Part shown: positions 1-64,000 of the stretch, one piece after another | Layout of the letters: every line of letters begins with the position of its first letter | How positions within the stretch are numbered: position 1 is the stretch's first letter | NCBI GenBank assembly: GCA_963821525.1 | Contig: CAWGED010000010.1 | Location: forward strand, 1 to 64,000 | Direction: 5' to 3' | Length of the DNA stretch: 64,000 nt | Source of the DNA: an uncultured Gemmatimonadales bacterium | Lineage (GTDB): Bacteria; Gemmatimonadota; Gemmatimonadetes; Gemmatimonadales; GWC2-71-9 | Program-made: the position numbers and the translations under genes | The notes under the pieces: model-generated | Database searches by the model: none | The model's input: only the letters and a program-made list of their open reading frames with translations | What the model was told of the DNA's origin: nothing

Positions 1-37
1 CACCTTTGACGCAAACCCCAGCAGGGAGTGGAGGCTC

Positions 38-1351
38 TTGCCAGCCCCCTTGACCGACCGACCATTGCTTCAGCGCGTCATCGGCGGGCGTGGCCTCGCT
101 GCCGCGATCTTCAACATTACGGTCGGCGCGGCCATCTTCGTTCTTCCTGCACACGTGGCTGGCTCCCTCGGCGCGGCTGCGCCCCTCGCCTATCTCGTCT
201 GCGCCGTCGCGACCGCGCTGGTGGCACTCTGCTTCGCCGAGGCGGGGAGCCGAGTGCCTCAGAGCGGGGGCCCGTATGCCTATGTCGAGGTGGCGCTCGG
301 CCCCTATGTCGGGTTCGTCTGCGGCGTCCTGCTTTGGCTCGGCATAACGCTCGCTATGGCCGCCGTCGCTACCGTGTTCGCTGATGCATGCTCCAGTCTC
401 GTCCCTGTCTTCACGGGGAGCGTTGCACGGTCATTGCTGCTGGCTGCGATCTTCGCGATCCTCGCCTGGGTCAACATGCGCGGAACCGCGCTGGGCTCCC
501 GCGTTAACGGCATCTCAACGCTCGCCAAGCTGCTACCGCTCGTTGCCTTCGTCCTACTTGGCCTGTTCCACGTACACACCGCTAACCTTGCGATCACCAC
601 GTTACCGCCACTCCGCACAGTGGGCGAAGCGGGATTGCTCTTGATGTTTGCGTTCTTTGGAATGGAATCGGCGCTCCAGGTAAGCGGAGAGGTCACCGAC
701 CCCTCGCGGACAGTGCCGCGAGCGATTGGCGCGGCCCTGTTGGGTGTCGCTCTCCTCTACATCTCGGTTCAGCTGGTTGCTCAGGGAGTGCTGGGGAACG
801 CCCTGTCTGCGCCCGAGACGGCGAAGGCGCCCCTCGCCGCTGCCGCAGAGCAGTTCGCAGGCCCGGCTGGTGCAAGGCTGATCCTGATAGGGATGGTCCT
901 CTCCACGTTTGGATTCATGACCGGGATGATGCTCTCGACCCCGCGGACGCTGTTCGCCCTGGCTGCTGACGGGTTTTTCCCGCGCCCGCTGGCCCGAGTG
1001 CATCCGGAGTATCACACGCCCTACGTCGCCATCGCGGTACAGGGAGTGATCGTGTGCCTCATCGCGATCACCGGTACGTACGTGAAGCTGGCGATCCTCG
1101 CGGATGTCGCCCTTCTCATCGTCTACCTGGCGTGCTGTGTTGGCGCGGGTCAGCTTCGCCGTCGCAACGTGGGTGCCGAGAGAAACCCGTTCGTGATGCC
1201 TGCGGGCGGGGTGGTACCATGGCTGGCCGCCGCGCTGATCCTGGGGCTGCTCACGCGTGCGTCGATGGCAGCGTGGCTTCTCACCGGTGCGGTCGTCGCG
1301 ATCGCCTCGCTTGGCTATGTTGTTAGGCGCTTGAACCGAGACGCCGCCTGA
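38..1351 (+). CDS. APC-family amino acid permease
   Basis: 437-aa ORF with ~12 hydrophobic segments and APC motifs (TVGAAIF, FAEAGSRVPQSGGPYAY, FAFFGME, LARVHP..TPYVA). Confidence 0.9.
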   Translation: MPAPLTDRPLLQRVIGGRGLAAAIFNITVGAAIFVLPAHVAGSLGAAAPLAYLVCAVATALVALCFAEAGSRVPQSGGPYAYVEVALGPYVGFVCGVLLWLGITLAMAAVATVFADACSSLVPVFTGSVARSLLLAAIFAILAWVNMRGTALGSRVNGISTLAKLLPLVAFVLLGLFHVHTANLAITTLPPLRTVGEAGLLLMFAFFGMESALQVSGEVTDPSRTVPRAIGAALLGVALLYISVQLVAQGVLGNALSAPETAKAPLAAAAEQFAGPAGARLILIGMVLSTFGFMTGMMLSTPRTLFALAADGFFPRPLARVHPEYHTPYVAIAVQGVIVCLIAITGTYVKLAILADVALLIVYLACCVGAGQLRRRNVGAERNPFVMPAGGVVPWLAAALILGLLTRASMAAWLLTGAVVAIASLGYVVRRLNRDAA

Positions 1352-1410
1352 CCAGCGCTCGGAGCAGTCGACCCGCCAACCCACTCGTCACCAATCGCAG
1401 CTATGAGCCA
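1346..1410 (+). repeat. degenerate attC-like site
   Basis: Permease stop lies in GCCTGAC, followed by CAGCGCTCGGAGCAG and later CGCAGCT; no clear R' core. Confidence 0.4.
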
Positions 1411-1437
1411 TCGAACGAATATCATATCGGGCTCGTC

Positions 1438-1806
1438 GTGACCCTTCTGGCGCGCCGTACACTCGCACAGTCACCACCAGTCGCCCCGAATCCTCTCGGC
1501 GTTTGGCGAGGCACGTCGACGTGCCTCATTCGCCCATCGGCATGCCATGATGAGATTGTCGTCTATCGCATCACGCACGGGAGTGTCCGCGATAGCCTTG
1601 CGTTGGACGGACGCAAGATTGTCAACGGCCAGGAAGTCGAAATGGGTGTGCTCGGCTGCCGGGTCGCTCAACCCGAGGCGCAGGTCATCTGTCTCATCCC
1701 GAGTGGCGTGTGGCGTTTCACGGTACGAGGCGACAGCCTCGTTGGCGAGTTGCGATTGTCAGACAACACGACATCCCGTGACGTTCGAGCCGCCCGCTCG
1801 CGTTAG
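1438..1806 (+). CDS. hypothetical secreted protein
   Basis: 122-aa ORF (GVWRGTSTC...CHDE); true start may lie upstream near 1402. Confidence 0.6.
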   Translation: MTLLARRTLAQSPPVAPNPLGVWRGTSTCLIRPSACHDEIVVYRITHGSVRDSLALDGRKIVNGQEVEMGVLGCRVAQPEAQVICLIPSGVWRFTVRGDSLVGELRLSDNTTSRDVRAARSR

Positions 1807-1853
1807 CCAGCACGCGTGTCATCGCCAACCAGTGTGCCCTCGTAAGGTTCCTG

Positions 1854-2228
1854 ATGCCGAACATCCCAACGAGTAATCCAAAGCAGTTCTACCAGGCCGC
1901 TCCTTTGCTCACAGTTCCGGATGTGATGGCGGCCGCCAGTTACTACCAGCGCGTACTTGGCTTTCAGGCCGATGCCGATACGCTCACCGCAGACTACGGC
2001 GTCGTGTGGCGGGACAACGCGGCCGTGCATTTTGCGGTCGGCGCGAACGTAGCAACGGGCGTACGCATTTTCTTCTGGGTCCGGGACGTGAACCAGCTCT
2101 ATGAGGACGTCCAGGCGCGCGGGGCCCAACTTCTTGAGCCGATCGGTACCCGCCCCTACCACGTTCGCGATTTCTCAATTCGCGATCTCAACGGGATTGA
2201 GCTCGTCTTTGGGCAGGATTGGGACTGA
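1854..2228 (+). CDS. VOC/glyoxalase/bleomycin-resistance family protein
   Basis: PLLTVPDV..YYQRVLGF and RPYHVRDFSIRDLNGIELVF motifs. Confidence 0.85.
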   Translation: MPNIPTSNPKQFYQAAPLLTVPDVMAAASYYQRVLGFQADADTLTADYGVVWRDNAAVHFAVGANVATGVRIFFWVRDVNQLYEDVQARGAQLLEPIGTRPYHVRDFSIRDLNGIELVFGQDWD

Positions 2229-2293
2229 GTTCGGCGCCTGAATGGCTGGGGGTCGATCGCGAGTCCTGTTCAATCGGCCGCGGAGGTTTTCCC

Positions 2294-2690
2294 ATGACCG
2301 TTGGTCGTGTCGCGTTGCTGGTGGGTGTCGCCGTCTTGGTGCTCGTGGCGTGTCGCCGCCAGCATCTTGTACATGGTCGTCTACAGCTACGTCATCAACC
2401 CGGGCCACGAACCGCAGTACTACAACGACACATTCAGGTTGCCGGGCCGTATGCAGCATCGTCGCCGGTATCCCGCTCATGTTCCTCGCCGGTTGGTGGG
2501 TCGCGGGGTGGTGGCGGCAGGCGCACGGCGGGCGGGCGGCTTGGATTGTCTGGCTCGCGTACACTGTGATCGATCTCGCCATCCTGCTTGCGGCCGGGAT
2601 GTCGAGGGGTGTCGGGCTCTTGTTCGTCGTGTCGTTCGCCACCAAGCTGGCAGCAGTGTATTCGGTGCGAGGCTCCGGATCGCACGACCG
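2294..2690 (+). pseudogene. frameshifted hypothetical membrane protein
   Basis: GGAGG plus ATG at 2294; hydrophobic coding text continues across three frames; ends at an attC-like left arm. Confidence 0.55.
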
Positions 2691-2770
2691 GCCGAACCAG
2701 ACACTGCAGCAGACGGCGCGGGCGTGTAGGCTTTCCAACGTTCGCGGCCCCAGCAGCCCCCGTCGAGCTA
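2691..2770 (+). repeat. attC-like left arm (R''/L''), right end lost
   Basis: GCCGAAC-CAGACACTGCAGCAGACGG directly after the gene; a convergent gene ends where R' would be. Confidence 0.55.
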
Positions 2771-3350
2771 TCCGGTCTTCAAAGGCCCGGCGACCTTGTA
2801 AGTACTGAAGATGATGCCGGACGGCATTGCTTTCGTGCTGACGAGCTCGAATGAGCGTGGCGGGGTTCCCTCCGCAAAGAAGCGCTTCCCCGTGCCCAAC
2901 AGGACCGGATAGACGGCCAGCAGGACTTCATCCGCAAGCCCATGTTCGAGCAGCGTCGATGTCAGCGTGGAGCTACCCGAGAGGATAAGGTCCGGGCCGT
3001 CCTGCGACTTGATGCGGCGAATGCCCTCGACGATGTCCGGTCCAAGGCCCTCGAACGGGCCCCATTCAAGACTTTCCGGACGGTGGGTAGCGATATATTT
3101 CGTCGCCGCATTGAGGCCGTCCGCCATCGGACTGCTCGGCGCCTTTGGCCAGAAGCCCGACCAGACATCGTAGGTGCGACGGCCAAGCAGCAGATCGAAG
3201 CTCTCGCCATACGCGGCGAGCATTGCGTCCCGGCCAGCGGGGGTCCGATAGGGCGCGGTCCAGTCGCTGTAGGGGAAATCGTCGTCATCGGCCGGAGTGC
3301 TGGATCACGCCGTCCAGCGAGATGTGTTCGATGATCTTGAGCTTTCTCAT
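2768..3350 (-). CDS. RibD C-terminal/dihydrofolate reductase family protein (frameshifted near N-terminus)
   Basis: MRKLKIIEHISLDGVIQ at 3350, then LLGRRTY, GSSTL and DEVLLAVYPVLLGTGKRFF in another frame. Confidence 0.8.
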
Positions 3351-3373
3351 TCGAGTCTCCGTGTTGTACGCCG

Positions 3374-4528
3374 TCAGGGTCCGCGGGTGCGGCCGAGGTA
3401 GCTCCTGGCCTGTTGGCCGACGAGATCGACCAGATTGCCCATGGCCACTTCCATGTCGACCAGATGCAGGCCAAGCGGCTCCGCCAGGTCCCCTTGAATG
3501 TCACGGCTGGCCGGACTGTGAGGACCACGCTCGACCGACACCTCGAGATACGAGGCGAACGCGTTGGACCTGCACTGCCCCTTCAACAGCCCCACCACAC
3601 GCACCATGGGCGTGGCGATGGGGTGTCCGCCAACGGTCCACGGATCTAAGGGGCCGAACGGCAGGGCAGTTCTTCCTGCCGCGTCGAAATAGCCATTGAG
3701 GGCGGCCTCGCCGCCGCCGAGCGCCGCGGGATTGGTGCATGCCGCGACGAGTGTCGAGTCGGCCGACAGCCCGAAGCGGGTGGTCGCCGTCGGCGGCGCG
3801 GTATTGCGGAATGATGAATACGCCACGACGCAGCCGGTCTGGGTGGCCGCGCGACAGAGCGGCAGGTGCAGAAAGGTGCCGCCCACGTCCTTCCCGCGGG
3901 GCACGAGGATGCCCCCCGGTCCGCCGATGAGGAACGCGGAGACGATGCGTGACTGCACCGGTGCTCCCTCGATTTCCTTGCGGATCAACTCGGTCAGAAT
4001 GACGGTGCCCTGCGAATGCCCGATCAGCACAATTCCGCGATTGCCATTGTCGTGCGCGAGGTAGTAGCGCCACGCGGCGCGGACGTCCTGGTATCCGACG
4101 GCCAGGAAATCGGGTGACTCAATGCCGGCGGCGTTGGCACGACCCATGGCGGCGAGGGTGAGTTGCCGGTACATGGGCGCGAACAGCCGGCACTGGGTGC
4201 CAAACCGCGCCAGCTGCAGTCGCACGACGCCACGCTCGGCGTCGTCGGGGACGAGATCACTGAGGTCCGTCGTATCCGTCGACACCGTGGGATAGACATA
4301 GAAGCAATCCACCGGCGCCTTTGGATTCAGGGGCGCATGCTCAACGGTGGACCGGCCGTCCGGACTGAGCACGGTGGTGGAAAGATCCACCTCGCATGCA
4401 CCGGGCCGGTCGGGGCGGCAGAGCCATGCTTGCGGGTTGCCGTAGTCCGGCGCGGGCGGTGCGGCGGTGGTCTGCGCGATCGCATCCGTCGCCGCGATCG
4501 ATAGGGCCAGGAGGACAAGGCGCAGCAT
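3374..4528 (-). CDS. DUF3089-type secreted alpha/beta hydrolase
   Basis: Signal peptide; WLCRP, DCFYVYPTVS, APMYRQ and nucleophile motif GHSQG. Confidence 0.85.
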   Translation of the reverse strand: MLRLVLLALSIAATDAIAQTTAAPPAPDYGNPQAWLCRPDRPGACEVDLSTTVLSPDGRSTVEHAPLNPKAPVDCFYVYPTVSTDTTDLSDLVPDDAERGVVRLQLARFGTQCRLFAPMYRQLTLAAMGRANAAGIESPDFLAVGYQDVRAAWRYYLAHDNGNRGIVLIGHSQGTVILTELIRKEIEGAPVQSRIVSAFLIGGPGGILVPRGKDVGGTFLHLPLCRAATQTGCVVAYSSFRNTAPPTATTRFGLSADSTLVAACTNPAALGGGEAALNGYFDAAGRTALPFGPLDPWTVGGHPIATPMVRVVGLLKGQCRSNAFASYLEVSVERGPHSPASRDIQGDLAEPLGLHLVDMEVAMGNLVDLVGQQARSYLGRTRGP

Positions 4529-4529
4529 G

Positions 4530-5343
4530 CTAACGCTCCGCCGGCGCCGGAAAGCGATTCTGAAACCACGCTTCCCAGAGCGGTGCCTCACGAGCGACGT
4601 TCCGGCCGCCTGATCACCGTACAGATACATGTTCATCGCAACCGTGGTCGGCCCGCCGGGAAAGCCGGCGATGCCGAGGGCGGCCACACCTGGCGCCGGC
4701 TTGTCGAGGCGAAGCAGAGCGTCGAACGGTTCCTGCGTGACATACTCAACTACGCCACTGAAAGCCGGGACACCCGCAGGCGCAGTGAATCGCTGCCCGA
4801 CACTCATGTCTTTCAGTCCCAACGCCGCCGTCAGCGCTTCCCAACTCTCTCCGTCCGTACCCGGGGCGGGAGCCCTGAACTGCTCCATCGCGGAACGTTG
4901 CCCGCGGAAGTGCGTGAGATAGAGCCGCAGGATATTGCAGGAAACTGGCGAGTCCACCCTTCGCGCGTCGAGTTGCGAGTCCCATTCGTCGGTGCTCGCG
5001 AAAAGGCTCTGCACAATGCGGATAACGCAAACGCCACCGCCGCGCGCTTCGACACTCCATTCGCTCGCCATGATCGGCGAGCCGGGCATCCAACCGGCGG
5101 CCTCATTGACGAACATCCGCGGCGGATCCCAAACGGTGACATCGGAGCGACCCACCATCCCCGACCGAAGTTCACCTTGATCGCGACGGCCTTCCCGTCG
5201 CGCTGTTCGAACTCCGTCGGCACAAACCACGACGAAATCCCCGGCCCGGTAGCGATTGCCTGCCAGACTTCCTCCGGTGTGCCGGGGACTTCGAATTCCG
5301 TGGTACGGGACCGGCGTCCGGACGGCTCTTGCTTCACGCTCAT
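4530..5343 (-). CDS. SRPBCC/AHSA1 domain protein (frameshifted)
   Basis: MSVKQEPSGRR..EVPGTPEEVWQAIATGPGISSWFVP, then WDPPRMF and LRLYLTHF in other frames; start overlaps regulator stop. Confidence 0.8.
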
Positions 5344-5945
5344 GACAACGGCTCCTGGGGAATGGATTTCTGTGGTGTAGGGTAGGCCACGACCACCAGC
5401 CGATGAGCACGGCCTCCGGGCGCGGACGCATCGTGATACTTCGACGCGAGTGTCGCGATCGCGTCGGTGAGTTCCTTGCTGAAAGCCGCCCGGTCTGCGG
5501 CCGACCGGAAGCGAACCTCGGTATCCACCGCCAGGGTCGCCAGGCGTTTGCCCGACTCTTTCGCACGACGAACGAGGTCGCCCACCTCGCGGACGACCCG
5601 AGCGCCCAGGGCGATGAGATAACTCGCGGAGAGCCGATCGACTTCCCGATTCGGATCGACGGCGATCGGGCCCAGGGCGCCCGGCGAAACGACGTAGGAA
5701 GCGGCCGTCGCGACGAGCAGCCGTTCCGTCAGCCCGCCCCACTTGCGTTCCTCGGCCAGCCGAACCAGCCCGTGCGCCTCCAGCGCGTTCAGGTGGTAGT
5801 TGACCTTTTGCCGAGCCAGGCCGACCCGCGTGGCCAACGTCGCCGCCGAGGCGGGCGCGGCCAGTTCGGAGAGGAGTCGGCTTCGCGTCGGCTCCAGGGC
5901 CACCGTCGCGGCCGCGGGATCATCGATGACTTGGATATCGAGCAT
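5340..5945 (-). CDS. ArsR-like winged HTH transcriptional regulator
   Basis: RSRLLSEL..SAATLATRVGLARQKVNYHLNALEAHGLV. Confidence 0.9.
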   Translation of the reverse strand: MLDIQVIDDPAAATVALEPTRSRLLSELAAPASAATLATRVGLARQKVNYHLNALEAHGLVRLAEERKWGGLTERLLVATAASYVVSPGALGPIAVDPNREVDRLSASYLIALGARVVREVGDLVRRAKESGKRLATLAVDTEVRFRSAADRAAFSKELTDAIATLASKYHDASAPGGRAHRLVVVAYPTPQKSIPQEPLS

Positions 5946-5951
5946 GAGGAG

Positions 5952-5980
5952 ATGATACCATTGACAACTTTTATTGTCAA
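5952..5980 (-). promoter_or_regulatory. sigma70-type promoter with overlapping palindromic operator
   Basis: Minus strand TTGACA-17nt-TATCAT-6nt-ATG; palindrome TTGACAA-N6-TTGTCAA at 5961-5980. Confidence 0.8.
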
Positions 5981-6076
5981 GCCTGATCCAAGGCCTTGGC
6001 TGCCGAATTCGCTAGGTTGATTGCAACAGGCAGATTCGTGGCGGCAACCTGTGCTCCACTTCACACAGCAGGATTC

Positions 6077-7252
6077 ATGAACGACGAACCGCGTCTTGCA
6101 GTCGCCCTTGCGGCACCAGCCGCGCTGCTGCTGGTGCTCGGCTGCCCGCGGCCCGAGAGGTACGGGTTCGTGGCCGTCCTCGGCAACGACACGACCTCGG
6201 TCGAATGGGTCACGCGGACCGCCCATCGCATCGTCGGCGACGCCATCGGACGCTCGCCAACCGTGACGCGCCGGCACTGGGAAGCGGACCTGGGGCCGGA
6301 CGGCGTCATCACCAGCTGGCGGATGGACACCGACATCCCGAACGCGCCGCCCGGCAACCAGCAGATCCACCACACCGCGGCCTTCACCGGCCAAGCGACG
6401 TCGTTCACGCGCGGCACGGCGGCGGGGACGCGGGCGTTTGCCTGGCAGAAGCAGTACGTCGAGACCGTCCCCTGGAACGCGTTCGTGTACGCCACCTGGG
6501 AACTGCTGCTCGACGCGGCGCGGCGCCAGCCGGACACGACCCATGCCCGGATCGGGCAGTACTTCTTCGAGGGCTGGGACGAGGGCCACGTGGGCTACGC
6601 GGACGTCGTGCGACGGCCCGATGGCGCATTCGAGATCAGCAGCACGGGACTCGCGGGCACGGGACTCGCGCACCTGGACGGGAACGGCCGCCTGGCGTCC
6701 TACTCGGGGCAAGGCACGACCTACAAGCAGGAAGTGCGACGCATCACCAGCGTGCCCGATATCGACGCCATCGCGGCCCGGTTCGCGGCCGACGAGAAGC
6801 GCGCCGGCAGCGGGACATCACTCAGTCCGCGCGACACCGTGCGCGCCACGCTCGGCACAGCCACGCTGACCATCGACTACAGCCGGCCCGCGCAGCGCGG
6901 CAGGACACTCGTCGGCGACCTGCTGCCATACGATCAGGTCTGGCGGACGGGCGCCAACGCGGCGACGCAAGTGGAGACGTCGGAAACGATCGAACTGGCC
7001 GGCGTGAGGCTGCACCCCGGCACGTACACGCTCTACACGATACCGGGCCGGCAGGGCGTCACGCTCATCATCAACGGCCAGTCCGGCCAGTGGGGCACGC
7101 ACTACGAGGTTGCCCGCGACGTGGCCCGGCGGCCCATGACGGTGGATTCCCTGCCCGCGACGGTCGAGCGGTTCACCATTCGCATCGATGCGGGACAGTT
7201 GATCATGGAGTGGGGCAGCTTTCGGTGGAGCGTTTCGCTGATCGCGCCCTAG
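6077..7252 (+). CDS. secreted protein with C-terminal DUF2911 domain
   Basis: IDYSRPAQRGR..PYDQVWRTGANAAT..GTYTLYTIP..QWGT. Confidence 0.85.
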   Translation: MNDEPRLAVALAAPAALLLVLGCPRPERYGFVAVLGNDTTSVEWVTRTAHRIVGDAIGRSPTVTRRHWEADLGPDGVITSWRMDTDIPNAPPGNQQIHHTAAFTGQATSFTRGTAAGTRAFAWQKQYVETVPWNAFVYATWELLLDAARRQPDTTHARIGQYFFEGWDEGHVGYADVVRRPDGAFEISSTGLAGTGLAHLDGNGRLASYSGQGTTYKQEVRRITSVPDIDAIAARFAADEKRAGSGTSLSPRDTVRATLGTATLTIDYSRPAQRGRTLVGDLLPYDQVWRTGANAATQVETSETIELAGVRLHPGTYTLYTIPGRQGVTLIINGQSGQWGTHYEVARDVARRPMTVDSLPATVERFTIRIDAGQLIMEWGSFRWSVSLIAP

Positions 7253-7274
7253 CGCTCGGTCGGCGCCCCGAACC

Positions 7275-7343
7275 AAGTACAGACTCTGCTACATGCGGGG
7301 CCCTGCGGGCATCATCGTCGCGCTGGCCGAGGAACTCTTCTAA
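7275..7343 (+). pseudogene. 3' fragment of a VOC-family gene
   Basis: KYRLCYMRGPAGIIVALAEELF* with no 5' part, immediately before an attC site. Confidence 0.65.
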
Positions 7344-7347
7344 AGCC

Positions 7348-7413
7348 GCCTAACTGGCGCTTGCTGCGGACCGGGACATAGCGCCTCGCCGCAGGAAGCG
7401 CGGGTCGTTAACC
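7348..7413 (+). repeat. attC-like site (66 bp)
   Basis: GCCTAAC..GCGCTTGCTGCGG ... CCGCAGGAAGCGC..GTTAACC; imperfect inverted repeat bounded by R''/R' cores. Confidence 0.75.
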
Positions 7414-7441
7414 GTCGAAGAGAAACTGTTTGGAGGCGCGC

Positions 7442-7879
7442 GTGTCGGAGCCCAAGACCAAACCCACAGAAGTCAGCGCCGAGAGTCATATCGCTGCCAT
7501 TGCGAACGAGGAGCAACGGAATGACGCCCAGACTCTGGTTGCTCTAATGCGAAGAGTTACCAAGCAAGAACCAAGGATGTGGGGGCCAAGCATCGTCGGA
7601 TTCGGGAGCTACCATTACAAGTACGCCAGTGGTCACGAAGGCGATTCCGCTCTCGCTGGGTTTGCCGTGCGGGGAAGTGAGTTGGTTGTTTACATCGCGG
7701 CGGGCTTCGAAGGTCGTGACGTCTTGTTGGCCAAGCTGGGAAAGCACAAGACTGGGAAGGTATGTGTCTACATCAGGCGCCTGGCCAACGTCGATCTGAA
7801 GGTCCTGGAGACGTTGGTAGCCCGATCGGTAGCAGACACGAAGCGTCGCTATCCGGTGAAGTCCACGTTAGGCCGCTGA
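7442..7879 (+). CDS. DUF1801 (YdhG-like) protein
   Basis: PRMWGPSIVGFGSYHYKYASG and LGKHKTGKVCVYI; GGAGG before GTG. Confidence 0.85.
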   Translation: MSEPKTKPTEVSAESHIAAIANEEQRNDAQTLVALMRRVTKQEPRMWGPSIVGFGSYHYKYASGHEGDSALAGFAVRGSELVVYIAAGFEGRDVLLAKLGKHKTGKVCVYIRRLANVDLKVLETLVARSVADTKRRYPVKSTLGR

Positions 7880-7914
7880 TCCTCGTCCTCCGCCGACTTG
7901 TGCATCGAGAGGCT

Positions 7915-8406
7915 ATGCGTACTCCTGCTACGGTCCTTGTACTGATCCTCCTCCTCACCGGCAACCTTGCAGGTCAAAGTCGTGCCGCGGATAGCATCGC
8001 GGTTCTTCAGGTGATTGAGCGCCGAACCGAAGCCATGCGCACGCACGATGCTCATGCTGAAGGCACTATCTACGCCCCGGACGCGGTGTGGATTAACGCA
8101 TTCGGCCGTCGCCGGGTGGGGCCCGACTCGATCGAAGCGTTTCTCGGTCGTCTCTATGCGGATTCGGGGTATGCCGCGTCTCGACTGGTGCGCCAACAGG
8201 TGCCCGAAGTCCGGTTCATCCGCCCCGACGTCGCAGTCGTTCATGAGTACCACGAACGGGAGGGTCAACGCCTCGCGGACGGAAGTGTCATCCCGATCCG
8301 ACGGGTTCATACCACTTTCGTACTCTCCAAAGAGAGCGGACGCTGGCTCGTTCGGTACCAGTTTATCGGTGACGAACGCGAACAACCCAAAACGCTGGCC
8401 CCTTGA
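7915..8406 (+). CDS. secreted SnoaL/NTF2-like (DUF4440/SgcJ) protein
   Basis: Signal peptide; YAPDAVWINAFG, VRFIRPDVAVV and VLSKESGRWLV. Confidence 0.8.
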   Translation: MRTPATVLVLILLLTGNLAGQSRAADSIAVLQVIERRTEAMRTHDAHAEGTIYAPDAVWINAFGRRRVGPDSIEAFLGRLYADSGYAASRLVRQQVPEVRFIRPDVAVVHEYHEREGQRLADGSVIPIRRVHTTFVLSKESGRWLVRYQFIGDEREQPKTLAP

Positions 8407-8500
8407 CCGGCCTCGAGGCTCGGAAAAATTAGCGGACGATCCGGGAGGACAGCGCGCGATCCCCTGAACGCAGTCTCCACCCCTCGAAAGGAACATCGCA

Positions 8501-9097
8501 ATGTCGAAGGTTGTCGCAATCATGTCCATGTCGCTCGACGGCTACGTCGCCGACCTCAACGATGGCGTGGCCGAAGTGTTCGACTGGTACTTCAACTCGG
8601 GGGACGTCGAAATCCACACCGGAGGGTCGGACCCCATGACGTTCAAGGTGTCCGGGCCGAGCGCCGAGCACCTTCGCGGTCTCACGTCCGGACTTGGTGC
8701 CATGCTCACCGGTCGACGCACTTTCGACGACGCCCAAGGCTGGGGCGGAAATCACGCTTGGGGACCAGCATTCGTACTTACCCACCACATCCCCGCCGGA
8801 TGGCCGCGACCCAACTCGACTGTCCACTTCGTGACCGACGGCATCGAAAGCGCCGTGAACCAAGCCAAAGCCGCCGCCGCCGGGAAGTCCGTTGGGGTCC
8901 ACGGCGCTGACACCATCCAGCAGTGCCTGAATGCTGGCCTCCTCGACGAAATCCACGTCGACATCGCGGCGGTTCTTCTTGGCTCCGGAGTTCGACTCTT
9001 CGACCACCTCGCCGGCACGCCAGCCGTCCTTGGCAACCCGACGGTGATCCCGGGCGTCGGCGTTACACACCTGCGCTACCCAGTACGCAAGGCGTAG
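8501..9097 (+). CDS. RibD C-terminal/DHFR family protein
   Basis: MSMSLDGYVA, GRRTFD and GLLDEIHVDIAAVLLGSGVRLF. Confidence 0.9.
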   Translation: MSKVVAIMSMSLDGYVADLNDGVAEVFDWYFNSGDVEIHTGGSDPMTFKVSGPSAEHLRGLTSGLGAMLTGRRTFDDAQGWGGNHAWGPAFVLTHHIPAGWPRPNSTVHFVTDGIESAVNQAKAAAAGKSVGVHGADTIQQCLNAGLLDEIHVDIAAVLLGSGVRLFDHLAGTPAVLGNPTVIPGVGVTHLRYPVRKA

Positions 9098-9167
9098 TCC
9101 TACCCCACACCTTTCTCGCCCGGCGGTGAGCTTTGTCTCGATGAGACGTTCACGCGCGAGTGAGACC

Positions 9168-9194
9168 GGATACGACATCCGGACGGTGCAGGAG
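9168..9194 (+). pseudogene. relic of integron-integrase-like tyrosine recombinase gene (GYDIRTVQE)
   Basis: Nine codons matching the IntI box II segment GYDIRTVQE(LLGH); nothing else of the gene is recognisable. Confidence 0.5.
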
Positions 9195-9338
9195 GCTCCG
9201 CCGCCGCCAGGCCTCGAACTCCCATTCCGCTATCAAAACGATCACGATGGAACTTTCCCGCAGCCACCGGAGTTTCTCGATAGGGGCCGCCGTCCGGCCG
9301 CGATAGGGCCGATTCCCACACCCGCAGGGAGGCCGGCC

Positions 9339-9947
9339 GTGGACGACTTCGAAGCAAATGCACTCCCGAACATCGAAAGCGTGGGACGGTTCGCGCTCTC
9401 GTTGACGCGAAACGAAGCCGATGCGGACGATCTGGTGCAGGAGACATTCCTGCGAGCGTTCAAGGGCTGGCGTACGTTCATTCCCGGGACAAACTGCCGC
9501 CGCTGGCTCTTCACCATCTGCCGCAACACGTTCAACACGTTCCTCCGCTCGAGGGCGAGGGCGCCGAAATACGTCGAGTCGGAGGATGGCGACCTGGACG
9601 CGATGCCGGCCGCCGTCGCCCATATGCAGGCCGTGAGCGAGGGTATCGCTGATGTGTTCGATCACATCGACGTGCGCCCGGCCATCGAAGCGGCGGTACA
9701 GGCCCTGGCAGAGCCGCACCACTCGGTCCTGGTCCTGGTCGATCTGGAGGACCTGAGCTACGAAGAGGCCGCCGCGGTGCTGGAGATCCCGGTGGGAACC
9801 GTGCGGTCGCGCCTGTATCGCGCTCGCCGTTACGTCCAGGAAGAACTGCTGAATCACGCCCGCGACATGGGGATCGGAACTCAAATCCGCCCCGTCACCC
9901 CCGACCCGCAGCAGCCCGGGAGGCTCGATGGAATCCTCGACGCCTGA
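9339..9947 (+). CDS. ECF RNA polymerase sigma factor
   Basis: ADDLVQETFLRA, WLFTICRN and SYEEAAAVLEIPVGTVRSRLYRAR; GGGAGG before GTG at 9339. Confidence 0.9.
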   Translation: MDDFEANALPNIESVGRFALSLTRNEADADDLVQETFLRAFKGWRTFIPGTNCRRWLFTICRNTFNTFLRSRARAPKYVESEDGDLDAMPAAVAHMQAVSEGIADVFDHIDVRPAIEAAVQALAEPHHSVLVLVDLEDLSYEEAAAVLEIPVGTVRSRLYRARRYVQEELLNHARDMGIGTQIRPVTPDPQQPGRLDGILDA

Positions 9948-10203
9948 TACTCGCCTGGACTGCGCGACGGTGGTGCGCGCCCTCTGGGAATATCTGGACG
10001 GCCGGGCCAGTCCCGAGCTGGTCGGCGACATCGACGAGCATCTGGCGCGATGTGAAGGCTGCCGGGCGCACTTCGAGTTCGAAGAGCGGCTGGTGGAGAC
10101 CATCGCAGGGCTCCGCCGGCAGCACTCGGATCCGGTTCGGCTTCGGGAGCAGGTACTCGGGGTTCTCCGGGCCGCTGGGATGGGCAGGTCCGACCCGAGC
10201 TGA
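9928..10203 (+). CDS. zinc-binding anti-sigma factor (zf-HC2)
   Basis: C...EYLDG and HLARCEGC (HxxxCxxC); overlaps the sigma gene. Confidence 0.85.
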   Translation: MESSTPDTRLDCATVVRALWEYLDGRASPELVGDIDEHLARCEGCRAHFEFEERLVETIAGLRRQHSDPVRLREQVLGVLRAAGMGRSDPS

Positions 10204-10258
10204 ACCGGCTCCGAGTCGCCGCAGTCTTCGAGTTATCGCATTCGATGAAAGGAGTCAG

Positions 10259-10365
10259 ATGTCGGAGTAGTCCAGCATCGAGAACCATCCCGGGACCTGA
10301 TTCGGATCCTCGGAATCAGTGGCAGCCTGCGCGCCCGGTCGTCGAGCACCGAGCTGCTTCGCGTT
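10259..10365 (+). pseudogene. 5' fragment of NADPH-dependent FMN reductase
   Basis: AAAGGAG plus ATG with early stop, then IRILGISGSLRARSSSTELLR; similarity ends there. Confidence 0.55.
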
Positions 10366-10477
10366 GCTTGCTCCATCACTCCTGCGAATGCGCGGATCAG
10401 GACTCTTTGGCGGATTGGGGGCGCAAGCGTCGCAAGAATCTCGACCTGACGAGCAGGTCACGCATGGGTCCGCTCAA

Positions 10478-11404
10478 TCACGGCGCCTTCTCCTCACGCA
10501 CTGGCTGAGCCAACGCCAGGGTCGCGGTGTCATGAATAGGAGTGGGGACGCCCGCCAGTTCCCCGAAGCGAGACACCGTCCCGCTCAGAATATCGAGTTC
10601 GGTTGGCCCGCCGGACTCGAGGTCCGTCAGGAAGCTTGGTTTTAGCCCAGGGGGAAAGTCGTCGATGACGGCCATTACGCGCGCGACGTCGCTTTCAGGC
10701 AGAGCGATGCCACGGGCGCGCGCCACGGCTACCACCTCTTCCGTCGCCCGCTGGAAGAGACGCCGCCCCAGACGATGAGCCCGGAGCGGTCCCACCGGGG
10801 AGCGGGCCAGTCCGCACGCCGCGGCCAGCGTTACGATGAACACGAACTTCTGCCACAGCTCCAGCTGGATCCGATCGGAAGTGCGCCCGTCAACGCCACC
10901 GTCCCGAAACGCCGCCGCAATCTGATCGACCCGCTCGCTGGGCTGGCCGTCGAGCTCTCCGATTACCACTTCCTGAAACGGGCTGCGTCGCTCGACCACG
11001 CCGGGGCCGAGCCTAACGGCACTGACGCGGGTGAGGCCTCCGATGATGGCGCCCCGTGGCACGCCCAGCTGCTCCAATCGCTCCGTGGTTTCAACCCCGT
11101 TCAACAACGGCACCACGACAGCTCCCTGTTCGGCGCAACGCCGAACCGCTGCACCGATGTCGCCCAGCGAATAGCTCTTGACCGCCAGGATCGCGAAATC
11201 GGCGACCGGAAGCGCTGCGACCTGGTCCGCGGCCATTACATCGGCTCGGAATGCACCCTCGGGCGTCCTGACTTCCACGCCTCTCTCCCGGATCGCCGCG
11301 AGAGTGTCGCCTCGAGCCAGGCAGGAGACCTGGTGTCCGGCGCGCGCCAGGAGCCCGCCGTAGTAGGAACCCACCGCCCCGGTTCCCAACACCATCACCT
11401 TCAT
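10478..11404 (-). CDS. panE: 2-dehydropantoate 2-reductase (ketopantoate reductase family)
   Basis: GTGAVG Rossmann motif; LAVKSY, LNGV, ELWQKF, SFLTDL and TELD. Confidence 0.85.
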   Translation of the reverse strand: MKVMVLGTGAVGSYYGGLLARAGHQVSCLARGDTLAAIRERGVEVRTPEGAFRADVMAADQVAALPVADFAILAVKSYSLGDIGAAVRRCAEQGAVVVPLLNGVETTERLEQLGVPRGAIIGGLTRVSAVRLGPGVVERRSPFQEVVIGELDGQPSERVDQIAAAFRDGGVDGRTSDRIQLELWQKFVFIVTLAAACGLARSPVGPLRAHRLGRRLFQRATEEVVAVARARGIALPESDVARVMAVIDDFPPGLKPSFLTDLESGGPTELDILSGTVSRFGELAGVPTPIHDTATLALAQPVREEKAP

Positions 11405-11523
11405 TCGAGTGCCTACGCCGATCGAGTGGTGAACGTTCGGCCCATGCGACCAAAACGGCAAGACCATCCTCCAATGCAAGAAGGGGCACGGCGAGCCGTG
11501 CCCCAACTCACAGAGATTTGCGC

Positions 11524-12651
11524 CTAACGCGCGGCAAGACCGACGGTTCCGGCTGGCAGTCCGCCGATGGGTCCCAGCCGATCGAGGTGTCCATCCGCTT
11601 GGATCTGGAAAGCGTGGATGGCAGGTGAGCCGGCTACCAGTTCATACAGGTAGCGGCTGTTTCGGCTCACCGTAAGATCGATCGCGCCCGGGCCGACCGT
11701 GGCAGTGGCCCCATCGGCATCGAGCAGAGTGATCGAACCGTCCGTCGCAATCGCGAACCCGGAGATCGAGCCTCCCTGGGTGTTGCCGGTGTACCCGAAG
11801 CGCCCGTCCCGAGTTACAACGGCCCAGCAGGGAGCGCCCTGGTGGGTGCTCACGGCCCCACTCACGAGGGTCAGACTGCCGTTGCCCAGAGTATAGGATG
11901 AAGCCGAGCCCGCTCCGGCTGCCTCGGATACAAACACCAGACCCCGGAGACCCAAGGCGAACCCGAATGGAGTTCCACCGGCCGACGGCACCGAGCTCCG
12001 TTGACCCGCGACACCATTCGCGTCCACCGGGTAGAGGTCGATCAGATTGGTGGCCTTCTCGGTCACGATCAGTTGCCGGCCGTCGGGACTGAACGCCACC
12101 TCCGCCGGATTGGTGGCCGTGCCTGACAGTGATCGGGTAGAGCCGGGGATCGGTGTTAGGTCGCCGTTCCGGTCGACCGAAAAGCCGGTAATGTTGCCAT
12201 CGCCACCCGCGTTCAGCACGTAGACGAGGCCGCCGTGAACCGTCAGGCTGATCGGCAGGATGCCGCCCGACGGAGTGCGGCTGGCCAGCGACAGGCCGTC
12301 GCGCCCGACGTCGAATACCGAAACGTCATTCGAGCCCGCGTTGACGACGAACAGGCGCTGTCCGTCGTCGCTCAGGACCACCGCGCCCTGCGAGCCCAGG
12401 CCGGCTCCGGTGCCGGTGCCGCCGGTCGGAACGGTGCCGATCGAGGTAAGAGTACCGTCGGCCGCGCGAGTGAACACTGCAACCCCGTTGCCTGCAGCTT
12501 GATTGGTGCTGGTGTAGACCGCTCCCACCACGTTGTCCCCCGCCTGGATGGACGGCCCGATCGGCGACGCTGGATCGGTAGTACCGGAGTCTCGCTGGCA
12601 GGCAGCCAATGCCATGGTAGCAAACATGATGCGTGCAAGGTGCTTCGACAT
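11524..12651 (-). CDS. lactonase-type 7-bladed beta-propeller lipoprotein
   Basis: LAAC lipobox; repeated blades (LFVVNAGSNDVSVF, FSPDGRQL, PCW). Confidence 0.85.
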   Translation of the reverse strand: MSKHLARIMFATMALAACQRDSGTTDPASPIGPSIQAGDNVVGAVYTSTNQAAGNGVAVFTRAADGTLTSIGTVPTGGTGTGAGLGSQGAVVLSDDGQRLFVVNAGSNDVSVFDVGRDGLSLASRTPSGGILPISLTVHGGLVYVLNAGGDGNITGFSVDRNGDLTPIPGSTRSLSGTATNPAEVAFSPDGRQLIVTEKATNLIDLYPVDANGVAGQRSSVPSAGGTPFGFALGLRGLVFVSEAAGAGSASSYTLGNGSLTLVSGAVSTHQGAPCWAVVTRDGRFGYTGNTQGGSISGFAIATDGSITLLDADGATATVGPGAIDLTVSRNSRYLYELVAGSPAIHAFQIQADGHLDRLGPIGGLPAGTVGLAAR

Positions 12652-13027
12652 CGATGAAACCTCCCGAAAAGTGAACTGTCACTAATGCCATACTCGGCAC
12701 TAACTCGCCTTTGGATGCTGGGGTTCCATCGCCGGATTGGGACAGAGGGTTCTGATAGCTTTCGATCTCATGCAGACGCTGGAACTGGACGATCAGTTCA
12801 CGGAGTGGGTCCGGGATCTCAGGTCCGATGGTGATGGCCAATCGTCGGGCCATGGCCCGGCTGCATGAAGTGCTCCTCCGCGTGGCCCGGGGTGAGGCAG
12901 GCCGCCGTCGCACGATCTCGCCGACGGTGATACGCTCGAGTGGATTCGCCTCGGCGCTCAGCTCGGCATTGGCCTCCTTGTGTCCGATGCCTGGTGGCTC
13001 GCCGAGGATGGATGGGCCGTGCCATTG

Positions 13028-13078
13028 AGTTGTGGACTCGAATACACAACGCCCGCGCGTGAAGCGCGGGCGTTAGAT
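13028..13078 (+). repeat. attC family, right half
   Basis: AGTTGTGGACTCG..CGCCCGCGCGTGAAGCGCGGGC-GTTAGAT matches the right half of the 21481 and 27075 copies. Confidence 0.75.
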
Positions 13079-13112
13079 GGCGATCGGATCCCGCTTGTAC
13101 TTGCAGGGCCCC

Positions 13113-13274
13113 CTATTTTTGCTGTGTATACCCAGTTTTCACGGTACCGTACGATAGCCCGGCCCCCCCTGTGACGTTCGAATCTTGCTTGACCCTGGCC
13201 GGCTTAAGATCCTTGAGTGGGCCCCGCTTCGCCTTTGTCTTCGTCACCTTCGCTTGGCCCGACTTGCTCGTCAT
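13113..13274 (-). CDS. small basic peptide with double-glycine leader-like motif
   Basis: AAGGAG RBS; 53 aa, MTSK...LKDLKPARVKQDSNVTGG|AGLSYGTVKTGYTQQK. Confidence 0.6.
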   Translation of the reverse strand: MTSKSGQAKVTKTKAKRGPLKDLKPARVKQDSNVTGGAGLSYGTVKTGYTQQK

Positions 13275-13575
13275 GGTCGTCTCCTTGCTGGGTGGCGGCA
13301 CGGTCAATTCCGGATTTGACACTCCTTTGCTCCCACTTCCACGCGCTTCCACCGCAATATCATATTCCCTGCCCATCTGCGATAGACATCCGTCTTCACC
13401 GTGCCGCGATACTCGTTGAAGCGATTGGGAACCGACGGGACGGTTTGTCCTGCGTGGCTGGGGGTGGTTTTTGGGCTGACGTGTGACACATTGTCTACCC
13501 GAGGGCTTCGCCCGCCGTTGGGGATCATTTGAGACGGACTTGCAGGTGTCAGTCTCGGAATAGGGAGAGCCTCAC

Positions 13576-14268
13576 TTGTTCGCCATTAACCATGCGGCGA
13601 CCGCACTCTTAGTAAAGAAGCGCTTTCCTGACCAGCCGATCGTCTGGCTGCTCCTTTCCGTTCAACTCATGGAACTTCTTTGGGTTCTACTAAACCTCGT
13701 CGGGGTCGAACGGACCACTACCGATGCATCGGTCCAGTCCGTCGCGAACATTCACCTCAGTTACATGCCGTACTCTCATTCCGTCGCTTCCGCGGTGGGA
13801 TTGTCGTTGCTCGCCTGGCTTCTGTGCCGCTTTGTCCTGAAGCGCCCGGGCCTCGGCCTGGCCGTCGCGATCGGCATTACTTCGCATTTCGTCCTCGATC
13901 TCGTGACCCACGCCCGAGACCTTCCGTTGGCTCCGGGCATCGATGCACCCAAGCTCGGACTTGGACTTTACGCTGCCCTCCCGATCGGGGCTTTTGTGTT
14001 GGAGCTCGTGTACGGTTTTTGGTGCTGGTGGGTTTATCGCGGCGGGAAAGCCCTCCTGACAGTCATCATTCTCTTCAACGTGGCCAACCTCTCCTTCCTT
14101 TCACCAGCGGTCCCAGGACCTGAGTCCCTGCTCGCGCACCGCCCCACGTTGATCGTATGCGTTATTCTGCTGCAGATCGTGGTCACCCTCTTCCTCGTCG
14201 GATGGTTCAGTTTAAGGCCCTTACCGCCGTATGTCGGGTCGAGCCACCAAAGTCGGCATGCCGCCTAA
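13576..14268 (+). CDS. membrane protein, putative metal-dependent hydrolase
   Basis: Hydrophobic; N-terminal H, PYSHS and SHFVLD..H motifs; stop lies inside GCCTAAC (14263-14269). Confidence 0.75.
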   Translation: MFAINHAATALLVKKRFPDQPIVWLLLSVQLMELLWVLLNLVGVERTTTDASVQSVANIHLSYMPYSHSVASAVGLSLLAWLLCRFVLKRPGLGLAVAIGITSHFVLDLVTHARDLPLAPGIDAPKLGLGLYAALPIGAFVLELVYGFWCWWVYRGGKALLTVIILFNVANLSFLSPAVPGPESLLAHRPTLIVCVILLQIVVTLFLVGWFSLRPLPPYVGSSHQSRHAA

Positions 14269-14384
14269 CCAGCAGCCGGCGCAGACCCCTTGGAGGACGA
14301 CCGTGCGTAACAGGATCTTCGGCCCAATCGGTACGCTCGGCGGTGGAATCCAATAGGCTACCCCATCGGCGGTACTCTTACGTA

Positions 14385-14944
<560 letters not shown>

Positions 14945-15154
14945 CATCTCATGGCGCGAACCGTCCTCGTGATTCATGGTGCTGGAAAGCCTCGGCGGTG
15001 GCGAGGCAGTACTGGACCTGGGCTCGCCGTATCGATGAACTGATCAGGAGTACTCCCAGGCCTCTCTATGTGGGTCGCTCCTTCGGAGCTTCGGTGCTCC
15101 ATCTCTTCTCCTTCCGTCCCCCGGCTTGCCCACTCACACCCTCTTCGCCGCGGG

Positions 15155-15237
15155 TGACGGGCGCTAGGTTTTAAGGAAGCCATCCAGTCGTTGACTCGTA
15201 GACATATCGCCCGCAGGTGAAGCGCTGTCCGTTGGGC
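15155..15237 (+). repeat. attC family site lacking the R'' end
   Basis: TGACGGGCGCTAG..AAGGAAGCCATCCAG..CGCCCGCAGGTGAAGCGC..GTTGGGC. Confidence 0.8.
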
Positions 15238-15258
15238 GTAAAGCACGGAGGAGTCCAC

Positions 15259-15657
15259 ATGACACAAGCAGAGATTTCCGGCATCTCACCCTTTTTTATC
15301 GTGAGCCACGTACCGTCATCGCTTTCGTTTTACCGAGACCGGCTTGGATTTGAGATCACCTTCCAGGGGCCTGATCCTGACGACATCTTCTTCGGCATCG
15401 TTCGCAGGGGCGGTGCGCAGATCCTGCTCAAAGACGTTGGCGTGGCTCCAGTGCCGAACTACACGCGAGACATCAAGAAAGGTATCGCCCGCTGGGACGC
15501 ATTCGTTGTCGTCCCGGATCCTGACGCACTGGCGGCCGAATTTGCTTCGCGCAATGTCGAGTTTTTCGAGCCACTGAAAGACACTGATGACGGTTTGCGT
15601 GGTTTCGAGCTCAAGGACGCCGACGGCTATCTCTTGTTTTTCGGTCGTCCTCGGTGA
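15259..15657 (+). CDS. VOC/glyoxalase family protein
   Basis: ISPFFIV..FYRDRLGF and GLRGFELKDADGYLLFFG; flanked by GTTGGGC and GCCCAAC. Confidence 0.9.
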   Translation: MTQAEISGISPFFIVSHVPSSLSFYRDRLGFEITFQGPDPDDIFFGIVRRGGAQILLKDVGVAPVPNYTRDIKKGIARWDAFVVVPDPDALAAEFASRNVEFFEPLKDTDDGLRGFELKDADGYLLFFGRPR

Positions 15658-15709
15658 TGAGCGTCAGTCGAAATGGGACACATGAATGTTTCCTGCGGCG
15701 GGAGACCAC

Positions 15710-15768
15710 GCCCAACAATGCGCTGCAGTCAATGTGCGAAGACGCGGCGAGCACAGCGCGGGCTATCG
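15710..15768 (+). repeat. degenerate short attC
   Basis: GCCCAAC-AATGCGCTGCAG..GTGCGAAGACGC..CAGCGCGGGC; R' eroded. Confidence 0.6.
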
Positions 15769-16041
15769 GAGGTGAGGATGGCAGTCAGGCCCAATAGGTA
15801 CCGTCGCCTGCATCGATATGCGGATGCCCTCCTCGAGGGCCCGGATTTCATTAGTACCGCCCGTGTCATGGGATCGCTTTGGGCGCTATCTCACCCGCGC
15901 GGTTAGCATTCGACTCCGGTTGGCGACCCCTGTCCCAGGCCGGCGAATCGCCATCTACAGGGATCAGGAAACAGTCCATCGCGATTTACACTGACGACAC
16001 GGTTAATCGCGCCGACAGGTTTCTCCCTCCTCTTATTCGAT

Positions 16042-16508
16042 ATGCGTCATGGGGATCGCTTGAAGAATCTACCTGTCCTCAATGAAACCGATTCCCCGTG
16101 GCCCGCGGTTGACGTCTCGCTCGGCACCATCGTGAATCGCAAGGTCACGTTGGCGTTCATTGGAAGGCTCCAGCGACGACTGCGACGACTCCCATTTGTA
16201 CCCTACTTTAGCGCTCGGGAGGGACATTCCCCCTATTCGAGGCAACGGCATAATCGGCGAAATGAGCCTCCTGGTTCGCAACGGCGCTCAAGCGGTCGAG
16301 TATCGTGCTCCCACCTCAGGCCCCGATCGGGGCTTGCCCGCTTGGCCATGCCGCGGGATTGCAATGTCTTCCGCGAACAGATGAAGCCGCTTCCCCTGCG
16401 CGGGTGGAAAGAATTCTACTCATTCACCCGAGCTACCGGGCCAATGGACACCGACATGTTCTGGACCTATCAGGTACAAGAGGCCCACTTGGAGCGAGGC
16501 CATATAAC
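16042..16508 (+). pseudogene. hypothetical cassette gene, probably frameshifted
   Basis: Lower-GC coding-like text in alternating frames, running into the attC at 16502. Confidence 0.35.
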
Positions 16509-16571
16509 CGGCGCGTGCAGCTGACGATGGTACTCTGGTCGTTTGGGCAACTGATGGGCCAGTCGTTAGCC
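16502..16571 (+). repeat. attC-like site (70 bp)
   Basis: ATATAAC..GCGTGCAGCTGAC ... GCAACTGATGGGC..GTTAGCC. Confidence 0.7.
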
Positions 16572-16605
16572 CGGCTGCGATCAATTCCACCGGGGATCCC
16601 ATGCG

Positions 16606-16710
16606 GCGAAACAGAGCTTGCACCTGTCGGCCGCCAGGTTCAGAAGGAAGCCATTCAGTTGTGAATTTCTGTACCCTCATCGCCCGCAGGTGAAGCGCGG
16701 GCCGTTTTGA
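16606..16710 (+). repeat. attC family site (full length, cores mutated)
   Basis: AAC-AGAGCTTGCACCTGTCGGCCG..AAGGAAGCCATTCAGTTG..CGCCCGCAGGTGAAGCGCGGGCC-GTTTTGA. Confidence 0.8.
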
Positions 16711-16729
16711 CGGCCGATAGGAGGTCGCA

Positions 16730-17342
16730 TTGACCGAGGGCACCAGCCGCATCGAAGCGTACAGCGATGGCGTGTTTGCCATCGCGAGTACCCTGCTGAT
16801 CCTCGAGCTCCGCCTTCCGGATGCGGGCGCCGAAGGGCGTCTGTGGGCTAGCCTCGTGGCACTCTGGCCCTCTTACCTCGCGTTTGGGCTCAGCTTCTTC
16901 ATCATTCTGGTCACCTGGATCGTCCATCACGACCTCATGCGGCTGATCCGGGTGACGACTCAGCCAGTCCTGCTTGCAAACGGCTGCGCACTCATCTACG
17001 TCACGTTCATCCCATTTCCGACCGCGGTGCTCGCTTCCCACCTTGGGAGTCCGGAGGCAAATACGGCGGTTGCCTTCTATTGCGGCACGTTCGTCCTGGG
17101 CAGCGGTGCGTTCAACCTGCTGGTCGCGGCGATCGCTCGCGCTCAATTGCGTCGTCCTGAGGTCGATGCTTCAGGCTATCAGCCGCATCCGCCGGGGCTT
17201 TCGGATAACTTTTCTGATCTATCTCGCCGCGACGGCTATTGCGCTGGTAGCACCGTATGTGGCGCTCGCAATCAACGTCGCCGTGCGGGTGCACTTGCTC
17301 CGCATCCGGTATCAGCCGGCACGGTCAGAGGCAGCCGTCTAA
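16730..17342 (+). CDS. TMEM175/DUF1211 family channel protein (frameshift near 17170)
   Basis: RIEAYSDGVFAIASTLLILEL, W..HH and FIPFPT; C-terminus in another frame. Confidence 0.85.
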
Positions 17343-17351
17343 CCGTCAGGC
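17337..17351 (+). repeat. collapsed attC (cores only)
   Basis: GTCTAAC-C-GTCAGGC containing the upstream stop codon. Confidence 0.45.
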
Positions 17352-17370
17352 GCCATCCAGGGGAGTACGC

Positions 17371-18039
17371 ATGCACCGAACCTGTCCAAACCTTTCCTCG
17401 CTCGGTTTCCTGGCCCTCGCAGCCCTGCCGTTCGGATCGCTGCACGGCCAGACCGGTGGCACCTGCGTGCCTGTCGCCGAGCGGGGGGAGCGCACGCTTG
17501 GCTGCTATATCACGGCGCGCGAAGAGCTGGGTCGCTTGCCTCGGGATTCCGCTCTCTACTGGCACATCGACCGCTTCGCCTCGCAAGCAAGCGCCGAGAC
17601 TGCCAAGGGCCCCCGTAGCACGGTCGTCAACTCCCTGGGGCAGATCTGGCTGTTCACCATCGCCGATTCCGCCTGGCATCCGGCTCAGGGAGAGCGCGTG
17701 GCCCGGATCGGCCCCCTTCCGCTGGTGGCCGCCGACAGCTTCGCCGCCGTGTACATGGAGGGGATCTTTGAGCCAGGCATGCACTCCGTCGTCCACCGTC
17801 ACCCCGGAGTCGAGGCCTGGTACACCATCGTTGGCGAGCAGTGTGTGGAGACCCCGCAGGGCAAACAGGTCCAGCGGGCCGGCGGCCCCGGAGTCATGGT
17901 GCCGGGCGGCCTCCCGATGATGCTGACCGGCACCGGGACCACAATCCGCCAATCGCTGGTCTTGATTCTCCAGGACGCCACTCAGCCCCGCTCCACGCCC
18001 GCCACCGATTGGACGCCCGCCGGACTCTGCCGGCCATAG
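17371..18039 (+). CDS. secreted cupin-domain protein
   Basis: Signal-like N-terminus; VHRHPGVEAWYTIVGE cupin motif. Confidence 0.75.
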   Translation: MHRTCPNLSSLGFLALAALPFGSLHGQTGGTCVPVAERGERTLGCYITAREELGRLPRDSALYWHIDRFASQASAETAKGPRSTVVNSLGQIWLFTIADSAWHPAQGERVARIGPLPLVAADSFAAVYMEGIFEPGMHSVVHRHPGVEAWYTIVGEQCVETPQGKQVQRAGGPGVMVPGGLPMMLTGTGTTIRQSLVLILQDATQPRSTPATDWTPAGLCRP

Positions 18040-18045
18040 CCCCGA

Positions 18046-18513
18046 ATGCACACTATCCACAGCCACGATCGGGTTCACGAGTTGCCTGACGTGCCGCTCC
18101 CGTCCTCCGGGGCGCCGGATCCCCTCGTCTTGGCCGACGAGGATACTCTGGTGATTACCTACATCGCCGCGACCGACGGTGTGGCCACCATCGTGGTGTT
18201 CCGGCAATGCTACGCCAGTCACTTTGGACCACCGAACGACGAATCGTTCGCCACACACCCCCTCACAGGTCGGGGGCTTCGTCCCTGCGGCGCCTTTGAG
18301 GTGCAGAGCTCCTCATGGCTTCGCGACCTGGAGGTGCGCAATCGTGGGCATCCGCGTCATGATCCACAGTTGTTTCAGCAGTTGCGACACTGGGTCTGGA
18401 CCTTTCATGACTCAGTCTTGGAGTGTGCCGCCCTGACCTACACCGTAGTGGAAGCTCAGGGGCTCCCGGATGACCTCCTGCCGCAAATGCGCGCACAGCT
18501 GCGCTCCTCGTAG
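18046..18513 (+). CDS. hypothetical protein (cassette-type)
   Basis: 155-aa ORF (FGPPNDE..HPL, FHDSVLEC) followed by a full attC. Confidence 0.75.
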   Translation: MHTIHSHDRVHELPDVPLPSSGAPDPLVLADEDTLVITYIAATDGVATIVVFRQCYASHFGPPNDESFATHPLTGRGLRPCGAFEVQSSSWLRDLEVRNRGHPRHDPQLFQQLRHWVWTFHDSVLECAALTYTVVEAQGLPDDLLPQMRAQLRSS

Positions 18514-18519
18514 GCTGCT

Positions 18520-18617
18520 GCCTAACCAGCGCATGGACCTGGCGGGCGCTGCTTCAAGGAAGCGGTCCAGTTGCGAACTCGCACAGTCGTCGCCCGCAGG
18601 TGAAGCGGACGTTTAGG
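18520..18617 (+). repeat. attC family site (near intact)
   Basis: GCCTAAC-CAGCGCATGGACCTGGCGGGCG ... CGCCCGCAGGTGAAGCG..GTTTAGG. Confidence 0.85.
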
Positions 18618-18675
18618 TCGCAGATATCGGCAACGACGCAGTCGCTCCGGTTCATCAACCCGCTAGCTTGGAGCC

Positions 18676-19305
18676 ATGGAGTCCGCCACCTCAACGCGCC
18701 GTCGCCGGATCCTCGTGCAGGGGCTCGCAGCGGCCGCGCTGGTCGTCGCCGCCTCGCTGGCCGACCGCTGGGCCTTCGCCCACTTCAATCTCCCAACCGT
18801 CTACGACCAAGGCTGGGGTCGCCTGGTTCGGATCCTGGGCTACCTGCCCTTCTGGGTTCTCGTGGGCTTCGGCATCCTCCGCAGCAGCAGCACGAGCTCG
18901 ACCCGGCGATCGGCACTCCTCCTCATGCTTGCCCCAACCTTGAGTGGGGCGCTAAATGAGCTCCTCAAACTGCTCGTGCGACGGGAGCGACCCGGGCCCA
19001 ACGCAGGGGAGTACGTGTTCCGCGCTTTCACCGATCGGCCCTTCTCCACGGCAGGTTTGGGAATGCCGAGTGGGGACACCATCGTCGCCTTTGCGGCGTG
19101 CACGGTCCTGGCCCGCGCCTGGCCGCAGGCTCGGCTGCTCTGGTATGCCCTGGCTGTGGCCTGTGCCATGGGTCGCGTGCTGAGCCACGCCCATTTTCTC
19201 AGCGATGTGACCGTCGCGGCACTCCTTGGCTGGGCATTGGCGGAGTGGCTGTGGAGGCGATATGGTCCGCCATCCACCGCCCACCATACGGCCTCTGCTG
19301 CCTGA
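18676..19305 (+). CDS. PAP2-family membrane phosphatase-like protein
   Basis: KLLVRRERP, PSGD (canonical PSGH) and RVLSHAHFLSDV. Confidence 0.8.
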   Translation: MESATSTRRRRILVQGLAAAALVVAASLADRWAFAHFNLPTVYDQGWGRLVRILGYLPFWVLVGFGILRSSSTSSTRRSALLLMLAPTLSGALNELLKLLVRRERPGPNAGEYVFRAFTDRPFSTAGLGMPSGDTIVAFAACTVLARAWPQARLLWYALAVACAMGRVLSHAHFLSDVTVAALLGWALAEWLWRRYGPPSTAHHTASAA

Positions 19306-19354
19306 CGGTCGCATGAAGCTGGCGGGTCGCGGCCGCTGGCGCAGGCCGTCAGGC
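19300..19354 (+). repeat. short attC-like site (55 bp)
   Basis: GCCTGAC..GCATGAAGCTGGCGGG..GTCAGGC; perfectly complementary cores; overlaps the PAP2 stop. Confidence 0.7.
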
Positions 19355-19429
19355 GACAGCAAAGGCATCGAGAATGGGCATGCAGACGCGACTGAACGCC
19401 GAACGCGGAGCGTGTTCGCGGAGGATCGA

Positions 19430-19699
19430 ATGGACGAGGACTTGGCTGGCATGTCCCGGGAGCAATTGATCGAGGAGGTCAGGAAACTCCGCCGTGGCAT
19501 TCGCGCGCACCGCGACAGTACAGGCCATGAGCTCTGCTGGCACCACCCCGCGCTCTGGGGCCTCTTACCCGAGAAGCAGGATCCGCTTCCTGTAGTCCCG
19601 GAGTGGCCCGAGTTCATCCGCGGTTGTGTGCGGTACCGGCAGTCGCTAGACGAGCAGGCGCCGAGGGCGCCACGCTCATCGGAGCCGTACGGTCGCTGA
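19430..19699 (+). CDS. hypothetical protein
   Basis: GGAGG RBS; 89 aa (HRDSTGHELCWHHP..PEWPEFIRGC). Confidence 0.75.
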   Translation: MDEDLAGMSREQLIEEVRKLRRGIRAHRDSTGHELCWHHPALWGLLPEKQDPLPVVPEWPEFIRGCVRYRQSLDEQAPRAPRSSEPYGR

Positions 19700-19718
19700 G
19701 CTCCAGGCGGAGATCCTA

Positions 19719-20162
19719 GTGAGAACATCCGTACGCATCTGGAATAGTGCCATGATCGCAGGTGTCGTCGCCTCCCTCGCCGCGTGTGCTGGCCACGTCT
19801 CTGGTGACCCCGTTCCGGCCGCGAGCTGCGAGTCAGGCGATACGGCCATGGTGCGAGACGTTCTGTACTTCGGGCGCAACCTTCCGGATGGGGGCGAGGT
19901 GAGCGACTCGAGCTGGCAGGCATTCCTGGACGAGGTGGTGACCCCGCGCTTTCCTGGCGGCCTGACGGTCGTCGAGGCGACGGGGCAATGGAAGGGCCAG
20001 AGCGGTCAGGTGGAACGGGAGCGAGCGGAGGTTGTGACGGTGCTCCACGCGGGTGACGCGCCGGCCCGTCGCGCGATCGCGGAGGTTGCCGCGGAGTACA
20101 AGCACCGGTTTCAGCAGGAGGCAGTGTTGCGCGAACGAAGCACGGCGTGCGCGCACTTTTAG
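19719..20162 (+). CDS. DUF3574 lipoprotein
   Basis: LAAC lipobox; LYFGR, FLDEVVTPRFPGGLTV and YKHRFQQEAV. Confidence 0.85.
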   Translation: MRTSVRIWNSAMIAGVVASLAACAGHVSGDPVPAASCESGDTAMVRDVLYFGRNLPDGGEVSDSSWQAFLDEVVTPRFPGGLTVVEATGQWKGQSGQVERERAEVVTVLHAGDAPARRAIAEVAAEYKHRFQQEAVLRERSTACAHF

Positions 20163-20205
20163 CGTGGGTCGGCGGAATCTGTTTGCGTCACCTCCACGGG
20201 ATCCC

Positions 20206-20658
20206 ATGCGACGGAACATTGCTGAGACCGCAGTCCTTGGCTCTCTTGTGGCGCGAATCGGTCGCGCCGCCCCCGACTGTTCCCGCTGTTGGGGCACAAT
20301 GAGCGTTCATCAAATGCTGGTCCATATTGGCGACGCATCCGCAGCGGCACTTGGCCAGCGCCCTTTCTCGGCGACCCCACGTCCTGGACCCAGGGCCGTC
20401 GTTCGATTCATCGCGCTGTACTTGCTGCCGCGCACGCCCCGCGGAATCAAATCAGGAGCCGAACCGGCCGCGAAGGCCCTCAACGCCGCGGCATTTGCCA
20501 GCGATCAGGAGCGAGCGATCGCGCTCCTGCGTCAAATGGCGGCGCCTGGACAGAGCTTCACAGCCGCCCATCCCGCGTTTGGTCCTATGACACGCAGCGA
20601 CTGGATGCGCTATGCCTACCTGCACACGGACCACCACCTGCGGCAGTTTGGGCTTTGA
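20206..20658 (+). CDS. DUF1569/DinB-like protein
   Basis: WGTMSVHQMLVH, HPAFGPM and HTDHHLRQFG. Confidence 0.85.
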   Translation: MRRNIAETAVLGSLVARIGRAAPDCSRCWGTMSVHQMLVHIGDASAAALGQRPFSATPRPGPRAVVRFIALYLLPRTPRGIKSGAEPAAKALNAAAFASDQERAIALLRQMAAPGQSFTAAHPAFGPMTRSDWMRYAYLHTDHHLRQFGL

Positions 20659-20726
20659 CCCGGCCGACTGCCTCCACCAACCGAGTGCTCGCCCTGCCCC
20701 CTGGACTGTCCCAGACAATCAGTCTT

Positions 20727-21386
20727 ATGTGTCGACCCCAACGCGCCGTCCCAGTCACTGTCTCCCAGCGACTCTTGTTGGTCTTCCTCCTCATCGGCCT
20801 CGGTGGCGCGACGACTCCTGGGCTCGCACAGGACCGGGCTCTGATCCCAGACAGTACCGTGGCCATTCCACCCCTCGAATTCGACAGCTCAGGGGCGCTC
20901 GTCATTCGTCCATCAGCCACGTCTTCACAGCACGATTTTGACTACCTCGTCGGAACGTGGAAGCTGAGGAACCGGAAGCTCACGTCCAGGCTCACGCACT
21001 CGACCGAATGGGTGGCGTTCGAGTCGCGGGTGGAAATGCACCAGATCCTGAATGGCTTGGGGAATATCGACAAGTACACGGACCAAGCCTCCGGGAAGCC
21101 GTACGAAGGCGTGGCCTTGCGACTGTTCAATCCGACGACTCGGCTGTGGAGCATTTACTGGGCAGACAGCAATACGGGGACGCTTGATCCGCCGGTGGTG
21201 GGATCCTTTGAGAACGGAATCGGCCACTTCTTCGCTCGGGATACCTACCGCGGGCGCCCCATCATCATGGTCTTTCGGTGGGACGTTCGGAATCCCGAGC
21301 TTCCCGTGTGGAGCCAAGCCTTCTCCGTGGACGAGGGCAAGACGTGGGAGTGGAACTCAATCAACGTGTCGGAACGCATTCGGTAG
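20727..21386 (+). CDS. secreted hypothetical protein (DUF1579-like)
   Basis: HDFDYLVGTW, WSIYWAD and WSQAFSVDEGKTWEWN. Confidence 0.75.
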   Translation: MCRPQRAVPVTVSQRLLLVFLLIGLGGATTPGLAQDRALIPDSTVAIPPLEFDSSGALVIRPSATSSQHDFDYLVGTWKLRNRKLTSRLTHSTEWVAFESRVEMHQILNGLGNIDKYTDQASGKPYEGVALRLFNPTTRLWSIYWADSNTGTLDPPVVGSFENGIGHFFARDTYRGRPIIMVFRWDVRNPELPVWSQAFSVDEGKTWEWNSINVSERIR

Positions 21387-21480
21387 ACTCCCCGCTCAGC
21401 GCCGCCCAACCATCGTGTGGCCCGTTGTTCGATCCCGCTGAACACACCCAGCTCACGCCGCCACAGTCGCGCTCGCAGCC

Positions 21481-21583
21481 GTCTACCCAGCGCTTATACC
21501 TGTCGGGCGCTAGCTTCTAAGCGAACCCATCCAGTTGTGGACTCTTACACTGGTCGCTCGCCGGTGAAGCGCGGGCGTCAGGG
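21481..21583 (+). repeat. attC family site (103 bp)
   Basis: GTCTACC-CAGCGCTTATACCTGTCGGGCG ... CGCTCGCCGGTGAAGCGCGGGC-GTCAGGG. Confidence 0.8.
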
Positions 21584-21610
21584 GGCCACCAGCTCTCGGA
21601 AGCTTACTCT

Positions 21611-21919
21611 ATGTTCGAACCTGAACGGGCCCTGCGTGTCGCCACGATCCTCACCATGATGAGTAATCCGCCAGGTGAGCGTCGGCAGCCTAAGGAAGGT
21701 GATCTCGCCGGGATATTCGATATCTGGTTTGATGGTGGCGCGGTGAAGCATGATAGCGTGATCAGCGTGTATCGATTCCTGGATGGTTCGACGGCCGTCA
21801 CGGGGACGGGCCCAAGGTTTTCTGTGCTGATCCAGTTGCCCGACGGTACGTTTGTGGAGGTGAAGGACAGGGACAGGACCAGCCTCCCCGGATTAGCACT
21901 CATGGACTTTGGCGCGTAG
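21611..21919 (+). CDS. hypothetical protein, duplicated cassette copy A
   Basis: 102 aa, near-identical to 27204-27515. Confidence 0.75.
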   Translation: MFEPERALRVATILTMMSNPPGERRQPKEGDLAGIFDIWFDGGAVKHDSVISVYRFLDGSTAVTGTGPRFSVLIQLPDGTFVEVKDRDRTSLPGLALMDFGA

Positions 21920-21923
21920 TCCT

Positions 21924-22571
21924 ATGCGCCTAATAGCACTGAGCGTCGGTCAGCCTCGGGTGGTGGAGTGGAAGGGCGAACAGGTCCTTACGTCGATCTT
22001 CAAGGAACCCGTGGCCGGCTCCCGCCGCGTACATCAGTTGAACGTCGACGGCGACAAGCAATCCGACCTCTCTGTGCACGGCGGGGCTGAGAAAGCTGTT
22101 TACGCGTATGCTTCCGAGCACTACCCGTATTGGTGCAGCGCGCTCAAGCTCCCGAGCCTGCCGTGGGGCGCCTTCGGCGAGAATCTCACCACGGCGGGCC
22201 TGGTCGAGTCCGAGGTAAACATCGGCGACCGGTATCGCATTGGAACCGCTGAGTTCCTGGTTACTCAGCCGAGAACGCCCTGCTACAAGCTGAATGTGCG
22301 GTTCGGTCGCGCGGATATGATCAAACGCTTCCACCAGAGTGGCCTGAGTGGGTTCTACCTGGGTGTGGTGACAGAAGGTGAGCTAGAGGCTGGAGCGGAC
22401 ATCGAGCAGACCTGGCGGGACGAGCGCGGCTTGAGCGTGGCGGATGTTGCCCGTCTGGTGGCAACTGATGAGGGCAACCAGGCCTTAGTCGAGAAGGCGA
22501 TCGAGCATCCGGCCCTGGCCGCCGGATGGCGGGAGTACTTCCGGCGTCGCCGCTGGAAGCCTGACCACTGA
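21924..22571 (+). CDS. MOSC domain protein (YiiM-like)
   Basis: GDKQSDLSVHGGAEKAVYAY, GAFGENLT and QPRTPCYKL. Confidence 0.9.
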   Translation: MRLIALSVGQPRVVEWKGEQVLTSIFKEPVAGSRRVHQLNVDGDKQSDLSVHGGAEKAVYAYASEHYPYWCSALKLPSLPWGAFGENLTTAGLVESEVNIGDRYRIGTAEFLVTQPRTPCYKLNVRFGRADMIKRFHQSGLSGFYLGVVTEGELEAGADIEQTWRDERGLSVADVARLVATDEGNQALVEKAIEHPALAAGWREYFRRRRWKPDH

Positions 22572-22607
22572 GACTCGCGCGGCCCGGCTACGGGTTGAAG
22601 CCGCCGG

Positions 22608-22675
22608 CGCCAACTTGCATCTTGCACACGCCGCGGTGCCACAGGGGTGCCGCAGGTTAACCTCGCGCCTCAGGC
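22608..22675 (+). repeat. degenerate attC-like site
   Basis: CGCCAAC..CTTGCAC..GCCGCAGGTTAA..CTCAGGC between two co-oriented genes. Confidence 0.4.
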
Positions 22676-22739
22676 TCGATGTCGGCTACGCGAGTCCCCC
22701 GCTTCTACAGCACCATTGGCAATCCTCGGAGGTGGCACC

Positions 22740-23126
22740 ATGTCTATGCACCCTTGGGCAAGGTTCGGACTCGCTCTGCCGGCACTCGCACTCGCTCTGG
22801 GTCTGTCCGGCTCCCTCGCGAGCCGATTCCCGGTTGGCAGTTACGACTCCGATGCCTACACCCTCACGTTCGACAGCACCGGCGCATTCCACTACCTGAA
22901 GGGGGACCGTCTGATGGTCCAGGGCGAGTATGTCGTGCACGACAGTACCGTTTTGCTCACCGACGAGAAGGGGAGCGATGCCTGTGTTGGGGCTGGCCGG
23001 AACCCGGGCACGTATCGCTGGAAGTTGGTCGATAGCACCTTGTGGTTCCACACCCTTCGCGATCCGTGCCCCGATCGGATTCGCGGGTTGGCAGACCAGG
23101 CTTGGCAGCCACACCGGGCCCCCTAG
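22740..23126 (+). CDS. secreted hypothetical protein
   Basis: GGAGG RBS; signal peptide; C..GTYRW..DPC. Confidence 0.7.
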   Translation: MSMHPWARFGLALPALALALGLSGSLASRFPVGSYDSDAYTLTFDSTGAFHYLKGDRLMVQGEYVVHDSTVLLTDEKGSDACVGAGRNPGTYRWKLVDSTLWFHTLRDPCPDRIRGLADQAWQPHRAP

Positions 23127-23358
23127 CCGATGCGCACCTGTCACCTCGCCCAACTGAACATCGGCCGCCATCACCTGAGACACGAGGGACCGACGCCCTA
23201 CGCCTTCACCTTTCAGCAACGTTTTGCGCCGCCCGATTCGGCAACCGACCCCGCAGACTCGCTTCCCGACGAGTGCCCCGCCACCTGACCAGCTCCTGAC
23301 CTGTCGGGTCTGCCTCGCCTGATGGCACAACAAATGGTCATCGAAGAAGGAGGTTGTT

Positions 23359-23736
23359 ATGAGCGTTCGGACTGTGGCCGGAAAATTCATGGAGCTGTGC
23401 AGCCAGGGGAAGCACTTCGAGTTCATGGGCAGCTTCTACGCGCCGGAGATGGTCTCCGTCGAAGGCGATGGCAGGGAATTCGTCGGCAAGGAGCCGGTCA
23501 TCCACAAATCGGAGGTCTTTCAGGGCAACAACACCTTCCACAGCCAGGATCTCCGGGGGCCCTTCTTCTGTGGCGACGCCAACGCGAGCTCCGGCCGGTT
23601 CGCTGTCTACACCGCGATCGAGTTCTCCCCCAAAGCAGGCGGTGAGCGCGTCAAGCACGAGGAAGTCGGCCTCTACACGGTCAAAAACGACCTCGTCACG
23701 CGTGAGGAGTTCTTCTACGATGGGTCGTTCATCTAG
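23359..23736 (+). CDS. SnoaL/NTF2-like protein
   Basis: AAGGAGG RBS; YAPEMVSVE and EVGLYTVKNDLVTREEFFY. Confidence 0.85.
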   Translation: MSVRTVAGKFMELCSQGKHFEFMGSFYAPEMVSVEGDGREFVGKEPVIHKSEVFQGNNTFHSQDLRGPFFCGDANASSGRFAVYTAIEFSPKAGGERVKHEEVGLYTVKNDLVTREEFFYDGSFI

Positions 23737-23929
23737 CAGCCCACTCCCAGGACAACGGATGCCCTCAGATACCACAGGCGCTCTCGGTAGAGCCCACCGA
23801 GGCGTTGCGGGGGGACTAGGGCACGCACGGTGACACGGCTGGCGAAGTCGGGGTTCAATCCCTAACGTACGATCGCGCACTCTTCACTGCGCTTCATACA
23901 ACTGTGCAGAGCGACGGGGGCCCCAGGCT

Positions 23930-24324
23930 ATGAACGCAACTGAAACCGCTTCACACCGCGCCAACCCCGAAGGGTTGAAAAGAAACCTCACTTCGATCAG
24001 CCCGTTCTTCATCGTGAATGACCTGCAGGCATCGATCTCCCACTACATCGAGCGTTTCGGCTTCCAGCTGGACTTCCAGGGTCCAGCCGACGACGTGTAC
24101 TATGGCCATGTGAGCCGGGACGGGATCGGGGGACCCGGCACGAATGGGCCCGCTGGGATGCCTACATCTACACCATGGATCCCGACGCGCTGTTCAAGGA
24201 GTTCAACCAGCGGGGTGCGTCGTTCGTGAAAGAGTTGTCGTTCATCGATGACGGCCTCTGGGGCTTCGAGGTCACCGATGCCGACGGATACGTCCTTGCC
24301 TTTTTTCGAGTCCGCAACGAGTAG
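23930..24324 (+). pseudogene. VOC-family gene with internal deletion and frameshift
   Basis: Paralog of the 15259 gene; the segment between SRDGIG and TRHEWARWDAY is missing and the frame changes near 24130. Confidence 0.75.
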
Positions 24325-24406
24325 TGGCTGCCGAGATATCGCAGGGTAATAACGAGTAAAGCTCGCGAGCGTTGGATGGCGAACGTCGCAATCGAGGGCA
24401 TCACGT

Positions 24407-24919
24407 ATGCGTCGGACGCTCCTATTCTCGCTGGGCCTGGTGCTCAGTGCTCACCGGCTGTCGGCCCAAGCGCTACCGCCCGACTCGGTGTTCGACCGTC
24501 TCATTGGACGCTGGGTACTGCGCGGCACCATCGCCCATCAGGAGACGACCCATGACGTGACGTTCGAGTGGATGCTCGGCCGCGAGTACGTGCAGATGCA
24601 CGAAGTCTCGCGCGAGCATGCCCCGAACGGCTCTCCGGCCTATGAGGCAGTGGTGCTCTTCGGTCGCGATCCGCGTACCGGCGAATATGGCTGCCTGTGG
24701 ATGGATAACACGGCCGCCAGCGCCTTCGACCCCGCCGGAATCGGTCGAGGCAGCGTGGTCGGCGACTCTCTCCCGTTTCTCTTCCGCTACACCGCGACCG
24801 ACGCCTTTCACACCACGTTTGTTTACGACCGTGCCGCAGATTCCTGGCAATGGCACATGGACAACGACAGCGCCGGGGTGCGTCGGCCTTTCGCTCGAGT
24901 GACACTGACGCGTCGCTGA
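24407..24919 (+). CDS. secreted hypothetical protein (DUF1579-like)
   Basis: Signal peptide; LIGRWVLRG and CLWMDNT; preceded by R'-like GTTGGAT at 24371. Confidence 0.7.
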   Translation: MRRTLLFSLGLVLSAHRLSAQALPPDSVFDRLIGRWVLRGTIAHQETTHDVTFEWMLGREYVQMHEVSREHAPNGSPAYEAVVLFGRDPRTGEYGCLWMDNTAASAFDPAGIGRGSVVGDSLPFLFRYTATDAFHTTFVYDRAADSWQWHMDNDSAGVRRPFARVTLTRR

Positions 24920-24929
24920 CCCGGCCTGC

Positions 24930-26695
24930 TCAGGGAACCGTGAAGCTCTTGGTGAGCTTGCCGTCTTGCCGCCGTTGTCGGTCACGGTCAAGGTCCACGT
25001 AAGAGTCTTGGATTTCTGGAAGGTCTTGGTGAAGGTCGCGAGCGTTGAAACCGTCCCGCCTTGAGCGTTGGTCCACTTGTAGGCGACGATGGTGCCGTCC
25101 GGATCGTGAGAGCCGGTGCCGTTGAAGGTGCAGACTGTGCGCCGGCGCGGGCTGGCAGCTGACCGTCCACGCCGCGACCGGCGGCTGGTTGGATGGGGGC
25201 GTGCTGCCCGGGATCACCCAGTTGGTCAGGACTCCCCGGGTACGATCGAAGCTGCCGCGTCCCCAGCGTTGCCTTCTCGACAAGGAACGCGATCGCGCCC
25301 ACTCCGCAGGGGCCCTTGTAGGTCCAGGTCACGACGCCGGAAGCGTTGGTGGTGCCGGTGACGGGGTTGTTGGTCCAGTAGTCGTCCAGGAAGCGGCCGC
25401 TGACCTGCACGTTTGCGAGCGGAGCTCCCGTTTCGCTGGTGATCGTCGCCGTCGCCGTGGTGAGGTTGTACATCTTCCCGCCCTGGAAGCAACTCCCCGG
25501 AAACGTCGGGTCCTGCACGAACTGCCCAGTCATCACCAGCGAGCTCGACACCAGGCAGTTGGCCCCGCATGCGGTGACCGGCGTCATCTTCATCAGCCGC
25601 TGACTGCGGCCGATCATGACCTGGGTCAGGATCTGCCCGGAGGCATTCATCGGGCCGCCGCCGCCGACGGTGACGCCGGGGTAGGCCGGCGAGAGCAGCG
25701 AAGCGAGGGTCTGGCCCAGGCCGGCGGGACCCGCGGCGATCATCCCGGTGCTGCCCACGGTGAAGCGTGACGTCCTGCGCCGCGTTGATCGACCCCATGC
25801 CGTAGCGCGACAGGTGGCCGGTGCCGAAGGTGGAGAGTCATCTGCCAGGTGCCGCCGTTGGACAGCCGGAACGGATACACCAGGTTCTGGGTGTTGATGG
25901 AGACCAGGAAATGGGCCTGGTCGCCGGCATCGTTGATGGCGCTGCCGTTGGATCCCGCCCCGACTGAACCCTCGCGGCGGGGCCGGCAGCGGCACGCACG
26001 CTGGCCGGATTACCCAGCTGGTACCAGTGGGTCCAGGTCACCACCTTGCCGCCCGGGCTCATGGCCGCCGGGCGCTCGTTAGGGTAGCCCAAGGCCTTGA
26101 GGTCCATCATGCCGGTCGCCTGGGACCACATGAAGGGCACAGTCAGCGTCGGGATCGCGCCGCCCAGCGTGGACCAGCCGACCATCCGGCCCTGGTCGTC
26201 GAGACCCAGGACATCGGCGCTCGACGTGCCAGGGAAGACGCCGAGATCCTGGGCGGTGTAGCCAGTGCCGTTCGGGGTCCAGACCGCCGCGTGCGTCGTG
26301 CTGCCGATGGACGCCCGCCTCGCCGCCGATCAGCGCCCGTGGTTGTTGATGAAGAAGGGGTACTGGTAGCTGATGGGAAACCCCGGGACGAGGGGCAGCA
26401 CGATCCGGTTGCCGCCGCGCCACACGACGATTTCTTCCGGCGGCAGGCAGAAGGGGCCGCAGCCGGTATCGGTATAGGACCTGCCAACCACGTCGCCGGC
26501 GTCGTTGAGATCATAGCCGGTCGCCGCGGTGGCGACGAAGTCGAGGGCGTACATCGAGGCCACGACGCTCGCCGCCGCGAGGGCCGGTGGCGGGGCGGCT
26601 TCCTTAGGTGGTTCGAGCGAGTTGTTGCTGCAGCCTACAATCGCCAGGCTGGTGAGGATCGCCGCGGCGAGCCACCGTTCGGATCGGCTTAGCAT
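24930..26695 (-). pseudogene. lipoprotein with extracellular repeats and C-terminal PKD-like domain, multiply frameshifted
   Basis: LAIVGC lipobox; (I/L)N.AG-type repeats; NQPPVA..FNGTGSHDPDGTIVAYKW; at least 5 frame breaks. Confidence 0.7.
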
Positions 26696-27074
26696 TGCTC
26701 CCTCCTTGGATCATCCCGATGGTGTTCGCCTGATTCGGGCGACCTGACTGTGTCCTTAGTTTCGAGCGGATGGACTGACGCGGTAGAGTATTCTGGCAAT
26801 CGTTGCCGTTCGCCGCGGTGTTGAATGACCCACGCTATGCGCCGACGGATGAGATTTTGGTGAGCCCAGTATGAAACTTCTGCGCGGGGATCCGTCTCTG
26901 TCCAAGATGTGTGGTCGGGCGTCTCTAACAAATCGCTCGTAAGATGGATAAGACGATGCAACGAAAAGTGGCATCAGGGGGAGGGCTGTCACGTCCTGAG
27001 GCATCCGGGCTATCACAATACGATGCACTGCGCCTGCTGGTCTTCCCTCTGGTCTCGTTGCTAACCGTGGGTCT

Positions 27075-27177
27075 GCCTGACGCAGCGCCCCCACCTGACG
27101 GCGCTGTATTCTTAAGCAAGCGAGCCAGTTGTTGACTCGTACACTCGTCGCCCGCAGATGAAGCACGGGCGTTAGGC
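27075..27177 (+). repeat. attC family site (103 bp)
   Basis: GCCTGAC-GCAGCGCCCCCACCTGACGGCG ... CGCCCGCAGATGAAGCACGGGC-GTTAGGC. Confidence 0.85.
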
Positions 27178-27203
27178 GGCCACCAGCTCTAGGAGCTTAC
27201 TCC

Positions 27204-27515
27204 ATGTTCGAACCTGAACGGGCCCTACGTGTCGCCACAATCCTCACGCTGATGAGTAATCCGCCAGACGAGCGTCGGCAGCCTAAGGAAAGTGACCTCG
27301 CTGGCATATTCGATATCTGGTTTGATGGTGGCGCGGTGAAGCATGATGGCGGGACCAGTATGTATCGATTCCTGGATGGTTCGTCGGCTGTCACCGGGAC
27401 GGGCCCGAGGTTTTCTGTGCTGATCCAATTGCCCGACGGTACATTTGTGGAGGTGAAGGACAGGGACAGGACAAGCCTCCCTGGGTTAGCCCTAATGGAC
27501 TTTGGCGCGCCGTAG
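27204..27515 (+). CDS. hypothetical protein, duplicated cassette copy B
   Basis: 103 aa, near-identical to 21611-21919; AGGAG RBS. Confidence 0.75.
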   Translation: MFEPERALRVATILTLMSNPPDERRQPKESDLAGIFDIWFDGGAVKHDGGTSMYRFLDGSSAVTGTGPRFSVLIQLPDGTFVEVKDRDRTSLPGLALMDFGAP

Positions 27516-27574
27516 TCCCACCCCTCCCCTGCTTCTGAGAGTATGTTTAGGTACTCATCGAAGGCACGGTCCGC

Positions 27575-27892
27575 ATGGATCCACAACTCAGCGGGTTTGC
27601 GCTCGGGCTGCTCTTTGGCGCCGCGAAAATCGGTGCCATTGGGACCATTGGCTTTGCGATCGTCTGGTGGCGCACTCGGCGCAGGCTGCAGCGTTTGGAG
27701 AGTGTCCTCCCGGACCCCGGCGTGCTGGAAGAGCGGCTGGCCAACCTCGAGCGGAACTCGGACTACATCGGTGCCAAGCTCGCGGAACTGGCGGAGGCGC
27801 AGACCCAGGTGCTCCGGCAGCTCGGCGCCGGGAGTCTCCCAGAGCCGGCGCAACTCGACGACCCGATTCGGACTCCGGCGACGCCTCATTAG
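27575..27892 (+). CDS. hypothetical membrane-anchored coiled-coil protein
   Basis: N-terminal TM segment, then LEERLANLERNSDYI. Confidence 0.65.
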   Translation: MDPQLSGFALGLLFGAAKIGAIGTIGFAIVWWRTRRRLQRLESVLPDPGVLEERLANLERNSDYIGAKLAELAEAQTQVLRQLGAGSLPEPAQLDDPIRTPATPH

Positions 27893-27902
27893 AGTTGTTC
27901 GA

Positions 27903-27957
27903 GCCTATCTACAGCAGGAAGCGTGACGACCCGCAGGTGAAGCGCGGGGCGTCAGGC
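27903..27957 (+). repeat. internally deleted attC family site
   Basis: GCCTATC..GGAAGC..CCCGCAGGTGAAGCGCGGGGC-GTCAGGC. Confidence 0.7.
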
Positions 27958-28099
27958 GGCTACGTAGCGTCATACCACTTTCGATCGAAGGTTTTTCGCC
28001 AGAGGACGTCCCAGCTCTCTGTCGTCGGCGTTGAGGGCATTCTTCCTTCGCTGGTCTGATTGGCCGTTCTGCAGGGTCGCGCAACCTGGAGCAGATCGC

Positions 28100-30120
28100 A
28101 TGGCTCGAATGATGGAGGCAAGGCGGCAGGTATTCGGGATTCTGGCCACTGGTGCTTGCTATTATCTGGCGACGCGAATCGCCTGGGTGCTGTGTTTTCC
28201 CGACAGCAAGGTATCCCTTTTCTTTCCTCCGCACGCGGTCCTCGTTTCCATTCTGCTGCTCGTCCCCACCCGGCACTGGTGGGCCTACACGCTGGCCGCC
28301 GCTGGCAGTCACTACTTCGCCACGCAGCAGGCGCATTGGCCGCCTCTCTATGCACTGCAATGCGAGGCTTTCGATGCCGTGAAGAATGTTTTGACGGCCG
28401 CCGGGATTCGCGTGTTCATCAAGTCGCCGTTCCATCTCATCAGCCTTCGTGAAGCCATCATCTTTGTCCTGATCGCGGTGGTCATCGTTCCTGTTCGGGA
28501 CGGCCTTCTGGGGGGCCGCCTTCACCGTCTCCAATCACTTTGGAACTCACTACTGGGTCGAATGGCGCAATCTCAGCATCTCGAATGGAGTGACGGCGAT
28601 CGTGCTGGTGCCGGTCATCCTGATTGGCGTCCACCAGCTATCCACAAAAGGGTTCAAAGCCGCACCCAGGCGCATTCTGGAAGCATGCTTCCTTGCCGCG
28701 GGCATTCTCGCGGTCGGATACGTCGCCTTCAATCGGTCGCCTGCGGGACCGGACACTTCGCCCGCGCTCCTCTATGCACCCGTTCCCCTGCTCATCTGGG
28801 CGGCCCTCCGCTTTGGGCTTGGAGGCATCAGCGCCTCCATGCTGGTCATCACGATCCTGGCGATCTGGGGAACGATGCAGGGACGCGGGCCGTTCCTGAC
28901 GCAAACCCCCGCGGAAAACGCGCTGGCCCTGCAGTTGTTCCTCCTGATGGCGGCCACTCCACTGATGTTGCTCGCGGTCGCCATCGATGACGAAAGACGG
29001 TCGAAGGAGGCGTTGCGCGTCAGCGAGGAGCGCATGAGCCTGGCGGTGGAGAGCGCGCAGTTGGCGCTGTGGGATTGGGACGTGGCGAACGACAGGGTCT
29101 GGATGACGGACGAAGGACGGAAGTTCTTCGGCTTCGAGCCGGGCGAACCCATTCGATCACGCCAACCTGGCCGGACGCGTCCATCCCGACGATAGCGCCG
29201 TGCGTGCGGCGGCGATCCAGCACGCGCTGGCGACTGGCGGTTCTTATGAGGCGGAGTATCGCATCATCCTGCCCGATGGCTCGGTGCGATGGATCGCCGC
29301 GCGCGGCCGCAGCCCAAGCCCCGCCGTAAATGACGCACCTCCGCGAATACTCGGCGTCTCGATGGACATCACGCGCCAAAAGCAGGCTGGTGCGGAGGCG
29401 CAGCTGCAGCGGGAGGAGCTGGCGCATCTTTCCCGCGTGGCCACCCTGAGCGCGCTCTCGGGTTCCCTCGCGCACGAGTTGAGCCAGCCGCTCGCCAGCA
29501 TCCTCAGCAATGCGCAGGCGGGCCAGCGCTTCATGTCGCAGGACGCGCCCGACCTCGTCGAGCTTCGCGCCATCTTCGCGGACATCGTCAGCGCGGACCG
29601 CCGCGCCGGAGAGATCATCGAGCGCCTGCGCACCATGCTGCGCCGCGGCGAGGTCGCGCTCCAGCCGGTGAGTGTGAATGAGAGTCTCGAAGAACTGCTC
29701 CGCCTCACCCGCAGCGATCTCATTGCGCGCGGTGTCTCCGTCTCGAATCTCACCACCGGCGACCTTCCCCCGGCCATGACGGATCGCGTGCAACTCCAGC
29801 AGGTCCTCCTCAACCTGATCGTGAACGCGTGCGATGCCATGGAATCGAATCCACCGGAAGACCGCAACCTCACGCTCACGACTTCCATCGCGCAGAACGA
29901 GATGCGCATCGGCGTGCTGGACTGCGGAGTCGGTTTGCCGGACGACGTTGAGACCTTGTTTCAGCCGTTCCACACCACCAAGGATGGCGGCTTGGGCATG
30001 GGCCTTTCGATCTGCCGCACACTGGTGACCTCGCACGGCGGGAGGCTGTGGGCGGAGCGCAGGGCCGAGCGCGGCGCCGCATTCTATGTCGCGCTGCCTC
30101 TGGCCAAGGAGGACGCATGA
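28100..30120 (+). CDS. MASE1-PAS sensor histidine kinase (two frameshifts)
   Basis: MASE1-like TM region, WDWD/HPDD PAS motifs, LAHELSQPL, QQVLLNLIVNA and GLGMGLSIC; breaks near 28495 and 29155. Confidence 0.85.
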
Positions 30121-30623
30121 TCGACGCGGCCACCATCGGCATCGTCGAGGAGCCCTTCTTGCGAGCCCGCCAGCGTTACGGAGCGTTCCTCGCAATTCAT
30201 CGACATTCAGCAATCCTCGTGACCACACTAGTTCTCGCGGCCTGCGGCTCGGCTCCCCGCACGCGCAGTGACTCCGATCGGCCGACCACGGCAGTGGACT
30301 CCGTCGTACAATTCTTGATCGCGGCAGCCGCTACCGACTTTCACGCCCACCGACCACCAGATCCTGCCCGCTTTCGTGACGTGCGTGTCGGGCACGCCAA
30401 GACTCCCAGTGGCGAAGAGCAGTACCGGCTGTGCGGCCAGTTCTTACCGGCGCAGGATGAGGGCAAGGCCAAATGGACGTCTTTCGTGACGATCAAGACG
30501 TCGGGTTACGAACAGTGGATTGGGGCTCAAGCCGCAGGATTCTGCCAGGACTCGTCGGTCACCTGGGACCAGATGGGCGATCTGTCGTCCTCGTTGCAGA
30601 GCCGGCTCGATTCTCTGCGATAG
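30117..30623 (+). CDS. hypothetical lipoprotein
   Basis: LAAC lipobox; true start probably downstream of 30117. Confidence 0.65.
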   Translation: MIDAATIGIVEEPFLRARQRYGAFLAIHRHSAILVTTLVLAACGSAPRTRSDSDRPTTAVDSVVQFLIAAAATDFHAHRPPDPARFRDVRVGHAKTPSGEEQYRLCGQFLPAQDEGKAKWTSFVTIKTSGYEQWIGAQAAGFCQDSSVTWDQMGDLSSSLQSRLDSLR

Positions 30624-32014
30624 ATGTTTCCTTCAATGCGCCTTAACTGCCAACAATCGTCCCGGGAAATCGTGGCCTTGGCCATCGTAGCTCTCGTGGG
30701 TTGCAACGAGGCAATGATGGAGCCATCACTCGGCGGACTCAGCGTCGTAACCGCCGCACCAGCCAAAGGAGTTCCCGGCTGGATGCTGCGAGACACGATG
30801 AAGGTTCGAGTCGTCAGCACGACAGGACGAGTCCTTTCGGGAGCGATGGTGACGTGGGCCGTGACGGCCGGCGGAGGTTCCATCTCCGCCGTCCGTGACA
30901 CAACAGATGCGGACGGCCTCGCCTTGGCGGTCTGGACACTGGGCCCACAGACCGGGCTGAACGAGGTGACCGCTCGGGCATCCGACAAGTACGCCGCGAC
31001 TCTCAGCACGGTCGCCGAGGCCGTTCGCGTCGACCACCTTGCGGGGTCGATTGCCATGGGATGCGGCCTGGTGACTGGTGAGCTCTGGTGCTGGGGTCAG
31101 AGTTCCTGGGCGAGCACCCCGCCGGTTTCCGAGCGCCCCAGTCCCCCGTTCGGCTGGTTGGCACCGAATGCGCCGGGCCATGTGGACGGGGCCTCCGGAC
31201 TTACGGAGGTCGCGGTCTCCGCCAACAACTCAGTCTGCGCTCTCGACGGAAGCGGGAGCACGTGGTGCGCATCTGAGTCCCAACCGACCTTGGCGAAACG
31301 GACAGACCTCCCACCCCTTCGCCGTCTGAGCGGCGCGGCATGGGGCTGGGGCACCTACTGCGGACTCGCCGCTGCGGATTCGACCGCGTGGTGCTGGAGA
31401 CGATCCGACGCGGCGGTAGCGGTGCCCGGATCGCCTGCCTTCGTAGACCTGGACATCGACGGTACGACGAAGGTTCCCCCTTCGCCGGGTTCCTTGCGTG
31501 CGGAACGCTCGCCGACTCCACTGCGGCCTGCTGGGGTTCGGGCTCTCTCGGCAATGGTTCCAGCACGGCGTCAGTGACCCCTGTCGCCGTCAGCGGCGGG
31601 CACCACTTCGCCGAGGTTGCCGTCGGAGAGTTGTTTGCCTGCGGGCGAAAGTCCAACGGGGAAGTCTGGTGCTGGGGTAGAAACAGCGAAGGTCAACTCG
31701 CTACGGCGGGGCCCGACGCGCCGTCTCCCGTGCTCTCGGTGACCGGCGTTACCCGCATCGCCGCCAGCCAAGACGTCGTGCTCGCCCTCAAGGCCGGCAA
31801 CCTCATCCGTTGGGGGGGAGGGTGGTGGCTGACCCCAGGCCCGGTTGGATCCCTGGCTGGCCTTCCGGTGGCAGACTTGGCGGCCCAGTCCATAGAGTGC
31901 GTGTCACTTGCCGACGACCAAGTCTATTGCATTGAAGAAATGTGGGACAACTCCAGCGTGTGGAGCATTGACGCCTACGCACCGGTCCAGCCGGTGGTCG
32001 CTGCAGCGCCATAG
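30624..32014 (+). CDS. Ig-like plus RCC1-repeat lipoprotein (frameshift near 31480)
   Basis: LVGC lipobox; TDADGLA..WTLG; repeated WCWG and ACG motifs. Confidence 0.75.
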
Positions 32015-32042
32015 AATCCACCGGGACTGCCTCGCCGCTGCC

Positions 32043-32167
32043 GTTTACCAACGCCTGAAGCTGGCGGGCCTCGGTAGGCGGATGGTGCCCCGTTGAGACA
32101 GCCGGGCGTTACCAAGGACAACTGACGAGTCGTGCCTCGGCCCGCAGCTTAGGCCTGACCGTTAGGC
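32043..32167 (+). repeat. attC-like site (125 bp)
   Basis: GTTTACC-AACGCCTGAAGCTGGCGGGCC ... GGCCCGCAGCTTAGGC-CTGACC-GTTAGGC; arms pair with two bulged bases. Confidence 0.85.
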
Positions 32168-32225
32168 GGCGCGTCAACCGGGAGTTATTCGCGAGATCAC
32201 AGTCGATTGAGTCACCCGAGGAGGG

Positions 32226-32753
32226 ATGATGCCGCGATCCATGCTTGGACGTATGACGGTGTGCCTCGTCGCCCTGACCGGCGTGGTCGGGCCCGCCAAT
32301 GCACAGAAGCGCGACAGCACATTGGTGCGGCCCACCACGGTGACAGTGAGGATCACGAACGATCCCGATCCATGGAACGGGACCTTTAGCGCCTCGGGCG
32401 TATCAACCAAGTGCGGCTTGGCCGATTATGGATATCCGCACCGCCAGAATTCCTTCGCCGTCATGTTTCCGGATGATACTGCCACGGGCACCGTTACCTC
32501 GGTGAACTTTGACGCCGATACCCTCAAGAGCGGCACGACGGTCCACAGCTTCTACCTCGCGGTCGGGACCCGGATCGGACAGCGTGGGGCGCCACCGCTA
32601 TACGTCGTTCGGGCCAACCAGCCGCAGTACGGTGAGCCCGGTACGGCGACCCTCACCAAGACAGCGAACGGCTCCGACTCGCTGACGGTCAAAGGCGTTG
32701 CCAGCAAGGGCAGGAAGACCGACGTGGAAATGATCCTCGTCTGCCAACCATAG
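32226..32753 (+). CDS. secreted hypothetical protein
   Basis: AGGAG RBS; signal peptide ANA|Q; lies between two attC sites. Confidence 0.75.
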   Translation: MMPRSMLGRMTVCLVALTGVVGPANAQKRDSTLVRPTTVTVRITNDPDPWNGTFSASGVSTKCGLADYGYPHRQNSFAVMFPDDTATGTVTSVNFDADTLKSGTTVHSFYLAVGTRIGQRGAPPLYVVRANQPQYGEPGTATLTKTANGSDSLTVKGVASKGRKTDVEMILVCQP

Positions 32754-32767
32754 ATGGTCCGCGGCAA

Positions 32768-32812
32768 TCCAGCGGGTTCGGCACGCCCCGCAGGTGAGCG
32801 CGGGCGTTAGGC
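32768..32812 (+). repeat. attC family, right half
   Basis: CGCCCCGCAGGTGAGCGCGGGC-GTTAGGC. Confidence 0.75.
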
Positions 32813-32851
32813 TGCTCGGAGATCGAGTCGCAGCATAGGGAGGCAGTAGAA

Positions 32852-33664
32852 GTGTCCCAGCAACACTTTGGTCAAGCCTTTGGTGGAAGTCCACCAGAGA
32901 ATTACCAGCGATATTTTGTTCCCGCTATCGGCACGCCCCTGGCGAATGACCTCATTAGAATCGCTGCGCTTCGTCCAGGTGAGCGGGTCTTGGATGTTGC
33001 CTGTGGCACCGGTGTCGTGGCGCGGCTCGCTTCACAGCCGGTCGGCGCCGCTGGGACTGTCGCTGGGTTGGACGTCAATCCCGGCATGCTGGCAGTTGCG
33101 CGCTCGACAACGCCGCCCGGGGTAGCAATCGACTGGCACCAGGCGAGTGCTGAGGCAATGCCACTCCCGGATGCGTCGTTCGACGCCGTCCTGTGTCAGA
33201 TGGGGCTTCAATTCGTGTCCGACAAACACGCTGCACTGAGCGAGATGCGGCGTGTCCTGGCGCCCGGCGGCCGGCTGATCCTCAATGTGCCTGGACCCAC
33301 GCCGCAACTGTTCGTTATCATGGCGCAGGCGCTCGCGAGTCACGTCGGCGCCGAGGCCGCCGGGTTCGTGAACCACGTGTTCTCGCTCCACGACTCGGCA
33401 GAGCTTCAGAACCTGATTAACGACGCCGCCTTCCGTTGATGTCTCGGTTCAAGCCGACACCAAGTCGCTACGCCTGCCGGCACCGGAGGAGTTTCTCTGG
33501 CAGTATGTGCATAGTACTCCCCTTGCGGGTGCCGTGGCGAAGCTGAATGACGAACGTCGCGCCTCACTGGAGCGCGAGGTCGTGGCGAAGGTGGCAGGAG
33601 TTCGTGAGGGATGGTGCCTTGATACTTCAGCGTGCGCATGGTAGTAGCGACTGCCCGGAAGTAG
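32852..33664 (+). CDS. class I SAM-dependent methyltransferase (frameshifted after ~33435)
   Basis: VLDVACGTG, LPDASFDAV and RVLAPGG; C-terminal part (EEFLWQYVHSTPL) in another frame. Confidence 0.85.
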
Positions 33665-33754
33665 AGGTCGGGCGGCCCACGTCATTCTTCCAGTACACGC
33701 TGCATCCGAGGAACAGCGTGACTGGCGCACCTCCACCACAACCCCGGCCGGTCG

Positions 33755-34715
33755 ATGCTGAACTACATCTGGGCAGGCCTGATCATCTCGAGCTTCCTGT
33801 TCGCCATCGGCTACGATATCCGCGACATCAGCGGGGACAAGTACCGGAACGGCCAGCCGCTCCCCGTGGAGCTCGCCTTCCCCGAAGGCTACGACTCGGC
33901 CGCCCGGCGTGTGCCGGTGGAGATCCGGATCGCGCCGGATCAATACGCGAGCTTCTACCGGACCGATCAAGCTCCGGCGCCGAGCTACCCTGGCTACCTG
34001 TTGCAGACGAAGGAGGGAGCCCAGCTCCGCTTCGCAGCCGGGTCCAAGCTTCCCGAGCCGCTCGCCACGATCGGGAAAGTCTCGAGTTCACGCGACGAGG
34101 AGCTGCAGGGCCTGCTGACGGGATTCACTCCCCCCGGAGGGACCGCCGGCGTCGTGTTCGAGCCGGTCCGCTTCGTGAAATTGAACGCCATCGCTTCCGC
34201 GGCACTCGACTTCGCGAAGACGGGGGCGGAGATCGCGCTCGGCCTGATCGGAGTGCTGTCCCTGTTCCTCGGACTGCTCAAGATCGCCGAGGACTCGGGC
34301 ATCGTCTTCGCCCTGGTGAAGCTGGTGCGGCCGATTCTGCGACCCTTGTTTCCCGAAGTCCCCGCCGACCATCCCGCGCTGGGGATGATCGCGCTCAACC
34401 TCACCGCCACCCTGTTCGGGCTGGGCAACGCCGCCACACCGTTCGGCATCAAGGCCATGGAGGAGTTGCAGAAGCTCAACCCCTCCGAGGACACCGCCAC
34501 CAACTCGATGGTCATGCTCATGGCCATCAACACGGCCGGCATCCAGCTCGTCCCGCCGGTCCTGCTGCTGGCGCTCATGGGCACCCAGGTCAACACGCTC
34601 ATCTTCCCGATCCTGATCACCTCGGTGCTGGGGATGATCGTCGCCATCGTGGCCGCGAGGTTGCTCGGCAGGCTGCCGGGGTTACCGCGCGTCCGACCCC
34701 AACCGGAAGGCCTGA
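33755..34715 (+). CDS. spmA: SpmA-like nucleoside recognition (gate) domain membrane protein
   Basis: MLNYIW, LFPEVP.DHPA and GLGNAATPFGIKAMEELQ; probable frameshift near the 3' end. Confidence 0.85.
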
Positions 34716-34722
34716 GCGCAGC

Positions 34723-35268
34723 ATGGAAACCGCGCGCAACGCCATCAGCCTGCTTTCGTACTTCGTCCTTCCGCTCATCCTGGTCGGCTTTCCGCTCTAT
34801 GGTCTCTTCAAGCGGGTGCCGGTCTACGAGAGCTTCGTCGAGGGGGCCAAGGAGGGATTCCAGGTCGCGGTCCGCATCATCCCGTACCTGGTCGCGATCC
34901 TCTTCGCCATCGCGATGTTCCGGGCCAGCGGCGCCATGGAAGCCCTGACCCGGGCGCTCGATCCGGTACTGGGTCTGATCGGCTTCCCCGCCGAGCTGCT
35001 GCCGATGGCCATCATCCGCTCGCTCTCGGGCTCCGGCTCGGCGGCGCTGGTGGTGGACATGATCAATCAGTACGGGGAGGACTCGATCTTCGTGAAGATG
35101 GCCTCCGTCATGTACGGGTCCAGCGAGACCACCTTCTACGTGATCGCGGTGTACTTCGGAGCGGTGGGTATCAGGAAGACCCGCCACGCGGTGCCGGCGG
35201 GCCTCATCGCGGACGCGGCCGCGATGCTCATCGCGGTGTGGACGGTACGGCTGCTGTTCCACGGATGA
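34723..35268 (+). CDS. spmB: SpmB-like membrane protein
   Basis: VYESFVEGAKEG, RSLSGSG and SSETTFYVIAVYFG..KTRHA. Confidence 0.9.
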   Translation: METARNAISLLSYFVLPLILVGFPLYGLFKRVPVYESFVEGAKEGFQVAVRIIPYLVAILFAIAMFRASGAMEALTRALDPVLGLIGFPAELLPMAIIRSLSGSGSAALVVDMINQYGEDSIFVKMASVMYGSSETTFYVIAVYFGAVGIRKTRHAVPAGLIADAAAMLIAVWTVRLLFHG

Positions 35269-35290
35269 TGGAACCGGAGGCGACACTGCC

Positions 35291-36448
35291 TTGCCCGACC
35301 TGGCTCCTATCGTCGCACCGGATGATTTTCCCGCGAGCAGGAAGAGTGTCTATCTCAACACTGCCTCTGTCTGCCTCATGTACAGCGGCGCGGAGCGGGC
35401 GGTGGTCGAATGGATGCACGATCTCGCGGAGAACGGGACGATCCATTTCGACGAGGCCGCTGAGGAGCAGGCGTTCGCGACACTGCACGCGTCGGCCGCG
35501 CGGCTGTTCAGCTGCCGCCCCGAGGAGATCGCCGTCGGCTCGAGCGCGACCGAGCTGCTCGCATCCCTCGCCTGGGCCGTCGCGCCGCCTGCCGGCAGCA
35601 ACATCGTCAGCACCGGCCTCGAGTTTCCCAGCACGATCTACCCGTGGGCACGCGTCGCGCGCCACACGGGAGCCGAAGTCAGACTCGCCGACGTCAAGGC
35701 CGATACTCATCGGGCCGAGGATCCGATCGGCCTGATCGATCGCCGGACCGCCGTCGTCTGCGTCTCCGATGTGATATACAGCACCGGCCAGCGACTCGAC
35801 GTGGCAGGGCTCGCAGAAGCCGCGCACCGGAACGGGGCCCTGCTCATTATCGACGCAACGCAGTCGGCCGGTGGGATTCCGATCGACGTCGGGGCGCTCG
35901 GGGTCGACGCGCTGATCACCGCATCCTACAAGTGGCTGTGCGGCCCCTTCGGCGTCGCCGTGATGTATCTCGCGCCCCATCTTCACGAACGCCTCGAGCC
36001 GGGGCTCGTCGGATTCCGGTCCCATGAGCGGATGTGGGATCTGCGCGCCGATCGACTGGAGCTCCCCCCGAACGCCCACCGTTTCGAGTTCAGCACCATG
36101 GCCTACGGGTGCGCGCCTGGTCTCGCCAGCTCGATCGATTACCTCCTGCGGCTGGACGTCGGGCGGATCTTCTCCAGGAACAAGACGCTCGCCGATCTCC
36201 TTATCGAGGGATTGCGCGAAAGGAACGCCGAAATCCTGTCGCCCACGGACGACGGCGCGCGCTCCTCGATCGTCGCTACCCGGTTCGCCGACATGGACGT
36301 GCGGATCCTGGCCGAACGTCTCAACCAAGCCGGGATCGTCGTCTCGGCGCGCAGGGGCGTTCTGAGATTCTCCCCGCATCTTTATAATGATGCGGATGAC
36401 ATCGAGCAGGCACTCACGGCGATTGATCGCTGGCTGACACCTGCCTGA
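35291..36448 (+). CDS. class V PLP-dependent aminotransferase (cysteine desulfurase/lyase-like)
   Basis: YLNTAS, EFPS, DATQSAG, SYKWLCGP and RFSPHLYN. Confidence 0.9.
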   Translation: MPDLAPIVAPDDFPASRKSVYLNTASVCLMYSGAERAVVEWMHDLAENGTIHFDEAAEEQAFATLHASAARLFSCRPEEIAVGSSATELLASLAWAVAPPAGSNIVSTGLEFPSTIYPWARVARHTGAEVRLADVKADTHRAEDPIGLIDRRTAVVCVSDVIYSTGQRLDVAGLAEAAHRNGALLIIDATQSAGGIPIDVGALGVDALITASYKWLCGPFGVAVMYLAPHLHERLEPGLVGFRSHERMWDLRADRLELPPNAHRFEFSTMAYGCAPGLASSIDYLLRLDVGRIFSRNKTLADLLIEGLRERNAEILSPTDDGARSSIVATRFADMDVRILAERLNQAGIVVSARRGVLRFSPHLYNDADDIEQALTAIDRWLTPA

Positions 36449-36505
36449 AGCTGACGACAGCGCTCCACCCGGTCTTTGGCGCTCACTTCACACCCACCAT
36501 TTCCT

Positions 36506-36961
36506 ATGGCCGAGAACAAGACCCAACGCACCAAAGCCAGCGTCGCTGACTTCCTCGCAGCGATCCCCGATCCCCACCGCCAACGGGACGCCAAGGCCCT
36601 GGCGGCCTTGATCCGAAAGGCCACCGGTGAGAGGCCCGCGATGTGGGGCTCCAGCATTGTCGGGTATGGGCAAATGACCTACGAAGGCAGCAAGGGACGA
36701 GCGGTCGATTGGTTTCCGGTCGGCTTTTCCCCGCGGAAGGCAGCCCTCGTCCTCTACCTCATGGGCGGCCTCAAGGCCAATGCGAACCTCCTCGCGGAAC
36801 TGGGACCGCACAAGGTCGGCGGCGGATGTCTCTATCTCCCTCGCTTCGAGGCAATCGACTCCAAAGTCTTGGCGCGCCTCATCACGCTGAGCCACAAAGG
36901 CAATCGCCAGGTGACCAAGCGAGTGCCCACCAGGCCGACCGCTCGGAAACGCGCTGTCTAA
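36506..36961 (+). CDS. DUF1801 protein
   Basis: PAMWGSSIVGYG, GFSPRK and LGPHKVGGGCLY; stop lies in GTCTAAC followed by CTAGAC. Confidence 0.85.
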   Translation: MAENKTQRTKASVADFLAAIPDPHRQRDAKALAALIRKATGERPAMWGSSIVGYGQMTYEGSKGRAVDWFPVGFSPRKAALVLYLMGGLKANANLLAELGPHKVGGGCLYLPRFEAIDSKVLARLITLSHKGNRQVTKRVPTRPTARKRAV

Positions 36962-36988
36962 CCTAGACGCGTTGCGAAGGCGGAGTGT

Positions 36989-38908
36989 TCAGGCTGGATC
37001 TGTTGCGCGTCGTCCTGAGAGAAGCTTGGGCGTTGCGCTGCGGGGCAGCGTGACAGTGAATGTTGCCCCCCCGTTGAGATTCTCGCCGGTGATGGTCCCG
37101 CCATGAGCGTCGACGATCCTCTGTGCGATCGTCAGGCCTATCCCGAGGCCATGCGATTTCGTCGTGACGAATGGTGTGAACAGCGTGCCGATGACTTCCG
37201 CCGGCAAACCCGTTCCAGTGTCACCCACTGAGACCTCGACGTCGGCGGCCTTGACCGCGCTTCGTATCGTGATGTGACGCCTCGCCGGCGGCGTCTCCGC
37301 CATCGCGTCCATGGCGTTCCTTACCAGGTTGACGAGTACCTGCTCCAGGAGCACCAGATCGCCGTCGATGACGCAGGGAGTCGAGGACAGATCGAGGGTC
37401 GCCTCGATCTGCCGCGCCCTCATGTCGTGGGCGACGAGGGCGAGGCTCTCATCGATCACGGAGTGGAGGTCGATCGGCTTCCTGTCCAGTTGACGGCTGC
37501 GGAGCATCGTCCGATGGCGTTCGATGATCTGCGTGGCGAGGACGGCTTCCGCCTGGATATCGGCCAGGATCTCCCCTGTCGCGTCGGGCGCCGCGCGCTT
37601 GGCCGTGACCATCATCTGAAGCGCCTGGGCGTTGTGCTGCAATCGCACTGAGCGGTTGCCCGAGCTCATGCCCTATCGACGAAGTCAGCGCCGAGATCGT
37701 CTCGCGGCGATTGGCGTCGGCGGCGAGAGCCAGGTTCCGTCGGCTATCGATCTCGGCGCGCTGCCGTGCGCGGCGCTCGTACAGGAGCCGCGCGATCAGG
37801 AGCGATTGGAAAAACAGCGCGCCAATCGCGGTCAGAACTGTGAGCTTGTATTCACCCCACAGGCTCGGGGCCACGAAACTCGCACGACGCTTCCAGGCGG
37901 CAACCGACTCTCGGGGATGCCCCACCGCTGCAACTCGCGCCAATCGAACATCGGTTGACCCGCCAATTGTGGCGGTACTCTGAGGCTTGCAGGTGGCTCG
38001 CCATTCAGGATTCGACTGGCCACGTCGGCCGTGCTGCGAGCAAGGTCGTCAATGGACATCATCGACCCACCGACAATTCCATGTCCGAACAGTGGGCTTT
38101 GCGCTCCAAACATGGGGGCATTCGCCTTGGCGTGAAGGTCGGCGAGCACTTGCTCGTCCGCGTACGCCCCGCCCTGCGCGTCCGTGCCGAAGGTGAGATA
38201 GACGATCGCCGAGTGGGCTTGGAAGGCTCGCGACAGCGGCGCAGGATATCCGGAAGGGACAGCTCGTCGGACCAGACGAATGTCACGCGATCGCGAAATC
38301 GTGCGAACTCGGTCTCGAGCTCCTGGCGCCAGAACTGGCCGATGGGTCCGGACCCGATCACCATGAAGACCTGCCTGGTCTCGGGGAGTACCCGCAGGAT
38401 GTCATCGATCAGGCGAGGAAAATCGTTGGCGACCGCGACCGCACTCTCGTTCTCGCCAAGTGGCGCGTCCGCGGAGCCATCGCTGATCCACCGAAGCGAA
38501 AAGGAGCGGCGTCTCGGGGAAAAGCTGCCGCCGATGCTTGCGCGCGAATACAGCCGCGGGGCCGCCGACAGTCACGATGAGGTCCGGGGGCGGACGATCG
38601 GCGTACATGGATCGGATGTAGTCGACGACGGCTTGTTCGGGCGCGCCGACAAACCCTGTCGGGCCCACGACGACCTGAACGACGTTCACGGGTTTCCCGG
38701 CGCGCTGGTCCAGGCTTACGCGGAAGTCGCCGGTGAAGTGATCGAGAATCAGGTTCCCGCGGTCGAGCGATTGCAGCACCAGGACCTGTTTGACCGGGGA
38801 CTGAGCTTCGCTCGTCGCCGCACCGATCATCAGCAAGGCTCCCAGCAACGCAGCCTGCAATCCGCGATAAACGCCGCGAGCCGGAGGCGTTCTGCCGCCC
38901 TGGCCCAT
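36989..38908 (-). CDS. sensor histidine kinase with substrate-binding-type sensor (several frameshifts)
   Basis: Signal peptide; PDLIVTVG, FDWRELQRWGI, GHELGQPL, EQVLVNLVRNA and FTPFVTTK..GLGIGL. Confidence 0.8.
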
Positions 38909-39163
38909 GGCGTCGGTGTCGCATCTGGTTGGAGAACGTATCGCCTTGGTCGAACTTGGCAAGCAACAGCTTCGCCTCATGCAGGAACCCCGGTTGGCTC
39001 GACTCCAGCCGAACATGCAGCCCTTCACCGCCGAGGCACGGGTGTGTTGGTGTGGCAACGTGAGTTTTCCTTAATGATGCAGCTTGTGTGTTCCATCAGC
39101 GGCGTGTTCGTCTCAATCCATGATCGTGCTGAACGGCGCAGGCTTCGAGCAGGACCCATCACC

Positions 39164-39877
39164 ATGATCATGCTTTCGCTCTTGCTGCTGTCGTCTCCTT
39201 CCGCCTGCTATCCAGATACCAATCCGGCGGCGGCCACTTTGTCCGGGGTTGATGTGGACAGTGTGTCGCAGGTAGCGGTTCTGACTCCCGAACTGGCGAT
39301 GGGGTGGGAGTCCGAGGAAGCCCCGCCTGACACGTTCTCAGCGTCCCCGATCCGATCGCTGGCCTTTGTGCTAGCGCCGCCGCTGGATCCTGATTCAGGC
39401 GCGGACACCACTCGTGCCCGCCCCAAGGCCATCGAGTACAGCAGCTTCTATTACACCCGGCTTACGATTCACAAATATGCGAGCTACGCCACCATCCCGC
39501 TCTTCGTAGCGGAAGGGATCGTGGGACAGAAACTCTACAACTCGACTGGCGAGAGCAGTCTCCGTGGCACGCACAGTGCGCTGGCCGCGGGCATCGGCGT
39601 GCTGTTCGGAGTCAACACGGTGACGGGGGTGTGGAACCTGTGGGAGGGCCGCAAGAATCCGGCAGGGCGCACCCGGCGGATGATCCACTCGGTCCTGATG
39701 CTCGTCTCCGATGCCGGCTTCGTCGCCACGGCGTCTTCCGCGCCACATCGGGAGAGCGAGGGGGGCGGCCCGGTCACCAACGAGGGCGGTTCGGCGAGTA
39801 CCCACCGCACCCTTGCCATCACCTCCGGGAGCGTCGCCCTTGCGGGCTATCTGATGATGCTGTTCTGGAAGGACTGA
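39164..39877 (+). CDS. hypothetical His-containing membrane protein
   Basis: Signal peptide and 4 TM-like segments, each preceded by His (IHK, THS, IHS, THR). Confidence 0.7.
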   Translation: MIMLSLLLLSSPSACYPDTNPAAATLSGVDVDSVSQVAVLTPELAMGWESEEAPPDTFSASPIRSLAFVLAPPLDPDSGADTTRARPKAIEYSSFYYTRLTIHKYASYATIPLFVAEGIVGQKLYNSTGESSLRGTHSALAAGIGVLFGVNTVTGVWNLWEGRKNPAGRTRRMIHSVLMLVSDAGFVATASSAPHRESEGGGPVTNEGGSASTHRTLAITSGSVALAGYLMMLFWKD

Positions 39878-39878
39878 G

Positions 39879-40396
39879 ATGTTTCATCTGCTGCAGCAGG
39901 CCGAGGTGCTGGCCAAGCCCTGGTCGGACCTCTACTCCCGCAACATACCGCTTCAGACGGCCGTCACTTTTGTCCATTTCGCTGGGATCCTGGTGGCCGG
40001 CGGATTTGCCCTCGCGACCGACCGAATGACCCTCCGAATGAGCGGCGCCGATGCGCCCTCGCGCCGACTGCACTTGGCCGAGCTTCGGGCGGTTCACCGT
40101 CCCGTACTCGCAGGCCTGATCCTGACGGTATGAGCGGAACCCTGATGTTCGCCGCCGACCTCGAGACTTTCGCGACATCGCTCGTGTTCTGGGTCAAGCT
40201 GGGCCTGATCGGGATCCTGCTCGTCAACGGCTACCTGATGACCCGGGCCGAGCGGTCGCTCCGCGGCGACGCGGAGGCCGGGGCGGGCGGATGGCGCCGG
40301 CTTCGCCGGACCTCAATCGCGAGCCTTGCCCTCTGGTTCATCGTCCTGCTGCTCGGCACGGTGTTGCCGAATGTCGGCTCCGGCCCAGCCTCATGA
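39879..40396 (+). CDS. DUF6644/DUF2214-like membrane protein (split near 40130)
   Basis: VHFAGILVAGG..D, then SGTLMF and FWVKL..LLVNG. Confidence 0.7.
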
Positions 40397-40920
40397 GCGA
40401 GCCTCGATTGCCGCCGGGATCGCGCGCGGGTTGCGCCGGCGATTGTGATGCAAGCCGCCGGGAGTTTCTTCGAGAGTCGGCATTGGTCGTGGCGGGTGCC
40501 CTGCTTGGGCTCGGAGCGAGCCACCGCGAGGCCATGGCCCTCCCCGTGAGCCTGGTGCGCGGCGTCCGGGGTGGCCCGGACCATCTTACCTATCCAATCC
40601 CCGCTGAGGACGGATCCCAGATCGATCATGATAACGGCGTGATCCTGGTCCGATGGCAGGGGCACCTCTACGCCTTCAACCTCGCGTGCCCCCACCAGAA
40701 CACCGCACTCAAGTGGCTGTCGGACGAGAGCCGATTCCAGTGCCCGAAGCACAAGTCGCGCTATCAGCCCGATGGCACCTTCATCTCGGGCCGTGCCACC
40801 CGCGGCATGGATCGCTTCGCGATTACCCAGGAAGGTAGCAACATCCTGGTCGACCTGAACCACCTGTTCAATCAGGAGAAGGACCGAGCAGGCTGGGATG
40901 CCGCTACGCTGCCGGTCTGA
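40393..40920 (+). CDS. Tat-exported Rieske [2Fe-2S] protein
   Basis: SRREFL twin-arginine motif; CPHQ and CPKH ligands. Confidence 0.9.
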   Translation: MSEPRLPPGSRAGCAGDCDASRREFLRESALVVAGALLGLGASHREAMALPVSLVRGVRGGPDHLTYPIPAEDGSQIDHDNGVILVRWQGHLYAFNLACPHQNTALKWLSDESRFQCPKHKSRYQPDGTFISGRATRGMDRFAITQEGSNILVDLNHLFNQEKDRAGWDAATLPV

Positions 40921-41158
40921 GACCGGCATCTCCTCCCTCTTCCCGCCCTTGTTATATCGGCGCCCCGGCAGGGTCCGGACTCGCAGGCCTGAGTGTCCGC
41001 CAGTTCCGAGAGCTTGGCCGCCACCACGCGATCCCGACGCCGGCACGCGATCATCCTGATGGGCGCTGGAGATGTCGATCCGGGCCCCGCTCGTTCGACT
41101 TACTAGTATGAAGCTGTTTTCGAGTCGCCTGGCGGCGGGTTCCGTCCTAACTTTCGGC

Positions 41159-43468
41159 ATGTTCCGCCGGCGCAAGGAAGCTGTCCTCAATCCGATCACC
41201 GTGGGCGACCGCTACACGCTCGACCGAGAGTTGGGCCGGGGCGGGATGGCGGTGGTGTATCTGGCGCGCGACCGCAAGCACGACCGCCCGGTCGCGATCA
41301 AGATCCTGCGCCCCGAGATCGTCACTGGCGAAATCGCCCAGCGCTTCCTGCGCGAGATTCAGATCCTCGCGCGTCTGCAGCACCCCCATATCCTCGCCCT
41401 GCTCGACTCTGGCGCCACCGATGACGTCCCACCGCGGCCGTTCTACGTGATGCCGTACGTGGAAGGCGAGAGCCTGCGCCAGCGGCTCACTCGCGAGGGT
41501 CCGCTCCCGGTCGCGGAGGCGATCCGCCTGGTGCGGGAAGCCGGCGAGGCGCTCCACTACGCCCACGGGGAGGGACTGATTCATCGCGACGTGAAGCCGG
41601 AGAACGTCCTGCTCTCGCAGCGCCACGCCCTGGTCGCTGACTTCGGCATCGCACGTGCCGCGGGCATCGCGGGCGGCAACCAGCTGACTGAGCCCGGGCT
41701 GAGTATGGGGACCCCGGCCTACATGAGTCCTGAGCAGGCCAGCGGCGAACGCGAGGTCGACGCTCGGGCAGACCAGTACAGCCTCGCCTGCGTTCTCTAC
41801 GAGCTGCTGGCGGGTGAGCCGCCCTTCACCGGGCCCAACATATTCGCTGTGATATCGCGCCAGATGCGCGACCCGGTGCCGCCACTGACGACGATTCGCC
41901 CCGGAGTGCCGATGTCGGTGCGACGGGCGATCGAGCGGGCGCTATCCAAGGTTCCGGCGGACCGGTTCGCGACGGTGCTGGAGTTCCTGGCGGCCCTGGA
42001 GGCGCCGGAGTCTCCGGAGGCTCCCGCGGTCGCGCCGAAGAAGGCGATCGTGGTACTGCCGTTCGCCAATCTGAGCCCCGATCCCGACAACGCGTACTTC
42101 GGGGACGGCCTGATGGAAGAGGTGATCGCGGACCTCTCCCGGGTCCGGGCGCTCACCGTGATCTCCCGGACCTCGTCGGTCAAGCTCAAGGAGACTGGCT
42201 GGGACCTCCGGCGCATCGGGCGCGAGCTCAACGTCCGCTACGCGCTCGAGGGGAGCGTGCGCAGGGAGGGCCCCGCCCTTCGGATCACGGCCCAGCTGAT
42301 CGACGTCGAGACCGACGTCCACCTCTGGGCCGAGAAATACGCAGGAACGGTGGACGACGTGTTCGATTTGCAGGAGAGGCTCTCGCGCCAGATCGTCGAG
42401 GCGCTGCAGATCACGCTCTCGCAACCGGAGGATCGCGAGATCGCGCAGCGTCCGATCGCGGATCTCCGCGCGTTCGAGTACTACCAGCGCGCCCGCCAGG
42501 AGTACTACCGGTATACCGGCGAAGGAATGGCGGCGGCGCGAGCGCTGGCGGACCACGGGCTCGCAGTGGTAGGCCCCAATGAGGCTTTGTATGGGATGCT
42601 GGGCACAGTGTACGCGTGGTCGCCGGTGGTGCTCGCCGGGGACGAGGAGACCACCCTGCGGGAAGCGGAGGCCTGTGCCCGCCGAGCCTTCGAGCTGAAC
42701 CCCCGCTCGGCGCAGGGTCTATCGATCCTGGGTCAGGTCGCCTACCGCCGGGGCAACGCCGGGGAAGCCGTTCGGCTGCTGACCCAGGCCTGCGCCGCCG
42801 ATCCCAACAATCCCGACGCGATGCACCAGCTGGGCGGCGCGTACCTGTTGGGCGGGCGGATCGGCCCCATGCGGGAGGTGCTGACCCGATTGGCCGAGCT
42901 GGACCCGCTGACGGCTAGCAATCACTGCCTGCTGGGATTGAGTTACCTGCTGGGCGGCGACGCCGCCGGTGCGCTGCCTTCTCACCGCCGGGCGGTCGAG
43001 CTGGATCCGCGGAGCACGATCTGCCGGGTCTGCGACGCCGTCGCGCTGGTGGCCGCGGGGCGCGAGGCCGAGGCGGCGAGCCAGTTCGAGTGGCTGGAAC
43101 ACCAGCCTTCGGACGATCACTTGGCGGCGGTTGCGGTGCGCTTCCGGCGCGGCCTGACCGGCGATCGGGAGGCGGTGCTGTCGCCGCCGAGCGCGGCGGA
43201 GCGCACGATGGCGGAATCCGACGAATACTGGTCCTACCTGATGGCGGGAGCCTATGCGCTGGTCGGTGACGCTGAGCAGGCACTGGGCTGGCTGGAGCAT
43301 GCGGTAACGGTGCGCGGGTGGGTGGACTATGTGTACTTCACCCGACATGACCGTTTCCTCGAGCGCGTCCGGTCGACGCGGCGCTTCAAGGAGCTGATGG
43401 ACTCGGCACGCGAGCGGTATGCGCGGTTCACGGACGCCGGCATACCCGCCGAACTGAGATCGATCTAG
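41159..43468 (+). CDS. Ser/Thr protein kinase with TolB-like and TPR domains
   Basis: LGRGGMAVV, VAIK, HRDVKPEN, DFG, GTPAYMSPE; IVVLPFANLSPD; TPR repeats. Confidence 0.92.
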   Translation: MFRRRKEAVLNPITVGDRYTLDRELGRGGMAVVYLARDRKHDRPVAIKILRPEIVTGEIAQRFLREIQILARLQHPHILALLDSGATDDVPPRPFYVMPYVEGESLRQRLTREGPLPVAEAIRLVREAGEALHYAHGEGLIHRDVKPENVLLSQRHALVADFGIARAAGIAGGNQLTEPGLSMGTPAYMSPEQASGEREVDARADQYSLACVLYELLAGEPPFTGPNIFAVISRQMRDPVPPLTTIRPGVPMSVRRAIERALSKVPADRFATVLEFLAALEAPESPEAPAVAPKKAIVVLPFANLSPDPDNAYFGDGLMEEVIADLSRVRALTVISRTSSVKLKETGWDLRRIGRELNVRYALEGSVRREGPALRITAQLIDVETDVHLWAEKYAGTVDDVFDLQERLSRQIVEALQITLSQPEDREIAQRPIADLRAFEYYQRARQEYYRYTGEGMAAARALADHGLAVVGPNEALYGMLGTVYAWSPVVLAGDEETTLREAEACARRAFELNPRSAQGLSILGQVAYRRGNAGEAVRLLTQACAADPNNPDAMHQLGGAYLLGGRIGPMREVLTRLAELDPLTASNHCLLGLSYLLGGDAAGALPSHRRAVELDPRSTICRVCDAVALVAAGREAEAASQFEWLEHQPSDDHLAAVAVRFRRGLTGDREAVLSPPSAAERTMAESDEYWSYLMAGAYALVGDAEQALGWLEHAVTVRGWVDYVYFTRHDRFLERVRSTRRFKELMDSARERYARFTDAGIPAELRSI

Positions 43469-43516
43469 TCGGCGAGGCCGATCGATTCCTCCGATGCCCG
43501 GCTCTGCTCCGGGTAC

Positions 43517-43567
43517 GCTTAACTGGACTCGTATACTCGACCCCCCGAGGTCAAGCCGGCGACAGGG
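43517..43567 (+). repeat. highly degenerate attC family relic
   Basis: GCTTAAC-TGGACTCGTATACTCG..GAGGTCAAGCCGGC-GACAGGG. Confidence 0.5.
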
Positions 43568-43588
43568 GGGCTAACAAGGAAGTTTAGG

Positions 43589-43975
43589 ATGGCCACCATG
43601 TCAGAACAGAATAAGGCGATCGTGCGGGCATTCTACGATCTGGCCTTCAATGACCAACAGCCCGCCGAGGCCGCCGCCAAGTACATTGGCGCGACCTACC
43701 GCCAGCATAATCCCGGCGCCGCCGATGGCGCGGAGCCCTTCGTGGCTTTCGTAACCGGCTTCCTCAAGGCCTTTCCCAGGCTGCGCGTCACCTTCAAGCG
43801 GATGGTAGCCGAAGGCGAACTCGTTGCTCTCCACAGTCATTTTGTGCGGGAGCCCGGGGACGGAGGGTTGGCGGTCATGGATATCTTTCGGTTGGAGGGC
43901 GGCAAGCTCGTTGAACACTGGGATGTGCTCCAGGAAGTCCCGCCTGCGACGGCCAATCCCAACACGATGTTCTAA
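43589..43975 (+). CDS. SnoaL-like/ester cyclase family protein
   Basis: NKAIVRAFY, YRQHNP and DIFRLEGGKLVEHWDV. Confidence 0.9.
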   Translation: MATMSEQNKAIVRAFYDLAFNDQQPAEAAAKYIGATYRQHNPGAADGAEPFVAFVTGFLKAFPRLRVTFKRMVAEGELVALHSHFVREPGDGGLAVMDIFRLEGGKLVEHWDVLQEVPPATANPNTMF

Positions 43976-44126
43976 GGATTCCGGCCCTGCGCGCGGTGCG
44001 CATCCACCCGGCCATCACCCTGCGGTCGGCCTGATTCACGACAGCCACGGTGCAATCAGGTTAGATTTCGCTGCTCGGCCTTGCGTTAGTCATGGCCGTG
44101 GCTGATTCCTCTACTGGGCAGGACCG

Positions 44127-44501
44127 ATGACTAGCGATGCATCGCAGGACCCCTCGTCGACACTTACGGACCGGGTCAGGGCCCACGTCGCGGAGGCCGG
44201 GCGGCGGCTCGACAATCGTGCGCGCGAGGCCAACGGCAAGCAGAAGCAGCTCCGGCCGACGCGCTCGACCAAGAAGGCCGCTTCGGTCACGGGCAGTTTG
44301 GAGACTGAGCGGGACGTCCAATCACTGCGAAAGGTCTACCGCGAAATGCGGGGGCTCTACCGGAGCTATCGTCGAAAGGCTGGAACGCCTGCGGTGCCCG
44401 AGCTCCGCTCCGCCGTCCACGCCTTCAGGCGCGGCGAGAGTCTGACTTCTCTCGTCCATATCGCCTCCTTCCTGGACGACCGCAAACTCCTGGCCTGGTG
44501 A
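44127..44501 (+). CDS. hypothetical basic protein
   Basis: AGGA RBS; 124-aa ORF whose stop overlaps the next ORF. Confidence 0.55.
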   Translation: MTSDASQDPSSTLTDRVRAHVAEAGRRLDNRAREANGKQKQLRPTRSTKKAASVTGSLETERDVQSLRKVYREMRGLYRSYRRKAGTPAVPELRSAVHAFRRGESLTSLVHIASFLDDRKLLAW

Positions 44502-44527
44502 GGTTGCGCGTGAAAGGACGCAGACGA

Positions 44528-45052
44528 ATGAACGCAAAGGCGATTGGCCTGGCGGCGATAGCCGCACTTCTCACTACCACACTTCCCGCCTACGCCCAGA
44601 GCGACAAGGAAGTGCAGGAGGTGATCCAGGAGTTCGTGAAGAGCGACTCGGGGATGAAAGGCTGGTTCGCAGACTCCTACGGGTATGCCGTGTTCCCCTC
44701 CGTGGGCAAAGGCGCCGTCGGGGTCGGAGGCGCCCGCGGCAAAGGGCTGGTATACGAGCAGGGCAAGCTGATTGGGAAGACCACCCTTACGGCGGTGACC
44801 ATTGGGCTTGCGCTGGGCGGTCAGGCCTTCCGGGAAGTGATTTTTTTCAAGGACAAGACCGCCCTGGACGACTTCACTCGGGGCAACTTCGAGTTCGCTG
44901 CCGAGGTATCGGCGGTGGCCCTCAAGGAGGGTGCGTCGGCAGACCTCGGCTACAACAAGGGGGTGGCAGTCATGACCGCCACCAAGGGTGGCCTCATGTA
45001 TGAGGCCTCGGTCGGCGGCCAGAAGTTCTCGTTCGAAAAGACTAAGACATAG
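44528..45052 (+). CDS. YSC84/SYLF lipid-binding family secreted protein
   Basis: YAVFPSVGKG..GGARGKG and GGLMYEASVGGQKF. Confidence 0.85.
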   Translation: MNAKAIGLAAIAALLTTTLPAYAQSDKEVQEVIQEFVKSDSGMKGWFADSYGYAVFPSVGKGAVGVGGARGKGLVYEQGKLIGKTTLTAVTIGLALGGQAFREVIFFKDKTALDDFTRGNFEFAAEVSAVALKEGASADLGYNKGVAVMTATKGGLMYEASVGGQKFSFEKTKT

Positions 45053-45055
45053 CCT

Positions 45056-45090
45056 CCGAACCGCCGAGCCGAACCGCCGAGCCGCCGAAC
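45056..45090 (+). repeat. short tandem repeat
   Basis: CCGAACCGCCGAG x2 plus CCGCCGAAC between convergent genes. Confidence 0.8.
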
Positions 45091-45093
45091 TAT

Positions 45094-45552
45094 CTAGTTC
45101 CAGTTGTCGATCTTCAAATCATCCGGCGAAGGCCGGCCCTTCCCGGTTTCCACAAAGTCTCTGAGACTCAGGAGAAACACCGCCCATTTCATGCTGCAGT
45201 GGGCGGTAAACTCGATCGCTTCCCGCCAATTCCGGTGCCCGAACAGGAGCACCGTCGTGTCGCCCTCCTGAGTCAGTTGGAAGGTCGCATCGGTCCCGAC
45301 CCATTCCGGCGGTCCTCCCAGGAAACGCCACTGGACTTCCCGATTGGGCTCGAGCTTGGTCATCTCGAAGTCCATCTGCCCGATTTCCTTCCCGTCCTTG
45401 TGACGGAAGCGAACATTGATTTTCCCGCCGACCTTGGACGATCCGGTCGTGTCCCGGGTCCACCACCCTGCCACGCCCTGCGCCGTCGCCAGCGCCTCAT
45501 AGACCTTCGTCGCGGGCGCCTTGATGCCGATTCGATGAATGATGTCAACCAT
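45094..45552 (-). CDS. SRPBCC/AHSA1 domain protein
   Basis: HRIGIKAP..VYEALAT..GWWT and HCSMKWAVFLLSLR. Confidence 0.88.
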   Translation of the reverse strand: MVDIIHRIGIKAPATKVYEALATAQGVAGWWTRDTTGSSKVGGKINVRFRHKDGKEIGQMDFEMTKLEPNREVQWRFLGGPPEWVGTDATFQLTQEGDTTVLLFGHRNWREAIEFTAHCSMKWAVFLLSLRDFVETGKGRPSPDDLKIDNWN

Positions 45553-45581
45553 AGTTTCCTCTGCTTGTCTTTGGTTAATGC

Positions 45582-45926
45582 CTAGCCTTCGACTATTTCC
45601 ACAAACGCTTTCAACCTCGCTGCCGCCGCGTCCCACTGCGCCGAGACGTGATCGATGTACTCCCGCGCGACCTCGAGGCGTTTGAGATCCAGCGAGAACA
45701 CATGCTCTCGGCCCTCCCTGGTGTCTCGCACGAGGCCCACCTTCCCTAGTGCGTGCAGGTGCCGGGTGATCGCCTGGCGGGTCATCCCGCTCCCCTCGCT
45801 CAAGCGGGTAATGGAGAGCGGGCCTTCGGTCGACAGGCGTCGCACCAGGCTGAGCCGGGTAGCGTCCCCCAGCGCGGCAAACACCGGGGCGGCCTGGCGC
45901 GCAGCTCCGCCTCTGCTAGCCGACAT
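45582..45926 (-). CDS. ArsR/SmtB family regulator
   Basis: FAALGDATRL and TRQAITRHL..GLV..GRE. Confidence 0.88.
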   Translation of the reverse strand: MSASRGGAARQAAPVFAALGDATRLSLVRRLSTEGPLSITRLSEGSGMTRQAITRHLHALGKVGLVRDTREGREHVFSLDLKRLEVAREYIDHVSAQWDAAAARLKAFVEIVEG

Positions 45927-46386
45927 AACTCGCCAGCTTTTTGGACTGGCCGGTCCACCCTGCCTCGTTCATCCGGAACGCCTCAGCGCGTCGCGTGCTG
46001 GGGAGACGGTCGAAGCCCGACTCAGTGATCGTCACCGCAGTGCCACCCGCCGTCTCTTCCAGCCGGAATTCGACCAGGGTGGTCGGCTCCGCCGCGTAAT
46101 CGACCTCGGGATTCATCGGGTAGGGATGCCAGCGGTAAGAGAAGTAGCCCTCTGGTTCGATCCGCTCGACCTGCATCTCAAGCGAGATGTGCTCATATCC
46201 CGGAATGGTGAGTCGTCCGAAAACGGTGGCGCCGGCGGTGAAGGGGCGGTCCAGCTTCATGCCGAACCAGGCGCCGAACTCGTTCGCATCGGAGATCGCC
46301 CGCCAGACCCGGGAGCGCTTGGCACTTACCTCGAAACGCTTCTCGATCCGGTCGGTGGTCTGGGGTTGGTCGGTGGTGGCGGTCAT
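45916..46386 (-). CDS. SRPBCC/AHSA1 domain protein
   Basis: RVWRAISDANEFGAWF, TLVEFRL and TITESGF. Confidence 0.9.
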   Translation of the reverse strand: MTATTDQPQTTDRIEKRFEVSAKRSRVWRAISDANEFGAWFGMKLDRPFTAGATVFGRLTIPGYEHISLEMQVERIEPEGYFSYRWHPYPMNPEVDYAAEPTTLVEFRLEETAGGTAVTITESGFDRLPSTRRAEAFRMNEAGWTGQSKKLASYVG

Positions 46387-46432
46387 AAGTCGTTGCTGCT
46401 CCTGTCTATCGGTTGCGGTGGCTCGCTAACGT

Positions 46433-46493
46433 GCAACAGTTACGTTGCCTATTATAAGGCCCACCTTGTAAATGCGCAACTGTTGTGTTGCGC
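46433..46493 (-). promoter_or_regulatory. promoter with two palindromic operators
   Basis: Minus strand TTGCGC-17nt-TATAAT; GCAAC-N6-GTTGC at 46433-46448 and 46476-46491. Confidence 0.75.
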
Positions 46494-46586
46494 TTCTCTG
46501 GATGCCAGGCCGGGCCTGACCGGCGCCTTCCACAACCCGCAAGCTCTTGCGAGGATTCTGGGTCCAACTCAAGTGAGCAGGTTTCG

Positions 46587-47051
46587 ATGAGCCCAAAGAA
46601 AAACACGCCGAAGTCCGCCAAGACCACCACCGCGACCGGCAAGAAGTTCAAGGGATTCACGGACGAAGAACGACTCGCGATGAAGGAGCGGATCCAGGAG
46701 CTGAAGGGGGCGGACGGGGAAAGTGCCGTCCTCGCGAAGATCGCCGCGATGCCGGAACCGGATCGTGCGATGGGCAAGCGGCTCCATGCGATCATCAAAG
46801 CCAGCGCACCAGCGCTCGCGCCGAGACTCTGGTACGGGATGCCCGCCTATGCCAAGGACGGCGAGGTCGTCTGCTTCTTCCAAAACGCGCAGAAGTTCAA
46901 GACGAGGTATTCGACGCTTGGCTTCAGCGACAAGGCGAACCTCGACGACGGCGCCATGTGGCCGACCGGCTTCGCGCTGAAGGAGTTGACTGGCGCTGAG
47001 GAGGCGAGGATCCGCGCGCTCGTGCAAAGAGCAACCACCGGCTCCCCCTGA
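46587..47051 (+). CDS. DUF1801 protein
   Basis: [29 protein letters not shown]. Confidence 0.85.
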
Positions 47052-47169
47052 CCGAGGAACTTGGGAGTCAGTTCCGCGCTCAGAATGAGCCAATTCGGGC
47101 GTAATCCGCGCCTAATCAGGTCGAACAGCGGAACAAAGACTTATGGACACCTAACAATGAAGGAATCCC

Positions 47170-47991
47170 ATGACTGCTGTAGCCGTTAACCCGAATCAGG
47201 CGCTCTGGGAAAAAGGAGATTTCACCCGGATTGCGGCCAGCATGCGCGAAAGCGGCGAGGCTCTCGTGCAGCGCATCGGCGTCCGCCGCGGAGACGACGT
47301 CCTGGACCTTGGCTGCGGCGATGGAACCACCGCCTTGCCTGCCGCCCAAACGGGTGCCTACGTCCTCGGCGTGGATATCGCCCGGAATCTGGTCGAGGCC
47401 GGGAACCGGCGGGCCGCGGCGCTCGGCCTGGCCAATTGCAGATTCCAACAGGGCGACGCCACGAACCTTGAGCTGATTCCGGATCGCGCGTTTGACATAG
47501 TCGTCAGCATCTTCGGCGCCATGTTCGCTCCCAGACCCTTCGACGTGGCCAGGGAAATGGTTCGCGTGACGCGCCCCGGGGGACGGATCGTCATGGGCAA
47601 TTGGATTCCGAACGACCCCACGCTCGTCGCCCAGATTCTGCGAATCAGCTCCGCCTATACCCCGCCGCCTCCCGAGGGATTTGTCAGTCCGATGACCTGG
47701 GGCGTTGAGAGCCAGGTGGTGGAGCGCTTTGTCGCCGCGGGCATCCCGGCAGAGAAGATCTCGTGCGTTCGCGACACGTTCATCTTCCGCTTCGCCGGAT
47801 CGCCAGCGCAACTCGTCGATGAGTTCAGGAGATACTACGGGCCGACGATGAATGCCTTCGACGCGGCGGAGAAGAACGGGCGCGCCGCGAGCCTGCAGGC
47901 AGAGCTCGAGGAGTTGTTCACCGCTCAGAACACGAGCACCAATGGCACGACGATTCCAGCCACGTTCCTGCGGGTGGAAGTGACCTGCTAA
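47170..47991 (+). CDS. class I SAM-dependent methyltransferase
   Basis: VLDLGCGDG, FDIVVSIFGAMFAP and RVTRPGG. Confidence 0.9.
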   Translation: MTAVAVNPNQALWEKGDFTRIAASMRESGEALVQRIGVRRGDDVLDLGCGDGTTALPAAQTGAYVLGVDIARNLVEAGNRRAAALGLANCRFQQGDATNLELIPDRAFDIVVSIFGAMFAPRPFDVAREMVRVTRPGGRIVMGNWIPNDPTLVAQILRISSAYTPPPPEGFVSPMTWGVESQVVERFVAAGIPAEKISCVRDTFIFRFAGSPAQLVDEFRRYYGPTMNAFDAAEKNGRAASLQAELEELFTAQNTSTNGTTIPATFLRVEVTC

Positions 47992-48162
47992 CCCCGCCTC
48001 CCGATACGGGCCTGATACCATCGGTACAATTGACCCGGCTCATTTCCGCTGGTAACTATGGCGCGGCAGGTCCATCGACCTGTCGCGTCCGATTCAAGTA
48101 GACGTACCACGCGCCGTCGGGAAGCGGTCAAGGCCGCTGACCTTGGGAAGGAGAAACGGGGT

Positions 48163-48717
48163 ATGGGAAGCAATCAAAGGTGGGCGATCGCGGTCGCGAC
48201 GGCACTCATCAGTGCCTCAGGCGCCGGCGCCATGTCCGCCCAGGACAAGTACAGCGTGAAGGTGCCGGGTGGGCTCGCGTTCTCCGAGTTCAAGGGATAC
48301 GAAAACTGGCAGCTGATCTCCGTCAGTCAGGACGGCGGCCTGCTGGCCGCGATCCTCGGCAATCCCGCGATGATCGACGCCTACAAGGCCGGCGTTCCTG
48401 GCAACGGCAAGCCGTTCCCCGACGGCTCCAAGATGGCGAAGATCCACTGGAACCCGACCAAGATGTCGGTGTTCCCCCAAGCGACGGTGCCGGGCACCCA
48501 GCATGACGTCGACTTCATGGTGAAGGACAGCAAGCGGTTCGCGGACAGCGGTGGGTGGGGATGGGCCGTGTTCGTGTACGACACTGTGTCCCACGCGTTC
48601 ACGCCCGGCACCACGGCTGACAAGCCGCCGCAGGCAAACGACGCCAAGTGCGGCTTCGGGTGCCACACTATAGTGAAAAACAGGGACTACGTCTTCACGG
48701 ATTACGGGGCGCGCTGA
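48163..48717 (+). CDS. cytochrome P460 family protein
   Basis: Signal peptide; FPDGSKMAK, MVKDSKRF..SGGWGW and C-terminal CGFGCH. Confidence 0.85.
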   Translation: MGSNQRWAIAVATALISASGAGAMSAQDKYSVKVPGGLAFSEFKGYENWQLISVSQDGGLLAAILGNPAMIDAYKAGVPGNGKPFPDGSKMAKIHWNPTKMSVFPQATVPGTQHDVDFMVKDSKRFADSGGWGWAVFVYDTVSHAFTPGTTADKPPQANDAKCGFGCHTIVKNRDYVFTDYGAR

Positions 48718-48736
48718 ACCAGGAACGCCATCAGTC

Positions 48737-49147
48737 TCAGCGGGACTTGCGGTGGCCAGCGCCGGATTGGTTCAGCGCCACCGCTTCGCGGATCAGAGCC
48801 TTGAAGGAGGCCTCATCGATCTTCTCCCCTTCGCGGAAATCGATGGCCCGCCTGGTGTTTCCTTCAAGGCTCGAGTTAAAGAGCTTCCTGGGGTCCTTCA
48901 GCTGGGCGCCCTTGGCGAAGGTCAGCTTCACGGCGCTCTTGTAGCTCTCGCCGGTGCAGATCAATCCGTCGTGTGACCAGACCGGCCCACCCCATTTCCA
49001 CTCCTCCACCACTCCCGGGTCCGCCTCCTTGATCAGACCTCGCAGCCGAGCGAGCGTCTCGCCTCGCCAGTCGTCCAGCTCCTTTATCCTCCCGTCTATG
49101 AGTTGAGAGGGAGACCCGCCTGCCGGCTCACCGCTGCTCTTCTTCAT
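48737..49147 (-). CDS. DUF1801 protein
   Basis: EEWKWGGPVW and FAKGAQLKDPRKLFNSSLEGNTRRAID. Confidence 0.88.
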   Translation of the reverse strand: MKKSSGEPAGGSPSQLIDGRIKELDDWRGETLARLRGLIKEADPGVVEEWKWGGPVWSHDGLICTGESYKSAVKLTFAKGAQLKDPRKLFNSSLEGNTRRAIDFREGEKIDEASFKALIREAVALNQSGAGHRKSR

Positions 49148-49196
49148 ATCGTTTCATCCCTTCAATTCGAGTTGTTCTTCTCTCGTGCCGATGCTT

Positions 49197-49415
49197 TCAG
49201 GCGTCGCGTCGCCCGCTGCGCCACTTGGCGGCATACGGCAGCACGAACAAGTACAAACCGGTGACCGCGAGCAAGGCAAGCGGGAACAGCGGCACGTAGC
49301 TCACCCAGACGAGAGGCTTCTCCTGTTTCAAGGCGACGAACGTGACGATGACGGACACCGTAAAGACAATGGCCAGCCAGCGGTGGGTCTGCCGAACCCA
49401 ATGGTTCCAGTTCAC
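49197..49415 (-). CDS. small membrane protein
   Basis: GGAGAGG RBS; RQTHRWL and 2 TM segments. Confidence 0.75.
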   Translation of the reverse strand: MNWNHWVRQTHRWLAIVFTVSVIVTFVALKQEKPLVWVSYVPLFPLALLAVTGLYLFVLPYAAKWRSGRRDA

Positions 49416-49451
49416 TGCGACCTCCTCTCCGGATTGCTGGACGTTGGATGG

Positions 49452-49991
49452 TCAGCTCGGAATGTCTTTACCGAATTGCCTGGCGTACTCCGCATTCAGC
49501 CGCTGCCAGCCGCCGAACTGCATTGTCTCGGGGCCGGCGATGCGTCCAATCGGCTGGCCGGCGAGCAGCCGGTCCAGCACATCCAGGCAGATGTGCCAGC
49601 CCGCAGCACCCCACGAGATGAAGCGGCGATCGATGTTGTGCCAGAGGGTCAGGCGGGTGCCGCTGCCGAGCGGCTCGAGCTCCCACCGGAGGTCCCCGCC
49701 ACCCCAGCTGTACTCGAGCAGCCTCGGCGCCTCGGCCCGCTTCACCGTGGTCTCGGAAACCTGCGGCGTTCCGACCGTCGAGAGCTTCACCGTGGTTCCA
49801 GCCGTACCCAGGCTCCCATCGGATTCAAAGGGAGCCCACTCGCGCAGCTGCGCCGGGTCGGTAAGTGCCTGCCAGACTGTCGCCGGCGAGTGGCGCAGCT
49901 CTCTGACGAGAATCAGGGTCCATTTCTCTCCCTCCTTACGGACTTCCGCCCCGCTGGCCGGGCCCGGTGCGTACTGTACGTGATCGGTCAT
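49452..49991 (-). CDS. SRPBCC/AHSA1 domain protein
   Basis: VWQALTDPAQLREWAP and AAGWHICLDVL. Confidence 0.88.
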   Translation of the reverse strand: MTDHVQYAPGPASGAEVRKEGEKWTLILVRELRHSPATVWQALTDPAQLREWAPFESDGSLGTAGTTVKLSTVGTPQVSETTVKRAEAPRLLEYSWGGGDLRWELEPLGSGTRLTLWHNIDRRFISWGAAGWHICLDVLDRLLAGQPIGRIAGPETMQFGGWQRLNAEYARQFGKDIPS

Positions 49992-50329
49992 TTCCCCCTT
50001 CCCTTCTTCTTCGTTGACGGTGATTGGTCCATGCGGTCGAGGTGGCGCTCGAGCGCATCGACATGACCGGACCAGAACCGACGGAACGGATCCAGCCAGG
50101 CATCCAGTTCCTGAAGTGGTTCTGGCTTCAGTCGGTAGAGGCGGCGTTGAGCGTCCACTGTGGATTCGACGAAACCGGCCTCGCGCAGGACCCGGAGGTG
50201 CTTGGACACGGTCGGCTGCGGCATCCGAAGGCGACGCTCGATCTCTCCAACCGACCTTTGGGACGAGACCAGGAGGCCCAGAATCGCGCGGCGGTTCGGC
50301 TCCGCGATGATTTCGAAGACGGATTCCAT
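49988..50329 (-). CDS. ArsR/SmtB family regulator
   Basis: FEIIAEPNRRAIL and QPTVSKHLRVLREAGFV. Confidence 0.9.
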   Translation of the reverse strand: MESVFEIIAEPNRRAILGLLVSSQRSVGEIERRLRMPQPTVSKHLRVLREAGFVESTVDAQRRLYRLKPEPLQELDAWLDPFRRFWSGHVDALERHLDRMDQSPSTKKKGRGK

Positions 50330-50335
50330 GGCCTT

Positions 50336-50374
50336 AGTATACCGCCAACAGTATATACTTGTCAAGGCATATAC
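50336..50374 (-). promoter_or_regulatory. sigma70-type promoter with imperfect palindrome
   Basis: Minus strand TTGACA-18nt-TATACT-6nt-ATG; GTATAT..CTTG.CAAG..ATATAC at 50351-50374. Confidence 0.75.
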
Positions 50375-50375
50375 G

Positions 50376-50840
50376 AAACACGAAGGCCCGAAGGCCACAG
50401 ACGGGTCGTCGCTGCCGTACAATCCCGCTCACCTCGGCAAGATCACCTAGCCAATTTCTTAACAACAAAAGCGCTCTGTGATCCTGCCCAGGTGGCTCGG
50501 AGGGCAGAGTGTCATCGGAGCCCTCTGTGCCCTTCGTCTCTTCGTGTTTTCGTACAGGAAAAGCTTACCACGGAAGACGCGGATAACGCGGAAGCACGCG
50601 GAATTGGGCTGGTTCAATTCAAACACGAAGACACGAAGGGCACAGAGGGGTCGCCGCTGCCGTAGGATCCCGCTCAACTTGGCAAGATCACCTCGCCAAT
50701 CTGTGAATCAACAACAGAGACTCGTGATCCTACCCAAATGATTCGGAGGCCAGATTGTCAACGGAGCCCTCTGTGCCCTTCGTGTCTTCGTGTTTTGCGT
50801 GATTATCCGTGTGCTTCCGCGCGTTCCGCTGTAAGCTTTT
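50376..50840. repeat. two ~175-bp inverted-repeat-bounded units plus outer IR pair (REPIN/MITE-like)
   Basis: Units 50376-50549 and 50621-50795 end in AAACACGAAG..CACAGA / TCTGTGCCCTTCGT.TCTTCGTGTTT; unit 2 is enclosed by AAAAGCTTAC (50559) ... GTAAGCTTTT (50840). Confidence 0.85.
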
Positions 50841-50932
50841 GGTGGCGATCACGGATCATCCCGCTGGCGCAAAGGTCGCCTCGTGACCAGTTTGAGCCCG
50901 TGGACGACCCCTGACTTGGGCAGGAGGCTATC

Positions 50933-51319
50933 ATGAAACGAGAACAAGCCCTAAGAGTCGTGTTGGTGTTGGTGGGATTGTTGTTTACGGCCGGCCTTTA
51001 CCCTCTCGCGATCGGGGTCAGGAGCGAACTGGATCCCAACATCGACAACGGCGTGCCAATGATGCTTAGCCTCTACGTCACGCTGGGAGTCTTCTTGCTG
51101 TTGGCGGCACGCAATCCATCCGCCTATCGCAGCGTGATCGCTTTCGCTGCGTGGTCGAGTTTCGCTCATGCCGCCGTCATGGCAGTCATGTCCATCCAGC
51201 TTCCAACCCAACGAACCGAGCTCTTGATCGCGTCGGCTGCATTCGGCTTGATCGGTGCGCTCCTGATCGCATTCTCACCGGGAAGGCAGCCCGCATCAGC
51301 CGAACGCGCCGCAGCATGA
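50933..51319 (+). CDS. small membrane protein (DUF6632-like)
   Basis: AGGAGG RBS; MMLSLYVTLGVFLL.A.RNP..FAAWSSFAH. Confidence 0.75.
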   Translation: MKREQALRVVLVLVGLLFTAGLYPLAIGVRSELDPNIDNGVPMMLSLYVTLGVFLLLAARNPSAYRSVIAFAAWSSFAHAAVMAVMSIQLPTQRTELLIASAAFGLIGALLIAFSPGRQPASAERAAA

Positions 51320-51726
51320 CACCTTCAATACCCTCCGCTCAAGACTATGCCAGCGAGCCGGTGCGCTACCCCCCGCTCGTCGTGGTGGATATCGCCGCAG
51401 AAGCGGCTGCGGTCACCGAACAGTACCGGAACCAGGTCCTCAGCCAGGTGAACACCAGTTGTCTGCGCCTGGGGGTGCTCGCCGGGGAGTATCCCTGGCA
51501 CCAGCATCCTCACTCCGATGAGCTGTTTCTCGTGGTGGAGGGCCGGCTGGAGATCGAGCTGGCCGATGGGCGCACGATGAGCCTTGGACCCTGGCAGAGT
51601 GTGGTGGTGCCGGCGGGAACGGTGCATCGCACGCGAGGAGCCGGACGCACCGTAAACCTGTGCTTCGAGGCGTTGTCAGCGACGACCGTGTTCGTTGACC
51701 CTATTCAGCGCTCAGCGCCTGGATAG
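51316..51726 (+). CDS. cupin domain protein
   Basis: WHQHPHSDELFLVVEG and VVPAGTVHRT. Confidence 0.88.
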   Translation: MTPSIPSAQDYASEPVRYPPLVVVDIAAEAAAVTEQYRNQVLSQVNTSCLRLGVLAGEYPWHQHPHSDELFLVVEGRLEIELADGRTMSLGPWQSVVVPAGTVHRTRGAGRTVNLCFEALSATTVFVDPIQRSAPG

Positions 51727-54181
51727 GGTCGGCCCGCGTCGCCCTCCAGCCGGGAATCAGGCAGGCGGCTACCGACACGACGACGAGGAGCACTGCGGTG
51801 CCGACGACTACGCGCGGCTCCTGCGGTGAGATTTCGTACAACGACGATCGCAGCAGTCGCGTGACGACCAGGGACAGCCCTACTCCTATCACCAGCCCGA
51901 CCAGCGGAAACGACATGCCCTCGCGCAGCACCTGCCACAGCACGTGACGCGGGGTGGCGCCGAGCGCAATGCGGATTCCGAACTCGCGCGTGCGGTCGGC
52001 GACCAGGTATGCGAGCACCGCGAAAATGCCGCTGGCCGCCAGGAACAGCGCCGCGACCCCGCAGCCGCCGAACAAGATCGCCTCGAAGCGGTTCCGCGCC
52101 CACGAATCGTTAACGATGTCGGTGAGCGGTTGCACATCCTGCAGTGCCAGATCGGGATCCACGGTAGCGACAGCTTTCCGCACGCTCGAAACCACGGACT
52201 GTGGATCCCCGGCGGTCCGCAGGAACACCATGCGCGCGGCATAGGTGAACTGCGCATAAGGCGTGTAGAAGCTGGCGAAATTGGGGCGGAGGTCGAGGGG
52301 AGCGTACACCACGTCGCCGACGATACCGACGATCTCGGCGCTGGAGTCCGGGCTGCTGAAGCTGCTACCGCCACCAAACCACACCCGTTTGCCCAGCGGA
52401 TCCTCATCCGGCCAGAAACGGCGGGCGGCCGTCTCGCTGATCACCGCCACCCGCGGCGCCCCGGCGACATCAGCGGCGGTGAACACTCGGCCGCGCCGTA
52501 CCGGAATGCCGAGGGTGGCAAAGTGATCCGGGGCGATGTAATGGCGGAGGACGGGAGGTGCTTGCCCCGGGTCCGGCATCGCCCGGCCTTCTATATAAAG
52601 GACGCTGCTCGCGGTGCCCGCGAGAGGCGCTCCGCCGTCCACCGAGGCCGAGACTACCCCAGGCACCCTTGCCAACGCGTCGAGCAACCGTGAGATGAAC
52701 GCAGGCGCGGCGGCAGGGGGAACCCGGGCCTCGGAGGGGATCACCCAGAAGGTGAGTACGTGGTCAGGCTCGACGCCAATCGGGGCCTGGCGCATCCGTT
52801 GAAAGCTGTCGATGAGCAACGCCGCCGAGACCACCAGCAACATCGCGAACGCCGCCTCGATGCCGACGATGATGCCCCGCAGCGACGGCCGGCGCAGCCT
52901 CATCGCGCCGTCCGCAATGCCACGCGATCCGGCCCTGATCCCGGACGATACGTCGAGGTGAAACGCGCTCATCGCGGCCGGAACTGCAACCAGGAGCGTC
53001 GTCGCGAGGGTCAGGCCGACACCGAACAAGAGCTCAGCGAGGCCGAACTTGGGTGAGTCGAAAGGCGCCAGGCTGCCGTAAAAGTTGCGTGGCGCCCAGA
53101 TGTTGGCTGGCGGGACGATGAGGGCGCTTCCCACCGCTGCGAGCGCGATGCCTATGCCGCCGCCCAGCAGGGCAAGCAGCGACCCCTCGCCGAGGATATG
53201 GCCAAAGAGCCGGTTGCTGCTGCTCCCCAGCGCCAGCCGCACCGCCGACTCTCGTCGTCGGGCCAGCGCACGACCGAGCAACAGGTTCGCCACATTGGCG
53301 CACGCCAGCAGGTGCAGCGCCGCGACACCGCCGAGGAGGACAAAAAGCGAACGTCGTACGTTTCGGTCCGCGCGGCCCTCGTTGAGGGTCGCAGCGGTCG
53401 CGCTCACCCGCTCCTCCGGGAAATCTGGATCGCTGGGCAACGCACGATTGATGCTGGCCCCGAGGACGGCGAGCTCGCTCCGCGCGGCAGTAAGGTTAGT
53501 CCCCGGCCGCAATCGACCGACGGCGCTGATGAAGTTCTGGTTCGTGGTGAGGTAGTCGGGGTAGGTGACCTGAGGTGACATGGTCCGCGGAATCCAAAGC
53601 TCGGCGCGGCCCGAGAGGCCGGTGAACTCTGGTGGGAGTATGCCGATAACAGTCAGCGGAACCCCGTTGAGGCGAATCGTTCGTCCGATGAGGGACAGGT
53701 CGGCGGCCCAACGCCGGGTCCACAGTCCGTGGCCGAGCACGACCACCGGTGTCGGGTCCGCAGGATCGTCCTCCGCATCGGTGAACAGGCGTCCGCGAGC
53801 CGCGCCGATGCGCAACAGTTGAAAGTACGATGGTGAGACTCTCTCCCCTTGCACCAACTCCGCATCCCCGTCTCCCGAGAGCGTAAGACTTGCGGGCGAG
53901 TAGCTGGCCACGATCTCGAAGCTGCGCTGCGATTTTCGCAGGAGCTCGAATCGGCCGAACGACCAGCGCTCCTGCTGCCGCGGTTCACCCGCGGGGTTGC
54001 GGCGGAGGTAGAGCATCGCAATGCGGCCGGCGTCGGGGAACGGCGGCTGGCGCCAGAGCCCTGCATTGACCACACCGAAGGCGGTGGTAAGCGCCGCAAC
54101 CCCAAGCGCGAGGGTAACGACCACACCAATCGCGAGCGCGGGAGCACGGGCGAGTGAGCGGAAGGTGGCAGTGAGTGGCAT
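51701..54181 (-). CDS. duplicated MacB/FtsX-type orphan ABC permease (ADOP-like)
   Basis: TLALGV, LLACANVANLLL.R..RRRE.AVRLALG, RTREFGIRIALGA and ADPIQAL. Confidence 0.9.
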   Translation of the reverse strand: MPLTATFRSLARAPALAIGVVVTLALGVAALTTAFGVVNAGLWRQPPFPDAGRIAMLYLRRNPAGEPRQQERWSFGRFELLRKSQRSFEIVASYSPASLTLSGDGDAELVQGERVSPSYFQLLRIGAARGRLFTDAEDDPADPTPVVVLGHGLWTRRWAADLSLIGRTIRLNGVPLTVIGILPPEFTGLSGRAELWIPRTMSPQVTYPDYLTTNQNFISAVGRLRPGTNLTAARSELAVLGASINRALPSDPDFPEERVSATAATLNEGRADRNVRRSLFVLLGGVAALHLLACANVANLLLGRALARRRESAVRLALGSSSNRLFGHILGEGSLLALLGGGIGIALAAVGSALIVPPANIWAPRNFYGSLAPFDSPKFGLAELLFGVGLTLATTLLVAVPAAMSAFHLDVSSGIRAGSRGIADGAMRLRRPSLRGIIVGIEAAFAMLLVVSAALLIDSFQRMRQAPIGVEPDHVLTFWVIPSEARVPPAAAPAFISRLLDALARVPGVVSASVDGGAPLAGTASSVLYIEGRAMPDPGQAPPVLRHYIAPDHFATLGIPVRRGRVFTAADVAGAPRVAVISETAARRFWPDEDPLGKRVWFGGGSSFSSPDSSAEIVGIVGDVVYAPLDLRPNFASFYTPYAQFTYAARMVFLRTAGDPQSVVSSVRKAVATVDPDLALQDVQPLTDIVNDSWARNRFEAILFGGCGVAALFLAASGIFAVLAYLVADRTREFGIRIALGATPRHVLWQVLREGMSFPLVGLVIGVGLSLVVTRLLRSSLYEISPQEPRVVVGTAVLLVVVSVAACLIPGWRATRADPIQALSAE

Positions 54182-54237
54182 GAGCGGGCGTCTCGGGTTG
54201 CGAGCCTACTCTACGATGCCAGCCGGGCGGGAAGCGT

Positions 54238-55266
54238 TTAAGAGTTATTCATCGCGATATTTATTGGCTCCGCCTTCAAAGCATCCCTCGGCGATCCTCC
54301 CCATTCCCTGCCCCACGCTCTCCGCATCTGAAGCGCTGAACGGAACCCGGCAAACTCGGCGGCTCGCGTCACGCTGGCGCCATGCTCCAGCGCCTGCCTC
54401 GCCCGCTCCAGGCGGATCGCCTGGAGATACTGAAGCGGCGATACCCGCGCATACTCGAGGAAGAGCCGCAGCAGGTGTCGCTCCGTGGTGCACCCGGCCT
54501 CCGCCAGCGCCGCCATGTTCCAGTCCCGCTCCGGTTCATTGAGGATGGCGTTCTGAACCCGATGCACCGTCGTATGCAGATGGCCGCGATGGCGGCGAAA
54601 GGGTGACTCCTCCGGATCCCGTTCCGAGCGCCTGAGATACACCACCATGTCCTCGGCGACACTCGCCGCCAGGGCTTCCCCGCACTCTTCGGCAATGAGG
54701 TGCAGGGCGAGATCGATTCCCGCCGTGATGCCGGCACTCGAGGCCAGCGGGCCATCCACCACGAAGACTCGGTTGTCGAGGACCTTGGCCCGTGGCGCCA
54801 GCGCGCGCAGGGTGTGCAGCAGCTCGTGGTGCGTGGTGCAGCGCCGGTGGCCCAGCAGCCCGGCGCGCGCCGCGAGGAGAGTACCCGAGCAGATCGTCAC
54901 CAGACGATGTTCCCCGGTGCCCTCCAGCAGTGACTCGCCCAGGTGCCGATTGAGCCAGCGCGCAGTAGTCAGGACCGCTGGAGTGACAAGGCCCAGGTGC
55001 TCGCTCGGCTGACCCACCACCACGACCCATGTATTCGGGCCGAGCTCCTCCGGCAGCGGCTCCAGGCCGGCAATGGCGAGCCCCACCGACGTTTCCTGCA
55101 CCTGGTTCGGCGCGGCGAAGCGCAACCGGAAGCGCGGCGGGAGCCCACTCCTCCCGCGATGCTGGTTGGCCAGCCGGAAGGCCTCCGCCGCGCCGGCGAT
55201 GTCCAGCAGCAACGAATGCGGCAGGATCACGAACAGGACGTCAATCAGATGGGCGCGTGCGATCAT
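54238..55266 (-). CDS. GlxA-family AraC regulator (DJ-1/PfpI plus HTH)
   Basis: ICSG..AGLL...TTHH, SSAGITAGIDLAL and C-terminal AraC HTH. Confidence 0.9.
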   Translation of the reverse strand: MIARAHLIDVLFVILPHSLLLDIAGAAEAFRLANQHRGRSGLPPRFRLRFAAPNQVQETSVGLAIAGLEPLPEELGPNTWVVVVGQPSEHLGLVTPAVLTTARWLNRHLGESLLEGTGEHRLVTICSGTLLAARAGLLGHRRCTTHHELLHTLRALAPRAKVLDNRVFVVDGPLASSAGITAGIDLALHLIAEECGEALAASVAEDMVVYLRRSERDPEESPFRRHRGHLHTTVHRVQNAILNEPERDWNMAALAEAGCTTERHLLRLFLEYARVSPLQYLQAIRLERARQALEHGASVTRAAEFAGFRSALQMRRAWGREWGGSPRDALKAEPINIAMNNS

Positions 55267-55375
55267 TTGTCCGAAAGTGAGTGATAGTTGTCGGTCCTCG
55301 ATGCGACGAGGGACCACGTGTTCGGTAGCTTGGGGAAACAATTGCAACTTTTCAATTGTCAATTTCCAATTGCTT

Positions 55376-57427
55376 ATGACTCCCCATATGCTATCGCCCG
55401 CCACCCTCAGCATGGCATTGCTGGCCCTGTCCTGCTCGCCGTTTTCGGCCATGGAACTTTGGGCCCAGGCGCCGCGGGACCACGTCGTCTCCCGGCTGGA
55501 AAGCACCGTCGATACGGGTATCAAGCCGGGGGACGACTTCTTTGGCTACGCCAACGGTGCCTGGCTCAAGGCGACCGTGCTCCCGGCCGGCAAGAACCGC
55601 TGGGCAGTCCGGGACGACATCAACGAACGGACTCGGCGGCAGCTCGAGGCGCTATTCGACGACGCACGCACGGCGCGGCCGGGCTCCCTCGCGCGCAAGG
55701 TGGCCGACTTCCGCTCGGCCTACCTGAACCAGTCGGCCATTGAAGGAAAGGGGGTTGCCCCGCTCAAACCCCTGCTCTCCCGGATCGACAGTGTCGGCGA
55801 CAAGCAGGCACTCACTCGCCTGATCGGCAGCACCATGCACGCCGACGTCGATCCACTCAACCTCGGCGTCTACACCTCGTCCTCGGTACTCGGACTTTCG
55901 GTGGAGCACAGCATTCACGGGGAGAAGACCTATGGCACCTTTCTGGTCCAGGGGGGGCTCGGCCTCGGCGACCGTGACCAGTACCTGAGCCAGGATTCCA
56001 GCGCCGTCACCCAGCGCGGTCGCTACCAGCAGTACATCGCCCGGATGCTGACGCTCGCTGGCTTCGACCACGCTGATCAGCGGGCCACCTCGGTGCTGGC
56101 ACTCGAAACGGCCATCGCCGAGACCCAGGCCTCGCTTAAGGCATCGGCCGTGGACCGTAACGCCGACAATCAATGGTCGCGGGCCGACTTTGCGCGCGAA
56201 GCACCGGGCATGGACTGGGGTGCCTTCTTCCAGGCGGCGGGCCTCGGCCAGCAGCAGGTAGTCGTCGCATGGCAGCCCACGGCCATGAAGGGGGTCGCGG
56301 CGCTGGTTGCCTCCCAACCGCTCGACTCTTGGAAGGACTATCTCCGCTTTCACCTGATCCACGACTACGCCGATGTGCTGCCGCGCGCCTTTGCCGAGGC
56401 GGCCGCTGGTATGCGCGGCGACCAGCGCCCACGCGATCAGTTGGCACTGGCGACCACCCAGTCGGCCATGGCCGATGCCATCGGACAGCTTTACGCCGCG
56501 CGTTACTTCTCGGCTGCGCAGAAGACGCGGGTCAACGGCATCATCAAGAACGTTGCTGCGGCGTTCCGCGAGCACGTAGCGGATGCGGCGTGGTTGTCGC
56601 CTACCAGCCGGTTGGTAGCACTGGCCAAGCTCGACCGGCTGTACGTGGGCATCGGATACCCGGATGCGTGGGAAGACTGGAGCGACCTTCGCATCGACTC
56701 CACCGACGCTTTTGGCAACGCGCAGCGCATCGCCGACCACCAGTACCATCATGCTCTGGCCCGACTCGACAAGCCGTACGACCCGCACGAGTGGGTGCTG
56801 CCACCGCAGACCGTGGGCGCCGTCCTGATCTTCCAGCAGAACGCCTACACCTTCGCGGCCGCGCTGCTCCAGCCCCCCAAGTACGACTCCACCGCGTCGG
56901 ATGCCGCGACCTATGGCGCGATCGGCGCCATCATCGGCCACGACATGAGTCACTTCGTGGATGTGCTCGGAGCCGACTATGAGCCCGATGGCCGGATGCG
57001 TCGTTGGTGGACGGCCGACGATTCGGCGCGATTCGAGTCAGCCGCCGAGCCGATCGTGCGACAGTTCTCCGCGTACCAGCCGCTCCCCGGGCTTAATGTT
57101 GACGGACGGCTCACGAGAACGGAGAATGTAGCAGACCTGGCCGGCCTTACCGCCGCCTTCGAGGCTTATCGCAAGTCACTCGGCGCCAAGGCCGCGGACC
57201 GGGATTACGTCCGGCGCTCGGATCGGGAATTCTTCATCGCCTTCGCGCAATCCTTCGGGGCGAAGGTGAATGAGACGGCCCTGCGTGCGCAGCTCTCGAG
57301 CGACCACGCGCCGGAGATGTACCGGATGGACGCAGTGCGGAACCTCGATGCGTGGTACCAGGCCTTCGACGTGGTCCCCGGACAGCGGCTGTACCTCGAG
57401 CCGGGGGCCCGGGTACGGATCTGGTAG
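55376..57427 (+). CDS. M13 (neprilysin/PepO) family metallopeptidase homologue
   Basis: PGDDFFGYANG.W, IGYPD, YGAIGAIIGHDMSH and ENVADLAG; catalytic Glu replaced by Asp. Confidence 0.88.
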   Translation: MTPHMLSPATLSMALLALSCSPFSAMELWAQAPRDHVVSRLESTVDTGIKPGDDFFGYANGAWLKATVLPAGKNRWAVRDDINERTRRQLEALFDDARTARPGSLARKVADFRSAYLNQSAIEGKGVAPLKPLLSRIDSVGDKQALTRLIGSTMHADVDPLNLGVYTSSSVLGLSVEHSIHGEKTYGTFLVQGGLGLGDRDQYLSQDSSAVTQRGRYQQYIARMLTLAGFDHADQRATSVLALETAIAETQASLKASAVDRNADNQWSRADFAREAPGMDWGAFFQAAGLGQQQVVVAWQPTAMKGVAALVASQPLDSWKDYLRFHLIHDYADVLPRAFAEAAAGMRGDQRPRDQLALATTQSAMADAIGQLYAARYFSAAQKTRVNGIIKNVAAAFREHVADAAWLSPTSRLVALAKLDRLYVGIGYPDAWEDWSDLRIDSTDAFGNAQRIADHQYHHALARLDKPYDPHEWVLPPQTVGAVLIFQQNAYTFAAALLQPPKYDSTASDAATYGAIGAIIGHDMSHFVDVLGADYEPDGRMRRWWTADDSARFESAAEPIVRQFSAYQPLPGLNVDGRLTRTENVADLAGLTAAFEAYRKSLGAKAADRDYVRRSDREFFIAFAQSFGAKVNETALRAQLSSDHAPEMYRMDAVRNLDAWYQAFDVVPGQRLYLEPGARVRIW

Positions 57428-57444
57428 CGGCCAGGAGGGAGCCC

Positions 57445-58230
57445 ATGCGGGTCACAGTCTGCGAGCTGCCACATGAGCCCGCGGCGTTCGCCGCCGCGTG
57501 GGCCGGACTGTGCGACCATACCAGGGCGCACGCCTCGGCGCTGGTGCTGCTCCCGGAGTTCGCAATGCTGGAACCGGTCTGGGAGTCGGCGCACTTCGAC
57601 GCCGCTCGCTGGAATGCCAACGTGACCCTGAACGACATCCAGCTCGGTCGTCTCGCCGAGCTGGGCGTCGAACATGTGGTGGGCACCCGACCAGTGAGCA
57701 TGAATGGCCGCCGCTTGAATCAGGGATACCTCTGGTCTCGGGACGCTGGAGTGCAGCCGCTCCGGAGCAAGTACTTCCTGCCCGACGAGCCGGGAAACTG
57801 GGAGGCGACCTGGTTTCACCGGGGAGATCGGGAGTTTCCTCTGTTTCACGCCGGTCCGGTGTCGTTCGGCGTCAACATCTGTTCCGAGCTGTGGGCCCTC
57901 GAAACCTATGGGACCTACGCCGCGCTCGACGCCCAGCTGGTGTTAGCGCCGCGGGCGACGGAGTTGGCGACGACGATGAGGTGGCTGGCCGTGGGCGTGG
58001 TTTCGGCCATCCGCTCGGGGGCGTTCAGCCTCTCTTCCAATCGAGTCGACCCGACTGGCGCCTGCGGCGGTGGCGGATGGATCATCGATCCGGGCGGGGA
58101 GATCCTGGCCCTCACCTCATCCATCGAGCCTTTCGCGACGCGGGACATCGACCTGACGAAGGCGGCGAAGGCCAAGCAGAGCTACCCCCGCTACGTGTTT
58201 TCGGAATCGCGCAACGGCCCGCCGACCTGA
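57445..58230 (+). CDS. carbon-nitrogen hydrolase (nitrilase superfamily)
   Basis: E-K-C triad contexts LLPEF, SKYFLP and ICSELW. Confidence 0.88.
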   Translation: MRVTVCELPHEPAAFAAAWAGLCDHTRAHASALVLLPEFAMLEPVWESAHFDAARWNANVTLNDIQLGRLAELGVEHVVGTRPVSMNGRRLNQGYLWSRDAGVQPLRSKYFLPDEPGNWEATWFHRGDREFPLFHAGPVSFGVNICSELWALETYGTYAALDAQLVLAPRATELATTMRWLAVGVVSAIRSGAFSLSSNRVDPTGACGGGGWIIDPGGEILALTSSIEPFATRDIDLTKAAKAKQSYPRYVFSESRNGPPT

Positions 58231-58238
58231 GCTCACCC

Positions 58239-58305
58239 GCCTGACCAGCGCCTGCACCTGCCGGGCGCTACTTTTCACTTCCAGCCAGTCCATCGTTGCA
58301 GGATC
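58239..58305 (+). repeat. attC family, left half
   Basis: GCCTGAC-CAGCGCCTGCACCTGCCGGGCGCTA..., 8 bp after a stop codon. Confidence 0.75.
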
Positions 58306-58398
58306 TGCTGCGGCTGCCTGGTCGCGTATCTCAGACCCGACGCCCCGGGCCTGGCGACGGAGCCGTAATCAAGAAACCGATTCAGGAGGACCAAGACC

Positions 58399-58797
58399 AT
58401 GGAACTCGCGACCGCATCTGGCACGACGAACCTGACCGGCATATCGCCCCAATTCCTGGTGGACGACCTCGCTCGCTCCATCGAGTACTACGGTCGGTGC
58501 CTTGGCTTTGATCTGGACTTCCAGTACCAGGACTTCTACGCAAGCGTCAGCCGAGACGGCTGTGCGATTCATCTCAAGGCCGCGCCAAAGAATGAAGCCG
58601 ACCGGGCACATCGCCAGGAGCACGAGCATCTCGACGCCCACATCGCCGTCCGGAACGCCGCCGCCTTGTATGACGAACTGCACTCCCGCGGGGCGTTGAT
58701 CACGAGGGCGCTGGAGGACAGACCGTGGTCGTGCAGGGACTTCTACATCCAGGATCCCGACGGCTACATCCTCTGCTTCAGCGAGCTGACCGCCTAA
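58399..58797 (+). CDS. VOC/glyoxalase family protein
   Basis: ISPQFLVDDL and RPWSCRDFYIQDPDGYILCF; stop lies in GCCTAAC-GC-GTTAC. Confidence 0.9.
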   Translation: MELATASGTTNLTGISPQFLVDDLARSIEYYGRCLGFDLDFQYQDFYASVSRDGCAIHLKAAPKNEADRAHRQEHEHLDAHIAVRNAAALYDELHSRGALITRALEDRPWSCRDFYIQDPDGYILCFSELTA

Positions 58798-58865
58798 CGC
58801 GTTACTCGGCCAGGCGATGACGCAGCGCCGAAGCGTCATCGTGCCCATCCGAGCCAGGGCCGACA

Positions 58866-59210
58866 ATGCCCCTTGCGCCGCCTTCGGCACTTCGTGCGAT
58901 CAAGCTCATCCATACGGTGGCATGGGTTTTCTTTGTGGCTGCCATACTCGCCATCCCGCTCGCGGCGTGGCATGAGAGGTTTGGCCTGGCGTTGGTCTGT
59001 GCGGTGATTGTCGCCGTCGAAGTCCTCGTCCTTGCCGTGAACGGCATGAAGTGCCCACTAACGCCTCTCGCTGCCCGCTACACCGATGACCGCCGCGACA
59101 ACTTTGACATCTACTTGCCATTGCTCATGGCCCGCTATAACAAGGAGATCTTCGGAACCTTGTACGTGGCAGGCCTGGTGTTCGGGCTTGCGCTCTGGCT
59201 GCTCTCATAG
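58866..59210 (+). CDS. small membrane protein
   Basis: IKLIHT, NGMKCPLT and NFDIYLP. Confidence 0.75.
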   Translation: MPLAPPSALRAIKLIHTVAWVFFVAAILAIPLAAWHERFGLALVCAVIVAVEVLVLAVNGMKCPLTPLAARYTDDRRDNFDIYLPLLMARYNKEIFGTLYVAGLVFGLALWLLS

Positions 59211-59238
59211 CCCGGACTGGTCCGAAGGTCCCGGGCTA

Positions 59239-59255
59239 CACTAACCTGGTTAGGC
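59239..59255 (+). repeat. collapsed attC (cores only)
   Basis: CACTAAC-CTG-GTTAGGC, 6 bp before the GNAT ATG. Confidence 0.45.
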
Positions 59256-59261
59256 CGCTAA

Positions 59262-59678
59262 ATGGCTACGATCACGGTCCGCACCGGCGATGCTCCCGAC
59301 CTCGAGTCATTCCTGGCCCAGCGCATTTACGAGTACAACGCGGCTGCTACCGGGTACCATGACGGGGAGGCGTTCTCCGCCGTCCACCAGAATGAGTCCG
59401 GCAGCATCGAAGCCGGTATCTACGGCTTCACGTGGGGAGGGTGCTGCTTCGTCTCGTACTTGTGGGTCGCCGAGGCTTTGCGCCGCCGGGGGATGGGGAG
59501 TGAGCTACTCAGAGCGGCCGAGCGTCATGCGCAGGAGAGGCGCTGTCGCCTGGTCCTCTTGTCGTCTCACAGCTTCCAGGCGCCCGTGTTTTACGCTCGC
59601 ATGGGATACGAGCAGATAGCACGGATCGACGATTATCCCGTCGGCCACGCAGACATCTTCTACGCCAAACGACTCTAG
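59262..59678 (+). CDS. GNAT acetyltransferase
   Basis: LWVAEALRRRGMGSELL and SFQAPVFYARMGY. Confidence 0.9.
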   Translation: MATITVRTGDAPDLESFLAQRIYEYNAAATGYHDGEAFSAVHQNESGSIEAGIYGFTWGGCCFVSYLWVAEALRRRGMGSELLRAAERHAQERRCRLVLLSSHSFQAPVFYARMGYEQIARIDDYPVGHADIFYAKRL

Positions 59679-59787
59679 CAGGCTCGAAATCGAGCCCCGC
59701 AGCTAGTTCGGAGTCGATTGGGTGGCCCCTCTTCCGTCATTCGGATGTCCAGTGTCATCATCCACCACAGACTTGGAGATCCGACCC

Positions 59788-60180
59788 ATGCGCTACGCCC
59801 TTCTGATCCACTACCCGCAGCCTGCCGTCTCCACCCTCAGCGAGGACGAGATCAAGGCTGGCATGGCTGCTTTCCACGCCTACGCCAAGGCGCTCGAGGA
59901 GGCCGGCGTCCTCCGCTCGGCCGAAGTCCTTCAGACAATTGCCAAGGCGACCAGCGTGTCAATGAAGCAGGGCAAGCTGCAGGTGCAGGACGGGCCATTC
60001 GCCGACACCAAGGAGGCGTTCGCGGGCATCTTCATGCTCGATGTGCCGGACTTGGACGCCGCGCTCGCCTGGGCCGAGAAGTGCCCGGCGGCTCACTGGG
60101 GCACCGTAGAGATCCGTCCTTCGGCGGTGCGGTTCGCCGATGGCGGGTGGACCAGCGCGTCGGAACCGGTCCGCGCGTGA
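59788..60180 (+). CDS. YciI/DGPF domain protein
   Basis: DGPFADTKE..G and VEIRP. Confidence 0.9.
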   Translation: MRYALLIHYPQPAVSTLSEDEIKAGMAAFHAYAKALEEAGVLRSAEVLQTIAKATSVSMKQGKLQVQDGPFADTKEAFAGIFMLDVPDLDAALAWAEKCPAAHWGTVEIRPSAVRFADGGWTSASEPVRA

Positions 60181-61433
60181 CCCAGGACGCCGCGGCGCGC
60201 GCCGAGGAGCTGGCCCGCACCGCCTACGGCCGGCTCCTCGCCGTCCTGGCTGCCAGGGATGGTGACATCGAGTCGGCCGAGGACTGCCTCGCCGAGGCCT
60301 TCGCGCAGGCGCTGCGCACCTGGCCAGAGACCGGGGTCCCGAACAGCCCTGAGGCCTGGCTCCTTACCGTGGCGCGCAATCGCGGGCACGACCTCCGCCG
60401 TTCAGCGGCGCACCGGCTGAACGAGCCACTCGCGAACCTCGAGCGGACCGGCGCGCTGTCGGTGGTGCCGGAGCTCGATCCCGATGCGATCCCCGACCGA
60501 CGGCTCGCGCTGCTCTTCGTCTGCGCCCATCCTGCCATCGATCCCGCCGCACGTACACCGCTCATGCTCCAGGCAGTGCTCGGTTTCGAAGCCGAGCAGA
60601 TCGGGCGCGCCTTCGCCATCCCGGCGACAGCGATGGCCCAGCGACTGGTGCGCGCCAAACGCCGCATCCGGGACGCGAAGATCCCGTTCGTCGTGCCCGA
60701 TCGTGGCCAGATGCCGACGCGCCTCACTCCCGTGCTCGAGGCGATCTACGGCGCCTACGCGATCGACTTCCCCCTGGTCGCCGGCACCGTGCCGCGGGAT
60801 TCGCTCGCGGGCGAGGCGCACTACCTCGCCACTATGCTCGCCGAGCTGCTTCCCGCGGAGGCCGAGGCGCTTGGCCTCGGGGCACTCATCTCGCTTTCTC
60901 TCGCCCGCCACCCCGCGCGCGGAACGGTCGACGAATTTGTGCCGCTCGACGAGCAGGATCCTTCGCTCTGGGACGCAGAGCTTATCGCGAAAGGGGAGCA
61001 GTACCTTCGGCGGGCGCGCGATCTCGACCGTATGGGCCGTTTTCAGATCGAGGCCGCCATTCAGTCAGTCCATTGCGCCCGCGCGACCTCAGGCGCGACC
61101 GACTGGCGCGCGCTGCTGACCCTCCACACCGCTCTCCTCTCGTTCGCGCCGACACTCGGCGTGCGGGTCGCCCATGCGGCGGCGGTGGGACGGGTCGAGG
61201 GTCCAGATGCTGGACTCGAAGCGCTCGATGCGATCGGGGATGATTCCGCGCCGCGTTTCCAGCCTGCGTGGGCAACGCGGGCCCACCTGCTGGCCGCTGC
61301 GGGACGTGCCGGGGAGGCCGCGCTTGCATACGAGCGCGCCATCTCCCTCACGACCAACGGGGCGGCGCGCCGCTACCTCGAGCGGGTAAGTGCCCGATTG
61401 GCTGGTGAAGCACGGCGGGCAGTAAGTCCCTGA
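60177..61433 (+). CDS. ECF sigma factor with C-terminal extension (ECF42-like)
   Basis: YGRLLAVL, AWLLTVARN, LLFVCAHP, AMAQRLVRAK and FQIEAAIQSVH; coupled to the DGPF gene. Confidence 0.88.
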   Translation: MTQDAAARAEELARTAYGRLLAVLAARDGDIESAEDCLAEAFAQALRTWPETGVPNSPEAWLLTVARNRGHDLRRSAAHRLNEPLANLERTGALSVVPELDPDAIPDRRLALLFVCAHPAIDPAARTPLMLQAVLGFEAEQIGRAFAIPATAMAQRLVRAKRRIRDAKIPFVVPDRGQMPTRLTPVLEAIYGAYAIDFPLVAGTVPRDSLAGEAHYLATMLAELLPAEAEALGLGALISLSLARHPARGTVDEFVPLDEQDPSLWDAELIAKGEQYLRRARDLDRMGRFQIEAAIQSVHCARATSGATDWRALLTLHTALLSFAPTLGVRVAHAAAVGRVEGPDAGLEALDAIGDDSAPRFQPAWATRAHLLAAAGRAGEAALAYERAISLTTNGAARRYLERVSARLAGEARRAVSP

Positions 61434-61548
61434 GGGGCGCAGCTCATGGGCAGTGAGATCTGCCCCGGGGGACGATTGCCGTCGTGGGTTCCTCCCCCTA
61501 GCCTTCAGGTCGGTTTGGTCCCCCTTTTCCATCTTTGGAGACATTTCG

Positions 61549-62052
61549 ATGCGTCGTACTTTGGCTTACCTCCTGGTCGCCTGTTTCGTCGTCGGTTCCC
61601 TGCAGGCCCAGACACCTGCAAAGCAAGTCTCCGCGACCAGCCCGTCGCCGGCGACGCTGGATAGTGCCCTGGCTGCGTACCGCGCGGACATGCAGAGCAC
61701 CCGGGCCGACGTCATGGCCAAGAACCTGTCGCTCACCGCGGATCAGGCTGCCAAGTTCTGGCCGGTCTTCAATGCCTACCAGAAGGAACAGAACGTCATC
61801 ATGGACGAGCAGCTGCAGGATATTCAGCAGTACGTCGACGGCTATAATAGCATGGACGACGCGACCGCCCTCGCCCTCATCAAAGCGCATCTGGACCGGG
61901 ATGCCAAGATGACGGCGCTGCGCCAGAAGGGGCTGGTTGAGTTCCAGAAGGTGTTGCCCGGTATGCTTGCCGCGCGCGCGATGCAGATCGACCGGCGGCT
62001 GTCCCACGTGGCCCAGATGGAGATCTCCTCGAGGCTTCCCCTGATTCACTGA
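61549..62052 (+). CDS. secreted hypothetical protein
   Basis: GGAG RBS; signal peptide; NLSLT..Q..KFWPVFNAYQ. Confidence 0.75.
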   Translation: MRRTLAYLLVACFVVGSLQAQTPAKQVSATSPSPATLDSALAAYRADMQSTRADVMAKNLSLTADQAAKFWPVFNAYQKEQNVIMDEQLQDIQQYVDGYNSMDDATALALIKAHLDRDAKMTALRQKGLVEFQKVLPGMLAARAMQIDRRLSHVAQMEISSRLPLIH

Positions 62053-62084
62053 GGCGCACGAAGCAAGACCCGTGTCGAGAGCCG

Positions 62085-62468
62085 ATGGAAACGCCCCTCG
62101 ATACTGTGAATCGCCTCATCCGGGCGATCAACGCGGGCGACTTGGCTACGGCCGTGGCACTCTATGAGCCCGATGCGGTCCTCGTGGTTCAACCAGGTCA
62201 AGTCGCACGCGGGTCAGTCCAGCTACGCGAAGCGCTCAACGCTTTTGTCGCTTTGGGACCGACGCTGACTTCGGAGGCGCAGCATGTCCTGGAAGCCGGG
62301 GACGTGGCACTATACCTTGGCCGCTGGCAAGTTCGCGGTACTGATCCAGCTGGGGCACCGGTGATGCTCAAGGGCGAGTCGACCGACCTGCTCCGGCGTC
62401 AACGAGACGGTCGCTGGCTCATCGCCATCGATAATCCGTGGGGGCCTCAATTGCTGGGTCCAGGCTGA
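62085..62468 (+). CDS. SnoaL/NTF2-like (YybH/DUF4440) protein
   Basis: LYEPDAV and RRQRDGRWLIAIDNPWG. Confidence 0.88.
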   Translation: METPLDTVNRLIRAINAGDLATAVALYEPDAVLVVQPGQVARGSVQLREALNAFVALGPTLTSEAQHVLEAGDVALYLGRWQVRGTDPAGAPVMLKGESTDLLRRQRDGRWLIAIDNPWGPQLLGPG

Positions 62469-62907
62469 AGGGGATCTAGCTGGGAAGAACTCTCACCCAC
62501 GGCCTCACCGCCGCATTGGCGCTCTTGGGTGCCATTGACTGCGGGACTCCACCGACGGTCGTGGCCGGTCCTCAGGAGATTTCCTCTACTCCCCAACAGA
62601 TCACGTTCCTCGGCCCAGTCCCAGTTTCCGGCCCGAGGCGGGAACTCTGTTTCGACTTCGACCCGCCGGGGAATCTCAGAAGGCTTCGACCCTGCAGGCG
62701 GTTCTCCTCACCACCGAAGGCCGTCGCGATACCCTGCTTGAGCCCGGCGTGGATCGGCGCGGTGAGAGCCGGGTGTGTCTCGTGGCCGATCACCCCTCTG
62801 CAGCCGAAGTAACTCGTCTCGAAGGGTCGCAGTATCGCGGCGTCGAGCTCACGAGCAGCGCTGCTCCGGTGCATGTTAAGGCCATTCGCTGGTTGAGCGG
62901 TCGCTAA

Positions 62908-63246
62908 ATGACTCCTGAAGCTATCGTCCAGCGCCAGTTCGAGGCGGCCAACGCGCACGACATTGAACGCTTCATCGCGGAATTCGCCGACGATGCCCAA
63001 GTCTTCATGCCGCCGGCGGTGGCCCCGACGCTGGTGGGTAAACCCGACATTGCTCATCACTACAGCACCAAGCGTTTCAATATCCGGGCACTCCACTATG
63101 AGCTGCTGAACCGTATAGTGACCGGAAACATCGTCGTCGACCACGAGCGGATTAGCGGTATCGAGCCCGAGCCGTATGAGGTGGTGCTTGTATACCAGAT
63201 CATCGACGGTCGAGTTCAGACCGTGTGGCTCTTCCGGTCGGCCTAG
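62908..63246 (+). CDS. SnoaL/NTF2-like protein
   Basis: VQRQFEAANAHDI and GNIVVDHE. Confidence 0.85.
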   Translation: MTPEAIVQRQFEAANAHDIERFIAEFADDAQVFMPPAVAPTLVGKPDIAHHYSTKRFNIRALHYELLNRIVTGNIVVDHERISGIEPEPYEVVLVYQIIDGRVQTVWLFRSA

Positions 63247-63306
63247 CCAAGCTCTATCCTCATCTCCTCCATCTGGTAGGCGCGGCGCTCGTACTCTGGA
63301 GGGACC

Positions 63307-64000
63307 ATGGGCGACTGGCTACTCAATCTCCCCGTCCTTGCGATGGGAATCATCATCCTCGGGGCCATCTATCTCCTCACCGCTGCGATCTACCTGCTGG
63401 TCACCAAGCTCGCCGTGGGTGAGCGGCTGAAGGCATTCAAAGCGATCACACCGGGCATCCTTCCGCCGCTGAGCGTCGTCTTCGCCCTGCTGGTCGCCTT
63501 CCTGGCCAACCAGGTCTGGGGCGAAGCCGACAAGGCGAGCACTGCGGTCAATCGGGAGGCGAGCGCCTTACGCGCCGTCGTGCTTCTTGCTTCCCAGTTT
63601 CCGGGTGAGACAGAGACGCAGCTGCGTGGGCTCATCCACGACTACATCCAGGACGCCGCGAATCAGGAGTGGCCTGATATGGCCCGGCACCACGTCACCC
63701 TGACGATCGCCCCACCCAAGCTCGCCGAGGCGTTGCGGCTGGCGCTTTCACTCACACCGCAGCAGGTGGGTCAGGTGGACGCCCAGCGCGAGATGGTTGC
63801 CGCGCTCCAGAACGCCTTCGATGCCCGCCGCCAGCGCATCGTCCTCAGTGGATCGTCGATCAACTGGGTCAAATGGACCGTGCTGCTGATCCAGGCGGGA
63901 CTCACCCTGCTCACGATCGCCATGGTGCACTGCGACAATCGCCTCGCCAACCGCATCGTCCTGGGAATTTTCGCGACTGGCGTCGGGGTCGCCGTCTGGC
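63307..64000 (+). CDS. DUF4239-like membrane protein (partial, runs off window)
   Basis: GGAGG RBS; open frame from MGDWLLNLP; VFALLVAF..QVW, VNREASAL and EWP. Confidence 0.75.
   Translation, partial: MGDWLLNLPVLAMGIIILGAIYLLTAAIYLLVTKLAVGERLKAFKAITPGILPPLSVVFALLVAFLANQVWGEADKASTAVNREASALRAVVLLASQFPGETETQLRGLIHDYIQDAANQEWPDMARHHVTLTIAPPKLAEALRLALSLTPQQVGQVDAQREMVAALQNAFDARRQRIVLSGSSINWVKWTVLLIQAGLTLLTIAMVHCDNRLANRIVLGIFATGVGVAVW

Follow-up and report, generated by a model that had tools for sequence, protein, structure and literature searches.

The fate of old cassettes in large chromosomal integrons is not settled; attC loss and domestication have been put forward in the literature, mostly on single cases. 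The locus considered here is a 64,000-nucleotide stretch (the window) in which repeats of about 103 bp lie among small genes. Read from the sequence alone, it was taken for an integrase-less, decaying integron cassette field, a super-integron or CALIN now interleaved with ordinary operons. Are the repeats attC sites, where does the head of their array lie, and what has happened to the cassettes? The host is probably a soil bacterium of the Gemmatimonadales.

The attC sites of the window

The genome studied is G000, and the window is C10:1-64000, C10 and C3 being two of its contigs. A custom covariance model (CM) was trained only on 23 sites from C3; arm matrices and nhmmer served as further detectors. 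The window repeats are real attC sites. Sixteen have model support, all on the plus strand (11 CM matches at E<0.05, five arm-only), and about ten others are fragments with cores read by eye, which must be counted if the earlier figure of more than 20 elements is to stand. At 15 bits or more, the arm matrices matched 16 times on the plus strand and never on the minus strand, against an expectation of 0.23 per strand per 64 kb; the proposed co-orientation is thereby confirmed. The five copies named by the sequence-only reading (15155, 16606, 18520, 21481, and 27075) all exist, at 42-68 CM bits and E values from 8e-9 to 7e-16. Its half copies fared unequally: 13028, 27903, and 58239 were recovered by nhmmer and the arm matrices, 32768 is weak (8.3 bits), and 43517 was seen by eye only and by no model. 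The placement near stop codons also held, with an R''-like core there in 6 of 55 plus-strand genes versus 78 of 3969 genes elsewhere (p=9e-4). The sites and genes are as follows.

65-1351: amino-acid permease gene (Pfam AA_permease_2).
1346..1375 (+): attC left arm only (R''/L''), arm matrix 15.3 bits; overlaps the stop of gene 65-1351.
1801..1808 (+): bare R' crossover at which the glyoxalase cassette 1854-2228 begins; the G003 alignment breaks at GTT. The attC arms are deleted, and G003 has an attC (136168-136240) before the corresponding GTT.
2768..5945 (-): inverted block (ArsR-type HTH, DUF3089 protein, RibD_C) that moves as a unit and adjoins attC in G001 and G004.
7348..7413 (+): short non-family attC, the best preserved in the window, AAC and GTT intact; CM 39 bits; no counted defects, though a single base is inserted in the L' arm; fold z -1.3.
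13021..13079 (+): family attC reduced to its right half; nhmmer E 7e-9, arm 25.6 bits.
15128..15237 (+): family attC, left arm destroyed (family-like from 15155); CM 41.6 bits, fold z 0.06.
16502..16571 (+): decayed non-family attC; CM 20.3 bits.
16565..16711 (+): gutted cassette, the first ~45 bp of cassette 20204 fused to family attC 16605-16711 (CM 67.7 bits; R'' lost with the deletion). Its 5' sequence matches that of the cassette in first place at the G004 home attI.
17332..17348 (+): attC collapsed to its R'' and R' cores, arms deleted, from the sequence and G003 alignment, no model score; the genes on either side are now 29 bp apart.
17371..18513 (+): two former cassettes fused, 6 bp apart; in G003 a 73.6-bit attC lies behind the first gene and the second is elsewhere.
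18520..18618 (+): family attC with L-stem mismatches; CM 65.4 bits, 3 defects.
19300..19354 (+): shortened attC lying across the stop codon of a PAP2 gene; CM 19.3 bits; deleted in G003.
20204..20666 (+): former cassette, without attC here; full attC behind its orthologue in G003 and G004. It is the first cassette at the G004 home attI.
21481..21583 (+): family attC (CM), both cores mutated; duplicated with the gene behind it at 27075-27518 (87% over 442 bp).
22582..22675 (+): heavily decayed non-family attC; CM 17.1 bits.
27075..27177 (+): family attC, R'' mutated; CM 58.3 bits; the bottom strand no longer folds into an attC stem.
27903..27958 (+): family attC collapsed by internal deletion; right arm 30.5 bits.
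32043..32167 (+): non-family attC, R'' broken; CM 35.5 bits.
32763..32812 (+): collapsed family attC; right arm 8.3 bits; orthologues of the gene upstream are attC-flanked in G001 and G004.
33732..36465 (+): Gate-domain genes and class-V aminotransferase (Pfam), ending in attC left arm 36432-36465 (arm matrix); at other array positions in G003 and G004, the Gate-domain part at another G001 locus.
41108..43975 (+): Ser/Thr kinase-TPR gene and SnoaL gene, attC remnant at ~43490-43575; orthologues attC-adjacent in G004.
45094..50329 (no single strand): accessory small genes (Pfam) of putative cassette origin, two inverted ArsR-SRPBCC (AHSA1) operons among them; the scans detected no attC.
58239..58336 (+): left arm of a family attC, the last supported site; arm 30.1 bits, CM 17.2 bits.
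59239..59255 (+): collapsed attC cores immediately before a GNAT gene, read from the sequence; no model score.

The sequence-only reading was right about the attC architecture, the homogeneous ~103-bp family, and its decay. Both cores, AAC (R'') and GTT (R'), are intact in 31 of 33 aligned C3 sites versus 4 of 11 in the window. The C3 two-bulge stem is intact, with 96% of 573 cells paired and compensatory change in 13 of 25 pairs; none of 500 shuffles reached as high and slid controls were 31-42% paired, the structure having been drawn from the consensus of the same sequences. The proposed pairing of arms around two bulged bases thus holds for the C3 copies and fails in the window, where only 1 of 11 aligned sites has one defect or none. 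Bottom-strand folding gave z scores of -3.9 to -5.7 for three C3 sites, and of -2.8 to +0.7 for ten window sites, several of them stemless. A strict attC scan found none in the window versus 24 on C3:1-40000; a generic attC finder with a 5-6 nt spacer found none on C3, its positive control. Identity of family copies to a reference copy is 91% on C3 versus 83% in the window. The sites at 27075 and 32043, suggested for an excision test, have broken R'' cores and would be poor substrates. The family is genus-level: among the matches listed, no genome but G000, G002, G003, and G004 gives a score above 80 bits.

The first extrahelical base of the C3 sites is G on the top strand, hence C on the bottom strand, in 24 of 24, with a spacer of 7-8 nt before R'. 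Recombination of the family on the top strand was considered and rejected, since the bulges occupy the usual arm and the crossovers lie at R'.

Intergenic palindromes of ~100 bp, in a genome with other dispersed palindromic repeats, could suggest REP-like or MITE-like elements instead of attC. This reading is refuted by the integrase, covariation, clustering, and strand bias, and retains a negligible probability. Genome-wide, the CM has 47 matches: 33 at C3:5402-37265, eight in the window, and six elsewhere. Thus 41 of 47 fall in a single array, in one orientation, clustered behind IntI and attI. The 16-to-0 strand bias, the AAC/GTT cores, the two one-sided bulges, and the breakpoints at GTT point the same way, and an Rfam scan gave no match.

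The head of the array

A TIGR02249 profile search found no intI in the window or on C10, and the best plus-strand score for attI in the window was below 11 bits. The genome has both, on C3; "integrase-less" is therefore right for the window and C10, and wrong for the genome. The C3 IntI (profile match at C3:37950-38888; 326 aa, no stops) scores 449.7 bits, the sole one of five matches genome-wide above the cut-off of 265. Its residues 15-325 align to the solved IntI4 structure, through the IntI-specific region; IntI identity is 85% once aligned, an ungapped 62% being an offset artefact. In G000, G003, and G004, the attI core ends in GTT ~210 bp past the intI stop codon; sequence is kept up to GTT and diverges after it, and the first cassettes behind attI differ between genomes. 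The intI gene and 33 attC sites are all co-oriented on the C3 minus strand, the array lying 3' of intI (the inverted type), in the order intI, attI, array, with 33-38 mostly intact attC of the ~103-bp family. A sigma-70 scan for a Pc promoter between intI and attI found no site directed into the array. The total of 38 sites or arms on C3 and 16 in the window exceeds the 19-attC criterion (PMC4889954) for a sedentary chromosomal integron. The earlier proposal of a large chromosomal integron in a little-studied phylum was right.

Very probably, what the window shows is the far, decaying end of a single complete chromosomal integron belonging to the inverted-integrase type, whose host is a probable member of the Gemmatimonadales. 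Contig C3 breaks off within the array, where sites are decayed, and the window begins at the first base of C10. Among the contig-end matches listed, neither end has a hit and no exact overlap links the two contigs, so the argument for their physical join in this genome comes from synteny: because C3 sequences run directly into window genes in two congeners, the window would be the array tail, severed by a contig break. In G003 a single contig, C5, carries the backbone (94% identity), the intI region, and the array, with C3-distal homologs as far as 133745 and homologs of the window onward from 134398. On G004:C1, homologs of window 1-15 kb adjoin C3-distal ones, and at a separate place those of window 20-54 kb adjoin C3 backbone.

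With IntI, attI, and 33 CM-detected attC on C3, and with both congeners joining C3 to the window, the CALIN assignment is very probably wrong. A separate CALIN, physically apart from the C3 integron and at most served in trans, could have arisen by rearrangement or by loss of its own head; the window has neither intI nor attI, and such states exist in the genus. The platform locus is the same in G000 and G003, whereas in G004 only attI and the last ~25 nt of intI remain there, intI being at another locus. Moreover, G001 has window homologs at a third locus, and an older second array may underlie the denser sites at 15-33 kb. The backbone-to-window order on one G003 contig, the unfinished C3 array, and the opening of the window at C10 base 1 nevertheless make this reading improbable. 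The genus carries further attI docks without intI; besides the C3 attI, orphan attI sites lie at C5:136.7 kb and C19:507.0 kb. At least three docks of the genus are orthologous, with first cassettes differing by genome. The platform of G023 has other neighbours.

At 1801, 16712, and 18650 the edges of blocks coincide with the R' GTT, and orthologues (49 in G003, 20 in G004) are reordered yet all in array orientation. Enrichment of synteny breaks at attC remnants was not significant in G003 (8/12 vs 20/46, p=0.20) or G004 (7/7 vs 20/24, p=0.55). No tRNA or tmRNA was found, and GC skew was too flat to show the replication strand. PADLOC gave no match among 28 window proteins, mostly without Pfam match, so a defence-island reading is unsupported. 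No public sequencing run contains more than 43% of the sequence words in window 1-6000.

A gradient of defects and probable ageing

Defects in attC increase with distance from attI: rho is 0.78 in G000 (n=44), 0.72 in G003 (n=28), and 0.67 in G004 (n=21), these gradients sharing orthologous sites and hence not independent, with the C3 training sites part of the G000 correlation. G023, from another genus with its own ~140-bp family, gives 0.48 (n=60). Sites per 10 kb number 10 on C3, 4.2 in window 1-33 kb, and 0.6 in 33-64 kb. The trend in decay is not monotonic, since sites are more numerous at 15-33 kb than at 1-15 kb; this counts against the preferred explanation.

Gene sharing with G003 is 21/21 in the backbone, 1/19 near attI (C3 20-37.7 kb), 9/23 on C3 1-20 kb, and 24/36 then 25/36 in the window (49/72). 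Kept adjacencies run 20/20 in the backbone, 0/18 then 2/22 on C3, and 11/35 then 19/35 in the window. Among 72 window genes, 15 are attC-flanked here and 28 when orthologues are counted (background 14/1174); for 13, orthologues retain an attC lost here. Through deletions, neighbouring cassettes have become fused into operon-like strings.

In an integron, IntI adds each new cassette at attI and so displaces the older ones outward. Cassettes with good attC sites would turn over; core mutation, internal collapse, or full deletion of attC would leave a cassette no longer singly excisable, and such cassettes would remain and fuse into operon-like strings. Array position may then record age, as the gradient of defects and retention suggests, and the tail has presumably lost recombination activity.

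How far does the cassette-derived part extend? Possibly only to ~44 kb, the rest being a plasticity zone, adjoining the integron, that gathers small operons otherwise; this is a serious possibility, though one to be doubted somewhat, and is compatible with the distal-tail reading. Only one supported site lies beyond 36.5 kb; R'' and R' cores are unenriched in C10:64-115 kb (1/46 and 0/46); AHSA1 genes also occur at C10:163-193 kb; and family homologs of two distal genes in other genera have a CM match nearby in 0/6. From 44.5 kb on, counting orthologues added no attC-flanked gene to the single one with such a flank in the window, and small-gene, plus-biased content extends along the whole of C10. 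On the other side stand the family arm at 58239 and collapsed cores at 59239; the array orientation kept by the 49 and 20 orthologues; the location of all four DUF1801 matches of the genome in the window; and an ArsR-SRPBCC pair (homolog of C3:13729-14606) that is attC-bounded in G023, a two-gene cassette. Genes past ~45 kb may thus be of cassette origin. As for the supposed interleaving with ordinary operons, the blocks are accessory, reshuffled, and in some cases attC-bounded in relatives; past 44.5 kb their cassette origin is mostly not shown.

Known systems and wider meaning

Vibrio super-integrons with VCRs likewise have more than 19 attC and one dominant family; their intI is divergent, whereas here it is co-oriented. 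Their first extrahelical base is a bottom-strand G (PMC5371416), against C in the C3 sites. Whole-array translocation is reported for them (PMC1382264). The inverted integron-integrase group (Treponema type; PMC4889954 and PMC3607928) shares the intI co-orientation, the attI behind the intI 3' end, and the large homogeneous array; the locus differs in its probable host, a decayed tail of at least 64 kb, and extra attI docks elsewhere in the genome. Among related IntI loci, 31 of 37 with detectable attC show the inverted layout; 43 of 80 had no detectable attC.

C10 alone, with several attC and no intI, would be one or more CALINs under the 4-kb clustering rule of PMC4889954, which also warns that split integrons give CALIN calls; here IntI is in the genome and, by synteny, heads the same array. 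Fused cassettes of mobile integrons, left permanently operon-like once attC is lost in part or altogether, are described in PMC8876359, and bioRxiv 10.1101/2022.09.11.507474 treats the domestication of cassettes whose attC has been deleted. Unlike these single cases or suggestions, tens of genes are affected here, ordered along the array, in four genomes. The eroded Xanthomonas integrons (bioRxiv 10.1101/2025.06.18.660453 and PMC5371416) are likewise chromosomal arrays frozen over time, but with an inactivated integrase; the present locus has an intact IntI and turnover in its proximal array, and only the far end freezes.

The element itself is of a known kind. What is new here is the positional ageing gradient, an unusually readable record of cassettes turning into fixed genes; the gradient and the multiple docks may be novel, as a literature search, mostly without subscription papers, found none describing attC decay graded by position or several attI docks served by one integrase. 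Tentatively, and with rather more doubt than belief, the Gemmatimonadales integron may be a conveyor that fixes cassettes as chromosomal genes, with position as a clock and one IntI serving several attI docks. If so, the locus may span ~150 kb, with C3:38 kb and roughly C10:115 kb as its ends; entry as cassettes would extend even to large operons and to a kinase gene; platforms and array blocks would shift between docks; and many apparent CALINs would be live, attI-headed satellites.

The locus orders the process, and relatives retain earlier states of the same sites, making decay rate, loss route, and retention measurable. Where assemblies are fragmented, the tail of a complete integron can be called a CALIN, and tools that rely on attC count too few integron-derived genes: 13 of 72 here are recognisable through orthologues alone.

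The decayed attC array of the window

The attC array of the window is real but decayed. A covariance model built from 23 sites of contig C3 only, to keep the window test non-circular, matched the window 11 times at E<0.05, every time on the + strand. Five of these sites are attC types other than the ~103-bp family, which is represented by five near-full copies and five halves; the five copies and the halves named in the sequence-only reading are all present, and the family stem covaries at 13 of 25 pairs. Arm matrices at 15 bits gave 16 matches on + and none on - (0.23 expected per strand), and about ten additional cores are recognisable by eye only. The field of co-oriented elements proposed earlier is real and lies wholly on +; its count of more than 20 is reached only if fragments are included.

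attC sites of the window
7348, 15128, 16502, 16605, 18520, 19300, 21481, 22582, 27075, 32043, 58239; +; attC detected by the covariance model (E<0.05)
1346, 13053, 27931, 36432; attC added by the arm-matrix scan
32787; weaker attC arm (8.3 bits, arm matrix)

The integrase on C3 and the probable ageing of its array

The sequence-only reading took this field for an integrase-less super-integron or CALIN, and proposed searching the genome for intI and attI and scanning it with a covariance model. Both elements are on C3. The source genome, G000, encodes one IntI above the TIGR02249 cut-off (449 bits, C3:37950-38888), a protein of 326 aa with no stops that can be aligned to the solved IntI4. attI lies 3' of intI, with a core common to G000 and its congeners G003 and G004 up to the GTT, beyond which the three diverge. 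The model gave 47 matches genome-wide: 33 on the same strand as IntI, down to C3:5402; 8 in the window; and 6 elsewhere. Co-orientation of intI with its array defines the inverted type, described for Treponema in PMC4889954 and PMC3607928. Among 80 loci of related IntI, 31 are reverse, 5 canonical, 1 both, and 43 without detectable attC; within the order, an IntI above the cut-off is present in 23 of 41 genomes. The source organism probably belongs to the Gemmatimonadales: the nearest relative of the G000 protein is from a Gemmatimonadales MAG (70%), and in the plasmid collection Gemmatirosa supplies the top match to IntI and also to the kinase of the window. Integrons are already on record for this phylum (PMC8618304).

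In the C3 array (fetched region L007:355-17265), 24/24 sites have a top-strand G (bottom-strand C) as their first extrahelical base, and L' and R' are spaced 7-8 nt apart. Both features recur in other Gemmatimonadales and at one Verrucomicrobiae locus. An attC finder with a 5-6 nt spacer missed all C3 array sites.

The window starts at base 1 of C10, and the C3 array extends to its contig end, where the arms are decayed. Because the contigs do not overlap among the matches listed in a contig-end search, we infer their join in G000 from the gene order of two genomes. On a single G003 contig one finds, one after another, the C3 backbone, the intI region (with two frameshifts), the array, distal-C3 homologs ending at 133745, and window homologs from 134398, reaching C10:88 kb. 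In G004, homologs of window 1817-2246 come immediately after those of C3:1079-2704 and continue to 14947; at a second locus, C3 backbone adjoins window homologs (20-54 kb), with homologs of C10 up to 126 kb beyond them. Rather than a CALIN, the window is very probably the distal end of a complete integron, chromosomal and of the inverted type.

A site's defects comprise the unpaired positions in its 13 L-stem pairs and any change to AAC or GTT. In G000 they increase with distance from attI (rho 0.78, n=44, presupposing the C3-C10 join and leaving out 10 opposite-strand or upstream rows), as they do in G003 (rho 0.72, n=28) and G004 (rho 0.67, n=21); these three genomes have sites in common, so their correlations are not independent. 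The trend is also found in G023, which belongs to a different genus and has a ~140-bp family of its own (rho 0.48, n=60, 6 rows left out). In G000, at most one defect was found in 20/20 sites within 15 kb of attI versus 1/11 in the window. Site density per 10 kb is 10 on C3, 4.2 in window 1-33 kb, and 0.6 in 33-64 kb, and identity of family copies to a reference falls from 91% (C3) to 83% (window). Bottom-strand folds of ten window sites gave z of -2.8 to +0.7, compared with -3.9 to -5.7 for three C3 controls. Within the window the decay trend is irregular.

Probable fixation of cassette genes and the distal third

Gene sharing runs opposite to attC integrity, growing with distance from attI. 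With genes from our own caller, G003 orthologues are present for 21/21 backbone genes, 1/19 next to attI, 9/23 in distal C3, and 24/36 and 25/36 in the window halves. Shared window genes are about as similar as the backbone (93% versus 94%). Adjacencies kept with G003 number 20/20, 0/18, 2/22, 11/35, and 19/35 for the same segments; array orientation is preserved in 49/49 G003 and 20/20 G004 orthologues, with order altered. One result speaks against the integron-tail reading: attC remnants show no significant excess of synteny breaks (p=0.20 and 0.55).

Routes of attC loss, from orthologue comparison (window positions)
21481, 27075; point mutation of cores
17332, 27903, 32763, 59239; internal collapse of attC
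between 18039 and 18046, at 1801, behind 20658; whole attC deletion
16565-16711; gutted duplicate cassette

Block boundaries at 1801, 16712, and 18650 coincide with the R' GTT, the IntI crossover. attC-flanked genes make up 15/72 in the window, or 28/72 counting orthologues in fetched regions of four relatives, against a background of 14/1174. Cassette fusion through attC loss is known (PMC8876359), and it has been suggested that cassettes become domesticated through replication-slippage deletion (bioRxiv 10.1101/2022.09.11.507474).

Duplicated cassettes occur within the array (window 21485-21922 and 27080-27518, 87% identity; window 16711-17319 and C3:8237-8841, 80%). Genes apparently split over two frames (14157-14943, 23930-24324, 33547-35268, and 39879-40396), including RibD_C, a glyoxalase-like gene, and Gate-domain genes, may reflect decay or long-read errors.

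Three distal results also weigh against the integron-tail reading: from 44.5 kb on, no attC-flanked genes were gained through orthologues; a covariance-model search found attC near 0/6 family homologs of two distal genes; and C10:64-115 kb shows no excess of attC cores. The distal third may be a general plasticity zone. In favour of an origin from cassettes are the strong family arm at 58239 and, in G023, an ArsR-SRPBCC pair that resembles those of the array and is bracketed by two attC sites.

No defence system was matched among 28 window proteins. Window 50376-50796 holds two copies, spaced ~245 bp, of a palindromic intergenic repeat (families D6 and D7) unrelated to attC; repeats of like appearance are present elsewhere in the genome. 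Paralogous Ser/Thr kinase genes form a large family at C19:546-620 kb, in a tandem field arranged differently in G004, and at C10:41, 123, 154, and 165 kb.

Additional attI docks and possible movement of the integron head

An attI matrix, trained on sites including the first two of these, ranked C3:37765, C5:136676, and C19:507011 (27 bits; outside the training set) far above other matches. Weaker matches at C6:35271 and C3:136921, each a short way upstream of a small attC cluster, score within the background range. The C5 dock (C5:136518-136707, +) lacks intI, and its G004 orthologue (G004:C3:452250) stands at the head of five family attC sites, all intact. The core of the C19 dock is perfect, and its G003 counterpart (G003:C1:192719) has a different first cassette. 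These orphan platforms, none with an intI of its own, are orthologous between genomes and the first cassette differs in each, which suggests that the docks may be active.

G004 has an intact intI at the C19-dock locus, behind an attC; at the window's locus, nothing but attI and the last part of intI is left. The integrase-less state proposed for the window does exist, then, in this congener and not in G000. It is as if the G004 intI-attI head had itself been inserted in the manner of a cassette.

The attC directly before the G004 intI (L017:16182-16286 = G004:C1:1536182-1536286) belongs to a cassette that by eye looks like a toxin-antitoxin pair. G004 and G000 IntI are 85% identical, and third positions of the G004 gene have diverged beyond the backbone (0.61 versus a median of 0.745). 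On C3, identity to G004 reaches 99.3% over region L006:14657-17397, part of an inverted operon in which an ArsR-SRPBCC pair is followed by an ABC-permease-like gene. Because this exceeds the ~87% likeness of the backbones, the region is probably a large block recently transferred between species. The relative G001 (98% complete) has, at a third locus (C82:41.8-56.4 kb; L032-L033, L124), a composite of homologs of the window, distal C3, and the C19 dock; no IntI was found in G001 at E<=1e-60.

The component parts of this integron are already known. Two features go beyond the published work searched, PMC8946536 included: the gradient, ordered and repeated, along which live cassettes give way to fixed genes, and the occurrence of several attI docks for one integrase.
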